From: Naegleria gruberi
Taxonomy: Eukaryota
Length of the DNA stretch: 64,000 nt
Direction: 5' to 3' (one strand)
Assembly: GCA_000004985.1 (NCBI GenBank)
Contig: GG738932.1
Below the pieces are notes generated by a model. It did no database searches, was not told where the DNA came from, and saw only the letters and a program-made list of their open reading frames with translations. Both the position numbers and the translations under genes were made by a program. How positions within the stretch are numbered: position 1 is the first letter of the stretch; every line of letters begins with the position of its first letter. Below are positions 1 through 64,000 of this stretch, piece after piece.

Positions 1-2282
1 AAAACATTACAAATCAAACTCAATATTAAAATTTGCAAAAATATCAAAACTGAAACTGTAAATCTGTCAAATGCCTTAATTCCATTATTTGCATAAAATC
101 TCACACTACCATTTGGTTCCAATAATGAAAATTCTCCCGCCAATCTTGAACTATTCGAAATCATGGCACTTGCTGAAAGTAAAATCAACAAAATGAATAA
201 AGTTAATTGGTTTCGTTTCACTTGTTTTCTCTGGAGAATTAAACTAACGATGGAAACTATTAGAAACACTCCAAAAACTATAATGAAAGGTCCAGAGAAT
301 GAACAAGCAAGAATACTATACAATCCATAGTATCCAATCGTATTTAAATTGGTAGAATTCGATAATGATGAAGAATTGTCAAGAATACTTTCGTATTCAA
401 GAATATAATGTGACGATTCCATTCGAAACCTTTCGTTTGTTTTTTTTTAAGTGTGCTGACAATGTGGCGCATCCTCTACCTCAATCCAATGATGCAAACA
501 TTCAGTGTGTTGCATAATATCTCCTTCCTTCCTTCTAGGATGTTCTATCTCTTCACTATCAAAGTTTCGTTTACTTTCGTTATCTGGATTTCTTCGTAGT
601 ATTGTCGTACCTATAACATCGCATCTAGAAGTGTTTTTAATTTAGTAGGTTGAGCTCAAATAGTGCAGTTGAGCAAGCGGAATATTTCTACTTTACAATG
701 AATTATTCATTTTAGTGGGTTTCTTGAATTGTTGCGGATTTCTAAATTGATTGTATTGGTAAATAGGTGAGCGCGCTTTGTACATTAATTTGTGCTATAT
801 TATTTCACATGTTTTGTAAATATGATATTTACTTTTCAATACATTACAGTAAATACTTATTAAATATTAAAATATTTGAAAAATAAAAATTTATCAAAAA
901 AAATAGCCTCAAATACATGTATGGTACCGTGAGTTTTCATGTTGTTGTTGTTATGCGAACTTTATGGCTGAGGAATGTTGATGATGAAGATTAGGCTCGG
1001 AAGCGATTTTATGTTTTCTTAGCGTAGAAGTGATTGGAAAATAGTAGTGTTGTGAGTTTTTAAATATTATTCAAGGAGTATTTAATGGATGGGTGGATGG
1101 ATTGTATTCAGATGATGACCATAATGTAGCAATGTAGTAATGATTTGGTATTTTGCAAGGTGTAGAAAGATTACGTTTGCTTGATGGTATTTAGCAAGAA
1201 TTGTTAGTGGAGTAAGTAATAATTCTATTTAAATCAATTTAATATTAAGTTGCACAATAGAGGATGAATCCAACATGAATTTGATGAATGGCCTGTTACA
1301 GTTGTCAAGATGATCATTGGAGAGGAGAAGCATGAAATATCTTCCCAAATTATTTACACATTGGGAAACAAGACACTCTCTTTAAGAAATGATCAAGTTG
1401 ACTGGATGTAATTATTGGATAGGCATGTGGAGGTGGAGATTGAACCTTTGTTTCAACATTTTCAAAATGAGCAAACTCTAGACCTAGATAAGAGCTATTT
1501 TTGTGGTGGCGCAATCATATTTGTGTTATTGCTTCAAGTCTATAATTTCAGAACAAAATGTACGTGTAAAAGTTTGCCAATTCTATCTTTCTAAAACAAA
1601 TGGTACAACAGAATTACAATGCTATATCAGATGGCTCTTAATGAACCAATTTAAAGTAACATCTAGCTCAGTTGAAGAAATCTTTTCTTGTTCAGGGAAG
1701 ATATGAACTGTTGGAGAGATTGAATAGTGATTTCAAATATGTTTAGAAACAGTCAAACAAAATGTTCATGCACTTCAATATGCATCTGATGAATTGAAAG
1801 ATCAGATAGATTTCATATTAGATAGAAATTGTGTTACAAGCAACCAAACATTATCTGTCTAGAAAATCCCTCCGTTTTTTCCTAGAAATTCCAATTTTAT
1901 ACTTAGGTATGACCTTAGTGAAACAACAAGATAATGAAAAAACAGGTAGTAATGGATGTTTTCCATCTACCATGTTGGTTTTATCATTTTAAATGATATA
2001 TTGAAGAAGCCTAGGGATGCAAACACACTTTTTTTAAAAAACGAACTTCTATCTATGGTATTATGTCTGAAAAAATCTGATGCTTTCGAGATATAGTCGT
2101 TAACTGAAGCAGTACTATATACTGTAAACTAGATACCTTCTTTTCCACTTTCAAATAATTTCTTTTTATGAAAAGTTCTGTAATCTTCACTTGTATAATT
2201 TCCATTTTCATCATTCACAAAAAACTATTACAACAACCATATAATCAATCCAAATTATTAGAAACCAATCAAAACAAAACAA

Positions 2283-2584
2283 TGAGAAAACTAATCCTTC
2301 TCCTAATTGCTCTCTTCCTGATTGCTAGCTATCAAACCGTCACTGCTCAATGGTATGGTGCCTACAATGCTGCCTTCAACGCTGCAACCACTCCATGGAT
2401 GGCCACAACTGGAGCTTACAATCCTGCTCTCTACAGCAATGCCTACATGGGTGCCAACTCTTTCACTCCTTATTTGGCCACCTCTGCTGCAACAAGCACA
2501 ATTCCAATTCTTGCAAATATGCAAGCAAGTAGTGCTGCCTTCAATACTTGGTCAACTATGCCATATGGAGGTATGTATTGGTAA
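2283..2584 (+). CDS. small secreted Ala/Tyr/Asn/Thr-rich protein (hypothetical)
   Basis: Internal ATG of ORF 2168..2584 gives MRKLILLLIALFLIASYQTVTAQ, a signal-peptide-like N-terminus. The mature part is low-complexity (WYGAYNAAFNAATT...). It is preceded by an A-rich leader like other starts here. No homology call possible. Confidence 0.35.
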
Positions 2585-3081
2585 ATTGAAGAATTGCCAA
2601 CATACGGTTGGAATGTGAGAAGTCATTGTGATTTGATCAAAGAATTGTGAAATAAAGATTCGTGTTATTAATAATATTTACAATGAAATGTTGCAAATGG
2701 AAAAGAAAATGAATTTTTCAAATTTCATGTTGTTGTTTCCAAAATGAAAGTAATTGTTTGAGAGAATTTCATCTGATTTTGAACAATGAAACTAATCCAG
2801 GAATTACAAATTCATAATAAAAAGTAAACAAGTGTCCCATGTTGAATACCTTCTCAGAGTTCCAAATGTAAAAGGGAAATATGGAAGAATAAACCTATTT
2901 TAATTGAGAATGGCCCAAGAACAATTGAGCAAAGAAGTGCTAAACACTTTACAATTTGGAAGATTTTGAAAATTCTGAATTTTTATTCGCCCCTATATGT
3001 ATAAATAGTTATTACAATATTTCAATCTACCAATGAAAATAAAGCATGGTAGAGAAAGAATCACCAAGTATTTTAGCCACA

Positions 3082-3282
3082 TTATTGCCAACAGCAAACA
3101 TAATTACCAATATAGAGAGGGAGACACCAACAGTTACAACCATCGATACGAAAATTAAGCTCACACGTTCCACAACACCAACCAGCTTCACTGAAACTAA
3201 CGAGAGTTGTTCCAATAAGTACTAGAACCAACAATAGGTGCAACAAGTTCATATTCATTCTTTTATTTGGACTAGCAATCAA
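3082..3282 (-). CDS. candidate small cysteine-rich secreted peptide (hypothetical)
   Basis: ORF encodes MNMNLLHLLLVLVLIGTTLVSFSEA, a hydrophobic signal-like segment. It is followed by GWCCGTCELNFRIDGCNCWCLPLYIGNYVCCWQ, with 8 Cys in 33 aa. An overlapping alternative-frame ORF (3027..3215) makes the model uncertain. Confidence 0.2.
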   Translation of the reverse strand: MIASPNKRMNMNLLHLLLVLVLIGTTLVSFSEAGWCCGTCELNFRIDGCNCWCLPLYIGNYVCCWQ

Positions 3283-3579
3283 ATCACCGCTGTATTTAAA
3301 GATACTGGGAGATTGATATGGTTGGAAAATTGCTTAAAATTCTCAAGTATATATTAGGAAAATGTACAGATTGCATTAAAAACACAAAATATGGAAGTGC
3401 TCTATCTTGTCAAATTTCCTATTTTATGGAAAAATTTATGAAATTCTCTCTCAATAATTGTAAACTAGTTCAAATTTTTTTATCAAATTTGGAAATAATC
3501 TTTGTTTGTTTTTGGAAACACACTATAAATATTCTCATTTGGGACCTATCATAATTTCCACTCAAAAACAAAACCACAC

Positions 3580-3975
3580 ATGTCAGAAGTTCACATTTAC
3601 ACAATTGAGTGCATTCTCGACCACGTAGGAGCCGATCCAGGAGACACCACTGAATCTGACTCTGAAATTACAACCTCAATTACCATTGGTGGAAAGACAA
3701 AATCCTCAGGTCCATTCACTCTTCCAGTAAATCAAAATTTGAATCCACCCCTCCAATTACTATTATATAAAGATGCCATTCTCGATGCTGGAAATCTTTC
3801 TGTGAGTATGTTTGAAGTGGATTCTACCACACCAAATGATACGATTATTGGATGGACATGGCTAGCTCCAAGATTGCCTGTTGTTGGAATTGCAAGTCAA
3901 CCTTTCGTCTATCCATTTGGACAGGGAAGAGAAAATCCAACACAGGAGATGGTTATGAAGGAAGGGTTATTGTAA
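3580..3975 (+). CDS. hypothetical protein (131 aa)
   Basis: Intact ORF with ATG start. No recognisable motif. Coding-like composition. Confidence 0.3.
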   Translation: MSEVHIYTIECILDHVGADPGDTTESDSEITTSITIGGKTKSSGPFTLPVNQNLNPPLQLLLYKDAILDAGNLSVSMFEVDSTTPNDTIIGWTWLAPRLPVVGIASQPFVYPFGQGRENPTQEMVMKEGLL

Positions 3976-4588
3976 ATGTTCAGAGAGTGTTGTAGCAAGT
4001 AAAAATAAATGTTTGTTGTCTGAGACACAAAATTGAGAGGAACAATATTTCGTCTGGTTTAGTTTGACATGATTTTCAGTGATGCAACAATGGAAATATG
4101 AATTTTTCAAATTTAGAATGGTAGTTTCCAAAATGAAAATGTTATTGTATTGTTTGAGAGGAATAAGATAATTATTTCGTCTGGTTTTGTATGAACCTAA
4201 TAAAGTCCAAATTTGTATTATTTTATGGTTGTTGATTCGAAAGTAAACGAAACAGTTTCAAGCAGTATATTTGATGGAGGACGTGATTCGAATAATTTGG
4301 ACAATTCCAATACATTGATGGCAATTCAACTTGCCAATGATAATCATCAATATCAAAATATCAGAAAATGATTTCTCTTCGGCAGGAGTTTCGTTTTTTG
4401 GAAATTATGTTTCGAATTGTGGCAAGTCTTCTAATTTTTCCAAACTAAAATTTGGTGATGATTCGCTCAAATTGTAATTTGTATTCTCTCTCTATGGAGA
4501 GGGTGTCTAAATATGGCGATTGTTATAACATGTTTAGAATTAGTTTCGTCAAGAATCTGATAATTTTCAAACACAAAAAAACAACAAC

Positions 4589-5038
4589 ATGCCATCTGCC
4601 ACCAATCATACAACATTCACTTTCCAATCTACTTCCCCAAATCACATGTTTGGCATTCTCAAAAGCCAGAAAACAATACAGCTGTCAAAACATGAATCAG
4701 TTTTTTGTTTGACATCTGGCATTGACTTACAATTCACGCCAACCAAAAAGCAAACCAAGAAAAGAACCAACAAGAAAACTTCCAACAAGAATAATCTTTT
4801 AGAAAATTTATCTGATTGCACAACAAGTGAAATTTCACAAGATTCGACAATGTCACTAATCATTTCACAACATGTCAAACCACAAACTCAATTTATAGCT
4901 TCTCCACAACAAACTCCATCAATTTCGAATACAACAAGTTCAAATTTGCCAAAATCATCACTTTCGTCCAATGCAAATACGAATGTCAGTAAGAAAGTTA
5001 TTCGAACTTCAATTTCCATTCGAGAATTATTAAATTAA
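4589..5038 (+). CDS. SMFGV/SISIRELLN-family protein, member A (divergent)
   Basis: ORF ends in RTSISIRELLN. Its internal NHMFGILKSQK...HESVF is a degenerate version of the family core motif. S/T/N-rich low-complexity body. A-rich leader before ATG. Confidence 0.5.
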   Translation: MPSATNHTTFTFQSTSPNHMFGILKSQKTIQLSKHESVFCLTSGIDLQFTPTKKQTKKRTNKKTSNKNNLLENLSDCTTSEISQDSTMSLIISQHVKPQTQFIASPQQTPSISNTTSSNLPKSSLSSNANTNVSKKVIRTSISIRELLN

Positions 5039-5529
5039 AATTTAATTTTCATTGAAAAAACAAGGTTCGCACAACAAACATTAAAAAATGGTATTAATTC
5101 AAGATTTAATTTCCAAAATGATCAAACTCTTTCCATTTTTGTAAAATTTAAATATTATTTAAAAATAAATTTAATTTCTCAAAAAATCAAATTGTTCTTT
5201 TCAATTCCTGATGAAATTTATCATTGCAAGGAGATCTTGTGCTCTGATGAAGAGAACTACCTCCAAAAAGACAATAATCTAAACCTGTTCGATCACATCA
5301 ACTTTTTATGACCCAGTGAATTTGTCAATTGGGCACAAATTCGTGGAGCTGTCCAAACAGAAACTAAAGAAACAGCAAAGCCTATTCCAGTTGTGTGATC
5401 TTTCCACATGATCTCAGTTCATAATAGACACAAGAAAACACAATGCTAATAATAAAAATATAATTTTATTTAATTATTGAAATATGTGGAAAGATTTCCA
5501 ACCTTGAAATTTACCTAGTTGGAAAATTT

Positions 5530-6310
5530 ACCATTAGTGAATTTTATTGATGGTGTGATGATGATGACCATTAAGATATTTACCTTAATGATCGGACTTG
5601 CTGATGATATTGATGATAAAAGATATGATGAAGTGAAAATTCCACAACTCGATGAATACTAAGTGGAAAATTCAAACTCTCTTGATGGTGATATTAGACA
5701 TCCCTACTAATGATACTACGTTGTTGAAATTCAATCATCATGATGAAAATATATGGTGAATGATGAATACACCACCAACAAGGTGAAAACTCCAAATATC
5801 CAAAAACTATTATTCGGAGTGTTGTTGATGATGTATTTGAATGGTACTATTCGAAGAAAGTTTGGTTGATGATGAAGTACATGTTGAAATATGGTCCATG
5901 TAATATTTTGAATATATGCATGTACCTATCTTGATGAAAACAAAATTCCAATCTATGAAATTCGAATATGTATTGCTTTATACTATTACAAATAATCCCA
6001 CATATGAATTTCTGATGATGATTCACCAACTTTAATTTTTCCAATAACAAAATTACTATCTAATTCCATAACAATAAACTTCCACATAAAATTACTATTA
6101 TTACTATTATATTGATGATGTATAGATGATGAGGTTCAATTCTTGGAGTGGGAAGATGAAGAACCACTCTGAAAATAAACTACTCATAAAATTGATATTT
6201 TTTATGAATGCTAGATACGTCTTTATTGAGTTTGCTGTATGATGAAAGTATAATAAAAATTACTACTGTAACTACTATTTAAATGATGTTGAGATGATGA
6301 TGTGAAAGTT
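5530..6310. repeat. degenerate TGATGA-rich minisatellite (about 50-60 bp units, GTGAAAAYTCCA...TGATGA)
   Basis: At least 13 TGATGA/TGATGATG motifs occur in about 780 bp with no ORF. Recurring unit starts gtgaaaattcca, gtggaaaattcaa, ggtgaaaactcca and gttgaaattcaa precede each TGATGA block. Confidence 0.5.
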
Positions 6311-6833
6311 TGGTAGCTTACAGATATGAAACCACTCAAAGAATCATCAAGTCATTGACTTTATTTTTAGGTCTTCATTAAGTTGATCAGGTGAAACGGT
6401 TTCAAGATGCTTTCTTCTCTCACCCAAAGAAGTGATGGTGTTGAAAATTAGCATCAAGGTTCTTTTCAGAACCAGCTTTGTTGTTATCTAAGGTCAACCA
6501 TAGAGAAGAGTGATACTGAGCTACTATTGTCAGTTACTAGGATGTAACTTGACTTGTTGGTAGAAGTTGAAGATTTGTTTGCTGAAACTCTTTGACGAAT
6601 GTTAGAGATATTCGTTTTGCTTGGTGTTTGAATTATTTCAATACACTTTCTTTTGTTGAGCATAAAAATTATTTATCAACTCAATTTTATTGTTTACAAT
6701 TTGTGTTTAAATACTAATGTTACATCGTTCCTCACAACTCTACACTACTTTATCTCAGTAAACTTTAATAAAAACACCTTTCTTAATTGAGTTTGACGAA
6801 TTGATCAGTTCAATAATAATAATTTTACTGAGA

Positions 6834-7724
6834 TTAGTGTAATCTAGTTTTTCCACTACCTGGACATCTTTCTGGACAAGTATTTAAATCAGCATCGTGG
6901 AATAAAAAGTGCATTGTTGTGAACATGGTAAGACTACTTTCATGCTTCATACAATCATCAGAACAAAAGTTCTTACAGAATAACCATGGAATGAATGGAC
7001 CTTCCCATTGACCAATTGGATAACATTCTTGAACACTGTGTGAATAGAATAAGACAGCAGAAACTTGACCTTCATGATACATTGGAATAACTGGAACCAA
7101 AGTTTTACTCCAACCACTCAAGTGTGGAGCAGTGTAAACGTCATACCCAAAGTGGGTTCCCATCCCTTGGATACATGCCCCTTTAATGAATTGACGAGCA
7201 GTAGCTAACTTGTCAGTAAGTGGAATTTCAAAATTAAGCTTTCCTGGTTGGACAATTAAACGATCACCAATTGGTCCTCCATAAATGTCAGTATCTAAAG
7301 AGCATGCAAACTTTGGATCACGAGTAGCAATATCAATTTGATATCTATCTTTGGAGAGCTTGGTCCAAAATCCTGGAACAGTTGATCCATTCTTTAATTC
7401 CTCATGTAATTGAACTCCAAATCCACTCAATTGTCCCTTATTGGTATAATAAACAATAACTCTATTATTAATATATGGAATGCCCAAATATTCATGACAT
7501 ACACGAGCACCATCCAACAATTTCCATTCATTAGAGGCAACAGCAGCACTTTCGTTCAATGGAATTGGAGTTTTGCTGAAGAATGTATGTGTCAAACGAT
7601 CACCCAATCCTTGGAATTTAGTAACCGATCTAGTATTTTGAATCATCTTGTCCAATTCAATACCTTGAAGTTCAGAGACAATCATCATCATGATAACAAC
7701 AACAGCAAAAGCCACCTTCATCAT
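6834..7724 (-). CDS. secreted hypothetical protein (about 297 aa)
   Basis: Internal ATG-ATG at 7724/7721 gives MMKVAFAVVVIMMMIVSELQG, a signal peptide. It is followed by a Cys-containing globular region (GACIQGMGTHFGYDVY...CKNFCSDDCMKHE). No confident family assignment. Confidence 0.5.
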   Translation of the reverse strand: MMKVAFAVVVIMMMIVSELQGIELDKMIQNTRSVTKFQGLGDRLTHTFFSKTPIPLNESAAVASNEWKLLDGARVCHEYLGIPYINNRVIVYYTNKGQLSGFGVQLHEELKNGSTVPGFWTKLSKDRYQIDIATRDPKFACSLDTDIYGGPIGDRLIVQPGKLNFEIPLTDKLATARQFIKGACIQGMGTHFGYDVYTAPHLSGWSKTLVPVIPMYHEGQVSAVLFYSHSVQECYPIGQWEGPFIPWLFCKNFCSDDCMKHESSLTMFTTMHFLFHDADLNTCPERCPGSGKTRLH

Positions 7725-9083
7725 CACAGAATTATTATTAATTCTCATCATCGGAACGGGTGCGCGATTTTTTATGTTTTTTTTTAATGGAGATGAAACT
7801 CTGAAAACTTGCACAATCTATGAAGTATCCTCCTTCGACCAGTCCGTCCTTAGAGTGGAACAGTGTGTTGGGCAACTCCTTTATGTTTGTGTGAGGTCCT
7901 TCCTTGAGGCCAATGTTAGTAATAGATTGCAATTATTATTTTAAGTGGGATGTTGGTTGATGAATGTTCCATGGCTCAAATTTATTTCTAATTGATGATA
8001 TGAAGATATTGTGAGAGGAGAATCAACGCTAATCGAAGATGTTGTTGAAGTGCGGAAGATGAAGGTCCATCTCCTCAACAGTTCCTAATAATTAAAACAA
8101 TTAAATATAAAAATTATGAATCCTCACCCGATCCATATCCAGTCTCACTACCCTGTGGATATATTTCATATGAAAAGTTTAAGGAATTATTCCAGATTGT
8201 CTCAAGGATTCCATCAGAAAAAATAGAGATGATATCAATCGTCTCTTCTCATCTGAAAAAAAGCAAGTTGCAAATTACCTTAATCAATAGTTTAGAAAAC
8301 TTGAAAGAGGTGGAATTTCATTCGTGTTGAGAGTTGGTCCTGTAAATCTCAAACACCATGTCTTTGGAAGAGAATTTCCTCAGAGATGAAGATAAGGAAA
8401 AACAACTTGTCAAGAAAAAGAACAGAAACAAAAGAGAATGGAAAAGAAGGAGGAATTTCTTTTAAATGGAGAAGTGGCAAACCAGATACATGTGAATAAA
8501 AATACCAAATTTACAAAATGGGATTCACCTTCCAGAGACGGAAAGTAAATCACACTGATATGCATTTGGAAGAGTGATGGATTTTGGAAAGTATTCTTGC
8601 TTTTATCTAATTGCAAGTTTCGAATAAAAATGTTAATCCTTCTCATTCTAATTTAAAAATTGGTTAATAATATTTTGCTGTAGATACTTTTGGCGCCAAA
8701 CAGTAACTAAACATGAGTGTATGCATTGTATTCGCTTCGTTACTAACCAATGATTCGTTCACATTAAGGTGGAACACCTGTCGAATTAGATGTCAAGAAA
8801 AGTGTGATATTCTCAAGTTGTGGAACAGATTCTTAATGCATAAATAACCAACAAATCAACATTTTCATGATTCTACTTCGATATTTCATTTTCTCTTTCG
8901 TATAAAACTAGATCAGAATTAAAATACGAAACATTGTTTATTTGTGGTTATTCTCGTCAAGAACTTGCCTTTTGAGGGTTTATCACGTTTTGTGAGGGAT
9001 GTCAAGCTTTCACCTCAAGAATTGTCTTGTTTCAAACCACACAAAAAAAAATCAACAAGAAACTTAACGAAACTAATATCAAA

Positions 9084-9940
9084 ATGAAAGGTTCCTACTT
9101 GCACGAATTGGTACAGAAACGCTCACAAGATGTGGAAACTAGACTAAAGCTTATTATTAAACACAGTATGACTCAAGTTTCGAATAATTGTGAGGAATAT
9201 AAAAAACTTACGGAAGACGAAACTCTACAACGAATGCCATCATCACGAGAGTAAGTAAGCCAACCATCACCACAACACGTTTCTAATAACATTTATCATC
9301 ACAACATGTTTAAATTTCTTGACCTTTTTTCAGTCACAAATCTTTCCAATACAAAGACTTTCTTCCATTCGAATGTCATGAAATTAGAAAGATGTGTGGC
9401 ATGACAGAGAGAGAATTCTTCATGTCCATTCAAGAATCCACCTTTTCTTTCGAATTCCACAAAGATTTAGAAAATAAGAAATGTTTCGTCCAAAGCATGA
9501 CGAAAGATTCCAAATTCTTCATCAAATCAGTTACCAAAATGGAAGCAAAAGAAATCAGATCCACCATCATTCCATCTCTCATTAAGGAAATGAAAAAATC
9601 ACGAAATATTACCATTGCGCCAATTATGGGTTTATTCAAAATTATTGTAAACAAGAAAACTATTCGATTTGTGGTAACTTTGAACTTTTTCAAGCCAGCT
9701 GAGGATTTTATTGAAGCACTTTCGTTTGATGAGAGCAAGTCAATTTCCTATTCGAATGATTCATTGAATTCGTATAAACAACATCAACAGTATTCGTTGA
9801 GTGTAAATAGAAATGAAGATTTGGCGGGAAATGATTCGAATAACTTGTCGAGGAAGAGTCAATGGTTGAAATCCCATAGATTTTCAATCCAAGTGAATGA
9901 TTTAAACAAATTGAAGGAATCTTGGAGTGAGTTGTATTAA
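9084..9940 (+). CDS. PIPK-like protein (phosphatidylinositol-phosphate kinase N-lobe homolog, degenerate), 2 exons
   Basis: Exon 1 is 9084..9250, the intron 9251..9333 (GTAAGT...TTTTTTCAG) and exon 2 9334..9940. The junction reads ...RMPSSR/DHKSFQYKDFLPFECHEIRKMCGMTEREFFMS. The segment DSKFFIKSVTKMEAKEIRSTIIPSLIKEMKK...[25 protein letters not shown] aligns to the PIP5K core ([25 protein letters not shown]...[24 protein letters not shown]). The G-loop GxSGS is replaced by QESTFS. No DLKGS or MDYSL catalytic half is present. Confidence 0.5.
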
Positions 9941-10700
9941 AAATTATTCGAAACTTATCGAATGAGAACTTGAACATGAAAATGATTCGGCTGCAGATAA
10001 ACATGAAGAATTAATGACAGTAGAAAACAATATACTAACAAAATAAAATACGAAACTCTCAAATTTGCTAAATTGAGAAGAAAAAGAAATTGTAAATGAA
10101 AAGGACATGGTTTCTAATAGATCGGATTAGTTTGAAATAGTCCAAGATGATGAACAGTTGCAACCTTTATTCTTATCTCCTTGGTCATGATATCCATAGT
10201 GAAAAATGGGAATGACTATAATTTTTACGAAACGGATTGAAACCTACCTATTTTGCAGCTTGCCTTCTTTTAATTCAATGATGGCAGGACTTTTGACATC
10301 TACCTTCCCCTTACGATAATGAAGGCATCATGAAATTATACTCTCGATATCACTTTCTATTCTCTCAAAAGGAATTTTGCTGTTTCAGATAAATGAAGAC
10401 AAAGCTTCTATGGAAAACTATTAAAAGTTTCGTGGATATCGAAGGAAATTAGGAGTGAATGACAGTTTCCAATAACTGATCTTGGTTCCCTTATAGATTT
10501 TGGCGCCACTATCTTTGCGAGAAGAGGTTATTCGAATGAAGACGAAATGAATTTTTTCATCCCCGTGAAAGTATGCTCAACACCTATTTAGCAAATACAA
10601 ATGGCAATGTTAACACAAAACGGATTCTTTGCGATAAGGGAGCCGAATCTAATTTAAACAAAAAGAAACTTAAATATTCTAGCAATAATTCAAAAAAAAC

Positions 10701-11204
10701 ATGTCTACAACACATCTATTCAATACTCTCAACAATAGTGCTAACAGATATCGTCACACTAGTCCTCATTCCATCATGATGATGTCAACTAACAATATTC
10801 TGCATTCGTCTCCTTCCACACTTTCGAATAATACCTTTCCAATAACCAAAGTGATTAAAAACAATGCAGTACCACATACACAGCAATCCAAGATAACAAA
10901 GCCATCCAAAACTAAAAAGGCAACCTATTTGGAAGGTTTCGACACTGTTTCTTTCACTGCCAATCAATCAATGTTTGGCGTTACTAGAAAACGAAAGAGT
11001 AAACCAATCGAATATGAACAAGTTTTGAATTTTGGTTGTATTGCTCCTCCTTCCAGTGAGAATAGTGTCATTCCACGAAAGATGAGACAATCTCTTGATA
11101 ATTATTCAAGCGTTTCGTCCACTTCTTCCACAACGACGTCAAATGAAAGAACGAGTCCAAGAATTGTGAGAACTTCCATTAGTATTCGAGAATTGTTGAA
11201 TTGA
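10701..11204 (+). CDS. SMFGV/SISIRELLN-family protein, member B
   Basis: Contains VSFTANQSMFGVTRKRKSKPIEYEQVLNF and ends RTSISIRELLN. ATG at 10701 after an A8 leader. Confidence 0.55.
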   Translation: MSTTHLFNTLNNSANRYRHTSPHSIMMMSTNNILHSSPSTLSNNTFPITKVIKNNAVPHTQQSKITKPSKTKKATYLEGFDTVSFTANQSMFGVTRKRKSKPIEYEQVLNFGCIAPPSSENSVIPRKMRQSLDNYSSVSSTSSTTTSNERTSPRIVRTSISIRELLN

Positions 11205-11466
11205 GTTGTTCAATTCTCAATTATATTGTAAATATTTCCCTTTGTAAATATGATGTAAATACTATTAGAGAGAGATTGTAGTAGCTTTCACATTAAGTTG
11301 TGAATTTTTTGCTATTCGAATAAAAACTAAATTATTTTCCTAGAATCCTATTTGCTTGTTAATTGTATTGAATTGAAGGATTAATTGATGACAATCAAAT
11401 AAAATATCACGTCAATTATCACAAAATATTCGAATATTAAAGAGAAATAGTTTGTATAAAATTCAT

Positions 11467-12862
11467 TTAACATTCCCAATCAAATGTTAAATCCGAATAT
11501 TCACATCTTGCTCTTGTCATTGCTTTCAAATTAGCTAACATCCATTCAATTCTCTTTCCAGTCAATCGAATGCCATGATAATAAGTATTTGAAGAGAATG
11601 AACAAACTCCAATTTTCCATCTCAAATATTCTTCATTCTCTGGTGTTGAAAAACTTGTAAGGTTATAAATGTTTTTTCCTTTTAAGTCATCTTCAACACC
11701 AAGCATTTCATTAGAACCATTGGATCCAGAACAATAGAATGAGCCAGTTGATGATTCAAATAAGGTGTGATGCCATCCACACCAAATATCAACAATTGGT
11801 TGAGGTGTTTCAATTAATACAGGAAATCCAAAATCACTTGTCACTTCTCCTTGTGAAAGTTGTCCATATGAATTGAATCCAAAGCCATAAACCTTTCTAC
11901 TTTCTGATTTTCATTATTTTGTATTTTCAAAAGAAGCGAAATAACTTACTAGTCAAAACAATGGTGTGAAGAGCTCCAAGAGCAAGCTTAATCACATGTT
12001 CTCCTAAATCATTCATTGGTTGGTGTCGAACGAATCGAGGATTATCTCCACTACTATTTCCCAATCCTTGTTGAGAATAAACTCCCCATCCTTGATTTCA
12101 AATACATGAATATTCATGTCAATTATTCAATAAAATTTGCAATTACAAACCTGTTGTGAGTAGTTTTCCATTAGCAGTAACTACCAAAGTTCTATAATAA
12201 GCAGGATACACATCAAGAATATGATCATCCTCATCCAGAACATACTCAAATTTAATTTTTCCTCCACCACACCCACCCAAACATCCATACGCATCAGATC
12301 CTGTTCCATAAACCTCATGATTATTAGTAATTGCCATCATGTGAGATAATCCAGTTCCAACATACTCAAAATGCAATGCTTCTTCCTGTCCAAACTTTTC
12401 CTCCTTCCACACATCATTAATTGAAAACAATCTTCCACTCTCCATCACAGCATATAACACTGAATTGGTAGCACACAATTGTTTGAAAGGACTTTTATCC
12501 ATCTCTCTCAATTTCTCAGTATTCAATTCATGTAATTTGTCTGGATCCTCACCATCATCATAATTTGGATTTCCAATTACAAAAGATCCTCTTCCGAGCA
12601 GCAATACCTTACCACTCTTCATCAGGAAGATTACGATCGAATCACTATTAGTAACACTCAATACAATATCATCATGATCGGGAAAAAGTATGGTAGGGAC
12701 AGCATGGGAGCCTGATCTATAGACGATCGATTCGTTGATGGAGTTACAGTTGGGAGTGTAGAGTTCGGGTCTGTAGAGACGATAAAAGTTTAATTCATAC
12801 GATGCCATTTTTTTTTTACTGTCGTGGAGTTCATTGCTTTCAATATCAAAAAAGAACATCAT
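11467..12862 (-). CDS. RCC1-repeat (RLD-like) protein, 3 exons
   Basis: Exons are 12862..12151, 12089..11949 and 11902..11467. Intron 1 is 12090..12150 (GTTTGT...CAAG) and intron 2 is 11903..11948 (GTAAGT...CAG). RCC1-like repeats occur in all exons (VYGTGSDAYGCLG; GWGVYSQQGLGNSSGD; KVYGFGFNSYGQLSQGE; WCGWHHTLF; FYCSGSNGSNEMLG). Confidence 0.6.
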
Positions 12863-12966
12863 CAGTTACAACAAGTTCATAATACGAGTACAAAGCTTTT
12901 TGAAGTTGACCAAGATATCATGTAAGAGTAGAATATTTTTGGACTATTAAATATATGAACATGAAG

Positions 12967-13039
12967 CTGGCGTAGCTCAGTCGGTAGAGCGTTGGTCTAA
13001 TAAGCCATTGGTCGCCGGTTCGATCCCGTCCGTCAGCAG
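12967..13039 (+). tRNA. tRNA-Ile (anticodon AAU), copy 1
   Basis: GCTGGCG-TA-GCTC-AGTCGGTA-GAGC... anticodon loop CTAATAA ...GGTTCGATCC...CGTCAGC-A. Perfect acceptor and D stems. Anticodon stem has a U27-U43 mismatch and the T stem a C50-U64 mismatch. Identical to the copy at 42744..42816. Confidence 0.6.
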
Positions 13040-13154
13040 ATAATTTTGATTTTTATCACAAGTTAAATTTATTTAAGCAAAATTGCAAAACTTCACAAAC
13101 TTCTTGATTTCAAATCATTCTCTCAAAATTTTCAAAAATTCTTTTCTTTTCCAT

Positions 13155-14084
13155 TTAAAAATAAGAATCAACCTTCTTACATTCGTATTTGGCACAGACC
13201 TTCTTATTTTCATATTCACAACAAACCTTCTTTCCACCAACTAACTTGTGCTTCTTACAGACCTTCTTTCCCTTTGACTTTTTAATGCATTTCTTGTAAT
13301 TCTTCTTGTGGATACATTTGGAAGGAACAGTTTCATGTTTACAACAAACCTTCTTGGTGTTGTACTTGACACATTTGGAATGAGTCTTGTGTTTCTTACA
13401 GAATTGGACGTTCTTGTATTGGGCACAGAAATGTTTTGTCTTGTGTTCACAACATTTCTTGAAATTCTTCTTTTCCTTACAATATTTGACATTCTTGAAT
13501 TTGCAACATTTCTTGGCATATGACACAACACGACATTTCTTGACACTGCTGCATTTTGGAGGAGCATATGAATCAGTAGTGTACTTGTCACAAACCTTGT
13601 GAGTTTCACACTTCTTGATTGGAACCTTTTCGTATTTTTCACAAACTTTCTTTGTGGCATGTTTTACACATTTAGTTTCGTTTGTGTATTTGGAACAATA
13701 CTTCTTACTTCCCTTCTTGGCACAGACCTTCTTATTTCCATAGGAATCACAAGTTTTCCATGTCTTATGCTTGGCACAGGTTGTCTTTTTAGTTTCGTAT
13801 TTGACACATCTCTTGGTTGGCTTACTATACTTGTCGCATTTAGAATAATTCTTGTATTTGAGACATTTTCCAGCACCAACAACAGCATACTTATCGCAAA
13901 CCTTCTTTTGACCTTCGAGTTTGTGTTTCAAACATTTACCTTTAACTGTCTTGTAAGAAACACATTTCTTCTCACAAGGAGGTTTGTAAGTATCAGGTTT
14001 TGGTTGATAGGAATCAGTTGCTTGAACTGCCAAAATGGAAAGTAAGAGCACAAGGCCGATTACAATGATTTGCTTGGTTTGCAT
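13155..14084 (-). CDS. secreted lysine/cysteine-rich tandem-repeat protein (309 aa)
   Basis: Signal peptide MQTKQIIVIGLVLLLSILAVQA. The body has about 20 degenerate 11-13 aa repeats of form K-x-C-x-K-Y-x-x-K-K-V-C, about 25% Lys and about 14% Cys. The overlapping ORFs on both strands (13241..13660, 13599..14045 and others) are low-complexity artefacts. Confidence 0.6.
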   Translation of the reverse strand: MQTKQIIVIGLVLLLSILAVQATDSYQPKPDTYKPPCEKKCVSYKTVKGKCLKHKLEGQKKVCDKYAVVGAGKCLKYKNYSKCDKYSKPTKRCVKYETKKTTCAKHKTWKTCDSYGNKKVCAKKGSKKYCSKYTNETKCVKHATKKVCEKYEKVPIKKCETHKVCDKYTTDSYAPPKCSSVKKCRVVSYAKKCCKFKNVKYCKEKKNFKKCCEHKTKHFCAQYKNVQFCKKHKTHSKCVKYNTKKVCCKHETVPSKCIHKKNYKKCIKKSKGKKVCKKHKLVGGKKVCCEYENKKVCAKYECKKVDSYF

Positions 14085-14527
14085 TTTTTTCTTGTTGAAT
14101 AAAGATTGAGATAATGTTTCGAATATTTATGTGAAATGCAAAGACTACATTTAAAGGAAAATTGAAATTTATGGTAAATGAAAGAACTCGAGAAATTGTA
14201 TAAATAGGGAGGATTGCTTTGGTGTGATTCCATTTCAATATATTTCTTGAAATATTGATTTTCTAAATTTAGTTAGATTGGTGATCAAAGTTTGAGCTTT
14301 GGATTTCTTGCTCTTTATCTAGAAATTGATCATCATTGATTATTTACTGTACTTTATCCAATTCTTGATTGGATTATTAAGAAACTTGAGTATTTTTGTC
14401 AATTTATCCCATAAGAATCTATGTTGTCCATTCTATTCAACATTCGAATCAATTTAGAACAGAATGGATTCAACTTGTCTTTTCTTCAATAAACTCAAAC
14501 AATGTGAAGAAACTAAAATTTATTCAA

Positions 14528-16120
14528 TTATCGAGATAGACCTCTCTTTCTAGTCGTTTGGCTGATATTTACAGAATTTCCACAATTACTGGAAGAACCT
14601 CCCGACTTGGCAGAGAAGATATTCGAATTCTCAAAAAACTTGGTTCCATTTAACAGATCCAAAACTGTTCTCTTTTTAGAATTCTCAATGTCTAAACTCA
14701 CAATTGGAAATAAAATTTCAATACATTTCACATAGGTATCTGTACAAATCGTTTGATTTCTACTCGAATGTTGAACTCGACTTGGAAGAATCGTTGGTTC
14801 AGAATTTGCCTTATTTACAATAAAAAGTGTAGAATTGTTAAATCCCTGATCATCTATCAAGCTGCTATTCGAATCTGATGAATGGAATGATGTTACAGCT
14901 GCTCTATCATTGGAAGGATCCAAAATTGCCAACTTGATTGTTGCGCAATGGAGAGGAGTATTTCCCTCCTTATCTTGGTATTCCAAAACCTTGAGACACT
15001 TGTTAGTATTCTCTTCATTGAGCATTAAGAGGAAGGTTTTCAACACTTCATCGGCTCCATATCTACAGGCTGTGTGAATGGGTGTTTGACCGCTCTTGTC
15101 TGATTGACAAAGCATTTTCAAGTAAATTTCTCTGTTAAGGAATAGAGCAAGGATTCGAACAACATCCGCTGAATTATTGATACACGAAAGATGGAATAAA
15201 TTTCTCGATTCATGGTCCATGTGCTTATTTACATTACTCAATTCGCTGAAATCATACAGGGAAATGAACATGGAGAGGAATCTCATCTTGACATTCTTAT
15301 TTACATTTGAATAATCATTCGTCCTAGCAAAATCCTTAATTAATTGCATTAACGGTGTGAGACCGTTTTCATCCTTTGCACACAGCTGTAGCTTATCAGA
15401 AGCGCCGAAATGATTCTTTGTAATCAAAATTAAACCTTCCAAATCGTATTGCTCAACCACGAGATGCAAACAAGTTTTTGAATTACTTCTTCTACAATTG
15501 ACTAAATTTGGGTTAAAATCTAAAATAGCAGTAACTACTCTGTGGTGTCGATTCTTAATTGCTAAATGAATTGGCGTGTTTCCAAACGCATCTTTTGAAT
15601 CAATGCCAATGTCTTCTTCAGATTTTCTATTGAACACCTTTCTTCCAGCTAAAAGTAATAAAACACATTCTAAGGAGCCATTCGAAGCTGCGTAATGAAG
15701 TGGTGTTGCTTGACCTCTGTCTTTAACATTCAAAATGACGTCCTTTCTCTTCAGAAGCAGCGAGACAATGTCAGAGTGATTGAGTGAGCATGCCTTGTGG
15801 AGGATTGTTGATCCGTGTGAAGTTTCGTCTGGAATCATTGGATTGAATAAATTGTTACTAGAATATTGTTGAACAGCCAAATGGTTTAAATTCTCACCAT
15901 CTGCCCATTCTAACAAAGAACTGACAGCTTGGAAATCATTTTGTGTGACTGCTTGGAATAAAAGAGTTGACCATTCACGTGGACTAAAGTGAATGAAATG
16001 ATTAGAAAGTAGTATGTGTGAAAATATTGACGAAAAGTCGTCTATGGGCTGTGATGAGTCGGAAGTGGTGTGAGAAGATGTTTCGAATTTGGGAAGACTA
16101 GAAGGAGGAAGAGTCATCAT
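14528..16120 (-). CDS. ankyrin-repeat protein (530 aa)
   Basis: Multiple ANK consensus repeats (GSTILHKACSLNHSDIVSLLL; ATPLHYAASNGSLECVLLLL; GNTPIHLAIKNRHHRVVTAILDF; GQTPIHTACRYGADEVLKTFL; GNTPLHCATIK). Single uninterrupted ORF. Confidence 0.7.
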   Translation of the reverse strand: MMTLPPSSLPKFETSSHTTSDSSQPIDDFSSIFSHILLSNHFIHFSPREWSTLLFQAVTQNDFQAVSSLLEWADGENLNHLAVQQYSSNNLFNPMIPDETSHGSTILHKACSLNHSDIVSLLLKRKDVILNVKDRGQATPLHYAASNGSLECVLLLLAGRKVFNRKSEEDIGIDSKDAFGNTPIHLAIKNRHHRVVTAILDFNPNLVNCRRSNSKTCLHLVVEQYDLEGLILITKNHFGASDKLQLCAKDENGLTPLMQLIKDFARTNDYSNVNKNVKMRFLSMFISLYDFSELSNVNKHMDHESRNLFHLSCINNSADVVRILALFLNREIYLKMLCQSDKSGQTPIHTACRYGADEVLKTFLLMLNEENTNKCLKVLEYQDKEGNTPLHCATIKLAILDPSNDRAAVTSFHSSDSNSSLIDDQGFNNSTLFIVNKANSEPTILPSRVQHSSRNQTICTDTYVKCIEILFPIVSLDIENSKKRTVLDLLNGTKFFENSNIFSAKSGGSSSNCGNSVNISQTTRKRGLSR

Positions 16121-17783
16121 TGTGTGTTGAGTTTCCTTTCGAATATGTCTTTGTGAGAATAGCCTTGTCGTGTGAAAAGCTTTTGGGACAACAGTGTGTT
16201 TCGGTGTTTTTCTTTTAAAATTTCTGCCAATTAATAAATAGCAGGGAAATGTTGGTGGCCGAAACTAAAAGAATCAAGGTTCAAATTAGGCAATTTAAAA
16301 AGCAAATTTTTCAATAACGGCAGTTTTTATGAATCTGTGCCGAGGTTTTAATCACCACAACCAAATCAAATTATCAATCTATTTGCTTAACTGCCAAGTG
16401 CCAGCTGTCTTGTTTTTTTGTATGATTATTAATACTTGTCATCGCTAGAGAGAGGAAATGAGGAAATTAAATAGCAGCAACAACATACCCTAACACCTTT
16501 TCTATCCATCGGTACATAATATCGGATTTAAAAAGGTTATTTTTCATTTGACATTCTCCTGGTTGAGCGCCAGGCATCCAAAATATTCACATTATTGGCG
16601 ACTTGCCGCTTTTTTCCTTGCTTTTTATGGACCACATAAGTTTCGATAGACCAAAAATTGGTGTCTTATGTCTTGTTTGTTCTTTGAATGGTTGGCTAGC
16701 TGTCAAATGTAATGACATTAAAAAATCCCAAATACTTGAAAATTTAACCTAGCCAACGAAGACTTGATAAGGTCATCATGCGATGTGGTGATTCTTTGGT
16801 GATTCTTTCACTGGAGTGAAAATGCTTAATAGAGCTGTTTAGGTAGATTTGGTGTTGAGGGTTGACATCTTTAAATCAAAGAATAATTGAGCTCGTTCAC
16901 TAGCAAAAACAATCAATGTTGGGTTACGTTCACAACTCAGTTTGCCAGAAAAGATCAGTGAAAATTCTTTTTAGGAGAAACGGAAATCGTGCTAGGTGCA
17001 CTAATGGATAGCGTCAGAGGATCCTCTTCAGTTTCTTTTATGTTCTGTAGTGAAATAATTCAGGCTAGAAGAAGAGGAATGTAGAGGAACTGTAAATCAC
17101 TGGTATAGACCTATGAATGATGCATCTACAGTTCTATCTTGTAATTGTTGCCTTTAGGGGTGATGTAAACTTAATGTTCTCAATCCCTTAATAGTAGATT
17201 TGTGAAATAAATATTCATTTAATAACATTATAGTTATATTCTGTTCGATTAATGTCATCCATGCATCAATTTCATTATTAATAGTCCAATAACATTCAAA
17301 TTTTTAAACCTTAAATAATTATAATTATAAATCAATATCAATTTAACAATATATCCCGTTCTAATTGGCTTAAATAATAATATTATAATTGAAATGTACA
17401 CTTGATAATTACTATTATTCCTATTACAATGGTCATCCTTTTAGCCTTTCATCCCGATTTTCGCAATATTCTACCAAATTAACTTGATGGCCATTCTTCA
17501 ATTTCCACAACTCTTCATCACTCATCTCTGCTGTGATAACACAATCCAAATATCAAACTCTATTTGTCTGCAAGGATTAACATTAGTAAATATTTTTTCA
17601 TTTTTTAATTTTTAATTTTATTGTTTAAAAAATTTCCTTGTCAGCAAAGCTTTTGAGATGAACCTTGATAAGAGATGAAGTAAGAACTTTTGTTTGCCCC
17701 AACAACAAACGGAACTCTGAAGAGATTTTATGAATAACTGAACATGAAGAAGCGATAAAAAAGTAACAAAAAATTAACAAAGA

Positions 17784-18749
17784 ATGTTTTCCACCACATC
17801 AAACAACAATAACAATTTAAATAGTAATACGTATATTCAAAAGACTAATTTAATTAGTAGAGAAGAATTGGATTATATTCAATCTCATCAAATACACTTT
17901 CCTTCCATTAATAACAACAATTCAACAACTACAACCGATGAACAAGAACAACATGAAGAATGGCTGAATGAAATTGTTCAAACTCTCACTTTCCACTACA
18001 CTGAATTGATCAGCAAACAAATGATGAGCCTCTTCTACCCTAGATATCAACACTTTTTGCAATGTCTCTTCATACCAGGAATTGGCACACGATTTGAGCA
18101 ATTCTACAACTTTTTGGAGTGTTGTTCTTTTGAAGAGAAGGAAGCTTGGACTCATCAAGAAGCCTTTGAGGCCTTTGCTAATCATTTGGGAAGAGTGAGA
18201 ACCTACAGAGCTTTGGCGTTGAAGGAGAGTGAATATCAAAAGATAATCTCTGATGATTCTATTCATCCAACAGGAAGATTGAAGATATCAAAGGAGATTG
18301 TTGAAGGAATGGTTGATTTGCATGGTGTTTGGAAGATTTGTCATGCCAGATTGTATATTGGACAAAGAATGGTCAAGTATGATCCTTCTCTTTCTCTACA
18401 CGATCATCCAGAGACAACTACCTGCATTGCTTCACATTATATGGATTTACCAGAGAGGAAGATTTATTTGATGGAATTGGATTTACCACTCATTGAAGTG
18501 TTGGGTTATAAAGTGAGAGATGTTGCCTATGATAGGAATAGAAGATGGTTTTATTATGGAAAGATTTGGTTTGACAGCTTTGATGAAACTACTGAACGAT
18601 ATACCTTGTTCGAAATTCCACTCCTTTCAAAGAGGATGACTTCATTGAGGATTTTTGATAATCAGCAAGATATTGAAAACTTTTTGCGACCATTCAGAGA
18701 AAGTCAACAACTCTTAAAGAATCAATGTGATGATCAATCGGAAGAATAA
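17784..18749 (+). CDS. hypothetical protein with N-rich N-terminus (321 aa)
   Basis: Intact ORF. N-terminal poly-N/T tract, then a globular-looking region with no recognised motif. Confidence 0.45.
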   Translation: MFSTTSNNNNNLNSNTYIQKTNLISREELDYIQSHQIHFPSINNNNSTTTTDEQEQHEEWLNEIVQTLTFHYTELISKQMMSLFYPRYQHFLQCLFIPGIGTRFEQFYNFLECCSFEEKEAWTHQEAFEAFANHLGRVRTYRALALKESEYQKIISDDSIHPTGRLKISKEIVEGMVDLHGVWKICHARLYIGQRMVKYDPSLSLHDHPETTTCIASHYMDLPERKIYLMELDLPLIEVLGYKVRDVAYDRNRRWFYYGKIWFDSFDETTERYTLFEIPLLSKRMTSLRIFDNQQDIENFLRPFRESQQLLKNQCDDQSEE

Positions 18750-18879
18750 TTATTCAACTTTAATCGTAGTAGGGTTTTTAACCTTACACATTTTAAATTA
18801 AATAATTTTGATAATTAATATTTAAAAAAAATTCATCAACATCTAACAATAAGAAACGTTTTCATCTTTCAAAAATTAG

Positions 18880-19875
18880 ATGATCACATTTCAACTTGTT
18901 GATTGGATCGGAAAGGAGGAAGAAAAAACAAACATCTGGTTGCAATATCAGCTAAGAGGAAAACATTCCTTCTCCTATCATCACTTTCATCACTTGGCCA
19001 CAATTGGTCACGAACAAAAATACATTCCAACCAATGAGAATGGTATTAATTTGTATTGGCCAACTTGTGCCATCATTCACAATTCAATGTTAATTATTGC
19101 AGATAATGGATACTCGAGGATTAATATGTTCAATGTAGAAACCAGAGATCATTTGGGATTTTTCAACATTCCAAAACAAGCTCCTGAGCGATTACTCTCA
19201 TGTGGAAATTCTCTGATTATTTCCTCCACCTTTAGAGTCTTTTCTTTAGATTTGACAAAGCTCAGCAATTCCAACACAACAATCAAGCTAAACGATTTGC
19301 AATGGAATGTGTTATTTGAACGTTGTATTATTAGTATTTGTCTGAGGAAGAAATTTACAAATCAAAACAATAACAAACAACATGCCCTAATCTATGTGGT
19401 TTTGGAGTCTGGAAGAGTATTCGAATTGGATAGCAATAATGGACAGATTGTAAGAGATTTTCAAATATTGGATCCATTCTCGAAAAATCCATTAATCCCA
19501 AGTGAACTTATCTATGTTTCCAAACTTAAATCATTCATCATGTTGGATAGCTACAAAAATAGTGTGGTTACTTTTTCAGATTGTACCCTTGAAATAACCC
19601 ATCAATTCAACCTTATTGGAAAACATCTGTTCCGTTCTATTTACTATGACGACTACAAGAACCTTATTTATATTTGTACAAGCAAAAATGTACAAATTTA
19701 CACCAGGGCTGGTATGTTAATCAATGTAATTCTGGATGAAAATGCAAAAGGAAGCAGACTGAGAGAACCTAGTCCATTTCAACTGTGTATGCCTTTTCAA
19801 AGTTTCATTCATGGAAATCGTTTCTATCTGGTTGACTATGATCACCATAGGATGTTGATATTCCTTTCGAATTAG
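18880..19875 (+). CDS. hypothetical protein, possible NHL-like beta-propeller
   Basis: ATG at 18880. Repeated segments resemble NHL blades (FYLVDYDHHRMLIF; MLIIADNGYSRINMFN). Weak. Confidence 0.4.
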   Translation: MITFQLVDWIGKEEEKTNIWLQYQLRGKHSFSYHHFHHLATIGHEQKYIPTNENGINLYWPTCAIIHNSMLIIADNGYSRINMFNVETRDHLGFFNIPKQAPERLLSCGNSLIISSTFRVFSLDLTKLSNSNTTIKLNDLQWNVLFERCIISICLRKKFTNQNNNKQHALIYVVLESGRVFELDSNNGQIVRDFQILDPFSKNPLIPSELIYVSKLKSFIMLDSYKNSVVTFSDCTLEITHQFNLIGKHLFRSIYYDDYKNLIYICTSKNVQIYTRAGMLINVILDENAKGSRLREPSPFQLCMPFQSFIHGNRFYLVDYDHHRMLIFLSN

Positions 19876-20162
19876 TTCATCAACAAATTGGTCACTCAAC
19901 AAATTTTTCCTGAATAAGCTCAAAATGATTTTTGGCTTGTGGCGACCTAAACTTACGTTTACGTTTAAGGACAGAGGAAAGGACTAAAATAGCACACATT
20001 TTGCTATTTGTGTAATCTCCAATTGATTATGGAAATTATAAAGTGTTGCGAGATTTAGCGAGATTAGAGGTTCTCGTTGGACAAGCTTTACGTTTTTAAT
20101 TGTGGCGTTATTAATGACACATAGAAAGACATCAAAATATCAATTACAAGAAAAAAAACAAG

Positions 20163-20699
20163 ATGGTACAAAAGCAAGTGAGAGATTCAAACAAGAAGAA
20201 TTTAATTGGGTCAATTAGTTCACCACAAAAGATTGGCAAACAAAACAATAACATGCTGAAAGCTCCAAGTTTTGATTTTGATGTTGTGAGTTTCACCAAT
20301 AATCACAGCATGTTTGCCACATCAAGACAGAGAAAAGCACCTGTGCAAGCTTATGAACAAGTACTTATTCTGCAACCTCAAACTCTCATTAGTTCTCATG
20401 AGCTTGAAATGCCTAGAAAAAAGCAGAAGAAACATCGAGTGACTGGGTCCAAGATTTTTGAAACTACTCTACCTGAAGATTTACATCCACCTCAAACAAG
20501 AGTCACAACTACATGCATAGCATCTTCATGCAACTGCTCTACATCCTCATCATTGAATGTATCAATGCAAACACCTTCTTCACCTGACCAGTTTATGATC
20601 GGTTACAATAATCAGCAGCTTAATACCAGCACTAAATCTTCATCCAGTTCTTCACGTATTCATCGCTCATCAATTTCAATCAGAGAATTGTTAAATTGA
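20163..20699 (+). CDS. SMFGV/SISIRELLN-family protein, member C
   Basis: FDFDVVSFTNNHSMFATSRQRKAPVQAYEQVLIL and C-terminal RSSISIRELLN. Confidence 0.55.
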   Translation: MVQKQVRDSNKKNLIGSISSPQKIGKQNNNMLKAPSFDFDVVSFTNNHSMFATSRQRKAPVQAYEQVLILQPQTLISSHELEMPRKKQKKHRVTGSKIFETTLPEDLHPPQTRVTTTCIASSCNCSTSSSLNVSMQTPSSPDQFMIGYNNQQLNTSTKSSSSSSRIHRSSISIRELLN

Positions 20700-20893
20700 C
20701 CGTTTCATTAAGCTAGGTCTAAAAATGGTCAACTAACATATTTGTAACGACACGTGTCTAACCACAAAGTAACAGATATTCCAGATCAGTAATTGACCAC
20801 AACAGCGTAAAATTGTCAAACATTATTCTTTTGGGATTGGTTTTTCTAATGTGAAGGTCATGGTTTTATGGTGCTGTTAAAAAGTTAAAAAAT

Positions 20894-21280
20894 ATGCCAC
20901 AACAGCATACCGATAGCAGATCAGCACATAACAGCCAACAACAATGCAACAAGACAAAGAGTTCAGTACCAGTATTTGTTTTGAATGATGTCTTGAACAC
21001 TAGAGTTGAATACACTGTCCACAAGTCCATGTTTGGTGTCATTAAAAAGAGAAAGACGACTGTTCAGAGCTATGAAACTGTTCTTTATTTTAATCGTAAG
21101 GAAGAAACCAAAGCTTCTGGAATTCAAAAACAGCAGAAGAAACCAATTCAATTAAATATCCAACAAGCACAACACAAATCATCTTATTTACCTGTACAAT
21201 CTAGGCCAATAAGAACAAAAATATCCATTAAAGAGTTGCTCAATCCACAACCTGAGATTTTCATTACCCCCAATCAATAA
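20894..21280 (+). CDS. SMFGV/SISIRELLN-family protein, member D (tandem to C)
   Basis: EYTVHKSMFGVIKKRKTTVQSYETVLYFN and near-C-terminal KISIKELLN, followed by an 11-aa extension. Confidence 0.5.
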   Translation: MPQQHTDSRSAHNSQQQCNKTKSSVPVFVLNDVLNTRVEYTVHKSMFGVIKKRKTTVQSYETVLYFNRKEETKASGIQKQQKKPIQLNIQQAQHKSSYLPVQSRPIRTKISIKELLNPQPEIFITPNQ

Positions 21281-21324
21281 ATGTTTCCAAATGTTTAAAT
21301 ATATTTGCTTGTGATGATTGAAAA

Positions 21325-23366
21325 TTACTTTTTGTTTGCTTCCTCATCTGCCTTTGCTTCTTCCTTTGGTTTGTTGATTGCCTTGTTCAAAATCAATGAG
21401 AGGAAAAACATGACTGCACTAATTACAGTAATAACATAAAATACCATACGATGGTCGATTGGAAATTTGGACACTGCAACAGAGCCAGCGAATATGGATC
21501 CCCCAATTATTGGACTCACCATTCTCGAAAGTGCAACAAATGATTGAGCAGTACCATTCAATTTACCATAATTCTTCCTTGAAACACTGTTATTTGTAAT
21601 GAGGAAAGTACCCAAGAAGCTATAACCATTAGAAACTTGTCTTACTAGGAGAATAAGACCAAGAACACTCCAAAACAACACATGTTTCCACATTGGATCA
21701 TCTTCAGTAGCCACTAACCAAATAATTTCTGGGAAGATGACATTGAAAATAGTATCTACCAAAATACTCCAACGATAACAGGTTAATGGACTGAATTTGG
21801 CAATAACAACAGGTGTAATGAATAATTGATTCACAAAAATGATAAATCCTAAAAATCCTCCCATTACTTTGTGTTTCAAATTCCAAATTTACAAATATTT
21901 GTAGAGAATAACAAGTGAATATTTAACAATATTATAAAAAGAAAACTTACAACCAAGATGATAAGAGGACATTCCCAATCCTCCCTTATCTTTAGGAAGG
22001 ACAGCAAAGAGAGGTAAACATTCATCAAACATGATTTGTTTCGATCCCAATAATAAATAGAGTAAGCATGTTGTTAATGGAACAGGAGAGGCCACCATTT
22101 CATGCTTTCTAAAACTATCGAACTTATTCTTGAGTTTTTGCAATAGGGTTTCCTTAATAACAATTGGTTCTTGATCCTGTTCTTCGAGGTCGTCGGTTGG
22201 AGTTGACAATAAATTTGTTTTGGAAATGGTACTTCCCTTACTCTTGTGTTTATCAGCAATCTCTTCTGATTCCTTGGCAATAAATTTTCTATAATACCAA
22301 CTGTTCTTATTGGCCTCTTCCAGTTTCAAATAGCCCAATACGAAACCAACTAAGGAAAAGCTAGAAATGAAAAAACTTGGTAAAATGTAAGGGAATTGAA
22401 TAACAAAGTTTTGTATCCACTCTGGGAAGAGCATGACAAAACTTGGATATTGTTGATAAGGTCTCGAAAATACACCACCAAGCAATGGTCCTAACACAGA
22501 TGATAGACCAAATGTAATACTAGTCAATGAGAATGCTCTTGCCTGATTGGTACTATCAGTAATTTCTCCTAAATAACTTTTAACAACTCCCAAATTACTG
22601 TATTGTTTCCAATAAATTCCATTGTTTCCATTAAAGATTGTTCATTCAATGTTGTTCAATGTTTCCATTGGTTTTAAAGAAGTTCATTCAATATTAGAAT
22701 GTAAATAACTCAAACATACCCATTCAATAAACCAAACATGAATCTACAAATACATGCCCACCATAACCATCTCGAAAATCCAAACATTAATCCACAAAGG
22801 CCACCAAAAAACGTTCCAAACAGTAAAACAGGCCTTCTTCCAATACTATCCGAAATAGTTCCCCAAAAGAAGGAACTAATAAATTGAGAAAGAAAGTATG
22901 CAGCAGCAACCAATCCAACATAATAACCATACTCTGTTGGATTATCAGTCAAGTTAAAATCAGCAATCATGAATGTAATATAGGGCATTAGGGATGTGAA
23001 AGTCAAACTATCACACAAATACAGGAAAAAGACGACAAATAATTTACCCCAGGGCAATGGAGTAACTTTTTGTGGTTGTTGTTTTTTCTTTTCTGTTTCT
23101 TCTTCTTTTTCTTCTTCTTCTTCGGAAGCTTTTTGTTTTACTTCATCTTCATCCAATTCTTCCAAGGCTCTACTGCTCATCAGATGATGACTAATTGCTA
23201 TAGAATTTTCCTCTCCATCTGATCCTTCATCTTGTACAAGCCTTTTTAAATTCTTTTTCAATTCATATGTTTTTGTTTCCTCTGCTTCTTCTTCTCGCTC
23301 ATCATCACGATCAGAATTAATTGATGAATTAATTGATACCGATTCACTATTCTTCCTCTTTACCAT
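21325..23366 (-). CDS. MFS transporter (ZIF-like/MFSD-like), 3 exons
   Basis: Exons are 23366..22730, 22597..21950 and 21866..21325. Intron 1 is 22598..22729 (GTATGT...ACAG) and intron 2 is 21867..21949 (GTAAGT...AAAG). MFS signature GTISDSIGRRPVLLFG. 12 predicted TM segments across the exons. Acidic Glu/Lys-rich N-terminal tail. Confidence 0.7.
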
Positions 23367-24716
23367 CTTCTTCTATGCAATTATAATTTTCTTTTTTTGT
23401 TGTTGAAACTCTTTCATTCTTGTTGTGTTTGTTGTTCAACAAAAGTTGGTGATGCTTCGGATTCTCCAATCAAGTTTAACCTCCTGACTTGGTACTGATT
23501 CAATTTATATAAATTGTCTTCAAAATTGAAGAAGCCGTATTTCGCTGTAGATATTCTTTTAAAACTCCAAAACTACCTCCTCGTGAGCACTAACTCTTTC
23601 AAAGTCAAGATGAACAATCATAAATGATGAATTGTTGTTATCAAGAATTAAGATTGGAATTCATTCTTCTTGTTTTTATTAAGCATACATCTCCCTCTTA
23701 ACATTAATTCCCTCTCATTTGTTTTTTTATTGTGTGTGAAAAGATTGAAGAGTTCACTACTGAGAAAATCATTGCAAATGTGTTGAATTCATGCTCGTGT
23801 TAAATAAACATGTGAGTGTGGATTGATGAAGAATGGACTGGGAGCCATACACGTTGACTCATTTATCACCTCCTCCAGCTCTTTCCATTTCAGTTAGCTG
23901 TATTGTGAAATGTGGTAATAATTTTCATTGTAATCGTTGTTTCTGCTTGGAAAGGTATCTACCTGGGAGAGAGTTTGAGAACAAAGAATAAACAACTCTC
24001 TTGGTCCCTAAGGCATGCCAATTAAGCAATATTTAAATATTACCTGATATTGGAATTATTTCAAAAAGGATGGTATTCTCCAATTATGACCATCGAGACC
24101 ATGGTTCATTGGTTCATTGTTTTATACACTCATCCAAATTTGAATATGATGATTAGCAGCATCTTAACGTTGTTAAGGTCTATACTTCACATGTGAAATA
24201 GGCAATCCTACTCATGAAATGAACTTACAGAGACGGAGAATAAAAATGCCACAAAGATTGTTTCACAACAAGTGGTCGTGTGTGGCATTGTCCCCAGTTC
24301 ATTTGAGATGGTTGACTTTGAATGGAGAGGTTAAAATTCCTTAATCGAATCTTCCTTATTTCCATTGATTGCCTTAATATAATTCCTCTTCACCATATTC
24401 ACTAATCACATCCGGTATACTGAAGTCAAATGGTCCTTTACCTGTGGTAGTCAGCTGTATATTAGATAACCAATAAAGTTTTGTCGTTTTGTAAATAATC
24501 ATCGTCACCCTTGGACGCATTATTCTCCATTGAGGATTGTGGGATTGTGTGGTATTGGGAAGGTCATCATACTCTTAGAAGAATCAATTAAGTGTAAATT
24601 GAGAAAAAAAACCACCCGACTGGCTTAGACTAATATTTTTCACACAAACTACCAGCAATTATCCCTAATACCACCAAAGAACTTAGACATTTTATTAATC
24701 CGCCTCTGTTTTTAAC

Positions 24717-25394
24717 ATGAACACCACTATCACTTCTTCCACTGGTTCTTCCTCCAAATCCAAAACCAGAGGACGCATTCAAAAGAAGGCACCAAGAAGA
24801 CAGAAAACCTTCTCTCTCTTCTCCAATCACAATATCCAATCCACAAGTTTCAAAGTACTGCAGAGCACAGAGAATTCCATGATGGGAGTATTCAAAAAGA
24901 CGAGAAGTATGTGCAGTTTGGCTTCATACGAATCTGTTTGGAATATGAACAATACCATGATACAGAACTCTATGCCACAACAGCCATGTGTACATTCAAA
25001 TTGTCCTCCAATAATAGTCACTCTTACTTCCTCTCCATCCAATAATCATACGCAACAACAATCACCTACTAATACCACTCCTTGTACTGCCAGTAGAAAG
25101 AAGAGAGTCATGTCTTCATCTTCCTTGTCGAGTATGTGTGATTCCTCATCTTCAGAAAACACAATAATTGCAGCTCCAATTAATATCATACCCTCAATGC
25201 AAGGATGCCATCCAATATTGCCTCATTCACAATCCTCTCCACAACAAGTCAACATTAGCTCCTTGAATATAACTCCAATCATGCAACCATCCATTGTTGA
25301 AATGACAACAGAATCTCTCTCGCCTTCATCACCAGGGCAATATTTCAAAAAAGGAAGAATCCAAATGCCAACATTAAGGGAGCTCTTGAATTGA
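24717..25394 (+). CDS. SMFGV/SISIRELLN-family protein, member E (divergent)
   Basis: FKVLQSTENSMMGVFKKTRSMCSLASYESVWNMN and C-terminal MPTLRELLN. Confidence 0.5.
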   Translation: MNTTITSSTGSSSKSKTRGRIQKKAPRRQKTFSLFSNHNIQSTSFKVLQSTENSMMGVFKKTRSMCSLASYESVWNMNNTMIQNSMPQQPCVHSNCPPIIVTLTSSPSNNHTQQQSPTNTTPCTASRKKRVMSSSSLSSMCDSSSSENTIIAAPINIIPSMQGCHPILPHSQSSPQQVNISSLNITPIMQPSIVEMTTESLSPSSPGQYFKKGRIQMPTLRELLN

Positions 25395-25684
25395 ACAAAT
25401 TCACTAAACTTGAATAATTATGCGAGATGTAATGTTGCGAAATTGGACTGCCAGATTAAAACCTTAGATTCGAAAATCGACGACGATTCTATTTAAATAA
25501 ATAATTTGGTATTGTATTTCTATAATTTGTATAATTTGAAGCACGTGGAATTTTGTACAGTTTTTTTAGCGTGGACTAATTGAAGTTAAGAGCATTGAAT
25601 CAAAAAGCAACTGACTCTTTTGATCAAAAATTAGAATCCCATTGAATCAATAAATCCTGATCAGCATGCAATCTTGATGCGTAA

Positions 25685-26976
25685 TTATTTTCTGGTGTTT
25701 GGTGTGAAATCTTTTGGAATCATAAACTTCAAGTACAAACTCTTAGTGAGCTCATAATAGAAGAAGTGACCCAAGAGGTCTCTGTCTAACTTTTTGCTAA
25801 GCAAAATCTTGGCATACTTGGTGAAAATCTTCTTATCCTTATTATCAGTTTGGAGAACCTTTGGAGTTTCAAATTCCTTTTGTGCTTCACCTAGAGATGA
25901 AATTGGTACTTCTTCAAGTTCTTCTTCATCAACTTCTTCATTGGACCAATCGTTGAGGTTATCAAGGTAGGTAACTTCTTCAACTGGGAACCCAATTTGC
26001 TTTTCAATGACAGCTTTCAATTCAGTTTCAGTAGGGATGTTTTCCTTAGGGACAGCCTTCTTGAATTGATTTCTAAAACTGACCATAACAGTTCTATCTC
26101 TTTGATAGTTAGTTTGGGAGTACAAATCATTCAAAAGACGATTACGTTCATCAGTAGTTACTGATTTACCATCCTTTTGACAAATTGTGAACTTTTCCCA
26201 TGAGGCTCTATAATTAAATTAATTGTAAATGAAATTATTCAAAATATTGAATAATAAAGGATGGAAATAATTAGGATTAAAATTGTAAAAAAAACTTACA
26301 AGTTAGTGGACTTGTTTCTTTGGACAACGTTAGAAGTCTTTCTGGCAGACAAGTAGAATTGATCCAATTGATTACAAACAATACGTTTCAAACCAATATC
26401 TTCACCAATTCTAACAGGGAAATTAGATAATTCTTCCAATGGAAGAGTCTTGATAGCAGAAACAGTAATTGGTTCAGGATTTTGATGATCAGAATCATTG
26501 ACAAATCCGAGTTGAGGGAAGTTACCATTCATAATCAAATACTTTCCACAACTTTCCATCTTTTGATCTTGATCTCTCACAAAGTAAATATGAACAATGT
26601 GTCCATAACAAACTGGTGTATCCTTCTTGATCTTTGATGTACAAGTTTGCATTACAAATCTACCATAATGAGATGGTGATGAATGTTCAGATAATGTTTG
26701 AAGGAAATCTTGAACTGATGATGCAGCCAATTGATTACTAGTATTAGCAGCAACCACTGATGGTGTATGTCCTTCACCAGAAATTTGAGCAAAAGCATTC
26801 AAGAATGTTTTGGACGAATATTCGTGAGTATTCATTGTTAACATACGACCATGAATTGACTTTAAAGTAAATACTTGTCCATACTTCAAAACGAGTGGAT
26901 CATTACTCGATGGTGAATTAGTATCCAACAAACGCATTTTGTTATTTTCTATATTATATGATGATTGCTCACTCAA
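25685..26976 (-). CDS. hypothetical protein with acidic C-terminal tail, 2 exons
   Basis: Exons are 26976..26300 and 26207..25685. The intron is 26208..26299 (GTAAGT...TTATAG). Junction is ...STNL/ASWEKFTICQKDG. C-terminal acidic stretch SNEEVDEEELEEV. No family call. Confidence 0.5.
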
Positions 26977-27398
26977 AGTGTTGTATTAATAAATAAATAT
27001 TCAATATAGGAGTTTAAAAACAATCCAACAAGAGTTTGATAAAGATGATGATGATCAAAAAAGCCTTTTTCTCCAACAAATGAAAAACAAATTTCTTGTT
27101 AGTGAATTTTGGGATTTTTTTAAGAACCTGCTTTTGATTGCTTGGTTCATCAGCAAGCGAAATAATTGATATGAAAAATTAATTTATTTTTGATCGGAAC
27201 GATTGGAAATGTAAGCTTCATCAATTCAAAACAAGATTTGAACTTGTTTAAGGCAAGTTAATATTATTGAAATTTGATAATATAACTGTGGATCTTGCTG
27301 AACTTAATATTGTGTAGGAGAGATGAGTATTGAATGAGATTGAGGAGAGCTGAATTTTGGAAATAATTTATAATTAAAAGACGATAAGGCAAAAGGGA

Positions 27399-27470
27399 TA
27401 GCAAATCTAGGTTTCGATCCTAGGACCTATGGGTTATGAGCCCATCGCGCTTCCACTGCGCCAATTTGCT
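27399..27470 (-). tRNA. initiator tRNA-Met (CAU)
   Basis: Minus-strand read is AGCAAAT-TG-GCGC-AGTGGAA-GCGC-G-ATGGG-CTCATAA-CCCAT-AGGTC-CTAGG-ATCGAAA-CCTAG-ATTTGCT-A. A1:U72, A54 and A60 (ATCGAAA T-loop) are eukaryotic initiator hallmarks. Confidence 0.8.
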
Positions 27471-27666
27471 TTGTGGTATAATACATAAAATTTAAATTAT
27501 ATTTAATTTTCAATTTTAAAATGTAATTTTCTATTTTTGGAATTAAATGAATATTTTCGAAATGGCTATTACCAATACTCCAAAATATTGTTACTCAAAT
27601 ATTACTTCTCAAAAAACACTTGTTATTAAAATCTAATTCTTATTGGAAATTTAGGAAAAATTTGAA

Positions 27667-29244
27667 CTAGTTCTTTCGTTTCTTCAACGCTGGTTCCAGA
27701 GTTGTATCCTTACTCTTGTATTCATTGATTTGTTTCGTGTAGGAATCTGAAAGAATCTTCTTCTCTACTAGATATTGAATAAACTCAATTTGATCCTCTG
27801 AGTAATTACTGAGAGTCCAGGAATTCATATTCACAAAGTTGTTTCTAACTGATTGAGCAAAGTTAGCACTATTCTTTTCAAAATATTTCTTCAAGCTATC
27901 AGTGAGAACGTTCATTCTTTTAGAAATTTCTAAAATTGCAAAAATGACTCCAATTCTTGAGAATTCGTAATATTTGTCATCAGGTTCTTCAAAATATTCC
28001 ATGTCAACATTCAATCCTTTAAATCTCAAAAATTTGATAAGCTCATCATCTTCATAGTAGTGGAGTATAATAACTACCAAATATTGAATATGATCTGATT
28101 TCGAACAATTCCAAAAATTAAATCCCATATAGAAAATGTCCATAATTTCAGCTGTTGTTTTCTTGTTCTCCAATTTACCATTGGTGAGATCGAATCCCAA
28201 AATTGGAGTAAGTGAAAATGAGCTGTCCACCATTCTAAATAATTTTAAATCTTTTGCCGAATCTCTCCAATGAATCCTTCTCAAGATTGTACTGGCGAAT
28301 ATACTGGTTTTTTCTGCTTGAAAGCAAATTAAAATTACATGTTCTGGAATCAATGATAAAGTTTCATTAATTTTTTCAGGTGGCGGATAATGGAAATAGG
28401 CAGTTTGCTCTCCATCATTAATTGAAGTACCACTAGATAACAATTCAGGTGTCAAATTAATATATTTTTCAATAAATTGTTTTTCCTCTTCTGTCTTGTA
28501 TCTTTCCAAATTGACTGAAACAAATGTCTCAAAATTCTCAACTACTAAAAATCTCATACTATCATAAAATTTACACTTCTTTGCATTGAGTGGTTGAGAA
28601 AGAAAGGCAACAGGTAAATAGCAACTAGATGGAAAATATTTCAATTTACATCTCTTGAATACTAATGTATCAATAGCTTTGAATTTCTTTGTAATCCACT
28701 CCATGACCCCTTCCTCAAATTCACATGAAAGGAAGGATAATTTCTCAATAACTTCAAAAACACTTCGATGCTTGAATGACAATTCCTCATCGTCATCATT
28801 TTCCACCTTCTTCTTTTTCGTTGGTTTCTTCACATCACAAAACATGGCCGAAATAAAGTCAACTGACAATTTCACATCAGAGAAATAAATACTACTCGCA
28901 TTCACAAACAATCCACACAGCAAATTCCTCAATTGTTTTGTAATCAATGCTTTTGAAGCTCTTTCCATCGCCATGCCAGTCCAATATCTTTCCAAATTTT
29001 CTTCTCTATCTTTTCCAGCACTTTCAATCATGACTTGTAAATTCCTGGTAACGTGCAAACTCTTCTGCAATGCACAATATTGTTTCACTCCTCGGAAAAA
29101 CATTTGATTGACTAATTGTAATGGAATATATTCTTCCAAGTGTAAAAAACTACAAAATACTTGAATACAATCACCTAATATTATTCCATCAAAGATTGCA
29201 AAATTTCCAAAACATAAAAATTGCCTACCTGGTAATTGATTCAT
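27667..29244 (-). CDS. hypothetical protein (525 aa), C-terminal KKRKN basic tail
   Basis: Long uninterrupted ORF with coding-like composition. No recognised domain. Confidence 0.5.
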   Translation of the reverse strand: MNQLPGRQFLCFGNFAIFDGIILGDCIQVFCSFLHLEEYIPLQLVNQMFFRGVKQYCALQKSLHVTRNLQVMIESAGKDREENLERYWTGMAMERASKALITKQLRNLLCGLFVNASSIYFSDVKLSVDFISAMFCDVKKPTKKKKVENDDDEELSFKHRSVFEVIEKLSFLSCEFEEGVMEWITKKFKAIDTLVFKRCKLKYFPSSCYLPVAFLSQPLNAKKCKFYDSMRFLVVENFETFVSVNLERYKTEEEKQFIEKYINLTPELLSSGTSINDGEQTAYFHYPPPEKINETLSLIPEHVILICFQAEKTSIFASTILRRIHWRDSAKDLKLFRMVDSSFSLTPILGFDLTNGKLENKKTTAEIMDIFYMGFNFWNCSKSDHIQYLVVIILHYYEDDELIKFLRFKGLNVDMEYFEEPDDKYYEFSRIGVIFAILEISKRMNVLTDSLKKYFEKNSANFAQSVRNNFVNMNSWTLSNYSEDQIEFIQYLVEKKILSDSYTKQINEYKSKDTTLEPALKKRKN

Positions 29245-29296
29245 TTTTTTTAAATTAAAAATTCAAAAATTTATTTCTTTTCGCTATTTACACTAT

Positions 29297-31528
29297 TTAC
29301 AAAATTGAAATATCCTCAAAGGAGCTTTCAGTCTTAACTTCATTTTGAGGGGAGATGACTACTGCAGATTCGTTTCTGATCAAGTCAATTTCACTCTTTC
29401 CAAACATCATTTGCTTTTCAGCTAATTTTCTATAGACACCATCTTCCTTCTTGATTAATTCGTGGTGAGTTCCTGATTCTTTCAATTCTCCCTTAACGAG
29501 TACATAAATGGTATCACAGTTTTGAATAGTACTCAATCTGTGAGCAATACAGATGGAGGTTCTTCCCTTCATGAGATTGTCAAGAGCTGCTTGAACGAGA
29601 CCTTCACTTTCAGTGTCGAGGGCTGAGGTGGCTTCGTCCAAAAGGAGGACTTGTGGATCTTGGAGAATGGCTCTTGCAATGGCAACACGTTGTTTTTGAC
29701 CACCTGATAAGGAAACACCCTTTTCACCCAGTTTAGTTTCATAACCATCTGGTAACTCCATAATAAAGGTATGACAATTGGCAGCTTTGGCAGCGTGTTC
29801 AATTTGTTCTTGAGAGACATTTTCAGCACCAACAGCATAGGCAATATTTTCTCTAATTGAAGTGGCAAACAATACAGGTTCTATAATTTTCAAATTAATT
29901 ATTAGAAATGAAACATTTTTAAACATACCTTGAGTGACAATACCAATATTTCTATGGAGCCATTGAGGATCAATTTCCTTAATATTATATCCATCAATTA
30001 TAATTTCACCTTCTTGTGGATCATAGAAACGTTCCAATAGACCAACAATGGTTGACTTTCCTGATCCTGATGGACCAACCAAAGCAACAGAAGTTCCTGG
30101 CTTGATATCAATTGAGAAATCAGACAAGACAACTGCATTTGGACGGGATGGGTAAATAAACTTGACATTCTTAACTTGAATGGAACCTTTCAACTTTTCT
30201 TCTGGAGCTTTTCCTCCTGCAAATGGAATTGCTGGACTTCTCTTTAAAACTTTGAGAATGGTTCTTTGAGACATTTGAGCTTTGGAAAATTCTGGAATTT
30301 GAGTACCAGCTTGAGAAAGACCAATAACACCAAATAGCATCATACCGAAAACTTTCATCATTTGACCAACTGTTATGGTATTTTCTGCAACCAAGCCACC
30401 TCCATACTATATTATCATTCCACAATAATTATTCCATTACATGACGATTGTAAAATATTTAAAACGATATGATGAATTAATACTACTTACCCAGAAGGCT
30501 AAGGCAATAGTTCCCCAGAGAATGAATGATACTGAGGCAAAAGTAGTTCCTTGCAAGATGGCTTTGAACAAGCCATAAGTACTAATATTCTTTAAATCTT
30601 TGGCAAATCTATCTTGTTCCTTTTGTTCACAACCCATTGATTTAACAGTTCTAAAACTTGAAACAACTTCAGTTGCAATCGATGCAGAATGTTCCGTAGC
30701 TCCATTTGTCTTTTTAGTTAAATATTCAACAACCTTAGACAAGACACCAACACCAAACACCAACAATGGAGAGGTTGAAATCATGCCAAGGGACATTTGC
30801 CAAGATGAAACAAAGGCAAGGACAATACCAATAATGAATTGGGCAGTGTTTTGTAAAAGGAGAGCCAATTTGTTAGAGTAGACTTCTTGAATTTTGGACA
30901 CGTCTTCACTCAATGCAACTGTCAATGCACCAGTCTTCTTAATATCAAAGAAACCCATCTCTTGAGTTGTCAATGCATTGAAATAGGCCTTTCTCAAAGC
31001 AACACCAATTCTTTCACTTGCCAAATTTAAAAAGAATTGAGAGAGCAAACTGGCCACAGCAGATCCTGCAGCAATAATTGCAAACTTGATAGCAATATCT
31101 GAAACACTTGCTTTCATAGAGTCAACAGTTGGAACGACACCATTCTTTGGCTGGAAAACATCCACCAAATCACCCATGACAAATTGAAAACACAATGGAA
31201 TGACACCATTACCCAAACTACCAATTGCTCCAATCACTACCAGCAACCAATTCCATCCAAAAATCTTGAAAATGATCATGTTATCCTTTCCAGTAATATT
31301 CGGCTCTTGTTCATCTTTGATTTCATCAACATTTGATTTCTCATCAGCCTTCTTCTTTTTGAATCGTTTGAAGGGATTTCTACTTGGTCGGGTTGCTGTT
31401 TCTTGAGGAGATTTTGTGTTCTGTTCATCAACAACTAGATGTGTTGTAGAGGTGGAATTTACTTGCTCCTTATCGAGAGAAGTAGCAGCATTAGAAGCTC
31501 CTCCCTTAGTATCTTCCTTTTTAGTCAT
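29297..31528 (-). CDS. ABC transporter, ABCB-type half transporter (TMD-NBD), 3 exons
   Basis: Exons are 31528..30491, 30384..29919 and 29870..29297. Intron 1 is 30385..30490 (GTAAGT...TTGCAG). Intron 2 is 29871..29918 (GTATGT...TTATAG) and lies in frame inside an ORF. Six-TM region. Walker A GPSGSGKST, Q-loop IGIVTQ/EPVLFATSIRENI split by intron 2, ABC signature LSGGQKQRVAIARAIL, Walker B LLLDEATSALD and H-loop IAHRLSTI. Confidence 0.8.
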
Positions 31529-32036
31529 CTATTCTTTCGTGGTCAAACAACTATAATAATACAATAAATATCTATTTGCTCTCAAGGTGGCTGTTCTTCG
31601 TTCTTGTTATCAAAGTAAGTTGAAATATTGTGCACACGAGTCGTGTTGGTTTTTTTTCTGAGTTGAAATGTTTCAAATTTGCATTGTTTTTTAATTAAAA
31701 GCTTCACAATTTTGAAAATGGCGGAATGGCGTGGTGGGACCAACTTTGGTAATATGGCGATCCATCACTCCGTTTGGATGTTAGCATCCCGTTGATATTT
31801 CAAAGTTGGGTTATGGATAATGTGTTGATTTTGATATGACAATCATTTTCAGATATTCATTGACTTCAAGTTTGACGTTCAAGTGTCATCCAAAATTTCA
31901 ATGAACTCAATAATTTTCATTTTACAACGTCTTTGTAGAAGAGGAACAATTTATTATTCTCGAATTGTTCAAATCATGAAAACAAAAATGAAATAATTTT
32001 ACATTTTTAAAGATTTTCAATTTCCAAAATTAGTAA

Positions 32037-32447
32037 TTATTTTTTCAAATACTTTTCCACAACTCTCGTTACACTCAATCCAACACAAGCAAGCAAACAA
32101 GAATTAGTACAAATCTGGCACAATATAAATCCAGGCAATCTCTTCTCTGGATATCCATAACCATACCAAACTCTTCCAATTGCATACAGTAATCCAACTC
32201 CTCCTCCCAAATAATCATTCTCCAACATTCCAGTGCACAACCACAAAGCTCCCAAAAAACTTGCAATATTCTCCACTCCATTCAATTGAACTCGGAGTGC
32301 ATTCAAAAATCCTGGAGGACCTTCTGTGAGTGGTGGTTTAACATGAAATTCTTTTCTTGCCCTTCCGACCATGAAAGTTGCTTTCGATTGTGCCAAGATG
32401 ACGAGAGATGAAGAGAGAGCAGTGAGTGGGTAATCACGTAGAGACAT
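32037..32447 (-). CDS. MAPEG-family microsomal glutathione S-transferase (MGST3-like)
   Basis: Start MSLRDYPL is an internal Met of ORF 32037..32519. Motifs RARKEFHVKPP, RVQLNGVENIASFL and GRVWYGYGY match MGST3 RAHQNTLEVYPPFL and GRVLYAYGY. Three or four TM helices. Confidence 0.7.
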   Translation of the reverse strand: MSLRDYPLTALSSSLVILAQSKATFMVGRARKEFHVKPPLTEGPPGFLNALRVQLNGVENIASFLGALWLCTGMLENDYLGGGVGLLYAIGRVWYGYGYPEKRLPGFILCQICTNSCLLACVGLSVTRVVEKYLKK

Positions 32448-32538
32448 TTTTTTTGGTTTTGTACACCTTTGTTGGACCAAAGATACTATCGTAGTATCAA
32501 TTAATTGAGTATTTCGCATGAGAGGTATTTGTATTCAA

Positions 32539-33147
32539 TCAATTGAGAATTTCCTTGATTGAAATGCTAAATCTTGATGGAGGTTTTGAGTAAGAGGAAG
32601 ATGTTGTTGTTGTGGAATGGTTAAAGTTGTGACAATTGGCATGTTCTTCAATGGCTGGTGGTGAGGGTATTGTTGTGAGTGTTGATGACTTGCCATTCGT
32701 AGATGTGGTACTATCCTGTACTACAGATTCTGTCTTTTTTGATTTTCTTGTTGGAGTTTGTTTCGAAACCTTTCGTCTATGAGTTGAAGACCCTTCCATG
32801 TCCATGCCTTTCATTAGTAAAACTCCTTCCATTGGAGTGGTATTTATCTTTTCAGAGTATTGAAAAACAGCAAACATTGAATTGTTGCATGTAGTTTCTA
32901 ATACTTTCAAATTGGCATTTCCAATAAATTGGAATGAAGTCTTGTCTTGTTTTCTCTTTCCAATTCTTGTTGGCAGCATGGCAACGTTTGATGATGGAGG
33001 AGACCCTTGGTGACATGCTCTTTTAATCATGTTTTCTTGTGATCTTTCTCCAAATCTTGTTGTTGGCATTTGTTTTTGTTTATTGATTCGAATATCAATA
33101 AAACAGCATCCTTCAAAATCACACACAACATGTGAACAAGATAGCAT
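32539..33147 (-). CDS. SMFGV/SISIRELLN-family protein, member F
   Basis: NLKVLETTCNNSMFAVFQYSEK...MEGVLLM and C-terminal RFSISIKEILN. Confidence 0.5.
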   Translation of the reverse strand: MLSCSHVVCDFEGCCFIDIRINKQKQMPTTRFGERSQENMIKRACHQGSPPSSNVAMLPTRIGKRKQDKTSFQFIGNANLKVLETTCNNSMFAVFQYSEKINTTPMEGVLLMKGMDMEGSSTHRRKVSKQTPTRKSKKTESVVQDSTTSTNGKSSTLTTIPSPPAIEEHANCHNFNHSTTTTSSSYSKPPSRFSISIKEILN

Positions 33148-33334
33148 TTGGAGAGGAAGCGTTAAAACTTTATGTCCTGTGTGTATTTTCGGTATTCCAC
33201 ATTACAATCCATGCATGCATGCGAGCACAATCTTGGAATAAATTGGTGCGAATTGTTCAAATATGTGAGAATTGAGCGACCTACCTCTGTTGGAAACTCA
33301 ACCCAAACTGAGATTTAGATAACAAGCAGAAACT

Positions 33335-34816
33335 TCATTTGAACAATTCCTTTATTGAAGGAATGATTGTTCTTGGTAATGAATGAGATGCAAGAGAATT
33401 ATTTTTCTTATCTAAATTCTGAACTGGTGTTGGTGTTGGAATTATGGGATGTTTAGATTGAGTCATCAATTCAGAAGATTCAATTGAATTACTATTATTA
33501 TTGGGATATGATACAAGATCTGTTGTTTGGTTGTTATTGACAGTTCCAGTTGTTGAGTCTTGTTTTGCAATTTGCTTTTCAGAAAAAAGCAGATCCGTGG
33601 CTGATGTGAAACTGACCGATCTTGAAATCGTACCATAATTCAGGTTTGCTAAATCTCGTTTTGGTTGACTACCAAAAGAAGGTCCAATAATGGGTTGTAA
33701 AGTTGTGTGACTTGGATCTGCAATTACATGATTCGAAGATGAGAAGTATTGCTGTTGTATACTCTCCTTTGGATTAGTTGTTGATTGGTTTACATTGTGT
33801 GAATTGTGTGAAAGAATGTTGTTAAATCCAATATTGGAAGCAACGGGATAGTTGTTCGACACTATTGGATTTGGAAATGTGCCTTGTTGGGAAATATTAG
33901 CACCAGTGCTAGAGGAATTGGAAGATGGATTATGAATGGGTGATGGAGTGGTGAGAGTTTGCGTTTCAGTTTGTGAATTGCTGCTTGATGCTTGTGGAGT
34001 TTTAAATTGATCACCACCATTATTCGTACTATTCGATGATGATGCTGAACCAGGATTGAAATTGAGCACTGTTTCGTAAGCTTGTTGAGTAGGTTTCTTC
34101 TTGAAAACTCCAAACATTGCATTATTATCAGTCATTGAGAGTAGATCAAAACTCGAAACCTGAACTTGTTTTCCACTCTTTCGTTTTTTAGAATTTTTCT
34201 CCACATGTATTTCCTCATTATCCTGATATTGATCCACAGAAGAAGATGATTGATTATTTGTAATTTTGAAATGATTGCATCCCTCGAAAACTTCCTTCTT
34301 CTTTCTCTTTCTCTTTTCCTTATTAATAACTGCTGTATGAAAAGTTAACGTATTTCCATTATCAACCATTGGAAGAATAGCATGTTGTTGTTGCTGCTGC
34401 TGCTGTTGAAAATGATTGTCAACCAGCACTGTGGTTGTTACTCTCGATTGATTTTTGCTAACCTGTTGTTCATAATTAATGAAATGATGATTCGAATAAT
34501 TTCTAACTTGTTGCTGATCATTCACCACCACAACACTCGCACTATTTATATTACTACTTCCTATTCTCATTTCATTATTCATCGCCACTATCATCCCATT
34601 ATTGTCATCATTCTGAGTCAAGTTCATTTGAGCGGCAACCTCCTTTTTCTTCTTTCTCAAATTCGCTTGTTGATTATTTTGATGCGTTCCTTGATATTGT
34701 TGTTGATGATGCTGATGATGAGAATTGGAATGACCAACATGTTGATTATTTTGATGGCCATCACGTATAGCCTTTGTTTGTTGGTGTAGTAAAGGTGGCG
34801 GGAGTTTTTCTGACAT
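33335..34816 (-). CDS. SMFGV/SISIRELLN-family protein, member G (longest, Q/N/S-rich), tandem to F
   Basis: FDLLSMTDNNAMFGVFKKKPTQQAYETVLNFN and C-terminal TIIPSIKELFK. Poly-Q and His/Gln-rich N-terminus. Confidence 0.5.
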   Translation of the reverse strand: MSEKLPPPLLHQQTKAIRDGHQNNQHVGHSNSHHQHHQQQYQGTHQNNQQANLRKKKKEVAAQMNLTQNDDNNGMIVAMNNEMRIGSSNINSASVVVVNDQQQVRNYSNHHFINYEQQVSKNQSRVTTTVLVDNHFQQQQQQQQHAILPMVDNGNTLTFHTAVINKEKRKRKKKEVFEGCNHFKITNNQSSSSVDQYQDNEEIHVEKNSKKRKSGKQVQVSSFDLLSMTDNNAMFGVFKKKPTQQAYETVLNFNPGSASSSNSTNNGGDQFKTPQASSSNSQTETQTLTTPSPIHNPSSNSSSTGANISQQGTFPNPIVSNNYPVASNIGFNNILSHNSHNVNQSTTNPKESIQQQYFSSSNHVIADPSHTTLQPIIGPSFGSQPKRDLANLNYGTISRSVSFTSATDLLFSEKQIAKQDSTTGTVNNNQTTDLVSYPNNNSNSIESSELMTQSKHPIIPTPTPVQNLDKKNNSLASHSLPRTIIPSIKELFK

Positions 34817-34884
34817 TTTTTTTGAGAGGCGATTTTTGGAAAGTTTGAAACCCTAAATTATGTTGATGCGGGATTGCTTACGAA

Positions 34885-34992
34885 TATTATTTTTTTAATG
34901 GAAAGAGATGGGATTGTTGATAGTGTTGGATTGGCTCTTTCAATGTGACAAGTGGCGTGAATTGACAGAGTTTCGAATAGATAAACTTTTGA
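34885..34992. repeat. dispersed about 100 bp repeat R1, copy a (upstream of family member G)
   Basis: ttttttTAATGGAAAGAG...GACAAGTGGCGTGAATTGACAGAGTTTCGAATAGATAAACTTTTGA is about 80% identical to 38630..38725. Confidence 0.5.
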
Positions 34993-35524
34993 GTAATTGG
35001 GAAGCATTTAGAGAAGTTTGAATGATTACAAGTTTGTTGACAAACTATTAATTCTCTATAATAATTCACAGTCTTACTGAGAGTGCTCTCAAGTACAATA
35101 TGATGTATTCTATTATTTGAGAAACTTTGATAATTCTCAAACAAATTCATCCTTCACTGAAATGTTTCACCACATTTCGTCTATCATTTAAATATTAAGA
35201 ATGATTTGAAGAGTAGTTCAACAATCGAAAAGTGAAGATTCAAGTGGATTCTAGTTTAGTGCTGAACAACACTAAAATATATTAAATTTCACTATTATCA
35301 AATTTATTTCCACAAATATTACTGTTATAATGATGATAAATAACAATGATGATAGTAGTTGTTCCGATGATGGTGTATTACCAACTTGAATTTTTCCAAA
35401 TCATATGTGAAGAATTAAATTCCAAAAATTACTATTATTTAAAATGATGTGGTGAAATTCTTGGGTTTATAGATGTGAAATTACTCCAAGAATCAACACA
35501 GAGCATTTTCCAATATTTTTTTCT

Positions 35525-35614
35525 AGAAATTGTTCCAATGAAAATTCGAACTTTAAAAATTCTGTTGACTGACCTTCACAATAGGAAGTTCGAATTTTCA
35601 TTGGAACAATTTCT
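35525..35614. repeat. perfect 29-bp inverted repeat (hairpin) with 32-nt spacer
   Basis: AGAAATTGTTCCAATGAAAATTCGAACTT at 35525..35553 and its exact reverse complement at 35586..35614. Confidence 0.6.
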
Positions 35615-35971
35615 AAGGTCAGTTAGCAGTATTTTTAAAATATGATGATGATGATCATCGGGTTACACTTCTTCTCGATCACGATATTATCCACTCTTCT
35701 GTCCAGATAATTACAAATCCACACAACAGAAATAAACTCTGTCTGATGTATATTCCGATTATTGAGTGGTTTCCTTTGGACATGCTTGCCGGATGGAGTG
35801 ATAAACCCTATCTTTATGCATCCCAATTGACAGCCATCATGAGATACACACTTGAAAGAGATTGTCAACCATTGAGTGAAATTTTGATCGAACATTTCAA
35901 TTATTAATCATTCCATCACGAGTTAAAGCAAATCCTTTTGATTTATTTCTTGAAATTGTTTCGAATATTAG

Positions 35972-36190
35972 AATGGTAAAACTCTTCAATATGCTTCTGA
36001 TAGATTGAAGAAGGACAGGAATATTGCCTTGAAAGCTGTAAAATCCTCAATTGAGGCATTGGAGTATGTTGGAATTTCATTAAGAAATGCTGAATTTATT
36101 TGTTATTGTTTAGAGGAAAGAGCACTTTCTACCAAAACTCAAACTATTCGAATGGATGTTGACAAGTTGTGTGAACCTAGCGACTCTTTA
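35972..36190 (+). pseudogene. duplicated 3'-terminal fragment of the downstream DUF4116-like gene
   Basis: 35972..36130 aligns at high identity to 38245..38395 (AATGGTAAAACTCTTCAATATG-TTCTGATAGATTGAAGAA...GAATTTATTTGTTATTG). ORF 36005..36256 translates to a paralog of the parent C-terminus (..AVKSS.ASL.Y.G..FRN.EFICYCLE..). Confidence 0.5.
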
Positions 36191-36299
36191 TATTGTATAA
36201 TAGTGGCATTTGTTTTGAAAAGTAAAATTTACATTTATGGAAAGTCTTCAAAATAATTTAAATAGAAATTACTTGACATTCATTAATTTACTATAAAAA

Positions 36300-38450
36300 A
36301 TGATTAGTCAAGTTTCGGCTGTTACGTCTGTACCATTCGAACAGAAGAGTAAAATACCAACACCTAAATACAATTATGTTAATATCATTCTAGACGAAAC
36401 AATTCAATCAGATTTATTAATCAAAAAGTTAAAATACCAAACCACAGAATTACAGCTCTTTCTAATACATTATCCTATTCTCGATTGGTTTCCTCTACAA
36501 ATGATAGGAACAAACACCAAACCTGGCCTTGATCGTTCCCAATTCACAGCCATTATCAAACATAGAATTGAACAGAACCACCAACTTATATCCAACATTA
36601 TTGGTTTGTGTGATTGTGACGACAAGTACAATTCATTCACTTCCATCCTGAAAATGCCAGATTTTAATGTGGATTGTAATTTGGAAGAGTTTGAAGAGCA
36701 AGCTAGAAAGCAACGTGTTAAAATGTTCTTGGCAGGGTTGTTGGAAGATAGGGATATTGCTTGGATAGCACTTGGTAGTAATTTTAAGTTTAGGCATATT
36801 TCGGATAGATTTAAGGAAGATTATCAAGTTGTTTTACAAGCTGTAAAATATGATACTAAAGCTTTTGAATTGGTTTCTGATAGATTTAAAGATGATGAGA
36901 GAATAGTTTTCGAAGCTGTTAGAAACTGTGGCAGCAATCTCAAATTTGCATCTGAAAGATTGAAAGACAATAACCAGATTATTCTAAAAGCCATCAAGAA
37001 GAATACATCAGCAATTATGTATGCCTCAAAGAGATTCAAAGATTACTTTGGCGAATTACTTTCTGATAGTGAGCTACTCCAATTAGAAAGATTTGAAAAA
37101 GATTCGTCTGATTTATTCTTCAACGAAGGGTTTGACAATGAACTGCTCATGTTAGAATTTGTCAAGTTAAATACAAGGTCTCTCAGAAAGGCATCCGATC
37201 GATTGAGGGATAATCAAACAATTGTGTTGGAAGCTATCAGGAGAAATGCCATGTCGTTGTGTTATGCATCTGACAGATTGAGAGATACTGAGATGGTTGT
37301 GATGGAAGCAGTTACACAAGAACCTCAAATGATGAAGTATGCTTCCAATAGATTGAAAGATAATAAGCAGTTTGTGTTGAAGATCATGAAATCATTGGGA
37401 TACTCGTATGATCTTTCTTTGGTTCAGTATTTATCGAAACTATTGCAAGATGATGAGCAAATTATTATAGAAGAAATCAAGAGAGACCAATCACCACTCT
37501 TTTTTGCATCTGAAAGGTTGCAAGACAATGAAGAAATTGTAATGAAAGCAGTCAACCAAAATGGAATGTCACTTTATTGTGCTTCCGAGAGATTGAAGGA
37601 TAATGAAAAGATTGTTTTGGAAGCGGTTCGAAATACTAGTGAAGCCCTTACTTATGCATCCAATAGATTGAAAGATAGTGAACTAGTTCTGATGGCAGCC
37701 ATTTGTCATGGTCGTTTGTGCAAGGCTCTTTCGTATGCTTCTGAAAGATTGCAAGATAACGAATTGATTGTTTTGGAATCTGTCAAGAAGAATGGGTCTA
37801 TGCTTGGATATGCATCTGATCGATTGAAATATCATGAACAAATTGTTTTGGAAGCAATTAAACAGGAACGATCATCAATAGAAAATATCACTTCTGCAAG
37901 ATTGAAAGATACTGAAACGATTATATTGGAATTGGTTAAGGATTCTACCATGAAACATGTACATAATCTGGAAATTGATGAATATGAGTTTCATTCCTCA
38001 GGCAGTGAAGTACGTTCTGATTTATTTAATGAATATTGTTCTGAAAGATTGAAAAACGATTCACAATTCATGTTAAAAGTATTGGCAAGCAAGTGGAGAG
38101 GTGGAATCGCACATGGACTTTCAGATAACAAGCAATTTATGCTTGAGGCAATTAAGCTCAATTGTTGGGCAATTGATTCAGCTTCCGAACAATTAAGAGA
38201 CGATGAAGAGGTTGTAAAGGCAGCTATTTCTCAAAATGGTAAAACTCTTCAATATGTTTCTGATAGATTGAAGAATGACATAACTATAGTCTCAAGTGCA
38301 GTGAAATCCTCAGTTGCCTCCTTAAAGTACATTGGTGAAAAGTTCAGAAATGTTGAATTTATTTGTTATTGCTTGGAGAATCAATTGATTTCTTCCAAAC
38401 CTTCAAATGTTGTTAAGGAAATACCATTCTTTGGAAATTTACATTTCTAA
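36300..38450 (+). CDS. DUF4116-like tandem-repeat protein (716 aa)
   Basis: About 14 copies of a 34-37 aa repeat ASxRLKDNxxIVLEAVKxNGxxLxYAS (ASERLKDNNQIILKAIKKNTSAIMYAS; ASDRLRDNQTIVLEAIRRNAMSLCYAS; ASERLQDNEEIVMKAVNQNGMSLYCAS and others). I recall this pattern as Pfam DUF4116 but cannot verify it here. Confidence 0.6.
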   Translation: MISQVSAVTSVPFEQKSKIPTPKYNYVNIILDETIQSDLLIKKLKYQTTELQLFLIHYPILDWFPLQMIGTNTKPGLDRSQFTAIIKHRIEQNHQLISNIIGLCDCDDKYNSFTSILKMPDFNVDCNLEEFEEQARKQRVKMFLAGLLEDRDIAWIALGSNFKFRHISDRFKEDYQVVLQAVKYDTKAFELVSDRFKDDERIVFEAVRNCGSNLKFASERLKDNNQIILKAIKKNTSAIMYASKRFKDYFGELLSDSELLQLERFEKDSSDLFFNEGFDNELLMLEFVKLNTRSLRKASDRLRDNQTIVLEAIRRNAMSLCYASDRLRDTEMVVMEAVTQEPQMMKYASNRLKDNKQFVLKIMKSLGYSYDLSLVQYLSKLLQDDEQIIIEEIKRDQSPLFFASERLQDNEEIVMKAVNQNGMSLYCASERLKDNEKIVLEAVRNTSEALTYASNRLKDSELVLMAAICHGRLCKALSYASERLQDNELIVLESVKKNGSMLGYASDRLKYHEQIVLEAIKQERSSIENITSARLKDTETIILELVKDSTMKHVHNLEIDEYEFHSSGSEVRSDLFNEYCSERLKNDSQFMLKVLASKWRGGIAHGLSDNKQFMLEAIKLNCWAIDSASEQLRDDEEVVKAAISQNGKTLQYVSDRLKNDITIVSSAVKSSVASLKYIGEKFRNVEFICYCLENQLISSKPSNVVKEIPFFGNLHF

Positions 38451-38629
38451 TCATCCATTAGAAACACATCATCAACAAGAATATTAAGAAACAACAATTA
38501 ATTCCTTATTAAATTATTTGGAATTTCTATTTAAACTTCCCTTTATTCACATGTTATCCCGAATGCCCAAGCTCACATGTTGTTTCCTCCAAGAATGGCT
38601 GACACAATCTATTATGCATGTGAGATTGT

Positions 38630-38725
38630 TGAATATTTTTTTAATGGAAAGAGGAATTGCTGATTGTGTTGGAATACTATGACAAGTGGCGTGAATTGAT
38701 AGTGTTTCGAATAGATAAACTTTTG
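38630..38725. repeat. dispersed repeat R1, copy b
   Basis: tttttttAATGGAAAGAGGAATTGCTGATTGTGTTGGAATACTATGACAAGTGGCGTGAATTGATAGTGTTTCGAATAGATAAACTTTTGA. See copy a. Confidence 0.5.
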
Positions 38726-39359
38726 AATTGGAAACGGTTGAGCTTTTATCAAAGAAAAAGGAATATTTAAAGTGAAAGAAAGCCGGTTAGTTTTTGGGGG
38801 TCGGTTGCCTAGCGAAACTTTTTCATAAAAATCATCTCAATGTGAAGGGAGTGTCCTTATCCACCGCATTTATATTTCACAATTGTTGAATGAGCTCTAT
38901 CCTTTCAACAATTGTGAAATATTAGATCACTTTAACAGATCTTGACGAAACTTTGAATTTTTATTCGAAATATTGTTTAAATCTGAAGATGGCAAAATCC
39001 TTGTTGTTTATTTCTCAGAGTTTCTAACAAAATAAATATTGAGGGAAATGTGGTGCGTTGAGAATATGCAAGGAGAGCTTTCGAATATGGTAATTAAGAG
39101 ACCAAAACTTGCTCTTGTTATAATATTGCCAAATTAGAATTTTGGAAAGCATGTCAACACACACATGATATCAAGTAAACAATGCATTATCATATTCTAA
39201 ACCTTTCTAATAATCATTTTGCAACTAAACAAAGAGGAAGGTCTTTCTGAAAATGCAAATTGAAAGATAACAAGGAGACCACTAAAAACGGACTGTGTCC
39301 ACCCTCAAAACAACCTTGTGAGGTAGTTTCCAATAGAGGCACATGTGAAAAAGGTCTAA

Positions 39360-40112
39360 TTATGGCTTTTTTCGTTTCTTCTTGTTTGTTGATTGGATTT
39401 GAGATTCTTGGTGTGGACTCCAAGAACGAGTTGTTGTTGTTGGTGGCGTTTTCACACGTTGATTTGAATTGCTACTAGAAGTATCTGAAAGGTTTAGAAT
39501 AGTTTCGTATGAAGCCATATTCGCATGTTTTGGTTTTTTCATCACTCCAAAAATTGAATTATTTCCTGTATATTCCAATTGAAAATCTCTTGTATTGTTG
39601 ATTAGAGGAGAGCTTGGTTCATTTCGGCTCTTTCTCTTCTTGATGGTATTGTTATTAGAAAGAGGTGTTGAAGAATTATTCGAAAGTAAAGATGTCTTTT
39701 CACTATTTGAATGTATTATTTTCTTTGTGTTTTCCACATGATTGTAATCATGATTCAATAATATTGGCGGCAATTGAGAAGCATGTTTAGAGTTTAGTCT
39801 ATCAATATCTGAAAAGATAACAGACGAAAGTGAAGGAAGGATTGTTCTTGTTGGTGAGTTTCCAATACTTGCTCCATGAATGCTTGTTGGAAGAGTATGT
39901 CCACTCTGAACAGGATTAATTGTTGAAAAGGTTGAAGTACTATTGGAAATGTTATTAGAATCTTTTGGAGGTGATTCAATAATCTTGTAATGTTCCATGA
40001 GAGTTTTCTTCCTTCTGGTTTTCTTGATAGGTTTAATTGCTGGACTCTTCGCCAAATCTTCTGAGTCGGTGACTGAATGTTCTTGATTCTGTTGGAAACT
40101 GGACGAATTCAT
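39360..40112 (-). CDS. SMFGV-family protein, member H (C-terminal SISIRELLN motif not found)
   Basis: RDFQLEYTGNNSIFGVMKKPKHANMASYETILNL matches the core motif. The ORF ends ...KKKRKKP without the SIRELLN tail. No downstream exon encoding it was found. Confidence 0.4.
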   Translation of the reverse strand: MNSSSFQQNQEHSVTDSEDLAKSPAIKPIKKTRRKKTLMEHYKIIESPPKDSNNISNSTSTFSTINPVQSGHTLPTSIHGASIGNSPTRTILPSLSSVIFSDIDRLNSKHASQLPPILLNHDYNHVENTKKIIHSNSEKTSLLSNNSSTPLSNNNTIKKRKSRNEPSSPLINNTRDFQLEYTGNNSIFGVMKKPKHANMASYETILNLSDTSSSNSNQRVKTPPTTTTRSWSPHQESQIQSTNKKKRKKP

Positions 40113-41226
40113 TCACTTGTGTTTCGAATAGGTTTGAAGATGTTTTTTTCAAAGGTGCCAAGCACACAGTGTTGTGATTTCAATTTTTCATTCGACAAAA
40201 CAAAAACATGAAGGTGTGCAATTGGCCCCTTCTCTTTTAACATAACTGCGATTGATTAAAAAAGGTAATTGCAAATTTGGAGCAACACCATATTAGCTCG
40301 AGCTAGATGATTTTCATGACTTGCTCAAATTTGAGTACTAAGGCCCTCCTGTATGTAGTTATACCTTCTCCATTCAAGAAAGAGATGATGTTCAATATTT
40401 GGAAAGTTTTTGACATTTGGCAGTTGCTTTGTGGAAAGAGGAATAGGATTGTTAGGAATGCTATTCATGGTTGTTTTCATTATTTATCGGTTATATCTTC
40501 CACATTCAGTGTTTATTAACGTTGAATGAGAATGTTGATGTGGTTGTATCAGAATTGATATTCTAAACTGATTACCATCTGTAATATCAATAATTTTGCA
40601 ATAATTTACAAAAGGATGGGAAGAAGAGAATAGATAGTGAGCCACTTCAGCTACGCACCTCCTCAATTCTATTGTTTTTCTATTGATTGCTTTATTCAAT
40701 TGACCAAAAGGAAAAACAGATCACAAAAAAGGCCAATGAACCAATATCGAGATTTTGGCGCCAAAAATCAAAGTTCTTTGGAACCAAGAAAAAATATTGA
40801 GTTTGGGTGCGATGATAATGATCGTAATTATTAGAGGAGGAAATCAATGGTTACACAATCAAACAATCAAACCCTTGAGAAGTCATCAATTCTGCTAATG
40901 TATTAATTAATAATTCAATGAGTGGTTAATTATCAGCCTGAACCCCAAGCAGGATACATTAAAAATTGAACGAATTGCAAATATCACCCTTAATCATCAC
41001 CTTGCTTACTTTTTTTCCATTCTTCCTGGAAATATGAAACATTCAATAGTCGCAAAGCCCCAATCAGAGATGTTACACTTCATAATCATCAACATCACAC
41101 ATTACAGTATGTGAAACTAACCAATCAATGAGCCTAAAATCCAACATTTCAAAAAAAAAAGCAAAAAAGTCTCCGCTCATCACATCTCTCTCTTCATTGA
41201 TTTTTTTTAAATTATTGAAAATTCTA

Positions 41227-42642
41227 ATGATGAAGAACCTCGGACTAGTAAAGATCATTATGATCGTCATGATGATGTTGGTATTTGTGAGTACAGTTGA
41301 TGCTGCTGCTGCTTCAAATGTTCCATCACAAGTTCACTTGGCATTGACAAGAAATAGTAGAGAAATGATTGTTTCATTCCATACTGAAGGTTATGATAAG
41401 GATGTTTTGGGAAAGGCTCAAGTAATGTATAGTACGAATGAAAATTTCCAAGATTATCAAGTAGCTCATCTTGGAAGTGTCAGTACAACTTATGGAGAAT
41501 CTGCCAAGACTGGTTATGAACATCATGTCTTGTTGGTTGATTTGGAATACTCGACCAAGTATTATTACAAGTGTGGATTTACCAAATCTACCGATATTCA
41601 ATCTGAAGTTTATTATTTCCACACAAGAACTGATCCAAAACAATCTGAAAGTAAGCAAGTGTCAGTATTAATGTATGGAGATCAAGGAACAACCAACAGT
41701 GCATATGTCATTGCTAGAAGCAAGCATTTTGTTAATTCATTCTATGACAAATCTGATAGCAAACACAAGAACATGTTTGTTTATCATTTGGGAGATATTG
41801 GTTACGCTAACGACTTTGCAGGAGCTCAATATCAATTTATTTGGACCAAGTACATGAAAATGTTGTCTGATTTCATGCCATATGCTCCATATATGGTTTG
41901 TGTTGGTAATCATGAAAAGGGACCAAAGAATCATCCATATGATGAATTTGAAATTCCATTCAAAGCTTACAATTCTCGTTTTTACATGCCAGGTAGAAAT
42001 GAATCTGCAATTGGACATAATATGTGGCACGTTTTCGAATATGGTCCAATTACATTTGTTGCTGTTGATACTGAAACTAATTTCCCAGGAGCTCACTTTG
42101 GAAAGTATGATGATCATTTCCATGGAGAGCAATTAAAGTGGTTGGATGAAACATTATCACAAGTTGATAGAAAGAAGACCCCATGGTTGGTAGTTGTGGG
42201 CCATCGACCAATTTACAGCTCAACTAAAGAATTCTCAAATGAACATGGTGATCCAATTGGAGATTCCAAAGTTTTACAAGATGCTTTTGAGGAAGTTATG
42301 TACAAGTACAAGACTGATATTTTCATGGTTGGTCACGTTCATAGTTATGAAAGAACATATCCAGTTTATAAAACCAAAGTGGAAACCAAATCAAATTATC
42401 ATAATTTGAGATCACCTATTCATATTGTCAATGGTGGTGGAGGAAACATTGAAGGACAAACTAAGGCTGAATCATTCCATAATCATGATTGGAGTGCTGA
42501 CATTTTCTATAAGGATGAAGGATATGGTATTTTACATACCAATTATGATGAAAAGACCAAGGTTTACTCCCTAAAGTTCAATTATCATGAATCCAAGACT
42601 GGATCTGTAGTAGATACTATTACTATCTCCAAAGATCAATAA
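41227..42642 (+). CDS. purple acid phosphatase (metallophosphoesterase), secreted
   Basis: Signal peptide MMKNLGLVKIIMIVMMMLVFVSTVDA. The ORF track starts further upstream at 41128. PAP metal-ligand motifs GDQG, GDIGYANDF, VCVGNHE, VVGHRP and GHVHSYER are present. Confidence 0.8.
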   Translation: MMKNLGLVKIIMIVMMMLVFVSTVDAAAASNVPSQVHLALTRNSREMIVSFHTEGYDKDVLGKAQVMYSTNENFQDYQVAHLGSVSTTYGESAKTGYEHHVLLVDLEYSTKYYYKCGFTKSTDIQSEVYYFHTRTDPKQSESKQVSVLMYGDQGTTNSAYVIARSKHFVNSFYDKSDSKHKNMFVYHLGDIGYANDFAGAQYQFIWTKYMKMLSDFMPYAPYMVCVGNHEKGPKNHPYDEFEIPFKAYNSRFYMPGRNESAIGHNMWHVFEYGPITFVAVDTETNFPGAHFGKYDDHFHGEQLKWLDETLSQVDRKKTPWLVVVGHRPIYSSTKEFSNEHGDPIGDSKVLQDAFEEVMYKYKTDIFMVGHVHSYERTYPVYKTKVETKSNYHNLRSPIHIVNGGGGNIEGQTKAESFHNHDWSADIFYKDEGYGILHTNYDEKTKVYSLKFNYHESKTGSVVDTITISKDQ

Positions 42643-42743
42643 AATGTCAATTTAGTTACAGACAAGATATTGGAATTAAACTGTTTTGAATTCTGTATTC
42701 TCAATATTACTTCAAAGCTAAAAAATTTGAAGATAAAATTATC

Positions 42744-42816
42744 TGCTGACGGACGGGATCGAACCGGCGACCAATGGCTTATTAGACCAACGCTCTACCG
42801 ACTGAGCTACGCCAGC
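42744..42816 (-). tRNA. tRNA-Ile (anticodon AAU), copy 2, inverted relative to copy 1
   Basis: Exact reverse complement of 12967..13039. About 8 nt of 5' flank (ACATGAAG) and about 11 nt of 3' flank (CAGCAGATAATTTT) are also identical. Confidence 0.6.
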
Positions 42817-43032
42817 TTCATGTTTTAGTTATAATATATTCTTCATATATTTATCATTTAAATATAATCATATGGAATTTCAATATTGTGTTGATGATGA
42901 TTATTTATAAATTCGCTCACTTTTGATTTAACTGGTTATTGTACTTGTTACCAGTATGTGGCAATATGTTTGTATCTTGCTTGTGTGAAGTATTATTAAT
43001 AATTATTAATCAATTCACAAAAAAATCTTTTA

Positions 43033-45192
43033 ATGCCTAACCTTGAGACTCTGAAGGAGACAGCAAGATCGGAGCTTTGCGATATTCTTGATTCGGTTTG
43101 TTATCATCACATTTATTATAATAACACAAGCAATCGAACAATATTTGTTTATCAATCATCTCATCTTCAATTAAATAATATATTATTATTAATTAATTCA
43201 TCAACATTAACAACAAAATAATAGATAAACGGAGACAAGATTCTTGTCCTTGATGAACAATTAATTGGACCTCTTGGATTAGTTGCCCCTCTGGCACTTT
43301 TAAAAGAACTTGGAGTTAAAAAACTATTTAAATTGAATGATAGAACATTTGATACCAATTTTGCAAATATTGTCTATATTGTGAGACCAAAGATGCACTT
43401 GATGAAGTGGGTTGCTAATCAAGTATCCTACTGGGTCAAACAAAAAGAAGATTTAGATCGAATGATGTCGGAAAAGCTGAAGGAAAAGAAGAACACAAAA
43501 AACAAAAAGCAACAACCTGAAGAAACCAATGAAGAAACATATACACCACCAACCAATTTCCACCTCTATTTATTACCTAAAACATCATTAATTTGTGTTG
43601 ATATCTTGAAGGATTTGGGTGTTTATCCACATTTAAGAATTTCCGAATATCCTTTGGATTTAATTGTCTTTGATAATTATTTAATGTCTTTGGAACTTCC
43701 TTCATCATTCAAGGAATGCGAATTGGATGGTGATTTTTCATCACTGTATTATGTAGCACGATCTATTATGAAGTTACAATCCTATTTTGGTTTGATACCA
43801 AATGTTAAATTTATTGGATCGGGTGCAACACATGTCTCTGAAATGATCATGAGAATGAGAAAGGAAGTTGGTTCACAAGCTTTTGCTTCTGTTCCAGAAA
43901 TTAACACATTAATTTTGATTGATAGAAATGTAGATTTAATTACTCCAATGTTAAATCAATTTACTTATGAAGGAATGATTGATGAACTTTTGGGAGGTAT
44001 TACAAATACCTTGTTTACAACTCAACGTGTACCTGAAGCTGCTACTATTGCTAAAAAGATTGCCCTCAATTCTTCTGATAATGTTTTTAATCGTTTGAGA
44101 CATCTCAATCACAATAGAGCTGGTATTGCAATCAATGAAATGGCTATTGAATTTAAATCCAGAGAAGATAAGGCAAGAGAAATCAAAACATCAGATTCTA
44201 AAGTTTCCATTGAAAAGATCAAGGAAGTTACTAAAATGTTACCACAAATTCAAGAAGACAAAAAGTATTTGGAACTTCGTAAGTTTTAAATTTCATGCAA
44301 TTCGTTACTAACACACATCCAAGACACCAAAATGATGCTTGAAATTAGATCAATTATTGGAAAGGTTCCTTTCAGAAGATTAATTCAAACACAGAAGAAT
44401 GTTCTTGATGGTGAGGATGAAAAGGAAATTATCGAATATATTGAAGAAACAATTGACAAGCAATTACCACTTACCAACGTTCTGCGTGTCATTTGTCTCT
44501 ATTCACTAATTAATGGAGGTATTAAGAATAAGGTTTTTGAAAAATTGAGAAGAGAAATTATACAAAGTTATGGACTTCAAGCATTGCCAACTCTCAACAA
44601 TTTGGAAAAGATTGGCATGCTCAGAAAGCAAGACTCCAAGTCTGTCAGTAATTGGAATTTACTGAAAAAGACATTTAATCTTGTAGATGAAGCTGCAATG
44701 GAAAGAACCAACGAGGAAGATGGTCAATATGATCCTCACTTGGTTTACAATGTCTATTGTCCAATAACTGTTGCTCTTGTCGAACATGCCATGACTGAAG
44801 AAAAGGGATGGAGAAGAGTTGAACCTGTTTTGAGTAAGCTTGCTCCAGGCCTTTATGGAGAATTATCTCAAACAGGTTCCCAAGATACTCAACTCGGAAA
44901 GAAGGTTGTCTTGGTTTACTTTATTGGAGGTGTTACTTTTGCTGAAATCAGTGCCATTACCTACTTGAATGAAAGAAGTAACGATTGTGAATACATTATA
45001 GCAACAACCAAGCTCACTAATGGATCCACATTTTTGGAAAATCTTGTTGAGGAAATTCCTGAAGATAGACAATCATTCAAAAAGAAAGCAAGCAGCGATT
45101 CCTATGCCCTTTTCTACGAAGAGCCACCAAAGGAAGGTGCTGATGCTTCATCATCTTCTGGAACAGCCAAAAACGGTCAACAAGATGTGTAA
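43033..45192 (+). CDS. Sec1/Munc18-family protein, Vps33-like, 3 exons; apparent frameshift in exon 2
   Basis: Exon 1 is 43033..43095 (MPNLETLKETARSELCDILDS). Intron 1 is 43096..43223 (GTTTGT...AATAATAG). Exon 2 is 43224..44278. Intron 2 is 44279..44333 (GTAAGT, branch TACTAAC, ...CCAAG). Exon 3 is 44334..45192. Exon 2 matches Vps33 (GDKILVLDEQLIGPLGLVAPLALLKELGVKK / LFKLNDRTFDTNFANIVYIVRPKMHLMKW; LNQFTYEGMIDELLG). The two halves are in different frames across an A7 run at 43317..43323. Confidence 0.7.
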
Positions 45193-45638
45193 ATTATATT
45201 AAATAATACAACCACCACAATTAATTCCATACTATTAATACAATAATATTAGAATCCCAATATATTTATTAAGAATTTAAACTCACAATATTTGATGATG
45301 CCTAAAGTCATAAAAAGTGTAACAAATCATCTCCTCCATAAATGTTGTTTTTGTTTACCCTTTGTAACCGAATCTAACCTAATGTTTCATTGACAACTTA
45401 ATAGGAACGCAGTACTGAGCCATCTCTCTAGAATTTAAGGATATTGTCAAGAAGTGTCAAAAAGCATCACTACAAACGCTCAGTCTCTACTAGGATAATC
45501 GAACACCTGGCTCGTTGATCAATTTTATCTTGCCACTCATTCAGGCGTTTTTATTTCTCAAAACGAACAAATATGCAAAATGATGGGTATGGTTGGTTGT
45601 AGAGGAAACAACATCACCAAAAAACAAACATCAAGAAA

Positions 45639-48600
45639 ATGAAACAACAGCTACACGTTAATGGCCGCTTGCTGATTATTTCAGTTGTGCTGGCATTATT
45701 TCTAGTAATGACAGGTTGTGTTGCAGATATTGTGCAAGTGACACCTCAGAATCCACTGCTTGATATGATTAGTTGGAATGATAAGGATGAAATATGGTTT
45801 GCCCAATCGTGTCCTCTCACTGGATCCAACAGTCGGTAAGTTTCGAATATATTTTCTTTCCTGACTAATGGAAATAGTCTTGGAATTGAAATGAGAAATG
45901 GCATCCTTGCTGCATTCCATGAAATCAACTCTATTGGGGGTGTTTGGGGCTCAAAGAAACTCAAATTGCTCTCACTCGATGATAATTATGATCCAGTGAG
46001 CACTTTACAAAATACAAATTACTTTCTTTACAATATTACTCCACCAAATACTTCACTGAATTATGCAAATGTGTTTTCAAGTGGTAAATATGAAGATAGA
46101 AATGTCAATGATGTGAAAGTTTTTGGATTGTTAGGATATGTCGGCACGCCAACTGTCCAAGCAGTTTATTCTGATGTTGTGGCAAAGAATGTACCACTTG
46201 TAGCTTCTTTTACAGGAGTTGGTTGGTTGAGATATTCTCCATTCTATTCAAATGTCATTAATCTTAGAGCTTCCTATGATGATGAGACAGCTGCCATGAT
46301 TGACTATCTCATTAACGAAAAACTAATTAGAAGAATCTCTGTATTCTACCAAAATGACAGTTTTGGACTTGCTGGATTGAGCGGAGTCCAACGTTCCCTA
46401 GTCAACTATCTCAATATCCCTATTCGTTCCACATCTTACTATACAAGAGGAACACTAAATGTGGAAAATGCATTTCAGGAAATTGGAGCGGGAAAACCAG
46501 CTGCAATTATTTGCATTGGAACTTTTGCTCCCATTGCCAAGTTTATCAAGATGGTAAAAGATTTGGCCTTCAATTCAACTGCCAATCAATACGGTTATGA
46601 GAAACCGAGCGAAATTATTTTCATGACTTTGAGTTTCGTCAGCTCAGGAGCTCTCATTGAAAGATTAAACTCCTTCAGTTTACCTTCGAATAACTATGGC
46701 AATTCGTATTACATTGACAATGTAGTCATCACACAAGTCGTCCCCAGCCCTTTCAATCTCTCAATTCCAATAGTGAGATCCTATCAGAATGCAAGAAGAT
46801 CCTATCTACTAGCCAACGATCCATCCTCTTACAATTCCTTCACTCCCTCCTTTATAGAATTGGAAGGATACATGGCGGGAAGATTGGTTTTTTCGATATT
46901 TCAGAAAATGGTTGGAAATTTAACGAGATCCAACTTTATTGCAACGAATTATTTTGGAGGGAATAGGTTGGGAACTGATATTGGGGATTCGTCATCGACT
47001 GGTGACAGTTCAGGAGGTGTTTCACTTGTGGATGGGATTAGGGTAGGTCCGTATCGTTGGTGTGAAAGTGTCAATGTCATGGATTTGAATTTACCATATG
47101 CGGATAAGATTTCATTGAATGTTTCGGCACTTTCGAATACTACTTGTTCTAATTTTAATTGTAATCAAGGTTTGAAAGTTGTTTACAAAAGTTCAGCTCA
47201 AATTGAAAACTCTAAAATTTCATTTTCTATTTTAGGGAATAGTTTTTCATGGTATGATTACAAGGGAGGTATTTATTGCATTTCAGATCCTTCACTTGTT
47301 AAGAAACCTCTCATTTTCGGTCAATCAATCTATTCGAATAAGGACTATACTGAAGAACTAATGCTGAGAAAAGGAATTTTAATGGCCTTTACCATATATA
47401 ACCAAGGATTGTCAAGTTCTGATTCCAAATTAGAACTTTTAACACAATATCACTCAAATAAGGATGAATTAATTTCGAATACAAAGGAATTCATTGAAAC
47501 TCATGATGCACTTGCTCTGGTTGGCTATTCGACAGATCACTTTTCGTTGGTAGAAAGTAGTGGAAAGATCAATATTGCAACTAATCCACAATTTGCAAAC
47601 ATTTCCTTGATTGGAGGTGCTTCAACTATTAATTCAATGAAATTAAGAAATCCATTCACAAGGAATATCATTCACGCACATTCGTCCATTTTCGAACAAT
47701 TGGCAACGATTGTGGAATATTCAATGAATCAAGAAGCATCTTCAAGGTTTTCAATTATTTACAGTAAGAGAAATGAAGATTCATTTGCAGCTTTTGGATT
47801 ACTCAATCAAATATTGACTGCTTTGGGTTTAGTTTTAGATTCTTCTGCATGTATTGATGGTTCGAATAGTTATTCATATGCCAGTATAGATTCAATTGTT
47901 GATAGTTTGAGATATAATGGTTCTAATCCTCAAGTTGTTATATTTGCATTCCCATCAAATGTCGATGTAGTTTCGTCCTTGATTGGAGCTTTCCAAACTA
48001 CTTATCAGAATTCACCAAAATTTGGTCGAAACTTGGATATTGTTTTGATGAATTCCTTCTTTTCCCTTAATGCAGAATACGAAATGAAAGATTGGCTCGC
48101 TCAAAATTACAAGAGTTTCTTCAAAGTTTCGTTTGTTTCTCATTTAGATTCGGTTTATTCATCCTCACAACTTTCCATCGTCAAATTCATTCAAACCATG
48201 AAGAATTTCTTCCCAAACGATTATTCCAACTCAACTACCCTCTATCACAACAAAGTTTTGGAAGGATTTTATATTGGAAACTTGATTACCTCTATTCTAA
48301 TCAATATTGATTCAGGTTTGACTTCAAAGGAAGTATTGCAAACTATTTATGATGTCAAGAGTTTCATTTCTCAGCAAACGACATATGGTCCCTTCAGTGA
48401 AGATGGTTGCAATGTTGGTATTCGTCAAAATTATGTTTTCACATTCGTTTCGAATAGTTTCTCCAAAGTTTATACGAAAAGTTATGATTCAGGTTGTGGA
48501 TTATTGGCAAGCTCTGTTGAGACAGCCATCAAATCATACATTAACACGCCATTACTATTTGGATATCTAGCTCCCTATAGAAAAATTGGAAATTCTCAAA

Positions 48601-51332
48601 TTGAAAGACAATTAGACTTGTTGAGCCAGGTTTCAGATTTGGACACTTCTGGTCATACTCAATTTTCTAAGGGTCTATCCACCTATTTTAAAAAAATTAC
48701 TCAGAAATTCAATAATGGATATTCCTCTAAAAATATTCAACTTGTTATTGAATATTATAGTACTGATGAGGAGAAATTCAATCTTCCAAATAAGGTAAAT
48801 TCCTTGATTGACAAAAATAGAGTTTTTGCAATTATTGGATCAGAATTTATTTTTACTTCATCTGATATCAGTAGAGAATTTGATTCTATCAGATCCACCC
48901 TCGAAACAAAACAAATTCCTTGGATTAACAGCTATTCAGGTTCCATGGAATTGAGAAAACCGTACACTCCTTATTTTGTCAATGTTGGACCATCTGTCGT
49001 TGATCAAGCCATTTCATTCTTTAATTATTTCAAACAGAATGGAACTGTCAACTTGGCTCTTGTTTATGAAAATGATCCATTTTATACTAATATGGCAATT
49101 AGTGAAATTGTTGAATATTGTAGAATTGAATCCATTCCAATAAGTTTCACTCAGGGAGTTTATAATACATCGATAGCTGATCAAATTATTTCATTGTTTT
49201 CGAATGCAAGAATTGAGAAGGATGTGGCAATTATGGTTTTGGCAAGAGATTCGAATAGTGCTTCGATTATTAAGCATTCAATTCTTGCTGCTCAGAAATT
49301 GAACATTGATAAGAAACTCTATTTTGGTATTTTGATTGAAAATAGTGGAAGGATATTCGAACAATCTCTTGTTTCCACTTCTGACCTTTCATATTGGATT
49401 AGTTCAATTTCAGGTTCTTCCCTTTCAACTTTGTCCCAATCTGTTTTAAATGGAGTGAAAGAAGGTAAGCTAGTAATGGCTAGCTCAATGGATTCTCCAT
49501 TCCATGACTTTTCTGGTTCAGATAGCGCCTCTTTCGTCCAATTATTCAAAACCGAAACTATTTCATACTTTGATTCCAATATTAATCATTTAACATTTGA
49601 AGGTTACTCGCTTGGCCACTTTATCGATATTCTCATCACCTCCATTGAACAAGCAAAGAGTATTTCAGGTCAAACCTCAAACATTACCCCTTCAGATTTA
49701 TTGAACTCCATTTATAGTAATACCGTCTTTGATTTGAACATGAAAAAAGTTGGCCCAGTTGGATATGCCTGCTCCAATACCACAACAGCAAGTACAACTT
49801 GTGATTCTTCCACTTCCTTGGGCTGTTCCTGTAATGAAGGAGCTAAAAAAGTTGTCTTATCAACTCTAACAAGTCAACCAACTGTGAATTCTTCCGCTCT
49901 CTTCAAATATTCCAATACTATCTCAACCAATACCTTTGGAACATGTGGTTTGGTTGCTGTTGTTCCTTCTCTGTCTGTTGTTGCCATTGTCATGATTGTC
50001 CTTTCAGGTATTGCCTTCCTCCTTCTCATAACAATCATTCCAATACTTTCGTATAGATATTATGTAGCAAGAAATGCCATCAAACACGCTCCTAAATCAA
50101 AGAATGGTAAATTAGCTTGTTGCTTTACCGATATCCAAAACTCGACTGTCTTGTGGCAATCCAATGAGAAAGCCATGAGAGAAGCTTTGATCATTCACAA
50201 CCAAATTATGAGAAAGAATCTCGATCTATGTAATGGATTTGAAGTCAAGACACAGGGTGATTCATTCTTTGTGGTTTTCAAGAATCCAACTGATGCCTTA
50301 GATTGGTGTGTCTCTGTCCAACATGATTTGTTGACAGCCAAGTGGCCATCTGATTTATTGGGATTGTGGGATTGTAGACCGGAGTGGGATAATGCAACTA
50401 AGGAAATAATTTGGTCAGGAGTGAGAGTTAGAATGGGACTTCATTATGGAGCTGCGGAATATGTCTTTGATAAGGTTGTGAAAAGACCGGACTATTTCGG
50501 AACTTGTGTAAATACCTCCGCAAGAGTTGAGAGTGTGGCTATTGGTGGACAAATATTGGTTTCTGAGGATTTCTTATTGGAAACATGGAAAACAAACAAG
50601 TGCCGATTGTATTCCTTTATCAAATTCCTTCAGGGAAATAACAACTCGTACGTGAGTGAAATCATGACTGGATTGACCTTACAGGAGGAACAGAATGATA
50701 AGGACATTGTCTCAGTTGGAGGATCCAGTCATAAGAGTTCTGAATTATCGAGAAATTCCATCTCATCCAGGAATTCCTCAGTTAGCTCAGCACAAGCTTA
50801 CGATCTTTCAGATCCAAATCAAGTTACAAAGAGGAAGCGAACAAGACATGCACGTGGTTGGAGATATTTAGCTGAAGACATGGGAGAATTCACATTGAAA
50901 GGTTTGGAAGGAACAACAAGACTTTTCCAAATCAAGTCAACCATCATGGCCAAGAGAAATTATCCAGCATTGAAGAGTGTGACTGTAGCTTCATCATCTA
51001 AACCATTGTTGCTATCTCAACAAAGTGCTGCAGTTTTTGGTTTGAATGGTCAATCATCTAGCAATAGCGTGACTCAGGATAGTAAGGCATTTAGAACACT
51101 CATGACAAGAACGAATACTCAATCTTTTAGAACAGTTCCAGATCAACAGATTTATCAGAGTTATCAGGAAGATGGTATGGAGAAGGGACCACAATCAATT
51201 CCACCACAGTCTACTGTTGCAAATCCAGAAATTCCAATGGATTCAGATTTTGAAGTGTCCAGATTTAAAAAGAATAGAATTGTACCAGTAATTACAACAA
51301 CAAGTGAGAATGAGACAAATGAGGAGGAATAA
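45639..51332 (+). CDS. receptor-type class III nucleotidyl (likely adenylyl) cyclase with periplasmic-binding-protein/ANF-receptor-like ectodomain, 2 exons
   Basis: Exon 1 is 45639..45835 with signal peptide MKQQLHVNGRLLIISVVLALFLVMTGCVA. The intron is 45836..45877 (GTAAGT, CTGACTAAT, AAATAG). Exon 2 is 45878..51332. The ectodomain of about 1,400 aa has at least two PBP-type modules (LGIEMRNGILAAFHEIN...; ELMLRKGILMAFTIYNQ...; VFAIIGSEFIFTSS). One TM segment (VAVVPSLSVVAIVMIVLSGIAFLLLITIIPIL). Cyclase homology domain (CCFTDIQNSTVLW...FEVKTQGDSFFVVF...RVRMGLHYGAAE...GTCVNTSARVESVAIGGQILVSE). Ser-rich C-terminal tail. No kinase-homology domain. Confidence 0.8.
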
Positions 51333-51377
51333 AGGTTATGAAAATTAAAAAAGAAATACCATGATTTAAAAGGAAAC

Positions 51378-51449
51378 GGGGACCAGTGGGAATCGAACCC
51401 ACGGCCTCTCGCACCCAAAGCGAGAATCATACCACTAGACCATGGTCCC
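51378..51449 (-). tRNA. tRNA-Pro (UGG)
   Basis: Minus-strand read is GGGACCA-TG-GTCTAGTGGTATGATTCTCGC-TTTGGGT-GCGAGAGGCCGTGGGTTCGATTCCCACTGGTCCCC. It matches my recollection of eukaryotic tRNA-Pro apart from the anticodon. Confidence 0.8.
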
Positions 51450-51829
51450 TTACATATCATATACAAAATATAATGTTTTTAGATGGTTCATATATGTTAC
51501 GTATGCTGAAGAAAGAGAGGCAGTGCTCTGGGCTGCGAGTTTGCTGGTACAACCAGTAGATGTTATTGTGGATTAATAGTCATGTTACTGGTTAGAAGCC
51601 AATTTCTGTCTTGTAAAAGACTGCTCCAAAACATCAATAAAAGAATAATAATCCGATGTTTACATCTACTATCATTATTTGATCATCACCAACCTTCTAC
51701 TCACACATCAACTTCTCATGAAGGAAGGGAAAAGGAAATTAATCATTCTTGGATTGTCTTATTTTTTTTAAAATAGAAAATAATTTTATTAAAAATTATT
51801 TATTAATCCAACGGTAACTAACAACTAAA

Positions 51830-54800
51830 TTAGAAGGCAGCAGAAACCAATACAATAATCACCATCAAGAGCATATTCATTCCAATAGAACAAGCACCAG
51901 AAACAATAGAACTTCTTGGAATGACAGTATTATTACTTGCTGAAGGTGAAATTGGAGTAGTTGAAGTGCCTGGTTCTGGAACAGTATCTTGTCCTGATCT
52001 TACTTCATTGGTTACATCAAAGAATAGAGAGGCCATCTTCAATGGATCAACATCTGGATTAGCAGAAACACCACAAGATGAAACAGAATCCCAGGTCTTA
52101 ATTTCACTTGAAGTGATATATCTGGATGTCTCTTCAGTGCCTTGATCTCCAACGAAACGAATATTATCGAGGATCATTTCTCTGTATTGTCCATTGTTGT
52201 TTAAGGAGAAGGCAAATCTACTGAATGGTTGAACTCCTTGGAATCCCAAATCAGTGAGAGGATATCTAACTCTGGTAACACGAGTGTCATCAATCTTGTA
52301 GTGTTGAATGTAGGTTGCATTGGTTGTAATACCTCTACCAATGGTAATGAAAGCCTTGGATGTAGTATTGTACCAAGCAAAGGCCAAGTTCAAATCAATG
52401 GATCCAGAGCTATTGGTTCCCTTAATGAAGAATTCAAAGTATTTGAAAATACTGGTATCCACATTGACAACTGAACCTCTGTAAAGTTGGAAACCTCCCT
52501 TCTTGAGTCCAAAGTAATAAGAAGAATTACCACAAATTGGATTGAATGGATAGGTAATGTTGGCAACGTAGTAATCAGGACTAGCTCCAGCATATGGACC
52601 ATTGGTGAATCCAGTTGACTTGAAAGTAGCTCCTTCATCATACAATGTAATAACTTCAGAAGCATTCTTGACAGTACATGGAGAAGTGATTGGAACTGCT
52701 GGTGGCAAATTACATTTACCACTACAGTACAATTGAGCTCTCAAGTGACCTGTTGGATTTTCAATACTGGAAACCTTTACGAAAATTCTTCCCTTCAACA
52801 AGTCAACCCATTCTCCATAAGACAATTGCAAACCAAATCTACTTTGAGAATATGGAGATGGAACATAGTTATAGTGATCATTCTTTCAACAGAACCAGGA
52901 GCACCGACACCAACTTCAACCAAAGTAGCCCTATTATTCATATTGTGATGGAGAACAATATCCAATAATCTGTCATTATAATTGAGGAAGGCAAAAACTG
53001 AACCAACAGCTTGGGAAGAACCAGAAGCCAATGGAGAAACAGCAGCTTGTTGACACATTTCCAAACGACCTACAAATCTATCTTCCTTCATGTAAACTCT
53101 ATAAGTTTCTCTTGGATTTGATGGAAGACTTTGGGTGGCTCCACAATAATCATTTGGACAAGTGGCTGTAACATTGATTGCAGCTGAACTACCATAATTA
53201 CCATAATCAACAAAGCCATACCATTCCTTCTTACCACTCTTGGAGTTGGTATTCTTCAACTTGATATAAAAGTGACCAGTTGTGGCATTGAAATAATAAC
53301 ATTGTGTTGGGAAGTTAATGACATCTTCCAGAGAGTCACATAAATTGAGAGTTTTTGGATCGTTACTACTTGTTACACTGAATGTAGTACCAAGTGGATA
53401 TTGAGCAACAAAAACAGCCCAATCACCAGCACCAGATGATTGCATATTCAAATTCATTGGATTTGGAGGTGGAAGATCCCAGTTAAACTTGATAGAATAG
53501 AAACCACGAGCTGGAATGTTTGCCTGCATGGCAAAGTCGCCTCCACTGGATTGGACACCTGACACTGTACCTTGAATACCTCTCAAGAGATCAGTGAGTA
53601 TTAATCTCGGAACTCTCTTTGAATTATCCTTAAAATCAGGATGTGAAACACCATTTGGATCGATAATTACTGAAGAAGAAATGTTATAATTAGTTACTCT
53701 TAATTGGAAGTATGATTCTCCCATCAATGGACAAACTGAAGCATTATTCCAGTCATATCTTGTGATACAACCTTCAAAGTTTTGAATTGGGTCAGTACCA
53801 CTAATCCAAGCACCAGCTTCTACACCAGTGATTGAACCATCGATATCCATGAGAGCAGCACCCTTGTGATTTTCATAAGTGACAGTATCCAAGAATACTC
53901 TTTGGGGCGAGTTTTCAAACTTTAAATCACAATATCTATTTCTAGTATGGAGTCTGAAGAAGTTATCAAGGACTGACAAACAACCAGCTCTCTTATACTT
54001 GTCAGTGACAAAGTTTCTGAAAGTGACATTTCTCAATAATTCAGCACCACCATTATCATAAGTTTCATAACCCTTAATAACAGTAGTGGTTGAGTAGTAA
54101 GCATTTGGTCTTGTTCTATTACCAATATCAACAGATGGTCTCAAAGTATAATCACCAACATTCTCAGATTCAGCAATCATGATAGAATCAGTAATGTATG
54201 AAGTACCAGGTGGAGAGTTCATTTGTCTCATATTATCAGTCAAGTACAAGTTTTTGAAAACAATATTACCACAACGAGCCCAAATACCATAACCTCTCAT
54301 TTTGTAAGCAGTAAAGTTATCAATTAGTGCTTCAATAGCTGGATAATAACCTGCCAATTCAGTTGTACCATCAGATTTTTCCATATCGTCAATGAATAGA
54401 CCATTTTGACCACTGTGAGCTACATTTCCTGAAAATGGCTTTGGAGGAGCAGTTCTAGGATTGATAGAACCTGGAGCATACAGGGAGGCACTTGCACCTG
54501 TTGGGAATGTTGGCATTCTAAAGTAAAATTTAAACATTAACTATGAACAAATTGTAATAACTTACGTAAACCAAAAAGAATGCTTTCCACCCATTGCATG
54601 GTTATCAACGAATGTATTGTTTGGATTAGTAATCCAAAAAACAGCAACATCACTGTCAGATGGAATTAAACGATATGCCAAATCATAAACTGGCTTTGGA
54701 CGAATTCCCAAATTATGTTTGAAAACATTTCCGACTTCAGAACCATCTTCCAAAAAGTAACAGTGACCATTGGCATTGAAGCAGACATTATCTTGAAGCA

Positions 54801-55857
54801 AGAAATAATTGGTATCGTGAACAACGTAACATCTTTGGAAAGAGTCATGAACTGAACATCCCTTGATATAATATTGAGTACCCAAAGCAGTACCTTGAGC
54901 AGTATTTTCCAAAAGGTGAAGATGGAATGAGTATCTTCCCATCAAACCATATTGACCAAACTTTCTAATTTCAATACCTTCAACTTGGAATTGAGTAACC
55001 AAACGAACCATGAAATGACCACCGAATTGAGAAGCATCAGATGAATTGTCACCTTGGAAGACAATTCTTCTAGACAATAAACCAACTTCTGGCTTGATCT
55101 TGTTACCATCGCTGTAGTGAGTGTAATTGAGTGGAGCATCCAAGACAATAGTCTTTCCGCCATCTAAAACTTGAGTAATAATACGCTCTTCATTTTGATC
55201 TGGGAATTTAACACCTCTAGCCCAACCAATTAATGAAGAAGTTACTTTGGTATAGTCAAGTAATTCACCATAATCTGAGGTAGCAATAACAATAGAATCA
55301 CCAACTCTCCAAGAAACACTTTCGCTCAACTTGATTTGATTAGAACCCTTGACAGCAGTAACAGCCAGATCAGTAAATGTTGGATAATCAACTTGACCAA
55401 AGATTTGTACCTTTGATCCAGAGAGGAAACCAATACCCTTTGAGCCCATGTTAACGTTATCAAATGGATCTGTTCCAATATCATTCTCAGTAGTACGAGC
55501 GCCATAGAATGTCAACACAATTTTGCTAGTAATTGGACATGTGGCACTTCCCATGATCCAGCTAGCGCCTGATTCCACTCTAATAAAATCAACATTCAAA
55601 GTCAAGTTGGTATTATCGAAAATTAGAGAACCACCATTCAAAACGGTTATGGAACGAAGCTTGTTTGGTGGAGATTTGTCAACCTTGACAGCTGTGCTAA
55701 TAGTAATTTGACTATCAGCAACAGAGAATCCAGTAACACTGGAAAACAATGTTAAACCTTGTGCATCTTGTGGACAATTGGTTTGACAATTTACCAAACC
55801 AACTACCAACAGGATAAAGAATACTAAACCTGTCAGTACTCGCTGCTTGTTGGACAT
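51830..55857 (-). CDS. large secreted/membrane-anchored G8-domain beta-helix protein (CEMIP/TMEM2/fibrocystin-like), at least 3 exons
   Basis: Exon A is 55857..54557, with signal peptide MSNKQRVLTGLVFFILLVVGLVNCQ and a G8-like region (VLNGGSLIF...ASWIMGS...LTFYG). Intron 1 is 54509..54556 (GTAAGT...TTTAG). Exon B runs from 54508 to about 52891. The intron or frameshift at about 52785..52890 is unresolved. Exon C runs from about 52841/52785 to 51830 and ends in a hydrophobic tail (GMNMLLMVIIVLVSAAF). Motifs YSFHLHLL, GHFMV and repeated beta-helix-like segments. Confidence 0.55.
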
Positions 55858-57254
55858 TTTTTTGTTGATGATGTGAGAGAATAACGTTGTTGAGCGACTT
55901 TTTGCCGTGTTGAGTCTGCACTACAATGTTGATTGGCGAAGTGAAACAATTGGTCCTTTGACATTAGCGAATGACATTTGGCATGGAAGTTGAAAATTTA
56001 AGCAAAAATATGCCAGCTTGTATGTTGTTGGAACCGAAATTGATGAGCGATATTGATGGATTGTAACTCGAAAAGCCCTTAAAGTAGTTCGTATTGTAAT
56101 CTTAGTGGAATGACTTGCCTAAATCTAATGTGAGTGAGGTGGTATGTCACAATGAAAGAGAACACGAATCATTGTATTATTGTTACTAGTATACAGATGC
56201 AACGTTGTGTTCTCATCTTGTTCAAATGTTTTCAACAATTTGAAGGATGCATTCTTACCAGCAACAGATCCAATAATAAGAATATGGATAACAACTCAAT
56301 CTTATTAAGGTTGTTAGTATCGGGGATACATCATCGTTTGCACTACGAAGTGCAATAAATCAAGACAACGGAATCGTCCTCTAATTTCAACCATTAATTT
56401 TATGGCCTTATAGGTAAGGAGCAGAAGAATATTATAGAGGGTTGATTTGATCATTAATTTCCCTACACAAACATTCAAAAGAATAAATTATTTTTCATCG
56501 GGATGATAAATTGCTCCTGCATCTATCAACATTTTTTAAAAGTCGAAAAAAATATATTTTTGGCGCCATTACCGTTACTTTTAATAAATTTTTTATCAAA
56601 AAATCATCACCATCTTTGATGATTTTCAAAGGCAATTCTTCATCACGGTGAAAAATATTTTCAGGCAATATAGGATAGGATAGGATTATATGGAATGTGT
56701 ACAAGTTGATTTTATTGGATTTGAATATGAATTATAAAAAAGCAATGATTAAATTAATGGAAAATTTTGTTGGATTGGATGATTCAAAAACCACATCATT
56801 TACATCTATTCAACATTAATACAGATTATTTTCATCAACTTAAATTTAATTTTAAACATTACAATTGAAGGTAAGCAATAATTATGCAAACAATAAGAAC
56901 ATATCGATATTCATATTCAAGAAATGTCAAATCTTGTTCAATTTCAACATTAGGAATAAGATTTGTTATCGTACGATATATCATATGGGTACTTTCTTAC
57001 AACTGTTTGCAAAGATTGGCAAGAATTGAATTCAATTGAACATGATTCCTAACCTTATTCATCATCTACTTGATCAATCTTCAGTAAGCCAATCTAGGAT
57101 TATTTATCAAATATAATTATTATTTTAGCCTAAGCCTCTCCAAATCACGTTTCTATTAGAAGCAAAAGATGTGCACTCTGAACAAAACGTGATTTGTGTC
57201 AATTTCGTTTAAAGAAACCAAATCACGGATAATCTACCAACAATTTAAAAGAAA

Positions 57255-57866
57255 ATGACTGTCTATACCTTTGATGCAAACGGCCTTGCTATTCTATTGC
57301 TTGATATTGTTGAATTGTACAAAACCACAGAATCCATTCGTGACGGTTCCAAAACATATCGTTTCTTATCCATTTCGAATAGAACTAGATACATTCTGGC
57401 ATGGCTCAATATCCTTTTCACTCCTATTTTAACAATGATCTATGCAGCAGTTTCTCTACCAGTTTGCTTTTCATTACCTGCTTGTAAATCATCGACTGAA
57501 TCTGTCTCGTGCAGTGTTCGTCTTGGTTGTGCAATTGCTGGTTTTATTTGCCTGATTGCTGGCTCAACTATGTTAATCATACTTTCAGTTTATATTTTAA
57601 AACAGAATTGTGGAAATTCGTATGCTTATACAGATTTAGATTTTGTTGGAAATGTTGCAAAGATCATTACCATTTATGATGCATGTTGTTATGGAATGGT
57701 TATTTTATTTATCTTGACTTTTTTGGGGATGGTTATTGGTGGAGCTGTTGGAAATATTAACCTTTTGATTGCACTTGGTATGGCCTTATTGATTCCAATG
57801 GCATTTATTTTCTTGTATGTTGTGTGCAGAACATTGAGAAGAGCTTTATTACTTGAAAAGGAATAA
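57255..57866 (+). CDS. hypothetical multi-pass membrane protein (203 aa, about 4 TM)
   Basis: ORF with 4 hydrophobic helices. No motif. Confidence 0.4.
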   Translation: MTVYTFDANGLAILLLDIVELYKTTESIRDGSKTYRFLSISNRTRYILAWLNILFTPILTMIYAAVSLPVCFSLPACKSSTESVSCSVRLGCAIAGFICLIAGSTMLIILSVYILKQNCGNSYAYTDLDFVGNVAKIITIYDACCYGMVILFILTFLGMVIGGAVGNINLLIALGMALLIPMAFIFLYVVCRTLRRALLLEKE

Positions 57867-57950
57867 TCTCATTACAATTTGATTTTTGACTGAAATCATA
57901 ATGAGCTAGTCTTTGAAATAACAAGTACTCTTGTAATAAATAATTGTAAA

Positions 57951-59087
57951 TCATTTAAAAGTGTAAGAATCAGCTCTGGAAATCTCAGAAACAGTATAGC
58001 TAGTACGATCAAAGTATGGATCCATCACTGAGAAGGTCTTGCTTACCGGATCGTAACCTGTGGCCAAAACGAAATGCTCTGATTTCTTTCCAGGTGGTTT
58101 TATCAGTTTCAGAATGACCAACTTTCCTTCACATAAATTTCTTGTGGCCACCACAAGAATATCAGTTGTTCTTCCATAATATTTAACTCCAAACTTGGAA
58201 GTAATTGCTGCCCAAACGTACAAGTTCTTGTTTTGGAAACCACCATTGGTCTTCAACCATTCATTGAATTCATAGGGATTCATTTTGGTTTTTCCAATTC
58301 CATTCAATCCTGAAATAATGGATGTGATCAAACAACCTGCCTTACAAATAGTTTCACTAGAGGTTCCCAATTTGAAAGATCCCCAAGTAGAATCACATTG
58401 TTTCAATAACGGGAATTGAGATGGAATATATCCTGGTGAGCAAATATTTGGTGGAATAATTGGTGATGGTTCTGGAATAGGAGTTGGTTTTGGAGGAGGT
58501 GGAATAGGAATAATTGGAGATGGCTCTGGTTTCGGTGGAATAGGAGATGGATCAGGTGAGGGTGGAATAGGAGAGGGTTGTGGCAAAGGTGGAATAGGTG
58601 ATGGTTTTGGTTTTGGCACAATAATGACCTCACGTCTTCTTCTTCTTCCTCTTGGTATCTCCAATTCCAAATTAATATTCACACTTCCACCAGGATTGTT
58701 AGTTGTAGCAGAGGAAGATGCTGAGGAAGCAGCTCTACTTGCCTGTTGAAGAACAATAGTTTGTGGAGTTTGAGGAATTGGCACTGGAACATTCACAACT
58801 AGTTCTCTACCTGGGAAGTAACATTTACGTGAAGTTTTCTTCTTCTTTTTCCCAATAACCTTGATGATAATTTCCTTATCGTTCTTTGTTTTTTTCTTGA
58901 TAGTTTGTTTTCTTCTTCTTCTTGATGAACTTTTAAATGACCTGGCAGAGGTCAATGTAATGATCTGAACATTACTGTCTGATCTTTTTGATGATTTCGC
59001 AGCAGTAATAGCAACTACACCAAACAAACAAACCAACAAGATTCCAATAAGAAAGTTAGTTGGTTTCAGAGCAGCTGATTTGTACAT
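57951..59087 (-). CDS. secreted protein: signal anchor, polybasic/dibasic sites, Pro-rich (PSPIPP)n linker and C-terminal Peptidase_C39-like (papain-fold) domain
   Basis: N-terminus MYKSAALKPTNFLIGILLVCLFGVVAITA. SSRRRRKQ and PRGRRRRREV are candidate Kex2/furin-type sites. PKPKPSPIPPLPQPSPIPPSPDPSPIPPKPEPSPIIP linker. C-terminal domain has a TWGSFKLGTSSETICKAGCLITSIISGLNG (Cys) ... HFVLATGYD (His) ... VMDP pattern like bacterial C39-like peptidases (Q....GC.PTS..M.L...G / HAVVLTGYD...DP). Confidence 0.5.
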   Translation of the reverse strand: MYKSAALKPTNFLIGILLVCLFGVVAITAAKSSKRSDSNVQIITLTSARSFKSSSRRRRKQTIKKKTKNDKEIIIKVIGKKKKKTSRKCYFPGRELVVNVPVPIPQTPQTIVLQQASRAASSASSSATTNNPGGSVNINLELEIPRGRRRRREVIIVPKPKPSPIPPLPQPSPIPPSPDPSPIPPKPEPSPIIPIPPPPKPTPIPEPSPIIPPNICSPGYIPSQFPLLKQCDSTWGSFKLGTSSETICKAGCLITSIISGLNGIGKTKMNPYEFNEWLKTNGGFQNKNLYVWAAITSKFGVKYYGRTTDILVVATRNLCEGKLVILKLIKPPGKKSEHFVLATGYDPVSKTFSVMDPYFDRTSYTVSEISRADSYTFK

Positions 59088-59201
59088 TTTTTTGAAGGAT
59101 AACGTGACACGGTAGGGTAAATTGATCCAAAAAAGTAAGCTTTGTCCAATCGTAAATACGCATGGTCATGGCACAAGCAATCAGGATTACCAAGGATCCA
59201 A

Positions 59202-61715
59202 TTATTTCTCATTTGTTTCCTGTTTCAATAAAGGAACAGATTTCTGTTCAAAATATAAACTTCTGTGCACTTGTACAAGATACTGAGATGGAATGGAAGT
59301 ATCAATTATTAAAGATTCTCCACTCCTATGGATAATCAATTCTTCTCCAAAGTTCTTTTTACACTTGATAGTGAACTTGTTGATAGCTCTTGATTTGGTA
59401 CTCAATCCTCTCTTACAAATCTTTTTGAGTTTTTCAATCTTCTGTAAATAGCCAGGGGACCCTTCCACATTATCGAATAAATCAAAAGCTGTTTTACCTT
59501 GACTATTTCTAACAATGTCGAATTTCAAACCCCTTTTAATGAGTGCACTGCAAGTTAGAAAATCATCATGAATAAAGGTTTGTGCCCAATGCATGTAAGC
59601 TCTGACAATAAAGTGAGATATATCATCTCCATCTACACAGCCAAAACAATTAACATTTCGTAACTGTTGGAGTGGAGATCTTTCTAATGAAAAGTGACAA
59701 CGATTTCCGTCATAGTGGAAGAAGAGTGAGACTAATTGAGGTTGACCCTCCACATAATCAAATGCAAGAGAATTGCACTCCTGAATACTGTAATTATATA
59801 ATCTATCAATTATTTGAAACATTATTCTATACATTCCACAATCGTCCGAATATCCAACAAAATTAAATTTAGGAAAATCTTCTATTGAAGTCAATTTGTC
59901 TAATAGACTGTAGTATCCTAGTGAGGTGGTTTGTATTGGCATATTTCCATTTCTATCTTTGCATAAAACAATTTCCCTTAAACTAATGTTTAAACTAGAA
60001 AGGAAACAATTTCCAAAATAATGCACCAAATGTTTCCCATTCATATCTCTATAATTGATATCATTGAACTCTTGGTAATCATAATGTTCTGGCATTCGAT
60101 TAATAGTTGCAAATAGAATTCGCATATCTATCAGTAATCCATCTAACAAGATTACTTTTGAATAAACTTCTCCACATACTTTCTTAAACGCTTCATAATT
60201 AAAAACTTTTGAGAAATTTCCTATTATCATTTTAGTGTAACGGCTGAACGCAACCTCTTTAGGTGTAATTCCATAATTATTTGGCTCCTCACTAAGGCGA
60301 TCTATTTCAGTATCTGATAATTTTGCCAGAAATGATATTTTCTTGTAAGTGGTCGCAGTTGAAAATAAATAATAACAATGTAAAATATTATTTCCAAAGT
60401 TATCTTTGGAACTGGGATCAAAATTGTTCGTAACATGATATCTCATCATACATGGATTAATTCCAAACACGTCTCTACTATTTGGGTCCAGTTTTATCTT
60501 GCTAAATTGAAAACAATCCGAAACTAAACTAGCTGCTGATAATTGGTACTTTCCCAAATGTGACAGATCTATATTATATTCACTGCAGAAAGATATTATT
60601 TCCTCCTTATCAATAGTATTATTTAGAAATTCCTTGGTAATGTTTCTTTCAACCTTAATCTTCACAAATGGATATTTTAGAATAATATTCAAACATTGAA
60701 TAGAGTAAATAGGAATTTTGAAAATTCTGAATGTTGGATATTTCGCATGTATCTGTTGCAATAAATTCATGACCTGCTCCAAGTTTTCCTCTTTTTCTAA
60801 ATAATTCCAATTTGTAAATTCGATCTGCAAAATAAATGTAAAATATTCAATGTCAAGTTTGAAATTTTCAATTAGATAATTTGCATCTTCAAATTGCAAA
60901 CAAATAATACAGTAAAACACAAGGTTTTCTACTTTTTGAAAAGTTTTTGGGATAATATTGGCAAATTCTGTAGTTGGTATGATTTCATACTCCTGTGTGA
61001 ACCTATAGCTACGATAGCAATTACCACTCCTGTACAATCTAGGTTGTAAAACTCCATAAACAGGTAGAGTATAAACAGATACATCACTACTTTCAGGCTT
61101 AAAATCTGAATTGAAATTCAAAAAGTAATGCTTCACACTCGGCATTAATTTCATAAAATCTACTCCAAAATTTCTTACACTCGAGACATTGAAATAATTC
61201 TTTCCCATTACTGAATGAAACGAAACATATTCCACCTGACGAAGAGGTTGCTTTCCATGACAAATCTTTTTCAATTTCCACATGAATTTGGAAAACACTT
61301 GCATCCACGATTCCCTCTCATATTGTCGCAACAAATCTACAATTTTAACACATGGATGCCTCTTGAGATGTTGCACATAAACCTCATCAAGAAAATAGTT
61401 ACGTTTAATCTTGGGCGTATCAAAGATTGTAATATTCAAACTTTTCGGAAGGAAAGTCTTGATGGATTTTAAAATTGATTTACAAACTAGAAAGAGACCA
61501 ATACTTTCATGGCAAGGAGGTTTCTCCTCAAAAGCAATGAAATCATCAGAGCATAAGATTTGATCAAATTCTTCAAGAGTTTCGGGAAAGTTGATTTTTG
61601 GTACAAAGAGAAGTGGATGAGCACAAATATCACGAATGTAATCGAGGTAGGAGAAAATTTCATGATGAATTTCGGAGGGAAGATTTGAGAGTGAGGGTTT
61701 GCCTTCTTCATGCAT
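59202..61715 (-). CDS. F-box domain protein (837 aa)
   Basis: N-terminal LSNLPSEIHHEIFSYLDYIRDI fits the F-box consensus LPxEIxxxIFxYL. Long uninterrupted ORF. Confidence 0.55.
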   Translation of the reverse strand: MHEEGKPSLSNLPSEIHHEIFSYLDYIRDICAHPLLFVPKINFPETLEEFDQILCSDDFIAFEEKPPCHESIGLFLVCKSILKSIKTFLPKSLNITIFDTPKIKRNYFLDEVYVQHLKRHPCVKIVDLLRQYERESWMQVFSKFMWKLKKICHGKQPLRQVEYVSFHSVMGKNYFNVSSVRNFGVDFMKLMPSVKHYFLNFNSDFKPESSDVSVYTLPVYGVLQPRLYRSGNCYRSYRFTQEYEIIPTTEFANIIPKTFQKVENLVFYCIICLQFEDANYLIENFKLDIEYFTFILQIEFTNWNYLEKEENLEQVMNLLQQIHAKYPTFRIFKIPIYSIQCLNIILKYPFVKIKVERNITKEFLNNTIDKEEIISFCSEYNIDLSHLGKYQLSAASLVSDCFQFSKIKLDPNSRDVFGINPCMMRYHVTNNFDPSSKDNFGNNILHCYYLFSTATTYKKISFLAKLSDTEIDRLSEEPNNYGITPKEVAFSRYTKMIIGNFSKVFNYEAFKKVCGEVYSKVILLDGLLIDMRILFATINRMPEHYDYQEFNDINYRDMNGKHLVHYFGNCFLSSLNISLREIVLCKDRNGNMPIQTTSLGYYSLLDKLTSIEDFPKFNFVGYSDDCGMYRIMFQIIDRLYNYSIQECNSLAFDYVEGQPQLVSLFFHYDGNRCHFSLERSPLQQLRNVNCFGCVDGDDISHFIVRAYMHWAQTFIHDDFLTCSALIKRGLKFDIVRNSQGKTAFDLFDNVEGSPGYLQKIEKLKKICKRGLSTKSRAINKFTIKCKKNFGEELIIHRSGESLIIDTSIPSQYLVQVHRSLYFEQKSVPLLKQETNEK

Positions 61716-61771
61716 TTTTTTTTAAATATTTAATTATTTAAATATATTATTTAATTGTTTACAATGTCTTG

Positions 61772-62797
61772 TTATGGAAGAGTAGATTCAAATTTAAAGA
61801 CAAGATCAGAATATGGCGAATTTGGAGAAAGTAAATGTTCAATATTGTGAACTTTCTTACTCCAATTGACAAAGATGTGAATCATGTGATTTCCAAAATC
61901 AGCAACAAAGAGTTCTCCCAACCCATATGAGATTGCCAATCCTACAGGTCTCATGAATGCTAAATCATCATTTTTCACTTTGAAACTCTTAACAAATGCC
62001 TTTTTGTGATCGAATAATTGAATTCGATTATTCATTGTATCTGAAACAAGGATCATGTTGGTTTTCTTATCATAGGCAATTCCTTTCGGTGATTCAAAAC
62101 AACCATTTTCTTTCCCCTGTTTCCCAATTGAGTATAAGAAAGTGCCATCCTTCTTGAAAGCTTGAATTCGATGATTTCCAGAATCACAGACAATAATATT
62201 TTCCTCCAAATCCAAAGTTAAATCATGAGGGAATAATAATTGACCTTCTTTTCTTCCCCTCTCAGAAATTACTGACAATACTTCTCCACTCCTCTTACTC
62301 AAAACCTTAATTGAATTCGTTTTTTTACAAGTCACATAAATTTGGTCGCTTGAACATGAAACTCCATTAGCTCCAGGTATTTCAGTAGTCCAATTAATCT
62401 TTCCATTCTCCATATTAATACATTGTACAATTCCTCGATCAGTACTCAACACAAATTTATCATCAAAATAATCAAAATAACTTGGAAGACCATCCACCAA
62501 CATTCTCTTCAAAACTTGTCGTGTATCTAAATCCAAAATATAGATAAATCCCTCACTCACATCTGTAAAATACAATCGTCTCTCCTTTTCATTCACTCTC
62601 ACTTGATACGGTTCAAATAACATTAAATAATTAATATTTTCATCGGAGGATTTTACAACATTTGATCCACCAGAATCCAACTGTAATCGAGCAAGTTTGG
62701 ACTCACTCAACATTCGATCGGAGGGATAGATGGCTTCAATAGCCTTCGCTGACGTTAATTCTACACTCACGGGAGCACACAATGCACGTGGTAGCAT
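61772..62797 (-). CDS. NHL-repeat beta-propeller protein (341 aa)
   Basis: Repeated NHL blades (LLFPHDLTLDLEENIIVCDSGNHRIQAF; FESPKGIAYDKKTNMILVSDTMNNRIQLF; MRPVGLAISYGLGELFVADFGNHMIHIF). Confidence 0.65.
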   Translation of the reverse strand: MLPRALCAPVSVELTSAKAIEAIYPSDRMLSESKLARLQLDSGGSNVVKSSDENINYLMLFEPYQVRVNEKERRLYFTDVSEGFIYILDLDTRQVLKRMLVDGLPSYFDYFDDKFVLSTDRGIVQCINMENGKINWTTEIPGANGVSCSSDQIYVTCKKTNSIKVLSKRSGEVLSVISERGRKEGQLLFPHDLTLDLEENIIVCDSGNHRIQAFKKDGTFLYSIGKQGKENGCFESPKGIAYDKKTNMILVSDTMNNRIQLFDHKKAFVKSFKVKNDDLAFMRPVGLAISYGLGELFVADFGNHMIHIFVNWSKKVHNIEHLLSPNSPYSDLVFKFESTLP

Positions 62798-62999
62798 TTT
62801 TTAATTTGTGCTTTATCAATTCTGGCATTTACAATTGTTTACAAGATTCCCTGTTGAATATTGATATAACTTTACAGTTTACCTGGTTTTTTCCGGTTTA
62901 CACTTGAATTTGGTCGAGACACTTTAACTTTTATATAAGATGGATACCATAAGATAGAACCTTAGATAGTCGTTGTGTATTTTATGATACATATGTATT

Positions 63000-63083
63000 C
63001 CGGTGATAGCTCAGCTGGTAGAGCATGGTACTGTAGTTGTAACAGTTCTCCCGTGGTCGGCGGTTCGAGTCCGTCTCGTCGGA
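63000..63083 (+). tRNA. tRNA-Tyr (GUA) with short (about 11 nt) intron after the anticodon loop
   Basis: CCGGTGA-TA-GCTC-AGCTGGTA-GAGC-A-TGGTA-CTGTAG... intron ...TTGTAACAGTT... TCCCG-TGGTC-GGCGG-TTCGAGT-CCGTC-TCGTCGG-A. The 5' half is near-identical to canonical eukaryotic tRNA-Tyr. The intron segment AACAG can pair with the anticodon region CTGTT, as is typical. Anticodon-stem pairing is imperfect. Confidence 0.65.
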
Positions 63084-64000
63084 TTATTTTGGCTATTTTG
63101 GTCAAATTGAGTTAAAAATATTAAGGATGGTTCAACACATATTTCAATCCAATTGCTGAAAATTATCCAACTTCCATCCTTATTTTTGTAAACTTTATTT
63201 AATGATAAGAAAAGGATGAAGAAGTTTATCATTATCTATGGCAATTCCTTTTATTGATTCTCCGAGAAGGAATATTCCAAAACAACAGCATATCTCAATT
63301 TCATGTATTTTTCAGATTCGAATCTTTGTATACAAAGATTTCATTCCAAATCACCGGTGATGAGATTTTTTCGAACCACTACAGTTTTATTGTAATCACA
63401 GTAGATCAAAACTGTAGATCAAGTTTAGGTGATTGTATAATTTGATCAGAGTCAATTTAGGAAAACTTGTAATATGAATAAGAAGAAATTAAACGAATGG
63501 TGGCGAAACATACTTTTAAGAACCTGTAAGGCCTCCATATGGTTAGATCATCTAACTTGTAGATTTTGCTTCCTGTTGTTTCGAATCGTCCAATGTAATT
63601 CGTTCAGAATAGTCTAAAACAAATTCTAAATTGGTAATATTCCACATCCGAAGATTTTACATAGAATGGAACAATATCACAACAATCAACTCATCTTGAA
63701 GTAATTTACCCTTTTCGATCAATCGTTACATTTTCGAATAGTGCCATTGCTGTTTCTAATAGTTTAATTTCATGTACTTCTATGTATTTTTTAATCGGTC
63801 AAGGAATACATTTCACGATCATCCTCAATCTCCAAATTTCATCAATTCTGTACATTGTCCTTTCCAACAAAGTTTCGAATGGCATTATCGAACGAAAGAA
63901 AAAATTTTGAAATCTCCATTGAAATCCTGAAAGAGAAACTTTCTACATTCGAAAAGTTGCCACCTCACACTTCTATCCTCAAATCATGTATTCAAAATTG

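What the first reader, a model, noticed from the sequence alone, without database searches (positions are those of the whole stretch)
4589..40112. Cluster of 8 fast-diverging paralogs sharing only two short motifs: core NNSMFGV-KK[RK]K-x(3-7)-YE[TQ]VLNF and C-terminal S-I-S-I-R-E-L-L-N
Eight ORFs lie at 4589, 10701, 20163, 20894, 24717 (+ strand) and 33147, 34816, 40112 (- strand). All carry the block [FS]FD..V.S[FM]T.NNSMFGV[FT]KK[RK]K...[AS]YE[TQ]VLNF (examples: ANQSMFGVTRKRKSKPIEYEQVLNF; NNAMFGVFKKKPTQQAYETVLNFN; NNSIFGVMKKPKHANMASYETILNL). Seven of the eight end with SISIRELLN or a close variant (RTSISIRELLN in two members, RSSISIRELLN, KISIKELLN, RFSISIKEILN, MPTLRELLN, IIPSIKELFK). Between and around the motifs the proteins are S/T/N/Q-rich, length-variable (128-493 aa) and essentially unalignable. 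That pattern suggests disordered proteins held together by two short linear motifs rather than a folded domain. The basic KKRK stretch is NLS-like and the tail IRELL resembles an [IL]xxLL interaction motif. I recognise no known family, so this looks like a lineage-specific expanding family. Members sit in two tandem pairs (C/D and F/G). Orientation switches from + to - across the middle of the window.
Basis: seen in the sequence. Interest (0 to 1): 0.8.

Follow-up and report, generated by a model that had tools for sequence, protein, structure and literature searches.

The report
Naegleria-only family of small disordered proteins
The eight ORFs are a real, previously undescribed family of small, basic, mostly disordered proteins, seen only in the amoeba genus Naegleria and expanded in N. 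gruberi, that share two short conserved modules whose binding partners are unknown.

Summary
The window is Naegleria gruberi DNA. All eight ORFs sit at the stated coordinates. All eight carry motif 1 (T-x-NNSMFGV-KKRK-x-YExVL); seven carry the tail R-x-SISIRELLN. Leave-one-out profiles rank each left-out member's motif 1 above all ~1040 other ORF segments of the window. An exhaustive profile search of 1.84 billion protein representatives found 12 hits. All are Naegleria or Naegleria-like metagenome sequences, and every full-length new member carries both motifs. There is a ninth N. gruberi paralog on another scaffold, and one copy each was detected in N. fowleri and N. lovaniensis. There are no Pfam or PDB matches and no literature mentions. 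AlphaFold2 gives pTM 0.20: only a beta-hairpin over motif 1 and a short C-terminal helix over RELL(N) are confident. All members are basic (pI 9.2-10.4) and carry K/R clusters. The N. fowleri/N. lovaniensis orthologs have dN/dS 0.21, with conservation concentrated in the motifs. My best reading is nuclear, disordered adaptor or regulator proteins with two separable docking modules. The partners are unknown. Resemblances to eh1, LxxLL, B56 LxxIxE and Cip/Kip motifs fail or only partly pass explicit tests. No expression data were reachable. This is a genuine orphan family of moderate interest, not 0.8.

The parts
4589..5038 (+). m1, 149 aa. Degenerate motif 1 (4604-4720: STSPNHMFGILKSQK..HESVF). 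Perfect tail RTSISIRELLN (5003-5035).
   Evidence: No NCBI protein for it. A strain variant (L001) has a 10-nt deletion that frameshifts the tail.
10701..11204 (+). m2, 167 aa (XP_002669070, NAEGRDRAFT_82239). Motif 1 at 10926-11042. Tail RTSISIRELLN at 11169-11201.
   Evidence: AlphaFold2 target: beta-hairpin at residues 82-85/91-94 and helix at 162-166, pTM 0.20.
20163..20699 (+). m3, 178 aa. Motif 1 at 20262-20381. Tail RSSISIRELLN at 20664-20696. First gene of tandem pair m3/m4.
   Evidence: In NCBI it exists only inside the 711-aa fused model XP_002669071.
20894..21280 (+). m4, 128 aa. Motif 1 at 20978-21100. Tail RTKISIKELLN at 21212-21244, followed by 11 more residues.
   Evidence: No NCBI protein. 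Closest paralog of the off-window member P0009 (40% identity over 100 aa).
24717..25394 (+). m5, 225 aa (XP_002669072, NAEGRDRAFT_75978). Motif 1 at 24831-24956. Long-type tail RIQMPTLRELLN at 25356-25391.
   Evidence: The strain variant P0015 has lost the stop codon (TGA to TGG) and runs on for 33 aa.
32539..33147 (-). m6, 202-aa ORF (annotated as the 163-aa XP_002669098, NAEGRDRAFT_75983). Degenerate motif 1 at 32803-32925. Tail RFSISIKEILN at 32542-32574. Tandem with m7.
   Evidence: The N-terminus differs between strains (P0005).
33335..34816 (-). m7, 493 aa (XP_002669099, NAEGRDRAFT_54441). Motif 1 at 34046-34165. Long-type tail RTIIPSIKELFK at 33338-33373.
39360..40112 (-). m8, 250 aa (XP_002669100, NAEGRDRAFT_54443). 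Motif 1 at 39480-39599. No tail; ends in KKKRKKP.

Best explanation
These are real protein-coding genes of a Naegleria-restricted family of small, strongly basic, mostly disordered proteins.

Each protein carries up to two autonomous short modules separated by a free-evolving S/T/N/Q-rich linker:
- Module 1 is about 35 residues. A beta-hairpin (..V.[FY]T / SMFGV) is followed by a K/R cluster that looks like a monopartite nuclear localisation signal, then YExVL.
- Module 2 is a usually C-terminal R-x-[ST]-hydrophobic strand that runs into a short helix, [IL]xE[LI][LF][NK].

Inferred mechanism, not shown. The basic clusters take the proteins into the nucleus. There the two modules dock independently onto conserved partner proteins, so each paralog acts as an adaptor or competitor that links or blocks those partners. 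An ancestral gene, still apparently single-copy in N. fowleri and N. lovaniensis, was duplicated repeatedly in N. gruberi by birth-and-death evolution. This gave at least 9 copies, some of which have lost one module (m8 the tail; m1 and m6 most of module 1).

Shown: family reality, taxonomic restriction, purifying selection on the motifs, lack of a global fold, separability of the modules.
Inferred: nuclear location, partner docking, adaptor or decoy role.
For: Reality and specificity:
- Leave-one-out profiles recover every member's motif 1 far above background.
- An exhaustive search of 1.84e9 representatives returns only 12 proteins, all Naegleria or Naegleria-like. The searching profile contained both motifs, so their co-occurrence in the hits is expected rather than independent. 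The full-length new members carry both: P0009 (N. gruberi, other scaffold), P0010/P0017 (metagenome), and the N. fowleri FDP41_003475 and N. lovaniensis C9374_002682 proteins.

Selection:
- N. fowleri versus N. lovaniensis orthologs have dN/dS 0.21. Identity is concentrated in an N-terminal KKRRSNKKS run, motif 1, one extra island (FFIKSGFLFVKP) and the tail.
- Between N. gruberi strains, m1-m4 show 7 synonymous and 5 non-synonymous changes. pN/pS is 0.20, and a binomial test against neutrality gives P = 0.007.
- ORFs of 128-493 codons are intact in a 33% GC genome.

Disorder with two local elements:
- AlphaFold2 gives pTM 0.20 for both the 167-aa and the 92-aa construct. Only the hairpin (pLDDT 80-86 in the full-length model, about 80 in the shorter construct) and the terminal helix (pLDDT about 66-80) are confident.
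- Composition agrees.

Modules are separable:
- m8 keeps a good motif 1 (36.9 bits when left out) with no tail.
- m1 and m6 keep good tails with eroded motif 1.

Basic and nuclear-like: pI 9.2-10.4, net charge +7 to +16, and at least one K/R cluster in all 12 proteins tested.

Old duplications: no nucleotide-level repeats between copies.
Against: - No transcript or protein evidence could be obtained. All near-identical database copies come from genomic or metagenomic assemblies, and paper and supplement searches were empty.
- No partner is identified.
- Nuclear targeting is inferred from composition only. The strict K[KR]x[KR] pattern is absent from m1, m2, m6 and P0017, although they have other K/R runs.
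- In a second N. gruberi-like strain, m1 carries a frameshifting 10-nt deletion, m5 has lost its stop codon and m3 has R to I in the tail. Some copies may therefore be dispensable or decaying.
- The alignments given to AlphaFold2 were shallow (8-10 sequences), which lowers confidence regardless of true order.
- The copy-number contrast with N. fowleri and N. lovaniensis rests on annotated proteins and two 20-kb loci, not on whole-genome scans.
Confidence: 0.55

Rival explanations
1. The ORFs are decaying pseudogenes, or non-functional ORFs left by old duplications. The shared motifs are simply the slowest-decaying remnants.
For: There is no expression evidence. In a 97-98% identical strain, m1 has a 10-nt frameshifting deletion, m5 has lost its stop codon and m3 has R to I in the tail. 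m8 lacks the tail, and m1 and m6 have eroded motif 1. Two members have no NCBI gene model.
Against: All eight frames are open for 128-493 codons in an AT-rich genome where stop codons are frequent. Both motifs are retained across species whose synonymous sites are saturated (dS 1.45, dN/dS 0.21). Strain-level pN/pS is 0.20, P = 0.007 against neutrality, and is not higher than in the neighbouring MFS transporter. Decay would not preserve two specific 10-35 residue islands in 12 sequences.
Confidence: 0.1
2. Motif 1 and the tail are two halves of one small folded domain (hairpin plus strand/helix) interrupted by a variable insert. They are not independent linear motifs.
For: The two elements co-occur in 11 of 12 full-length members. 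AlphaFold2 gives both elements locally elevated confidence.
Against: pTM stays at 0.20 even for the 92-aa construct with the shortest linker. The only strand pairing predicted is within the hairpin. Linker length varies from about 35 to about 220 residues. m8 keeps a well-conserved motif 1 without any tail, and m1 and m6 keep the tail with eroded motif 1. The tail is followed by 11-33 extra residues in m4, P0009 and P0015.
Confidence: 0.08
3. The family is a highly diverged branch of a known motif-defined regulator class. Candidates are Cip/Kip-KRP type CDK inhibitors (SMFG versus RNLFG, hairpin), eh1/Groucho-recruiting repressors (ISIRELL versus FSIxxIL), or PP2A-B56 LxxIxE clients.
For: A relaxed eh1 pattern with an aliphatic first residue fits 7 of 11 tails. 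LxxIxE fits 4 of 11 tails (m7, P0009, N. fowleri, N. lovaniensis). A minimal [RK]xL[FLMP] pattern fits 8 of 11 tails. The overall style (small, basic, disordered, rapidly duplicating, short motifs only) resembles plant KRP/SIAMESE families, which is my own knowledge.
Against: The strict eh1, PIP-box and KEN patterns give 0/12 (KEN: one incidental hit outside the motifs), and the D-box pattern gives only two scattered hits. Pfam CDI is not hit. hhalign of the motif-1 profile against the p27 kinase-inhibitory domain gives probability 0.07%. Profiles against all PDB sequences give nothing at E<=10. The residues that are actually invariant (Glu followed by two hydrophobics) are not the defining residues of any of these motifs. 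No pattern is met by all members.
Confidence: 0.12
4. Some of the ORFs are 3'-terminal exons of larger spliced genes rather than independent small genes, as in the JGI model that joins m3 to two upstream ORFs.
For: XP_002669071 (711 aa) splices ORFs 17784-18749 and 18880-19875 onto m3 through an AG acceptor just upstream of the m3 ATG. N. gruberi genes in this window are often split by introns (MFS, ABC, Sec1 and G8/CEMIP ORF pairs).
Against: Five of the eight start codons sit in the same A-rich context (AAAAAAAC..ATG), against 2 of 23 control ORFs. Five other members are annotated as single-exon genes of exactly the ORF length or shorter. The homologs in N. fowleri and N. lovaniensis are stand-alone 180-aa genes.
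Confidence: 0.1

Closest known systems
Plant KRP/SIAMESE-related and animal Cip/Kip CDK-inhibitor families (analogy of kind, not homology)
   Same: Small, basic, intrinsically disordered, fast-evolving paralog families that are recognisable only by a few short docking motifs. The string [NQ]SMFGV superficially recalls RNLFGPV, and a beta-hairpin is predicted next to it.
   Different: No detectable relationship. Pfam CDI is not hit, hhalign against the p27 KID gives 0.07%, and there is no PDB sequence hit. The Arg of RxL is absent, and the spacing between FD and YE is about twice that in CDI domains.
eh1 / TN motif (FSIxxIL) that recruits Groucho/TLE WD40 corepressors
   Same: A seven-residue hydrophobic-S-hydrophobic-x-x-hydrophobic-L core (ISIRELL, LSIKELL) in basic, probably nuclear proteins, predicted to be helical.
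   Different: The defining aromatic first residue is missing in all members (strict pattern 0/12). The invariant Glu is not an eh1 feature. No Groucho/TLE ortholog was identified here. The WD40 gene next to the N. fowleri and N. lovaniensis members is a generic WD40 protein.
PP2A-B56 docking motif LxxIxE
   Same: The long-type, probably ancestral tails match the pattern: LPSIKE (P0009), MLSIKE and MLSIYE (N. fowleri, N. lovaniensis) and IPSIKE (m7). B56 is pan-eukaryotic, which is my own knowledge.
   Different: The five SISI[RK]E-type tails of the N. gruberi cluster, and m5 and P0017, do not match. The conserved LL/LF after Glu, the upstream Arg and the near-terminal position are not part of the B56 motif.
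LxxLL nuclear-receptor box / [IL]xxLL helices
   Same: All 11 tails match [IL]xx[IL][LF] and are predicted to be helical.
   Different: Strict LxxLL occurs only in m5 and P0017. Nuclear receptors are metazoan, which is my own knowledge, so the partner would have to be something else.

Membership tests
Any Pfam family or domain | Score above the gathering threshold against a Pfam-A HMM | tested here: not met
   The 8 window proteins were scanned at E<=1. Only three sub-threshold chance hits appeared (13.9-14.6 bits against cut-offs of 22-25).
Cip/Kip-KRP CDK inhibitors (Pfam CDI) | Sequence similarity to the kinase-inhibitory domain (RxLFG ... WNFDF ... YEW) | tested here: not met
   No CDI hit in Pfam. 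PDB profile searches, which include p27 and p21 chains, gave nothing at E<=10.
Cip/Kip-KRP CDK inhibitors (Pfam CDI) | Binding to and inhibition of cyclin-CDK | not testable with these tools
   Needs binding or kinase assays, or multimer prediction.
eh1 / Groucho-recruiting motif | Aromatic or His residue at motif position 1 (pattern .[FYH].[IVM]xx[ILM][ILMV]., recalled from memory) | tested here: not met
   0 of 12 members match. A relaxed version with an aliphatic first residue fits 7 of 11 tails.
eh1 / Groucho-recruiting motif | Presence of, and binding to, a Groucho/TLE/Tup1-type WD40 corepressor | not tested
   The N. gruberi proteome could not be queried. The neighbouring WD40 gene in N. 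lovaniensis is generic: its best PDB matches are designed WD40 proteins (WRAP-T) and then WDR5, with Tup1 only far down the list.
PP2A-B56 LxxIxE clients | Match to ([LMFYWIC]..I.E)|(L..[IVLWC].E) at the conserved site in all members (pattern recalled from memory) | tested here: inconclusive
   4 of 11 tails match (m7, P0009, N. fowleri, N. lovaniensis) and 7 do not.
LxxLL nuclear-receptor box | Strict [^P]L[^P][^P]LL[^P] | tested here: not met
   Only m5 and P0017 match. All 11 tails fit the looser [IL]xx[IL][LF].
PCNA PIP box / APC/C degrons (D-box, KEN) | Match to the consensus at a conserved position | tested here: not met
   PIP 0/12. The D-box pattern gives 2 scattered hits and KEN gives 1, none at a conserved column.
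Classical NLS-bearing nuclear proteins | A K/R cluster compatible with importin-alpha binding | tested here: met
   All 12 members have at least one K/R cluster, and pI is 9.2-10.4. The strict K[KR]x[KR] pattern is present in 8 of 12.
Classical NLS-bearing nuclear proteins | Nuclear localisation | not testable with these tools
   Requires tagged expression.

The most novel reading that the evidence does not exclude
The two modules define a previously unknown docking system. The hairpin-NLS-YExVL module and the RxS-hydrophobic-xELL tail each recruit a conserved eukaryotic hub, for example a phosphatase, cyclin or corepressor beta-propeller. That would make this a Naegleria-specific family of nuclear regulators. 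Its ninefold expansion in N. gruberi, including single-module 'decoy' copies, would then tune a lineage-specific programme such as the amoeba-to-flagellate switch or closed mitosis.
Probability: 0.15. Interest if true: 0.6.

Novelty: new member of a known kind. Interest (0 to 1): 0.35.

Why it matters
If the proteins are functional, the family would give Naegleria researchers two compact, mutable peptide handles for fishing out nuclear partners. One handle is a roughly 35-residue hairpin/basic module. The other is a roughly 11-residue tail with an invariant Glu followed by two hydrophobic residues. Almost nothing is known about transcriptional or cell-cycle regulators in this organism. The family is also a clean example of birth-and-death evolution of a disordered protein family in which only linear motifs are held constant. 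The contrast between one copy detected in the pathogen N. fowleri and at least nine in N. gruberi is striking. In practical terms, the analysis flags two unannotated genes (m1, m4) and one probably mis-fused gene model (XP_002669071) in the reference annotation. Without expression or interaction data, however, it remains one of many orphan families in protist genomes.

Tried and rejected
1. Pfam on all eight proteins: nothing.
2. PDB sequence-profile searches with the concatenated motifs and with a 12-sequence motif-1 alignment: zero hits at E<=10.
3. hhalign against the p27 KID: 0.07%. The Cip/Kip idea is dropped.
4. SLiM patterns recalled from memory (eh1, LxxLL, LxxIxE, PIP, RxL, D-box, KEN, Aurora site, SxIP): none is met by all members.
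5. Enrichment of S/T-P (CDK/MAPK) sites: 44 observed against 36.5 expected, not significant.
6. Shared promoter words in 300 nt upstream: only the A-rich leader stands out, with no specific element.
7. DNA-level repeats or transposon-like flanks around the paralogs: none. The one striking 90-nt perfect inverted repeat is a pair of tRNA-Ile genes.
8. Synteny. The N. fowleri and N. lovaniensis loci are syntenic with each other (WD40 gene, then the member, then a zf-CCCH gene). Only one gene there (homolog of window ORF 59202-61715) links them loosely to this window, and no member lies beside it.
9. The neighbouring WD40 gene as a possible Tup1/Groucho-like partner: it is a generic WD40 protein.
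10. A word-indexed protein search with a concatenated-motif alignment returned nothing. A local control shows the same profile scores all members at 30-70 bits, so this was a limit of the index, not a biological negative.
Degenerate DNA patterns were judged too unspecific to spend the single metagenome scan on.
12. Expression evidence. Exact-protein look-ups gave only genomic or metagenomic contigs. Literature and supplement searches on all locus tags and accessions were empty.
13. Fold search on the AlphaFold2 models was not run, because pTM 0.20 would make any match meaningless.

Full report
**Source and setting.** The window has about 33% GC and belongs to a 195-kb scaffold of Naegleria gruberi. 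Several window ORFs are identical to N. gruberi 'predicted proteins' XP_002669070, -072, -098, -099 and -100. The eight ORFs are scattered over 36 kb among ordinary eukaryotic genes. These include a PIP5K fragment, RCC1-like, ankyrin, MFS and ABC transporters, MAPEG, a DUF4116 repeat protein, purple acid phosphatase, Sec1, a receptor-type adenylate cyclase and G8/CEMIP.

**Checking the observation.**
- All eight ORFs and the quoted peptide strings are present at the stated coordinates.
- A regex scan of all six frames finds the two motifs only in these ORFs.
- In leave-one-out tests, a motif-1 profile built from seven members ranks the eighth immediately after them among 1050 ORF segments. Scores are 19-40 bits, except m1 at 12.9 bits (E 0.004). 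The best unrelated segment scores 5-7 bits.
- The tail is recovered the same way for m1-m4 and m6. It is not recovered for m5 and m7, whose tails are one residue longer (..MPTLRELLN, ..IIPSIKELFK).
- That longer form is the one found in the N. fowleri, N. lovaniensis, metagenomic and off-window N. gruberi members. With those sequences included, all seven window tails score 18.7-24.8 bits against 8.4 for the best background segment.

Small corrections to the finding:
- m4's tail is followed by 11 residues.
- m1 and m6 have eroded motif 1.
- m8 has no tail in any frame.
- There is no nucleotide-level similarity between copies, so these are old duplicates.

**Extent of the family.** A profile covering motif 1 through the C-terminus was searched against every one of 1.84 billion protein representatives. 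It returned 12 proteins at E<=1e-3. All are Naegleria or Naegleria-like:
- The window members, or 97-98% identical strain variants from one metagenome (ERZ929261).
- A ninth N. gruberi paralog on a different scaffold (XP_002679620, 147 aa).
- A metagenomic relative (133/186 aa).
- One 180-aa protein each in N. fowleri (FDP41_003475) and N. lovaniensis (C9374_002682).

Every full-length new member has both motifs. For example, N. fowleri has DKSMIAVSKRTKQDKCQPYEQVLDI ... RKGRTSMLSIKELLN-COOH. The searching profile contained both motifs, so this co-occurrence confirms the family but is not an independent test.

The 20.5-kb loci fetched around the N. fowleri and N. lovaniensis genes contain a single copy each and are syntenic with one another. 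Two window members (m1, m4) have no NCBI protein. m3 exists only inside a 711-aa model that splices it to two upstream ORFs.

No Pfam family, no PDB sequence and no paper matches the family.

**Are they functional genes?** Three lines of evidence point to purifying selection on the family as a whole:
- The N. fowleri and N. lovaniensis orthologs differ at saturated synonymous sites (dS 1.45) but have dN/dS 0.21. Identity is concentrated in four islands: an N-terminal KKRRSNKKS run, motif 1, a species-pair-specific FFIKSGFLFVKP island, and the tail.
- Between the reference and the metagenomic N. gruberi strain, m1-m4 show 7 synonymous and 5 non-synonymous changes. pN/pS is 0.20 and a binomial test against neutrality gives P = 0.007. 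This is no worse than the adjacent MFS transporter.
- Open frames of 128-493 codons are unlikely to persist by chance at 33% GC.

Against this, the other strain carries a 10-nt frameshifting deletion in m1, a stop-codon loss in m5 and an R-to-I change in the m3 tail. Individual copies may therefore be dispensable. This fits birth-and-death evolution. I could obtain no transcript or proteomic evidence.

**Structure.**
- AlphaFold2 on m2 (167 aa, 10-sequence alignment) gives mean pLDDT 57.5 and pTM 0.20.
- Only a beta-hairpin over motif 1 is confident (strands TVSF and MFGV, pLDDT 80-86), together with a short helix over RELLN (residue blocks at pLDDT 70 and 80).
- A 92-aa construct running from motif 1 to the C-terminus gives the same picture, again with pTM 0.20. 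The two elements are therefore not predicted to pack into one domain.
- Members are basic (pI 9.2-10.4, net charge +7 to +16). They contain 32-48% S/T/N/Q, against 21-30% for folded neighbours. Each has at least one K/R cluster.
- BLAST matches between paralogs fall on or around the two motifs. A few extend further at low identity.
- The modules are separable. m8 keeps a strong motif 1 with no tail, and m1 and m6 keep good tails with eroded motif 1.

**Most likely mechanism.** I commit to the following reading. These are nuclear, intrinsically disordered adaptor or regulator proteins. Module 1 (hairpin, NLS-like K/R run, YExVL) and module 2 (R-x-[ST]-hydrophobic strand running into [IL]xE[LI][LF][NK]) are independent docking elements for conserved partners. 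The N. gruberi expansion supplies variants and single-module competitors. The steps that are shown and those that are inferred are listed under the best explanation; confidence is about 0.55. Rivals are wholesale pseudogenes (0.1), a split mini-domain (0.08), a diverged branch of a known motif class (0.12) and terminal exons of larger genes (0.1 for some copies).

**Comparison with known systems.** Several resemblances recalled from memory were tested explicitly:
- Strict eh1 (FSIxxIL): 0/12, because the aromatic residue is missing. An aliphatic-relaxed form fits 7 of 11 tails.
- Strict LxxLL: 2/12. The loose [IL]xx[IL][LF] fits 11/11.
- PP2A-B56 LxxIxE: fits the four long-type tails (LPSIKE, MLSIKE, MLSIYE, IPSIKE) but not the SISIRELL type.
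- PIP box: 0/12. D-box and KEN patterns give only scattered hits at non-conserved positions.
- The [NQ]SMFGV versus RNLFGPV likeness to Cip/Kip inhibitors is not supported by Pfam, hhalign (0.07%) or PDB searches.
- The WD40 gene next to the N. fowleri and N. lovaniensis members is a generic WD40 protein.
- S/T-P sites are not enriched, and upstream regions share only an A-rich leader.

The family therefore works like other motif-only disordered regulator families, such as plant KRP/SIAMESE, but it is not a member of any of them.

**Verdict.** The family is real, undescribed, seen only in Naegleria and expanded in N. gruberi. Function, partners and even expression remain unknown, and orphan disordered families are common in protist genomes. 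I rate interest at 0.35 and classify it as a new member of a known kind (lineage-specific disordered families that carry short linear motifs). The most novel reading not excluded is a new docking system that controls a Naegleria-specific nuclear programme. I give that reading about 0.15 probability and an interest of 0.6 if true.

Noticed in passing
window 12958-13047 and 42735-42824: A perfect 90-nt inverted repeat 29.7 kb apart. It consists of two identical tRNA-Ile(AAT) genes (12966-13038 +, 42744-42816 -) with a few identical flanking bases. The pair brackets six of the eight family members and the point where gene orientation switches.
   Followed up: partly
window 27399-27470 (-), 51378-51449 (-), 62999-63084 (+): Further tRNA genes: Met(CAT), Pro(TGG) and an 86-nt Tyr(GTA) that probably contains an intron.
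   Followed up: no
window 17784-20699 (+): NCBI/JGI model XP_002669071 (711 aa) fuses ORFs 17784-18749 and 18880-19875 to family member m3. The A-rich start context of m3 and the stand-alone homologs suggest that this is a gene-model fusion error.
   Followed up: partly
window 4589-5038 and 20894-21280: Family members m1 and m4 have no protein in the NCBI N. gruberi annotation, although both are intact ORFs with both motifs. They are likely missed genes.
   Followed up: partly
window 35972-38450 (also 1742-1804, 34946-34992, 38680-38726): The DUF4116 repeat gene (36300-38450) is built of 75-nt periodic units. A 74-78% identical partial copy of its 3' end lies just upstream (35972-36148), and another DUF4116-like unit sits at 1742-1804. 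A 47-nt, 96% identical direct repeat flanks the gene.
   Followed up: no
window 35524-35615: A perfect 30-nt inverted repeat with a 32-nt loop (hairpin) in the intergenic region between m7 and the DUF4116 gene.
   Followed up: no
L001, L004, L006 (metagenome ERZ929261 / run ERR1078381), matching window 4399-6238, 19890-23451 and the m2 locus (10701-11204): A metagenome contains a second N. gruberi-like strain, 97-98% identical at the DNA level. It carries a 10-nt deletion in m1, TGA to TGG stop loss in m5 (protein P0015) and R to I in the m3 tail.
   Followed up: yes
window 59202-61715 (-) and L002 11532-13381: The 837-aa ORF with no Pfam domain is homologous to a gene lying next-but-one to the family member in N. 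lovaniensis. This is the only trace of synteny between the single-copy locus and this window.
   Followed up: partly
window 21325-23366, 29297-31528, 43333-45192, 52795-55857: Adjacent same-strand ORFs carry consecutive parts of one Pfam domain or one domain architecture (MFS transporter; ABC membrane plus ATPase; Sec1; G8/CEMIP). These are spliced genes with short introns rather than separate ORFs.
   Followed up: no

What the first reader, a model, noticed from the sequence alone, without database searches (positions are those of the whole stretch)
13155..14084. Extremely Lys/Cys-rich secreted tandem-repeat protein
After a clean signal peptide, the 309-aa protein is about 25% Lys and about 14% Cys. 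It is built from about 20 degenerate 11-13 residue units (for example CLKHKLEGQKKVCDKY; CVKYETKKTTCAKHKTWKTCDSY; CEKYEKVPIKKCETHKVCDKY). The composition is reminiscent of cationic antimicrobial or metal-binding proteins or of wall/matrix-binding proteins. The repeat regularity suggests recent internal expansion. I recognise no homolog.
Basis: seen in the sequence. Interest (0 to 1): 0.5.

Follow-up and report, generated by a model that had tools for sequence, protein, structure and literature searches.

The report
Secreted disulfide-ladder rod protein of Naegleria
This is a real, conserved gene of a Naegleria-type amoeba for a secreted, extremely lysine-rich protein that most likely folds back on itself into one long two-stranded ribbon stapled by about 15 evenly spaced disulfide bonds, a design with no solved counterpart and an untested, probably structural (cyst-wall or matrix) role.

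Summary
Lys is 28%, Cys 11% (34 Cys), and the repeat period is 9 residues, not 11-13. It is not a DNA satellite or a recent expansion. DNA repeats are weak, dN/dS against an orthologue is about 0.12, and unit number and lengths are fixed across paralogues only 27-40% identical. Homologues exist but only in vahlkampfiid amoebae (Naegleria gruberi, N. fowleri, N. lovaniensis, Willaertia) and environmental relatives: 25 hits among 1.84 billion representatives, all "hypothetical", with no Pfam or PDB relatives.

My best reading is a cationic (+67) cystine-ladder rod of about 40 nm with Tyr-bearing D-x-Y-x-P modules at both ends, serving as an extracellular cross-linked structural protein, most likely in the cyst wall. 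The architecture is fairly well supported. The function is inferred only, with no expression or localisation data.

The parts
13155..14084 (-). Complete single-exon CDS (309 codons plus TAA stop) of the Lys/Cys-rich secreted protein
   Evidence: ORF list. It aligns end to end with homologues. dN/dS is about 0.12 against orthologue L005.
14019..14084 (-). Signal peptide, residues 1-22 (MQTKQIIVIGLVLLLSILAVQA)
   Evidence: Hydrophobic core plus an A-x-A cleavage motif, read from the sequence. Every full-length family member has an equivalent N-terminus. AF2 models it as a helix, residues 4-17.
13977..14018 (-). N-terminal tail, residues 23-36 (TDSYQPKPDTYKPP), carrying two D-[ST]-Y-x-P modules
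   Evidence: The region has low pLDDT and lies outside the ladder. The same module sits at the N-terminus of paralogues.
13590..13976 (-). N-arm of the ladder, residues 37-165, with 15 Cys (37, 41, 51, 63, 74, 83, 93, 103, 112, 121, 130, 139, 148, 159, 165)
   Evidence: Mirror pairing with the C-arm. 14 of these 15 Cys lie in columns that are 100% Cys across the family. AF2 gives strands 39-165 with pLDDT around 90.
13554..13589 (-). Tip loop, residues 166-177 (DKYTTDSYAPPK), the predicted hairpin turn carrying a D-S-Y-A-P-P module
   Evidence: It is the only non-strand segment between the two 76-residue strands in the AF2 model. It is the centre of the Cys mirror symmetry. At DNA level the TDSY codons repeat those of the N-terminal tail (family D17: 13566-13577 and 14007-14018).
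13179..13553 (-). C-arm of the ladder, residues 178-302, with 19 Cys: 15 mirror partners plus 4 extra Cys (194, 212, 248, 289, the second Cys of each CC doublet)
   Evidence: The extra Cys are poorly conserved (7-27% of sequences). The most regular 27-nt units found by TRF lie here (13439-13515).
13158..13178 (-). C-terminal tail, residues 303-309 (KKVDSYF), with one D-S-Y module. Paralogues carry 2-4 tandem copies of (K)VDTYKPP or IDSYKP here.

Best explanation
The gene encodes a member of an uncharacterised protein family restricted to vahlkampfiid amoebae (Naegleria, Willaertia).

Shown: it is secreted (signal peptide, no membrane anchor) and under purifying selection. Its Cys skeleton is nearly invariant while its Lys content is not.

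Strongly inferred: the mature chain folds back at the DKYTTDSYAPPK loop, so that residues 37-165 run antiparallel to residues 178-302. The two arms are stapled by about 15 cross-arm disulfides, one every roughly 9 residues (37-302, 41-297, ... 159-184, 165-178). This gives a two-stranded 'cystine-ladder' ribbon of about 130 residues per arm (about 40 nm if extended) with net charge about +67.

Inferred: the non-ladder segments all lie at the two ends of the rod (the N- and C-terminal tails at one end, the tip loop at the other) and carry D-x-Y-x-P modules. These resemble the di-tyrosine cross-linking site of resilin (SDSYGAP) and the Tyr-Lys-Pro motifs of plant wall proteins. The four unpaired Cys offer further intermolecular links.

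The most likely role is an extracellular structural building block. The rod would bind anionic wall or matrix polymers through its lysines and would be covalently cross-linked end to end or into a mesh through Tyr and Cys, most plausibly in the cyst wall, the only known walled stage of these amoebae.
For: Gene reality and selection: the ORF and its composition. There are 25 homologues among 1.84e9 representatives, and the named ones are all Naegleria or Willaertia. 26 of 34 Cys lie in columns that are at least 93% Cys, against 46% conservation for Lys. dN 0.31 against dS 2.6 versus L005, and 68 of 180 identical residues use different codons. mRNA-sized single-gene contigs exist for orthologues.

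Ladder: 15 of 15 N-arm Cys pair with C-arm Cys at i+j = 338-343. The mirrored gap lists correlate at r = 0.94 (permutation p about 1e-4), and the direct order fits worse (sum of absolute differences 18 against 6). The same 14-15-rung mirror appears in paralogues and new environmental sequences, mostly with 0 of 300 shuffles reaching it. Rung 159/184 has Cys at both positions in 7 sequences, at neither in 5, and at only one in none. All five indels of 2 or more residues are matched in both arms at the same rung interval. AF2 with 20 sequences gives pLDDT 79.6, with unbroken strands 90-165 and 178-253 and strand breaks mirrored at 58-59|283-284, 70-73|270-272 and 87-89|254-256. The only weak Foldseek neighbours are long beta-hairpin pore stems.

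End modules: all 8 Asp of the protein sit in D-x-Y. The modules occur at termini, tip and matched internal bulges across the family, in 1-4 tandem copies.

Precedents: resilin Tyr cross-links (PMC4455251), Tyr-cross-linked Eimeria oocyst and sporocyst walls (PMC4776368), and Thr/Lys/Cys-rich and two-copy 8-Cys cyst-wall lectins of Acanthamoeba (PMC6541295).
Against: There is no expression, proteomic or localisation evidence for any family member. No paper mentions the locus tags and three omics supplements contained none of them.

The structure is a prediction from only 20 sequences with pTM 0.26. I could not read the coordinates, so S-S distances are unverified.

An odd (9-residue) rung spacing would alternate hydrogen-bonded and non-hydrogen-bonded cross-strand sites. 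From general knowledge, cross-strand disulfides strongly prefer non-hydrogen-bonded sites, so regular bulges would be needed.

Fifteen Lys-Lys cross-strand juxtapositions imply strong repulsion unless counter-ions or polyanions are bound.

The resemblance to resilin and PRP motifs is a 5-6-residue pattern and is not homology. Codon bias is only mildly shifted (GC3 0.41 against 0.30), so bulk expression is not demonstrated. No wall-biosynthesis genes lie nearby.
Confidence: 0.42

Rival explanations
1. A secreted cationic antimicrobial or bacteria-binding effector. In this reading the protein is a giant version of the disulfide-stapled beta-hairpin antimicrobial peptides (protegrin, tachyplesin, theta-defensin), used by a bacterivorous amoeba to agglutinate, permeabilise or capture negatively charged prey or competitors.
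For: Net charge is +67 and pI 9.7. The predicted single antiparallel hairpin closed by disulfides matches the class definition in topology and charge (PMC13001179). The protein is secreted.
Against: That class is defined as short (about 16-25 aa) and amphipathic, with 1-4 disulfides. Here the mature chain is 287 aa with about 15 rungs and only 16% aliphatic/Phe/Trp/Met residues (13 Leu/Ile/Met/Phe/Trp in all), so there is no obvious hydrophobic face. The most distant members keep the scaffold but are much less basic (Lys 12-13%), so charge is not the conserved property. The conserved D-x-Y-x-P end modules have no role in this model. No processing sites or acidic pro-regions are evident.
Confidence: 0.2
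2. The same gene and the same secretion, but a different architecture: a beads-on-a-string tandem array of small independent disulfide-closed mini-loops, or two tandemly duplicated Cys-rich domains, rather than one long N-arm/C-arm hairpin.
For: The two halves are similar in the direct orientation beyond composition and Cys spacing (Smith-Waterman z = 5.0 with Cys fixed, 0 of 500 shuffles). All units share one consensus. The first AF2 run with 6 sequences gave short hairpins at pLDDT 41. Because most gaps are 9, the shuffled null for mirror ladders is already high (9-11 rungs).
Against: The atypical gaps (6, 12, 4/5, 10, 11) match in mirrored order but not in direct order. The co-loss of Cys159 and Cys184 and the five arm-matched indels are not expected for independent local loops. 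The 20-sequence AF2 model has two unbroken 76-residue strands with mirrored breaks. Each half holds an odd number of Cys (15 and 19), so neither half can pair all its Cys on its own.
Confidence: 0.15
3. An adhesive or substrate-attachment ('glue') protein of the trophozoite or cyst, working as mussel foot proteins do, through Lys plus (modified) Tyr and Cys chemistry.
For: The composition (Lys 28%, Tyr 7%, Cys 11%) and the Y-K-P-P motifs resemble mussel foot proteins and plant proline-rich wall proteins. This comparison is from my own knowledge and was not tested here. The protein is secreted.
Against: Mussel-type adhesives are largely disordered and Tyr/DOPA-rich. Here the conserved property is a rigid Cys scaffold. 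There is no evidence for tyrosine hydroxylation in these amoebae and no expression data.
Confidence: 0.1
4. A metal-binding, metallothionein-like protein.
For: It is rich in Cys and Lys and contains 11 His.
Against: The signal peptide routes it to the oxidising secretory pathway. Cys are 9 apart rather than in CxC/CxxC clusters. It has 7% Tyr plus Phe and Trp, which metallothioneins typically lack (from my own knowledge). There is no Pfam metallothionein hit. The Cys covary as pairs. Nothing was found in the supplements of a Naegleria copper study.
Confidence: 0.03
5. Not a functional protein: a chance ORF across a simple DNA satellite.
For: Several alternative-frame ORFs of 40-148 aa overlap it on both strands, as expected for compositionally biased DNA.
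Against: TRF finds only 2.9 weak copies. Full-length homologues exist in at least four species. dN/dS is about 0.12. Cys columns are invariant. mRNA-like contigs exist.
Confidence: 0.01

Closest known systems
Beta-hairpin antimicrobial peptides and the theta-defensin 'cystine ladder' (protegrin, tachyplesin, gomesin, arenicin, RTD-1)
   Same: Cationic, with a single pair of antiparallel strands held together by cross-strand disulfides arranged as ladder rungs (class definition in PMC13001179).
   Different: Those peptides are 16-25 residues with 1-4 disulfides and an amphipathic surface. This protein has about 130 residues per arm, about 15 rungs at a fixed 9-residue pitch and few hydrophobic residues, and it carries conserved Tyr modules at both ends. 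There is no sequence homology and no activity data.
[quoted passage not shown]
   Same: Signal peptide, lineage-specific Cys-rich modules, Lys-rich low-complexity composition and two-part organisation, all in walled resting stages of amoebae (PMC6541295).
   Different: No detectable homology. The exhaustive HMM search returned only Naegleria and Willaertia among named hits, and there are no CBM or lectin Pfam domains. Wall localisation and glycan binding are unproven here.
Tyr-cross-linked structural proteins: resilin (GGRPSDSYGAPGGGN), plant proline-rich proteins and extensins (PPVYK, YK motifs), and Eimeria oocyst-wall Tyr-rich proteins
   Same: Short exposed D/S-Y-x-(A)-P or Y-K-P-P modules, repeated in variable copy number at flexible ends. 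In resilin that Tyr forms di- and tri-tyrosine cross-links (PMC4455251). Tyr cross-linking hardens coccidian walls (PMC4776368).
   Different: Those proteins are Gly/Pro/Tyr-rich and largely disordered. Here the modules are only small appendages on a rigid Cys scaffold. The plant motifs are recalled from my own knowledge. No cross-link chemistry has been shown in Naegleria.
Disulfide-braced repeat rods: Tenebrio antifreeze beta-helix (12-residue TCTxSxxCxxAx coils), granulin hairpin stacks, TNFR and furin-like Cys-rich repeats
   Same: Short, regularly spaced Cys repeats give an elongated, disulfide-laddered, largely beta structure (from my own knowledge).

Membership tests
Uncharacterised vahlkampfiid 'mirror-Cys' family (N. 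gruberi NAEGRDRAFT_67458/76199/64508/48501/64980/66117, N. fowleri FDP41_004030, N. lovaniensis C9374_009239, W. magna ABK040_005866) | Significant full-length sequence similarity | tested here: met
   E = 1e-32 to 1e-67 with the single sequence, up to 1e-181 with the profile, and 19 of 25 hits at E <= 1e-10 in the exhaustive search.
Uncharacterised vahlkampfiid 'mirror-Cys' family | Signal peptide, 14-15 mirrored Cys pairs at about 9-residue pitch, the conserved block VGxGKC..YK..KCDKYSK, and D-x-Y-x-P modules at the termini or tip | tested here: met
Beta-hairpin antimicrobial peptides | Short length (about 16-25 residues, 1-4 disulfides) | tested here: not met
   The mature chain is 287 aa with about 15 predicted disulfide rungs. 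Class definition from PMC13001179.
Beta-hairpin antimicrobial peptides | Cationic single antiparallel hairpin cyclised by disulfides | tested here: inconclusive
   Charge is +67. The hairpin topology is supported by AF2 and covariation, but it has not been determined experimentally.
Beta-hairpin antimicrobial peptides | Amphipathic surface and antimicrobial activity | not testable with these tools
   Only 16% aliphatic/Phe/Trp/Met residues, which argues against a hydrophobic face. Activity requires an assay.
Metallothioneins | Cytosolic small protein with about 30% Cys in CxC/CxxC clusters and essentially no aromatic residues | tested here: not met
   Signal peptide, 11% Cys with modal spacing 9, 22 Tyr, 5 Phe and 1 Trp. 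No Pfam hit at E <= 0.1.
Known glycan-binding Cys-rich wall modules (CBM14/peritrophin, hevein, CBM1, CBM49, Dictyostelium Cys repeats) | Match to the family profile | tested here: not met
   Zero Pfam families for the target at E <= 0.1 and none meaningful for 8 family members at E <= 1. No PDB sequence match at E <= 10.
Recently expanded tandem-repeat (satellite-encoded) proteins | High DNA identity between adjacent units, and unit number varying between relatives | tested here: not met
   TRF finds 2.9 copies at 62% match. Other repeats are 60-77% identical. Segment lengths between rungs are identical across most paralogues.
Resilin-type or extensin-type Tyr-cross-linked proteins | Exposed Tyr motif (SDSYGAP, YKPP-like) present | tested here: met
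   TDSYQP, DTYKPP, TDSYAPP and VDSYF in the target, with tandem copies in paralogues. The resilin motif is from PMC4455251.
Resilin-type or extensin-type Tyr-cross-linked proteins | Gly/Pro-rich disordered repeat body, and di-tyrosine demonstrated | tested here: not met
   Gly is 3.2% and Pro 2.9%, and the body is a predicted ordered beta ladder. Di-tyrosine itself cannot be tested here.

The most novel reading that the evidence does not exclude
The family represents a previously undescribed protein architecture. A single polypeptide forms one two-stranded beta-ribbon about 40 nm long, held in register by about 15 nested disulfides at a fixed 9-residue pitch (a 'giant cystine ladder'). Cross-linkable Tyr modules at both ends make it a rigid polycationic strut from which heterolobosean amoebae, including the pathogen N. 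fowleri, build their cyst wall or extracellular matrix.
Probability: 0.3. Interest if true: 0.8.

Novelty: new variant of a known kind. Interest (0 to 1): 0.55.

Why it matters
If the mirror-ladder model is right, this is a new way of building a long, thin, chemically robust protein rod. It would be a natural extrapolation by more than tenfold of the cystine-ladder hairpins known only from small peptides, which is of interest for protein design and biomaterials.

Biologically, almost nothing is known about the proteins of the Naegleria cyst wall or matrix. A lineage-specific, secreted, highly conserved family with a member in N. fowleri (FDP41_004030) would give concrete candidates for wall components, for stage-specific markers, and for targets or diagnostics of the resistant stage.

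The indel and Cys-pair covariation also shows that disulfide topology can be read directly from a handful of orphan sequences.

Tried and rejected
- **DNA satellite or recent expansion:** rejected.
- **Paralogues inside the window:** none. Only the gene itself and its internal self-match were found.
- **Exact look-up of the target and two neighbours in public assemblies:** not on record, so the source genome could not be named. It is a Naegleria-like vahlkampfiid distinct from N. gruberi NEG-M, N. fowleri, N. lovaniensis and W. magna, whose proteins are in the database.
- **Synteny and gene-cluster clues:** neighbours are unrelated housekeeping or signalling genes both in the window and at three paralogous loci. 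The ankyrin genes next to the target and next to P0004 share only repeat-level similarity.
- **Pfam and PDB sequence searches:** nothing.
- **First AF2 run with 6 sequences:** uninformative, pLDDT 41.
- **Simple tandem duplication of two halves:** considered because of direct similarity, but it is outperformed by the mirror model.
- **Literature:** no paper mentions any locus tag or accession, and I found no Naegleria cyst-wall proteome. The supplements of N. fowleri cyst RNA-seq, Naegleria copper and N. fowleri iron studies contained none of the identifiers searched.
- **Guilt by fusion:** the 357-aa Cys-rich 'CPxG' domain fused N-terminally to the ladder in P0019/P0035 has no Pfam family and no detectable relatives.
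- **Metagenome scan with the 20-sequence alignment:** failed for lack of a conserved word. It worked with the 7-sequence alignment.
- **Codon bias as an expression proxy:** only a mild shift.
Full report
**1. The observation**

The window holds an ATG-to-TAA ORF at 13155..14084 on the minus strand encoding 309 aa. The protein starts with a textbook signal peptide (MQTKQIIVIGLVLLLSILAVQA|TDSY).

Its composition is extreme:
- Lys 28.2% (30% of the mature chain)
- Cys 11.0% (34 residues)
- Tyr 7.1%
- Arg only 0.6%
- mature pI 9.7 and net charge about +67

Cys is 11%, not 14%. The repeat is not 11-13 residues. The modal Cys-to-Cys spacing is 9 (13 of 33 gaps, most of the rest 8-12). Cys autocorrelation at lag 9 is 16 pairs against 3.8 expected (z = 7.0, 0 of 5000 shuffles), with a harmonic at lag 18. 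The unit consensus is C-x-K-[Y/H]-K-[N/T]-x-K-[K/V].

A striking detail is that all eight Asp residues of the protein sit in a D-x-Y triplet.

**2. Not a satellite, not recent, and a real gene**

- Tandem Repeats Finder detects only 2.9 copies of a 27-nt unit at 62% match. Other direct DNA repeats are 60-77% identical.
- Against a full-length orthologue recovered with its DNA (L005, 326 aa, 58% identity), nucleotide identity is 66%. 68 of 180 identical residues use different codons, and dN = 0.31 against dS = 2.6 (saturated), so dN/dS is about 0.12.
- The overlapping alternative-frame ORFs on both strands are by-products of the biased composition.
- The window has no second copy.

**3. Where it comes from and who has it**

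The neighbours are eukaryotic: PIP5K, an RCC1-like protein, an ankyrin protein, intron-split MFS and ABC transporters, a receptor-type adenylate cyclase, DUF4116, purple acid phosphatase and G8/CEMIP. GC content is about 34%.

Homologues exist but are very few. There are 4 by single-sequence search, 11 by profile, and 25 among 1.84 billion cluster representatives in an exhaustive HMMER search. A few of the weakest are unrelated Cys-periodic low-complexity proteins.

All named members are 'predicted' or 'hypothetical' proteins:
- N. gruberi NAEGRDRAFT_64508, 48501, 64980, 66117 and 67458, plus the C-terminal part of the chimeric model 76199
- N. fowleri FDP41_004030
- N. lovaniensis C9374_009239
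- Willaertia magna ABK040_005866

The window's own proteins are not in the collections, and the closest relatives are 57-65% identical. The source is therefore another Naegleria-like vahlkampfiid.

There is no Pfam family, no PDB sequence relative even at E = 10, and no paper mentioning any of the identifiers.

**4. What is conserved**

- In a 20-sequence alignment (A3), 26 of the target's 34 Cys lie in columns that are at least 93% Cys. Lys is conserved at only 46% (56% as Lys or Arg).
- Lys content ranges from 12% to 28% across the family, and the target is the extreme.
- The scaffold is therefore the selected feature. Extreme basicity is a trait of this subfamily.
- All full-length members have a signal peptide and a pI of 9.2-10.3.
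- A specific block (VGxGKC..YK..KCDKYSK) is invariant in a 7-sequence alignment. This is a defined architecture, not a fluid repeat array.

**5. The organising principle: a mirror-image cystine ladder**

*Structure prediction.* With six sequences AlphaFold2 was uninformative (pLDDT 41). With 20 sequences it reached mean pLDDT 79.6, with 138 residues at 90 or above. That model shows two unbroken 76-residue strands (90-165 and 178-253) on either side of the loop DKYTTDSYAPPK. The strand breaks are mirrored about it (58-59|283-284, 70-73|270-272, 87-89|254-256).

*Mirror symmetry in the target.* This prompted a test on sequence alone. The 15 N-half Cys pair one to one with 15 C-half Cys at i+j = 338-343, from 165-178 outward to 37-302. 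The mirrored gap lists are 6,11,9,9,9,9,9,10,10,9,11,12,10,4 and 6,9,9,9,9,9,9,9,10,9,10,12,9,5. They correlate at r = 0.94 (permutation p about 1e-4). The direct order fits much worse (sum of absolute differences 18 against 6).

*Mirror symmetry in relatives.* The same 14-15-rung mirror is found in divergent paralogues and in four additional environmental sequences, mostly with 0 of 300 gap-order shuffles reaching it.

*Covariation*:
- The one variable rung (159/184) has Cys at both positions in 7 sequences, at neither in 5, and at only one in none.
- All five indels of 2 or more residues are matched in both arms at the same rung interval:
  - N. gruberi 67458: 11/10→9/9 and 12/12→9/9
  - N. 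lovaniensis 9239 and N. gruberi 66117: 9/9→15/21 and 17/21
  - JGI333: 13/13 and 11/11
- Unmatched changes never exceed one residue.

*Cys parity.* Each half has an odd number of Cys (15 and 19), so neither half can be self-contained.

I conclude, with about 0.75 confidence, that the mature chain is one giant hairpin whose arms (129 and 125 residues, about 40 nm if extended) are stapled by about 15 nested disulfides.

*Caveats:*
- I could not inspect the coordinates.
- pTM is 0.26.
- An odd 9-residue pitch would alternate hydrogen-bonded and non-hydrogen-bonded cross-strand sites, which (from general knowledge) disfavours regular cross-strand disulfides unless bulges occur.
- The antiparallel layout juxtaposes 15 Lys-Lys pairs.

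**6. The ends of the rod**

Everything outside the ladder carries D-x-Y-x-P modules:
- the N-terminal tail (TDSYQPKPDTYKPP)
- the tip loop (TTDSYAPPK)
- the C-terminal tail (KKVDSYF)

Paralogues have the same module at the same places, in 1-4 tandem copies: KVDTYKPP x3-4 in P0008, IDSYKP x3 in N. fowleri, and others in P0023, P0027 and P0028. The arm-matched insertions in 66117 and 9239 are themselves such modules (PDPYA opposite DSYVPKPDTYNP). This is the only part of the family that expands and contracts.

The motif resembles the resilin repeat GGRPSDSYGAPGGGN, whose Tyr forms di- and tri-tyrosine cross-links (PMC4455251). From my own knowledge it also resembles the PPVYK and YK motifs of plant wall proteins and mussel adhesives.

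Four further Cys (194, 212, 248, 289, the second Cys of each CC doublet) have no ladder partner. They are too far apart along one strand to pair with each other and are poorly conserved. They are candidates for intermolecular disulfides.

**7. Function (inferred)**

The features that suggest a cross-linked extracellular structural element are:
- secretion
- a rigid, protease-tolerant, disulfide-braced rod
- polycationic sides
- cross-linkable ends
- restriction to cyst-forming amoebae

The cyst wall is the obvious destination.

Precedents by analogy only:
- Coccidian oocyst and sporocyst walls are hardened by cross-linked Tyr-rich proteins (PMC4776368).

There is no direct evidence. I found no expression or proteomic record, and neither the neighbours nor the fusion partner are informative.

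Four mRNA-sized, single-gene contigs from one JGI sample include the orthologue L005. L006-L008 read through the point where genomic copies of close relatives run into an intron (P0006, P0012, P0018). This suggests they are spliced transcripts. However, intron positions vary between paralogues (L002 has a 75-nt GT-AG intron at a different position), so the inference is only suggestive.

The main rival is a bacteria-binding or antimicrobial effector, a scaled-up beta-hairpin AMP. It is weakened by the lack of hydrophobic residues (16%), by the fact that basicity is not conserved, and by the unexplained end modules.

**8. Verdict**

The gene belongs to an undescribed, lineage-restricted family. 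Its most interesting property is a predicted giant cystine-ladder hairpin, supported by Cys-pair and indel covariation. This lies outside anything in the PDB but conceptually extends known disulfide-stapled hairpins. I rate the architecture well supported (about 0.75), the structural or cyst-wall role plausible (about 0.4), and overall interest moderate to high (0.55).

Noticed in passing
N. gruberi protein P0003 (XP_002668872, NAEGRDRAFT_76199), residues about 305-443: This public gene model is chimeric. An N-terminal SAM/PB1-domain protein is fused to the C-terminal half of the closest N. gruberi relative of the target (65% identity). This is probably a mis-annotation that hides the true orthologue.
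   Followed up: partly
window 12143-12862 (-), and W. magna protein P0024 (ABK040_005866): An RCC1-like ORF lies directly downstream of the target. The Willaertia gene model fuses an RCC1-like N-terminus to a C-terminal fragment of this family. This could be a conserved adjacency or a mis-modelled fusion. The order differs between the two, and I did not resolve it.
   Followed up: no
P0019/P0035 (environmental, L004 3836-5977), residues 1-378: In one environmental lineage the ladder domain is preceded by about 370 aa of a different Cys-rich repeat (C-P-x-G...C...C, about 45-aa period). From memory it recalls coccidian oocyst-wall protein repeats. It has no Pfam family and no detectable homologues.
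   Followed up: partly
P0013 (SRC soil catalogue, 125 aa): This is a short variant that jumps from one 'KKVCDKY' to the next and so lacks most of the N-arm, which would destroy the ladder register. It is more likely a protein-level assembly artefact across a repeated word than a natural isoform.
   Followed up: no
L002 10001-11207, with the same gene in L003: A paralogue is split by a canonical 75-nt GT-AG intron (AAG|GTAAGT...CAG). The automated gene call missed it and reported a wrong-frame 281-aa ORF for exon 2. Splicing restores a full-length family member. Intron positions differ between paralogues.
   Followed up: yes
window 13083-14238, both strands: About fifteen alternative-frame ORFs of 40-148 aa overlap the gene (for example + 13599-14045 and - 13241-13660). 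They are side-effects of the AAG/TGT/TAC-rich codon repeats and have no support.
   Followed up: partly
window 21325-23366 (-) and 29297-31528 (-): An MFS transporter is spread over three ORFs and an ABC transporter (membrane plus ATPase parts) over two. This indicates short spliceosomal introns, in keeping with a Naegleria-type genome.
   Followed up: no
window 45891-51332 (+) and 36300-38450 (+): One is a 1813-aa receptor-type adenylate/guanylate cyclase with two periplasmic-binding-protein-like sensor domains. The other is a 716-aa protein made of nine DUF4116 repeats. Several other large ORFs have no Pfam match at all (17784-18749, 27667-29244, 33335-34816, 59202-61715).
   Followed up: no
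window residues 51-63 against 276-288, and 83-93 against 247-257 of the target protein: Ladder partner segments resemble each other in the forward direction (LKHKLEGQKKV and KKHKLVGGKKV; DKYSKPTKR and CKHETVPSK). The Gly-rich and Pro-containing irregularities would therefore face each other with local two-fold pseudo-symmetry. The structural meaning is unexplained.
   Followed up: partly

What the first reader, a model, noticed from the sequence alone, without database searches (positions are those of the whole stretch)
45639..51332. 1,880-aa receptor-type class III cyclase with tandem periplasmic-binding-protein ectodomain, single TM and no kinase-homology domain
One short 5' intron and then a 5.4 kb exon encode, in order, a signal peptide, an ectodomain of about 1,400 aa, one TM helix, a cyclase homology domain and a Ser-rich tail. 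The ectodomain holds at least two ANF-receptor/PBP-type modules (repeated GILAAF/GILMAF-type starts). The PBP-TM-CHD order without a kinase-homology domain differs from animal receptor guanylyl cyclases. From memory it resembles kinetoplastid receptor adenylyl cyclases, which is unexpected in an AT-rich, intron-containing genome. Lys in FEVKTQGDSFF sits at the position that specifies adenine in ACs. The second specificity determinant in RPDYFGTCVNTSARVES cannot be aligned confidently by eye. The protein is a candidate ligand-gated (amino-acid or small-molecule sensing) cAMP generator.
Basis: partly seen in the sequence, partly recalled or inferred. Interest (0 to 1): 0.65.

Follow-up and report, generated by a model that had tools for sequence, protein, structure and literature searches.

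The report
Naegleria receptor-type adenylate cyclase gene
This is a real 1,883-residue gene of the amoeboflagellate Naegleria gruberi: a membrane receptor with three ligand-binding "Venus flytrap" modules outside the cell and a cAMP-making enzyme inside, a free-living relative of the trypanosome receptor adenylate cyclases, already in public databases as an uncharacterised protein.

Summary
A 197-nt exon, a 42-nt GT..AG intron and a 5.45-kb exon (window 45639..51332, + strand) encode 1,883 aa. The order is signal peptide, three (not two) tandem periplasmic-binding-protein/Venus-flytrap modules, one TM helix, a 19-aa linker and a class III cyclase domain. There is no kinase-homology domain.

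All six canonical catalytic residues are present, with the Lys/Asp pair that specifies ATP. The Ser-rich stretch is not simply a tail. It sits in a roughly 86-aa insertion inside the cyclase domain, and a 123-aa tail follows.

The long exon is identical to XP_002669075.1 (NAEGRDRAFT_75988, "predicted protein", Naegleria gruberi). The public model lacks the signal-peptide exon.

The cyclase domain is closest, by sequence and by predicted fold, to Trypanosoma brucei GRESAG4. The outermost module is clearly homologous to the first flytrap module of euglenozoan receptor cyclases (E 2.4e-55). Naegleria and trypanosomes both belong to Discoba, so the resemblance fits shared ancestry.

Most likely function: a dimerising, ligand- or stress-regulated adenylate cyclase. 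It is a new member of a known kind, of modest interest.

The parts
45639..45835 (+). Exon 1 (197 nt). It encodes the signal peptide (residues 1 to about 29, 45639..45725) and the start of flytrap module 1 (...DEIWFAQSCPLTGSNS). It is absent from the public model XP_002669075.1.
   Evidence: Read and spliced. Hydrophobic peak at residues 4-36. N-termini of P0003 and P0004 are homologous. Conserved in L001 together with the splice sites.
45836..45877 (+). Intron of 42 nt, GTAAGT...ATAG, splitting codon 66 after its second base.
   Evidence: Donor and acceptor are conserved and the interior is diverged in L001.
45878..51332 (+). Exon 2, including the TAA stop. From the ATG at 45891 it is identical to NAEGRDRAFT_75988 / XP_002669075.1 (1,813 aa).
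45771..47300 (+). Flytrap (type I PBP) module 1, residues 45-540. It spans the intron and ends in a Cys motif, CSNFNCNQGLK...YCISDP. It is the most conserved ectodomain module.
   Evidence: Pfam Peripla_BP_6 E 3e-20 and ANF_receptor E 3.7e-6. PDB 4kv7, a LIVBP-like protein, E 7.9e-37. hhalign to euglenozoan RAC module E1: probability 100%, E 2.4e-55. 53-56% identity to paralogues. dN/dS 0.085.
47301..48548 (+). Flytrap module 2, residues 541-956 (starts KPLIFGQS...GILMAF; ends ...GCNVGIRQ...SGCGLL).
   Evidence: hhalign to M1 E 1.3e-12 and to M3 E 1.8e-23, and to E1 E 2e-21. Weak Pfam PF25493 hit, 20.9 bits, below the cut-off. AF2 model with alternating strand/helix pattern; Foldseek top hits are LIVBP-type PBPs.
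48549..49940 (+). Flytrap module 3, residues 957-1420, membrane-proximal (ends ...GCSCNEGAKK...FGTCGL). It is the fastest-evolving module.
   Evidence: hhalign to M1 E 6.6e-16 and to E1 E 4.3e-22. The best ANF_receptor stretch in the whole-protein scan maps here. AF2 and Foldseek. dN/dS 0.22.
49950..50054 (+). Single transmembrane segment, about residues 1424-1458.
   Evidence: Kyte-Doolittle peak of 3.0. Apart from the signal peptide, no other segment exceeds 1.85.
50055..50108 (+). Juxtamembrane linker of about 19 aa with the invariant A-P-(K/T) motif that trypanosome GRESAG4 also carries. There is no room for a kinase-homology or coiled-coil domain.
   Evidence: Alignment to 1fx2 and 1fx4. 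A12 and P13 are invariant in 8 homologues..
50109..50600 (+). Cyclase homology domain, N-terminal core (residues 1477-1640). Catalytic residues: D1484 (50130-50132), K1523 (50247-50249), D1527 (50259-50261), D1604 (50490-50492), N1611 (50511-50513), R1615 (50523-50525). The alpha3-beta4 insertion (WPSDLLGLWDCRPEWDNATKE) is about half the length of the trypanosome one.
   Evidence: Pfam PF00211, 64.8 bits. PDB phmmer alignments. Invariant columns. AF2 pLDDT 95-98 over this part. Foldseek. Codons verified.
50601..50846 (+). Insertion inside the cyclase domain (residues 1641-1722). It consists of a short strand and a helix, then a disordered Ser-rich loop (about 1680-1720) that ends in a basic cluster, KRKRTRHAR.
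   Evidence: Our sequence has about 104 aa where T. brucei GRESAG4 has 18 aa. The insertion is present in heterolobosean homologues and absent in P0018. pLDDT is below 50 for fragment residues 222-262.
50847..50960 (+). Cyclase homology domain, C-terminal beta-hairpin (residues 1723-1760; WRYLAEDMGEFTLKGLEGTTRLFQI). K1740 is at 50898-50900.
   Evidence: Aligned to LGDVALRGV...MYQL of 1fx2 and to ELKGFSGTYRLF of Ma1120. Strands at fragment residues 271-279 and 288-295 with pLDDT about 95.
50961..51329 (+). C-terminal tail of 123 aa, rich in S, T and Q. The conserved motif N-R-I-V-P-V is at residues 1865-1870 (51273..51290).
   Evidence: Composition. Motif shared with P0002, P0004 and P0005, and more loosely with P0003, P0007 and P0018. 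dN/dS 0.22 against L001.

Best explanation
The locus is Naegleria gruberi gene NAEGRDRAFT_75988, with a 5' signal-peptide exon that the public model lacks. It encodes a type I membrane glycoprotein that is a receptor-type adenylate cyclase of the same lineage as the euglenozoan (trypanosome, Leishmania, Euglena) receptor adenylate cyclases.

Shown here:
- The architecture is signal peptide, three homologous LIVBP-like Venus-flytrap modules, one TM helix, a 19-aa linker carrying the family's APK motif, a class III cyclase domain and a tail.
- The catalytic set is complete: D1484 and D1527 for the two metal ions, K1523 and D1604 for adenine, N1611 and R1615 for the transition state.
- The gene is under purifying selection.

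Inferred from established knowledge of homodimeric class III cyclases and of trypanosome RACs:
- A single cyclase domain per chain is inactive on its own.
- Two chains pair head-to-tail and form two symmetric active sites at the interface. One chain supplies the metal-binding Asp residues. The other supplies Lys/Asp and Asn/Arg.
- The ectodomain sets the proximity and orientation of the two cytosolic domains.

Proposed input: a small molecule, amino-acid-like or organic-acid-like, closes the most conserved, membrane-distal flytrap (module 1). The resulting rearrangement passes through modules 2 and 3 and the short rigid linker to the cyclase dimer and raises cAMP. The cAMP then acts on the PKA and RegA-phosphodiesterase machinery that Naegleria has.

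The Ser-rich disordered loop inside the cyclase domain and the S/T-rich tail are candidate phospho-regulatory elements. This last point is speculative.
For: Identity and gene model.

Domains.

Three modules:
- hhalign among the modules gives E 1e-12 to 2e-23 over 311-344 columns.
- The AF2 model of modules 2+3 has mean pLDDT 75.8. Its Foldseek top hits are LIVBP-type PBPs (TM 0.68-0.80), followed by iGluR, GABA-B, NPR and taste-receptor flytraps.
- Module 1 matches PDB 4kv7 at E 7.9e-37 and euglenozoan RAC module 1 at E 2.4e-55.

Cyclase domain:
- Best PDB sequence hits are 1fx4 and 1fx2, T. brucei GRESAG4 (92 and 88 bits), against 44 bits for the next family.
- The AF2 model has mean pLDDT 84.6, and its Foldseek top hits are again 1fx4 and 1fx2.
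- FTD, K, GD, D, N and R are invariant across 8 homologues.

Selection: dN/dS against the syntenic orthologue is 0.085, 0.15 and 0.22 for modules 1 to 3, with dS about 0.7.

Literature:
- Trypanosome RACs have two flytrap domains, a TM helix and a cyclase domain, and are activated by dimerisation (PMC6027212).
- Naegleria has PKA-R and RegA (PMC4399386).
- Naegleria has at least 81 cyclases (PMC9928731).
Against: - No enzymatic, expression or localisation data exist for this gene. No paper in the searchable library names it.
- The ligand is unknown, and no ligand is known for any trypanosome RAC either (PMC7719234).
- The protein's own match to the RAC-specific Pfam ectodomain family PF25493 is below the gathering score (23.5 against 27.2 bits).
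- The join between the heterolobosean and euglenozoan cyclase-domain clades in my NJ tree has only 56% bootstrap. The tree uses 94 columns and a sample biased towards hits of the query.
- The roughly 86-aa insertion in the cyclase domain is absent from solved structures, so its effect on dimerisation is unknown.
- In the one orthologous contig found, the cyclase core is deleted. The catalytic part may therefore be dispensable in that strain.
Confidence: 0.8

Rival explanations
1. The enzyme is the same, but it is not gated by a diffusible ligand. Membrane or environmental stress (acid pH, hypotonic or osmotic shock, proteolysis) drives dimerisation. This has been reported for T. brucei cyclases and for the osmosensing Dictyostelium ACG. 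In this reading the flytrap stack is mainly a dimerisation or spacer scaffold.
For: T. brucei RAC activity rises 10-100-fold at pH 5.5 and under hypotonic or proteolytic stress, and no ligand is known (PMC6027212; PMC7719234). Modules 2 and 3 evolve fast, with 27-34% identity to paralogues and dN/dS 0.15-0.22. The ACG precedent is quoted in PMC9928731.
Against: Module 1 is strongly constrained (dN/dS 0.085). It keeps the loop motifs shared with a bacterial LIVBP-type binding protein and with euglenozoan module 1: GxVGTPT, FTG..LR, RASY.DETAAM, QNDSFG, VSFVG, TQVVP, LEGY. That pattern suggests a conserved binding function. I have not shown that these motifs line the cleft.
Confidence: 0.25
2. 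The PBP-TM-cyclase arrangement arose independently in Heterolobosea by domain shuffling or horizontal transfer. On this view the likeness to trypanosome RACs is convergent rather than inherited from a Discoba ancestor.
For: The deep node joining the two clades has only 56% bootstrap. PBP-cyclase fusions also occur with kinase domains in green algae, such as Chloropicon P0015. The module number differs (3 against 2). Modules 2 and 3 match euglenozoan module 1 better than module 2.
Against: Both ends of the protein independently find the euglenozoan family as nearest relative: module 1 to E1 at E 2.4e-55, and the cyclase domain to GRESAG4 as best PDB hit by sequence and by fold. Three small features are shared: the juxtamembrane APK motif, the W-(P/G) start of the alpha3-beta4 insertion, and the CxCNxG(x)(R/K)...C motif that closes each module. 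Heterolobosean homologues P0006 and P0007 pass the Pfam cut-offs of the RAC ectodomain families PF25493 and PF25495.
Confidence: 0.1
3. The protein is a pseudo-cyclase or decoy receptor. It binds something outside the cell, and its cyclase domain is inactive or regulatory only.
For: The cyclase domain carries an unusual insertion of about 86 aa. The orthologue in contig L001 has lost the cyclase core yet keeps a 1,399-aa open ectodomain.
Against: All six canonical catalytic residues, plus R1582, R1584 and K1740, are intact and invariant in the family. The core is 55-62% identical to paralogues, the highest of any region. The L001 tail, now out of frame, still shows dN/dS 0.22, so that deletion is recent or an artefact.
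Confidence: 0.05
4. It is a guanylyl cyclase of the animal natriuretic-peptide-receptor type that has lost its kinase-homology domain.
For: ANF_receptor Pfam hit. NPR-C and NPR-A ectodomains are among the fold matches of modules 2+3.
Against: The specificity pair is Lys/Asp (K1523, D1604), as in adenylate cyclases, not Glu/Cys. Animal and soluble guanylyl cyclases are far weaker PDB matches: 3et6 at E 0.0048, against 2.6e-25 for GRESAG4. There is no kinase or coiled-coil segment.
Confidence: 0.03

Closest known systems
Trypanosomatid receptor-type adenylate cyclases (T. brucei ESAG4/GRESAG4, Leishmania RAC) and their Euglena relatives
   Same: Type I topology with flytrap/PBP ectodomain, one TM helix, a short APK-containing linker and a single class III cyclase domain with K/D (ATP) specificity, followed by a variable S/T-rich tail of about 110-125 aa. 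The cyclase domain is the best PDB match by sequence and fold. Module 1 is homologous to RAC module 1 at E 2.4e-55. The presumed mode of activation, dimerisation, is the same (PMC6027212).
   Different: There are three flytrap modules (ectodomain about 1,390 aa) instead of two (about 90 kDa). The alpha3-beta4 'Delta-subdomain' insertion is about 18-20 aa rather than 36 aa. There is an extra insertion of about 86 aa, partly disordered and Ser-rich, before the last beta-hairpin. The organism is a free-living heterolobosean.
Naegleria paralogues and orthologues (N. gruberi P0002, P0003, P0025; N. fowleri P0004; N. lovaniensis P0005) and Acrasis kona 'adenylate cyclase' P0026
   Same: The same three-module architecture, the same cyclase-domain insertion and the same C-terminal NR(I/V)VP(V/L) motif. 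Overall identity is 38-41%. The cyclase domain of P0025 is 82% identical.
   Different: All are unnamed 'predicted' or 'hypothetical' proteins. This copy groups with P0025 and P0003 as N. gruberi-specific duplicates, sister to the N. fowleri plus N. lovaniensis pair.
Animal membrane guanylyl cyclases (NPR-A/GC-A type)
   Same: ANF_receptor-type flytrap ectodomain, single TM helix, C-terminal class III cyclase domain, and action as a dimer.
   Different: Animals have one flytrap, a kinase-homology domain, a coiled-coil linker and Glu/Cys (GTP) specificity. None of these is present here.
Bacterial LIVBP-type solute-binding proteins (Peripla_BP_6, e.g. PDB 4kv7 from Rhodopirellula baltica; LivJ/LivK)
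   Same: Module 1 aligns over about 340 residues at E 7.9e-37 with shared loop motifs. Modules 2+3 have the same fold.
   Different: The bacterial proteins are soluble, single-module proteins that feed ABC transporters. Here three copies are fused in tandem, each closed by a Cys-containing hairpin, and they are anchored to a cyclase.
Green-algal PBP-kinase-cyclase receptors (e.g. Chloropicon primus 'guanylate cyclase' P0015)
   Same: PBP ectodomain plus a class III cyclase domain in one chain.
   Different: They carry a protein-kinase domain between the membrane and the cyclase. Identity is only 31% over 35% of the query.

Membership tests
Class III nucleotidyl cyclases (Pfam PF00211) | Significant match to the cyclase homology domain profile | tested here: met
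   62.6-64.8 bits against a cut-off of 21.9.
Class III nucleotidyl cyclases (Pfam PF00211) | Two metal-binding Asp residues, plus the transition-state Asn and Arg | tested here: met
   D1484, D1527, N1611 and R1615 align to the equivalent residues of 1fx2, 1fx4 and Ma1120. They are invariant in 8 homologues.
Class III nucleotidyl cyclases (Pfam PF00211) | Cyclase fold | tested here: met
   AF2 model with mean pLDDT 84.6 and pTM 0.81. 201 PDB chains match at E<=0.001, and the 50 best listed are all class III cyclase entries.
Class III nucleotidyl cyclases (Pfam PF00211) | ATP specificity pair Lys/Asp (as opposed to Glu/Cys for GTP) | tested here: met
   K1523 in EVKTQGD and D1604 in PDYFG. These are the same positions as K and D in GRESAG4 and in Ma1120, whose 'KDA to EGY' mutant entries appear.
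Class III nucleotidyl cyclases (Pfam PF00211) | Catalytic activity | not testable with these tools
   Needs an enzyme assay.
Euglenozoan/trypanosomatid receptor-type adenylate cyclases (RAC) | Signal peptide, large extracellular domain, single TM helix, cytosolic cyclase domain directly after a short linker | tested here: met
   Hydropathy. The linker is 19 aa and carries the APK motif shared with GRESAG4.
Euglenozoan/trypanosomatid receptor-type adenylate cyclases (RAC) | Ectodomain flytrap modules homologous to those of RACs | tested here: met
   hhalign of module 1 against module E1 of 13 euglenozoan RACs (including Leishmania P0159 and Euglena P0155): probability 100%, E 2.4e-55 over 370 columns. 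The protein's own Pfam PF25493 hit is sub-threshold. Homologues P0006 and P0007 pass the cut-off.
Euglenozoan/trypanosomatid receptor-type adenylate cyclases (RAC) | Exactly two flytrap domains (about 90 kDa ectodomain) | tested here: not met
   There are three modules over about 1,390 aa. The two-domain layout is described in PMC6027212.
Euglenozoan/trypanosomatid receptor-type adenylate cyclases (RAC) | 36-aa Delta-subdomain in the alpha3-beta4 loop | tested here: inconclusive
   The insertion is present but about 16 aa shorter than in GRESAG4. Its start (W-P/G...L) aligns, and the remainder is shorter. The feature is defined in PMC6027212.
Euglenozoan/trypanosomatid receptor-type adenylate cyclases (RAC) | Cyclase domain monophyletic with RAC cyclase domains | tested here: inconclusive
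   Nearest solved structures by sequence and fold. In the NJ tree the heterolobosean clade (86% bootstrap) and the euglenozoan-RAC clade (94% on its own, 80% once Chloropicon P0015 and P0150 are included) join at only 56%, on 94 columns and with biased sampling.
Euglenozoan/trypanosomatid receptor-type adenylate cyclases (RAC) | Flagellar membrane localisation | not testable with these tools
   Needs tagging in Naegleria flagellates.
Animal receptor guanylyl cyclases | Kinase-homology domain and coiled-coil between TM and cyclase domain | tested here: not met
   No Pkinase or PK_Tyr hit. Only 19 aa separate the TM helix from strand 1 of the cyclase domain.
Animal receptor guanylyl cyclases | GTP-specifying Glu/Cys pair | tested here: not met
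   Lys/Asp is present instead.
Dictyostelium ACG-type osmosensing cyclase | Sequence or architecture match to ACG | not tested
It is only cited, via PMC9928731, as structurally similar to trypanosome RACs.

The most novel reading that the evidence does not exclude
The flytrap-TM-cyclase receptor is an ancestral Discoba invention, not a 'hallmark of trypanosomatids'. Its outermost module (module 1, equivalent to euglenozoan module 1 and resembling bacterial 4kv7-type LIVBP) would then have kept one ligand class across Heterolobosea and Euglenozoa. In that case the culturable, non-pathogenic Naegleria protein could be used to de-orphanise the trypanosome receptor cyclases, whose ligands have been unknown for decades. 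The conserved C-terminal NRIVPV motif might be a flagellar-sorting signal used when the amoeba turns into a flagellate.
Probability: 0.25. Interest if true: 0.55.

Novelty: new member of a known kind. Interest (0 to 1): 0.3.

Why it matters
Receptor adenylate cyclases are central to trypanosome virulence, social motility and transmission. Their extracellular ligands and their evolutionary origin are both unknown.

A clear homologue in a free-living heterolobosean pushes the family back to the common ancestor of Heterolobosea and Euglenozoa, if it is confirmed by a better phylogeny. This homologue has an intact catalytic set, strong purifying selection on the outermost binding module, and an extra module. 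It also offers a simpler organism for ligand hunting.

In practical terms, the work corrects a public gene model that lacks its signal peptide, and it assigns a function to a 'predicted protein'. The finding is not surprising to a specialist. Naegleria is known to encode more than 80 cyclases, and the sequence has been public since 2010.

Tried and rejected
- I first guessed a dictyostelid or other amoebozoan genome from the 34% GC content and short introns. This was rejected when the homologue search returned Naegleria and the exact look-up identified N. gruberi.
- A literature search combining Amoebozoa, periplasmic binding and trypanosomes found nothing. Searches for Naegleria plus receptor-type cyclase or flytrap and for the gene's accession numbers also found nothing.
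A contig look-up of the 1,813-aa ORF and of P0025 found no record, so the locus of the 82%-identical paralogue could not be examined.
- A homologue search with the cyclase domain alone returned almost only short, mostly bacterial, fragments and no trypanosomatid proteins. I reached named euglenozoan RACs only by searching with the bridging protein P0018.
- Pfam scans of modules 2 and 3 on their own gave only sub-threshold hits. Their nature had to be established by profile-profile comparison and structure prediction.
- I considered whether the Ser-rich insertion could be an unspliced intron. I rejected this because it is in frame, its first 40 residues are conserved and predicted as structured, and it is present at similar length in N. 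fowleri, N. lovaniensis, Acrasis and two further homologues.
- The window holds no second cyclase gene (tblastn).
- I did not use the search of protein representatives, because it returns no names or architectures and so would not have decided anything.

Full report
**1. What is in the sequence**

The + strand holds an ATG at 45639 followed by 197 nt of coding sequence. Next come a 42-nt intron (45836..45877, GTAAGT...ATAG) and an uninterrupted reading frame from 45878 to the TAA at 51330..51332. By base composition, a 1,813-codon open frame in this 34% GC sequence has a chance probability of about 3e-60.

The long exon, read from its first ATG (45891), is letter-for-letter the public protein XP_002669075.1 / EFC36331.1 / UniProt D2W3L8. 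That entry is NAEGRDRAFT_75988, 'predicted protein [Naegleria gruberi]', on a 195-kb contig. The window is therefore Naegleria gruberi, and the gene is already in the databases, unnamed.

The public model starts at residue 71 of my model. It therefore lacks the signal peptide and the first strand of the first binding module.

Exon 1 is real:
- The N-termini of paralogue P0003 and of the N. fowleri protein P0004 run through a hydrophobic signal sequence into 'W(N/D)..(D/N)E(I/V)WFAQSA.L(T/S)G....LGIEM(R/K).GI.AAF'. This matches the exon-1/exon-2 junction here.
- In the syntenic contig L001, from a related Naegleria (81% nucleotide identity), the ATG context and both splice sites are conserved.
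- In L001 the intron interior is diverged, and the signal-peptide region differs by an in-frame 9-nt indel.

**2. Architecture**

Hydropathy shows the signal peptide (residues 4-36) and one strongly hydrophobic segment at about residues 1424-1458. Pfam finds Peripla_BP_6, ANF_receptor and Guanylate_cyc above their cut-offs. It also finds a sub-threshold hit to PF25493, 'Adenylate cyclase, periplasmic binding protein-like domain'. No kinase family is found.

I cut the ectodomain at the repeated 'KP(L/I)IFGQS...GI..AF' starts. Profiles built from seven homologues show that the three pieces are homologous to each other over 311-344 columns:

| Pair | E-value |
|---|---|
| Module 1 vs 2 | 1.3e-12 |
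| Module 1 vs 3 | 6.6e-16 |
| Module 2 vs 3 | 1.8e-23 |

So there are three tandem modules, not two. Their extents are residues 45-540, 541-956 and 957-1420.

Further evidence on the modules:
- Module 1 matches the solved LIVBP-like protein 4kv7 at E 7.9e-37, with shared loop motifs.
- An AlphaFold2 model of modules 2+3 (mean pLDDT 75.8, pTM 0.78) has the alternating strand/helix pattern of two bilobed domains.
- The best PDB fold matches of that model are LIVBP-type binding proteins (TM 0.68-0.80 on the target). After them come the flytrap domains of glutamate, GABA-B, taste and natriuretic-peptide receptors.
- Each module ends in a Cys motif, C.(C)N.G.(K/R)...C. This motif is also seen after both modules of the euglenozoan-type protein P0018.

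**3. The cyclase domain**

Only 19 residues separate the membrane from the first strand of the cyclase domain. They contain an A-P-(K/T) motif that is invariant in eight homologues and present in T. brucei GRESAG4.

Against all PDB sequences, the best matches are GRESAG4.3 and 4.1 (1fx4 and 1fx2; E 2.6e-25 and 4.6e-24). They are far ahead of the mycobacterial cyclases (E 1.5e-10) and of a soluble guanylyl cyclase (E 0.005). An AlphaFold2 model of the cytosolic part (mean pLDDT 84.6, pTM 0.81) again has 1fx4 and 1fx2 as its best fold matches (E 2e-17).

The alignments place the catalytic residues as follows:

| Role | Residues |
|---|---|
| Metal-binding Asp | D1484, D1527 |
| Substrate-specifying pair | K1523, D1604 |
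| Transition-state pair | N1611, R1615 |
| Lys of the final LKG | K1740 |

All except K1740 are invariant across the eight homologues aligned. The Lys/Asp pair is the adenylate-cyclase signature.

Two features differ from the trypanosome domain:
- The alpha3-beta4 insertion, the 36-aa 'Delta-subdomain' of trypanosome cyclases (PMC6027212), is about 16 residues shorter here. Its beginning still aligns.
- About 104 residues, against 18 in GRESAG4, separate 'GGQILVSE' from the final hairpin 'GEFTLKGL...RLFQI'.

This second insertion starts with a conserved strand and helix. It continues as a disordered Ser-rich loop (pLDDT below 50, about residues 1680-1720) and ends in a basic cluster. It is present in the Naegleria, Acrasis and two further homologues and absent from the euglenozoan type. 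The true tail is 123 aa. It carries a conserved N-R-I-V-P-V motif 14-19 residues from the C-terminus.

**4. Relatives**

The full-length search found these relatives:
- an 82%-identical partial orthologue (P0001, from contig L001);
- N. gruberi paralogues P0002 and P0003 (41% and 39%);
- single N. fowleri and N. lovaniensis proteins (38%);
- two metagenome/JGI 'adenylate cyclases' (P0006, P0007) that pass the cut-offs of the RAC-specific Pfam families PF25493 and PF25495.

The cyclase-domain search added a second close N. gruberi copy (P0025, 82%) and an Acrasis kona 'adenylate cyclase' (53%).

I then searched with the bridging protein P0018, which has two modules and 148 bits to PF25493. This retrieved Euglena transcripts and a Leishmania 'receptor-type adenylate cyclase'. 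A profile of module 1 from those 13 euglenozoan proteins matches module 1 here with probability 100% and E 2.4e-55. Modules 2 and 3 match it at about 1e-21, and they match the euglenozoan module 2 at about 1e-10.

A neighbour-joining tree of the cyclase core gave these results:

| Clade or node | Bootstrap |
|---|---|
| Heterolobosean clade | 86% |
| Euglenozoan RAC clade (T. brucei, Leishmania, Euglena) | 94% |
| Node joining the two | 56% |

The tree rests on 94 columns and a sample biased towards the query's own hits. It is compatible with common descent but does not prove it.

Heterolobosea and Euglenozoa are both Discoba (PMC7900873 abstract). This removes the 'unexpected' element of the finding.

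**5. Constraint**

Identity to paralogues varies by region:

| Region | Identity to paralogues |
|---|---|
| Module 1 | 53-56% |
| Cyclase core | 55-62% |
| Module 2 | 32-34% |
| Module 3 | 27-30% |

Against the syntenic orthologue, dS is about 0.7. dN/dS is 0.085, 0.15 and 0.22 for modules 1, 2 and 3, and 0.22 for the tail. The gene is therefore under purifying selection. The membrane-distal module and the catalytic core are the most constrained parts.

**6. How it most likely works**

Shown here: the topology, the three binding-protein modules, the complete ATP-type catalytic set, and the family relationship.

Inferred from established knowledge of homodimeric class III cyclases and of trypanosome RACs (PMC6027212):
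- One chain cannot form an active site.
- Two chains pair head-to-tail, and activity depends on how the ectodomains position them.

I propose that a small ligand closing module 1 is the input, and that cAMP acting on the PKA/RegA machinery present in Naegleria (PMC4399386) is the output.

The main rival is activation by acid, osmotic or membrane stress without a ligand. This has been reported for T. brucei cyclases and cannot be excluded.

The readings as a pseudo-enzyme, a guanylyl cyclase or a convergent origin are each disfavoured by specific results listed under the rival explanations.

**7. Novelty and score**

The kind is known, and the sequence has been public since the 2010 genome. Naegleria's large cyclase repertoire is documented (at least 81 cyclases; PMC9928731). 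The Euglena genome paper already noted links between Naegleria and Euglena cyclase subfamilies, though not this one (PMC6366073).

No paper in the searchable library names this gene or describes a flytrap-type receptor cyclase in Naegleria. A 2018 review calls the type 'a hallmark of trypanosomatids'.

The new points are modest:
- a corrected gene model;
- three modules instead of two;
- a lineage-specific insertion in the catalytic domain;
- evidence that the receptor type predates the Euglenozoa.

I rate it a new member of a known kind, interest 0.3.

Noticed in passing
L001:5195-5260 (Logan SRR25266747 contig), corresponding to window 50083..50848: In the syntenic orthologue from a related Naegleria, 766 nt are missing. 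These encode the whole cyclase core plus the insertion (residues about 1468-1723). The junction reads GCCATCA/TGTGCACGTGG. The loss shifts the frame, so the product (P0001, 1,399 aa) stops 12 residues after the TM helix. The tail is still open in another frame with dN/dS 0.22. The deletion is therefore recent, heterozygous or an assembly artefact.
   Followed up: partly
window 51378..51449, minus strand: A tRNA-Pro (TGG) gene lies 46 nt after the cyclase stop codon. It is 97.6% identical in L001. It explains the spurious 100-aa minus-strand ORF at 51164..51466.
   Followed up: yes
window 45639..45890: The public model XP_002669075.1 (NAEGRDRAFT_75988) starts at the internal ATG 45891. It lacks the signal-peptide exon and the first strand of module 1.
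   Followed up: yes
window 51273..51290 (residues 1865-1870): The motif N-R-I-V-P-V near the C-terminus recurs in P0002 (KKNRIVPLV), P0004 (NRIVPVV) and P0005 (NRVVPVV). It recurs more loosely in P0003, P0007 and the euglenozoan-type P0018 (VIPF). From memory it resembles VxP/RVxP ciliary-targeting motifs. This was not tested.
   Followed up: no
window 43333..45192, + strand: Two adjacent ORFs match the N- and C-terminal halves of the Sec1 family profile (positions 38-323 and 330-574). They form one Sec1/Munc18-like gene split by a short intron near 44290..44331. Its 3' end is also upstream of the orthologue in L001.
   Followed up: partly
window 51830..55857, minus strand: ORFs with G8 and CEMIP beta-helix domains (54562..55857) and a weak CEMIP_X hit (52795..54537) are followed by a 333-aa ORF that ends in a hydrophobic segment (51830..52831). 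This is probably one multi-exon secreted or membrane G8/CEMIP-like protein that converges on the cyclase gene.
   Followed up: no
P0025 (N. gruberi, 164 aa, partial; 712-kb contig): A second N. gruberi cyclase-domain fragment is 82% identical to residues 1470-1633 of this protein. This indicates a very close paralogue elsewhere in the genome. Its locus could not be retrieved.
   Followed up: partly
P0002 (N. gruberi paralogue, 1,647 aa): The public model of this paralogue breaks off right after 'GGQ' of the cyclase domain. It resumes with unrelated sequence and then the KKNRIVPLV tail. This looks like a mis-predicted intron that removes the end of the catalytic domain.
   Followed up: no
window 36300..38450 (+), 41128..42642 (+), 57951..59087 (-), 61772..62797 (-): Other neighbours are a protein with nine DUF4116 repeats, a purple acid phosphatase, a Peptidase_C39-like protein and an NHL/SGL beta-propeller protein. 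The window holds no other cyclase or PBP gene.
   Followed up: no

Follow-up and report, generated by a model that had tools for sequence, protein, structure and literature searches.

Breaching peptidoglycan is a necessity for bacterivorous amoebae, and to our knowledge the wall-degrading enzymes of amoebae are poorly catalogued, lysozymes and pore-forming peptides apart. In bacteria, the slot after ftsEX is the place of wall hydrolases of the PcsB/CwlO type. Laterally acquired wall hydrolases have been described as a concept for Trichomonas vaginalis (NlpC/P60 and TvGH25), for the 'domesticated amidase effectors' and for GH25 transfers; in the Trichomonas case a papain-like cysteine peptidase that came from bacteria is exported by a bacterivorous protist against peptidoglycan stem peptides (10.64898/2026.07.07.735988). 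Peptidase_C39_2 is listed among the catalytic domains of phage endolysins (PMC8223927; PMC3314691), and the same family or fold occurs in endolysins and virion lysins such as mycobacteriophage LysA N5, phi29 gp13-like proteins and the lytic domains of tape-measure proteins. Other systems that come close are PeiR, PeiW and PeiP of methanogen viruses (MEROPS C71), the cytosolic C39 domains of PCAT and ComA (PF03412) and, as a representative of PF13529 itself, the putative C39-like peptidase 3erv of Bacillus anthracis. The literature searched yielded no member of PF13529 whose bond specificity has been defined biochemically.

The gene compared with these systems here lies in a window (the whole stretch of DNA that was analysed, 64,000 nucleotides) from Naegleria gruberi, and its features are collected in Table 1. 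It is a real Naegleria gruberi gene; its product is identical to a 'predicted protein' of this organism (P0045, 100% identity over 378 aa), a match obtained by profile search; look-ups by exact sequence, for this protein and for the 1813-aa neighbour, gave no entry. Judged from sequence comparisons, it probably encodes an exported cysteine peptidase of the Peptidase_C39_2 family that goes back to a phage or bacterial cell-wall hydrolase and entered bacterivorous protists long ago, and by analogy with its relatives the likeliest function is the cleavage of peptidoglycan peptides on bacterial prey. The only unusual part of the 378-aa protein is its N-terminal extension, which is highly basic and rich in proline.

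Compared with phage lysins, the N. gruberi gene sits on a eukaryotic chromosome and carries a predicted N-terminal export signal of eukaryotic type. While the concept is the same as in the NlpC/P60 cases, the family differs, as the N. gruberi protein belongs to C39_2 and has no NlpC/P60 or CHAP match in Pfam. In addition, the C39_2 family spans several protist lineages whereas the compared NlpC/P60-type cases concern one, and the activity of the N. gruberi protein is a predicted one. Among the PF13529 members examined, the N. gruberi protein is alone in having a polybasic and proline-rich extension; it is also eukaryotic and predicted to be exported, and it shares only 16% identity with 3erv.

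Table 1 Features of the N. gruberi peptidase gene and its product, with positions in the window.
Feature	Positions	Strand	Residues	Remarks
Complete single-exon CDS	57951..59087	minus	378 aa + stop	ATG start; from the ORF listing
N-terminal hydrophobic helix	58998..59063	minus	9-30	helix in the AlphaFold2 model
Disordered polybasic region	58626..58997	minus	31-154	from composition and AlphaFold2
RRRRK	58908..58922	minus	56-60	codons (AGA)4 AAA
KKKKK	58836..58850	minus	80-84	codons AAA and AAG
RGRRRRR	58632..58652	minus	146-152	adjoins the Pro-rich linker upstream; candidate convertase site
Proline-rich linker	58446..58625	minus	155-214	31 Pro in 60 aa (52%); 9-aa PSPIPPxPx repeat
Globular papain-fold domain	57954..58445	minus	215-378	
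Pfam PF13529 match	58014-58418	minus	224-358	profile positions 2-143 of 143
Gln230	58398..58400	minus	230	invariant; [YF]xQxDxxW motif; putative oxyanion-hole residue
Cys252, predicted nucleophile	58332..58334	minus	252	invariant; G-C of AGCL; N-terminus of helix 252-263 (model)
His338, predicted general base	58074..58076	minus	338	invariant; start of strand 338-346
Asp356, predicted third triad residue	58020..58022	minus	356	invariant; DP motif

Catalytic domain and fold neighbours

A C39-like papain-fold domain at the C-terminus had been proposed in the first-pass annotation, with a profile search as the check, and it is borne out by the match to PF13529 (Peptidase_C39_2; E=1.1e-15, 58.9 bits against a curated gathering threshold of 24) and by a confident AlphaFold2 model of the domain (pLDDT 90.1). 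The domain carries ICKAGCLITSIISGLNG at residues 247-263 and HFVLATGYD at residues 338-346. The Cys and His singled out in these stretches correspond to C252, the second Cys of ICKAGCL, and H338, which together with D356 and Q230 are predicted to be catalytic; none of the four varies across the alignments of 73 and 67 sequences. In the model, the Cys is placed at the N-terminus of a helix, and the His and Asp lie in or beside neighbouring strands, matching papain-like positions. The family profile alignment sets Cys252 against the GC of 3erv, His338 against the HCV of 3erv and the HFV of PCAT1, and Asp356 against the DP of both. A catalytic role of Gln230 is putative and draws on papain-like enzymes. 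On its profile score, its conserved residues and its predicted papain-like alpha+beta fold, the protein is a member of Peptidase_C39_2.

A phmmer search of the domain against PDB sequences gave no match, and the structural relatives came from profile and fold searches. The best structural match in the fold search was the wall-lytic endoisopeptidase PeiR (16% identity). The likeness to PeiR, PeiW and PeiP is one of fold only, and their substrate is archaeal pseudomurein; as the family profile matches PeiR with only E=0.1, the N. gruberi protein is no sequence member of C71. Other fold neighbours are the C39 domains of PCAT1 and ComA, staphopains, CdiA-CT and a papain-like toxin, while the best matches among viral proteins (BFVD) are tape-measure proteins, phi29 gp13-type morphogenesis hydrolases, lysozymes and endolysins. 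No PHROGs family was found for the domain or for two of its phage relatives, NCBIfam gave nothing relevant, and tblastn found no second copy of the peptidase domain in the window.

The analogy with bacteriocin-processing peptidases, which had also been drawn from the sequence, does not hold. While the PCAT and ComA domains are fused to ABC transporters, the N. gruberi protein stands alone, is predicted to be extracytoplasmic and has relatives with the architectures and contexts of wall hydrolases. Membership in the bacteriocin-processing C39 group was rejected, as PF03412 gave no match at E up to 10 and an ABC exporter is neither fused nor adjacent; the ABC half-transporter gene in the window (29297-31528) lies 27 kb off.

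Export and the polybasic, proline-rich extension

The N-terminal hydrophobic segment, first described as a signal anchor, is present, with its peak hydropathy window at residues 12-30 (FLIGILLVCLFGVVAITAA, Kyte-Doolittle mean 2.8). The modelled helix could act as a signal peptide or, alternatively, as a type II signal anchor, and topology and cleavage are uncertain because the hydrophobic segment is 19 residues long and strongly basic sequence comes after it. The relatives have short, signal-peptide-like N-termini with the domain directly after. In 170 of the 236 relatives with complete N-termini, 45 aa or fewer precede the domain, and these proteins look like nothing more than a signal peptide and the domain.

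Both polybasic sites (RRRRK and RGRRRRR) and the 60-aa proline-rich linker with PSPIPP-like repeats were correctly read in the first-pass annotation. Residues 34-154 hold 15 Lys and 15 Arg, giving a net charge of +23, and pLDDT is below 50 across residues 33-158. Three 5-residue basic runs fall inside 121 aa, which is above the local background, with about 13 [KR] runs of at least four residues per about 11,900 aa, and no Arg-only run, in the other ORFs of the window. The codons of the basic runs form trinucleotide repeats, (AGA)n and (AAG)n, including a TCT repeat of period 3 with 6.3 copies at 58635-58653 (Tandem Repeats Finder), a coding pattern that is as expected if the low complexity was generated by slippage. 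The linker has a GC3 of 0.10 and three exact copies of PSPIPP; its repeat has a period of 27 nt (3.7 copies, 75% matches, 58512-58612; Tandem Repeats Finder), and it is modelled at pLDDT 73-80 without assigned secondary structure. In residues 1-223, no other Pfam domain (SH3b, LysM etc.) and no cell-wall binding module was detected. A 76-aa ORF at 58403-58633 overlaps the proline repeat in another frame and was set aside as an artefact.

Within the proposed function, the disordered polycationic segment and a stiff proline-rich spacer would form a lineage-specific module in place of the SH3 domain of the relatives, and this module would most likely tether or target the enzyme to anionic bacterial surfaces. 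If so, engineered lysins with polycationic tags would have an equivalent in nature, and the extension would amount to a natural experiment in the targeting of lysins to bacterial surfaces.

Alternatively, the module could be a removable pro-region, cut at RRRRR. In such a proprotein the basic region would be the pro-segment, and a Kex2/furin-like convertase would cut after RRRRK and/or RGRRRRR late in the secretory pathway, a step that we consider rather doubtful; the accompanying release of the proline linker with the peptidase, and perhaps of cationic peptides too, is just as tentative. R-X-K/R-R motifs do occur at residues 56-60 and 146-152, in a disordered and accessible region, and the last of them lies just ahead of the linker and the domain. 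Several naegleriapore peptides are made from one Naegleria precursor (Herbst et al. 2004, as cited in 10.64898/2026.07.07.735988), and a proprotein convertase P-domain has been reported in Excavata (PMC2770060), which is an indirect hint. However, the junction of linker and domain lacks a basic site in the heterolobosean homologues. Kex2/furin-type processing is possible but unsupported, because a [KR] run of at least four residues upstream of the domain is found in this protein alone among the 236 relatives with complete N-termini, and because the runs are coded by microsatellite-like AGA and AAG tracts. As it concerns maturation only, such processing would be compatible with a cell-wall function.

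It is likewise conceivable, if on balance unlikely, that the extension has no specific function and is a low-complexity spacer that arose by slippage and is tolerated between signal sequence and enzyme. Its coding by trinucleotide and 27-nt tandem repeats, its restriction to this gene and its predicted disorder would fit such a spacer. Homologues of residues 1-157 were not found in a single-sequence search either, a weak negative because the same type of search with the domain as query missed the identical entry P0045. Against a spacer without function, 181 codons have been kept open in AT-rich DNA, with native codons, and proline-rich or Gly/Ser-rich linkers recur ahead of the domain in relatives (e.g. 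P0073 and P0064). It is also suggestive that a charge of +23 lies beside an enzyme whose probable target, the cell wall, is anionic.

Cell-wall contexts and ancestry of the domain

The assignment of the enzyme to peptidoglycan draws on the domains fused in relatives, on gene neighbourhoods and on similarity of fold. The nearest heterolobosean relatives have a bacterial SH3 domain ahead of the catalytic domain. SH3_3 is joined to the C39_2 domain in P0098 (from Willaertia) as well as in P0059, P0101, P0102 and P0090 and is sub-threshold in N. lovaniensis P0095, while a GH25 lysozyme domain is joined to C39_2 in P0100 and P0078. In a bacterial metagenome-assembled genome, one relative (L006 3233-4468) lies directly after ftsE-ftsX. 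Like the FtsEX-controlled wall hydrolases PcsB, CwlO and RipC, it has a signal peptide and a hydrolase domain at its C-terminus, along with a PcsB-type coiled coil that scores below threshold, but its hydrolase domain is C39_2-like instead of CHAP or NlpC/P60; the Naegleria protein, in contrast, has neither the coiled coil nor FtsEX. Phage relatives (P0005, P0082 and P0087; 35-39% identity in BLASTP) are located on phage-like contigs, in virion or tail modules. With these architectures and contexts and the BFVD matches, an exported enzyme acting on cell walls or prey, one of the options given in the first-pass annotation, is by analogy the best-supported function.

In the proposed mechanism, the N-terminal hydrophobic helix would serve for entry into the secretory or endolysosomal pathway. 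Cys252, His338 and Asp356, with Gln230 in the oxyanion hole, would then cut a peptide or amide bond in a peptidoglycan stem or cross-link, as suggested by the relatives, and such cutting in food vacuoles or outside the cell would help Naegleria to kill and digest its prey. Observations against a wall hydrolase are the absence of the relatives' SH3b or GH25 partner from the N. gruberi copy and an archaeal C39-like protein, with Asn for the Asp, that was reported to show weak glycosidase and no peptidase activity (PMC13642728). If the C39_2 enzymes of protists are muralytic, they would add another enzyme class to the antibacterial genes that eukaryotes have acquired (NlpC/P60, GH25, dae) and would provide a testable substrate for PF13529; current understanding would not be overturned by this.

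A wider and more speculative reading, which we regard as unlikely in its entirety, would be that phagotrophic protists belonging to several supergroups (Heterolobosea, Euglenida, choanoflagellates and uncultured marine and freshwater eukaryotes) share 'domesticated' C39_2 lysins of phage or bacterial descent, often still fused to SH3 or GH25, as a core tool of bacterivory. In the N. gruberi copy, SH3b would have been replaced by the polycationic, proline-rich module, which would carry the enzyme across or onto the Gram-negative outer membrane.

A protease directed at proteins is less likely still. Its targets would be, for example, surface proteins of prey or host or the amoeba's own secreted precursors, and it would resemble C39 leader peptidases, staphopains and papain-like toxins. 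These enzymes do appear among the fold neighbours listed above, and the Gln, Cys, His and Asp are identical to the catalytic residues of C39 peptidases. Yet neither a PF03412 match nor a fusion to an ABC transporter is present, the relatives have SH3b or GH25 fusions, ftsEX links and places in phage virion modules, and the top fold match is a wall-lytic isopeptidase, all of which favours the cleavage of peptidoglycan.

In the phylogeny, a clade of eukaryote-type sequences is set apart from the phage and bacterial ones with 98/100 bootstraps. Its named members are N. gruberi, N. fowleri, N. lovaniensis, Willaertia magna, Entosiphon sulcatum and Salpingoeca kvevrii, and most of the eukaryote-type relatives are metagenomic, with a eukaryotic origin deduced from only a few contigs. 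The rarity in eukaryotes that had been stated for this domain is overstated, as the clade is sizeable and includes other Naegleria, Willaertia, a euglenid and a choanoflagellate. The nearest relatives of the N. gruberi protein are those of other heteroloboseans (44-47% identity). Its own branch is long and groups with the heterolobosean sequences in only 33/100 bootstraps, so that its function may have drifted. The N. gruberi enzyme is one of a set of exported C39_2 proteins, present in several protist lineages, that apparently derives from phage or bacterial lysins; no publication on such a set was found in the literature searched.

Horizontal acquisition, as raised in the first-pass annotation together with a comparison of GC and codon use, stands in part: a phage or bacterial ancestry of the domain is plausible, while a recent transfer is contradicted by codon use, genomic context and the clade. 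Any transfer is old, as the GC3 of 0.275 (neighbours 0.26-0.41) and the codon-use score of -0.958 (neighbours -0.83 to -1.07) are like those of the neighbouring genes. Pattern scans confirmed one locus (30% identity) in 185,579 prokaryotic species genomes and one in IMG/VR, counts that do not gauge abundance because exact motif matches were required, and tblastn against 50,697 phage records gave no match. Although members of the domain family are common among bacteria and phages and the JGI auto-annotation calls relatives bacteriocin exporter peptidase domains, a recent horizontal transfer or a bacterial contamination of the assembly is extremely improbable and was rejected because of the gene's codon use and genomic context, with the heterolobosean affinity and the near-absence of hits in the prokaryotic and phage searches pointing the same way. 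The gene lies on a 195-kb N. gruberi contig between eukaryotic genes that are unrelated to it, one of which encodes a protein of 1813 aa.

Domain assignment and relatives

Profile score, catalytic residues and predicted fold place the C-terminal domain of about 165 residues, which carries ICKAGCLITSIISGLNG and HFVLATGYD in the translation, in the Peptidase_C39_2 family (C39_2, PF13529). The whole Pfam profile was covered (E=1.1e-15; 58.9 bits, where the cut-off is 24), and Gln230, Gly251, Cys252, His338 and Asp356 were invariant over 67-73 homologues. The family profile matched 3erv at E=3e-5 with GC, H and DP aligned, and PCAT1 aligned at the same His and Asp motifs. An AlphaFold2 model of the domain, built on a 73-sequence alignment, reached a mean pLDDT of 90.1 and a pTM of 0.86, and in the full-length model Cys252 starts helix 252-263, His338 starts strand 338-346 and Asp356 follows strand 351-355, a predicted papain-like layout. 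The C39-like papain fold with its Cys and His, proposed by the first-pass annotation, is thus borne out, with neither an unrelated fold nor a loss of these residues in the alignment. The kinship it drew with bacteriocin-processing peptidases is not: the true C39 profile (PF03412) gave no Pfam match even at E up to 10. Membership in that family was rejected, as was membership in the C71 pseudomurein endoisopeptidases (Pei).

The domain had already been tagged by database pipelines. A 195-kb contig carries P0045, a 378-aa entry titled "predicted protein [Naegleria gruberi]" that is 100% identical to the gene product by profile search, was reconfirmed by phmmer and bears a precomputed PF13529 annotation; as this entry was missed by both the word-indexed protein search and exact look-up, negatives from those two are weak. 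No paper on the gene product or on eukaryotic C39_2 enzymes was found in the literature. What is unusual is the N-terminal variant, the C39_2 domain itself belonging to a known family.

Exhaustive phmmer against 1.84 billion representatives returned 1131 proteins with E values no higher than 1e-3, of which 189 reached 1e-10 or below, none above 48% identity besides the protein itself. The nearest named relatives are heterolobosean (Naegleria lovaniensis C9374_001515, 47%, "SH3b domain-containing"; Willaertia magna ABK040_006473, 44%; N. fowleri FDP41_007107; a second N. gruberi protein), and the family is also represented in Entosiphon sulcatum (a euglenid), Salpingoeca kvevrii (a choanoflagellate) and a marine eukaryote metatranscriptome. 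Contigs of metagenomic members bear sparse, fragmented genes of eukaryote type (protein kinase, enkurin, MORN, FHA), and we infer a eukaryotic origin for most of these members. Phage-like contigs harbour more distant members, two of which sit amid capsid, tail-terminator or tape-measure genes. As to whether the best matches are bacterial or eukaryotic, a neighbour-joining tree of 149 columns separated eukaryote-type from phage/bacterial members in 98/100 bootstraps; the query, which sits on a long branch, joined the heteroloboseans in only 33/100. Since the tree is in effect unrooted, the direction of transfer rests on bacterial partner domains and the wide prokaryotic and phage distribution.

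Two tandem C39_2 domains occur in 16 of 236 family members (including P0096, P0119, P0125, P0128 and P0130), joined in P0096 by an acidic Ser/Pro/Glu linker. On a 56-kb metagenomic contig (ENA ERZ746982 NODE_287) with sparse, eukaryote-type genes (FHA, PP1-like N-terminus), at least four paralogues of 165 aa stand in tandem (4561-9870), three of them with a Peptidase_C39_2 match on record, which suggests local amplification of the enzyme in some protist.

The N-terminal extension

The hydrophobic N-terminus, the RRRRK and RGRRRRR runs and the PSPIPP-type linker noted at first reading are all present in the translation. The full-length model has a helix at 9-30, pLDDT below 50 at 33-158 and 73-80 without secondary structure in the proline stretch, followed by a confident C-terminal domain. 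The hydrophobic segment may be a type II anchor or else a signal that is cleaved off, possibly at AITAA/KSS.

By Tandem Repeats Finder, a 27-nt repeat of 3.7 copies underlies the proline stretch and a period-3 TCT array underlies RRRRR; (AGA)n tracts encode the Arg runs and (AAG/AAA)n tracts the Lys runs. Elsewhere in the window, ORFs hold about 13 basic runs of at least four in about 11,900 residues, none Arg-only, so that three runs of five within 121 residues are locally unusual. In 170 of the 236 family members whose N-termini are complete, at most 45 residues precede the domain, resembling a signal peptide alone; a linker of at least 30% proline recurs only in P0073, and an upstream [KR] run of four or more is absent from all but the gene product. 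As heterolobosean homologues also have no basic site at the linker-domain junction, the extension is lineage-specific; it is repeat-generated and sits where relatives carry SH3b.

Such an extension may serve for targeting, as a polycationic module carried by a stiff spacer, or may be tolerated low complexity. It may also be, as first proposed, a pro-region that a kexin-like convertase would cleave; this reading draws its support from the motifs, and neither the upstream runs nor a junction site recur in the relatives just described.

Table. Features of the gene product and of the window
Feature	Position	Strand	Description
Gene under study	57951-59087	-	ORF listing; 378 codons, ATG start
Hydrophobic segment	residues 12-30		Mean hydropathy 2.8
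Basic segment	residues 34-154		15 Lys + 15 Arg, net charge +23
Basic runs	residues 56-60; 80-84; 146-152		RRRRK; KKKKK; RGRRRRR
Proline stretch	residues 155-214		60 residues, 31 prolines, PSPIPPxPx unit
ORF within gene	58403-58633	-	76 aa, His/Leu/Gln-rich
Upstream ORF	59202-61715	-	837 aa
ABC half-transporter	29297-31528	-	Two adjacent ORFs, ABC_membrane + ABC_tran
Sec1	43333-45192	+	Two adjacent ORFs, halves of Sec1
CEMIP/G8 protein	52795-55857	-	Two adjacent ORFs, G8/CEMIP beta-helix + CEMIP_X
Predicted receptor-type adenylate (or guanylate) cyclase	45891-51332	+	1813 aa, no introns; two periplasmic-binding-protein/ANF-receptor type domains + class III cyclase domain
DUF4116 repeat protein	36300-38450	+	716 aa, nine repeats (356.6 bits)
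tRNA-Ile(AAU)	12966-13038	+
tRNA-Ile(AAU)	42744-42816	-
tRNA-Tyr(GUA)	62999-63084	+	86 nt
NHL propeller protein
Purple acid phosphatase
Ankyrin protein

A candidate role in cell-wall hydrolysis

Heterolobosean and many metagenomic relatives combine a signal peptide, a bacterial SH3 domain, a short linker and C39_2, in that order, and others join GH25 lysozyme to C39_2. In a bacterial MAG (JAJYIE010000016.1), prfB is followed by ftsE, ftsX and the gene of a 411-aa protein, the last three at 1579-4468. The protein combines a signal peptide with a PcsB-type coiled coil (25 bits, short of the cut-off of 27) and ends in a C39_2-like domain. The arrangement is that of PcsB and CwlO, hydrolases under FtsEX control, except that C39_2 replaces CHAP or NlpC/P60, and the protein resembles a wall hydrolase controlled in this way. 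Among viral structures, the best matches were tape-measure proteins, phi29 gp13-type morphogenesis hydrolases, lysozymes and endolysins. Lysin surveys list Peptidase_C39_2 among endolysin catalytic domains (PMC8223927; 10.64898/2026.04.25.720813), the mycobacteriophage LysA N5 domain matches 3erv (PMC3314691), and PeiR and its relatives cut a wall isopeptide bond, leading to cell lysis (PMC4592898). Several independent lines thus point toward cell-wall hydrolysis. Given that Naegleria is bacterivorous, the most economical reading seems to be a muralytic cysteine peptidase that is exported and would act in food vacuoles or extracellularly. Its action probably resembles that of stem-peptide hydrolases from phages and bacteria and of the Trichomonas NlpC/P60 enzymes, and a role of this kind would parallel the NlpC/P60 and GH25 enzymes that Trichomonas acquired laterally (10.64898/2026.07.07.735988). 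No PF13529 member of defined bond specificity came up in the literature search; an archaeal C39-like protein that has Asn in place of the Asp is reported as a weak glycosidase (PMC13642728).

Chromosomal setting

By gene content, which includes five tRNA genes, the window is an ordinary eukaryotic chromosome. With a GC of 0.383, a GC3 of 0.275 and a synonymous codon score of -0.958, the gene falls inside the ranges spanned by 20 neighbouring ORFs (GC3 0.26-0.41; codon score -0.83 to -1.07); with the eukaryotic surroundings, this excludes contamination and the recent acquisition that such a comparison might have revealed. The 76-aa ORF, which reads the proline repeat in a different frame, was rejected as a gene, being a by-product of the repeat. 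The 837-aa ORF directly upstream, which has no Pfam match and an N-terminus (LPSEIHHEIFSYL) that may be F-box-like, stops 114 bp before the start codon, so the gene's promoter must be very short.

The paired ORFs of the ABC half-transporter, Sec1 and the CEMIP/G8 protein fit splits by short introns. The two tRNA-Ile genes have identical Rfam scores, and the length of tRNA-Tyr suggests an intron.
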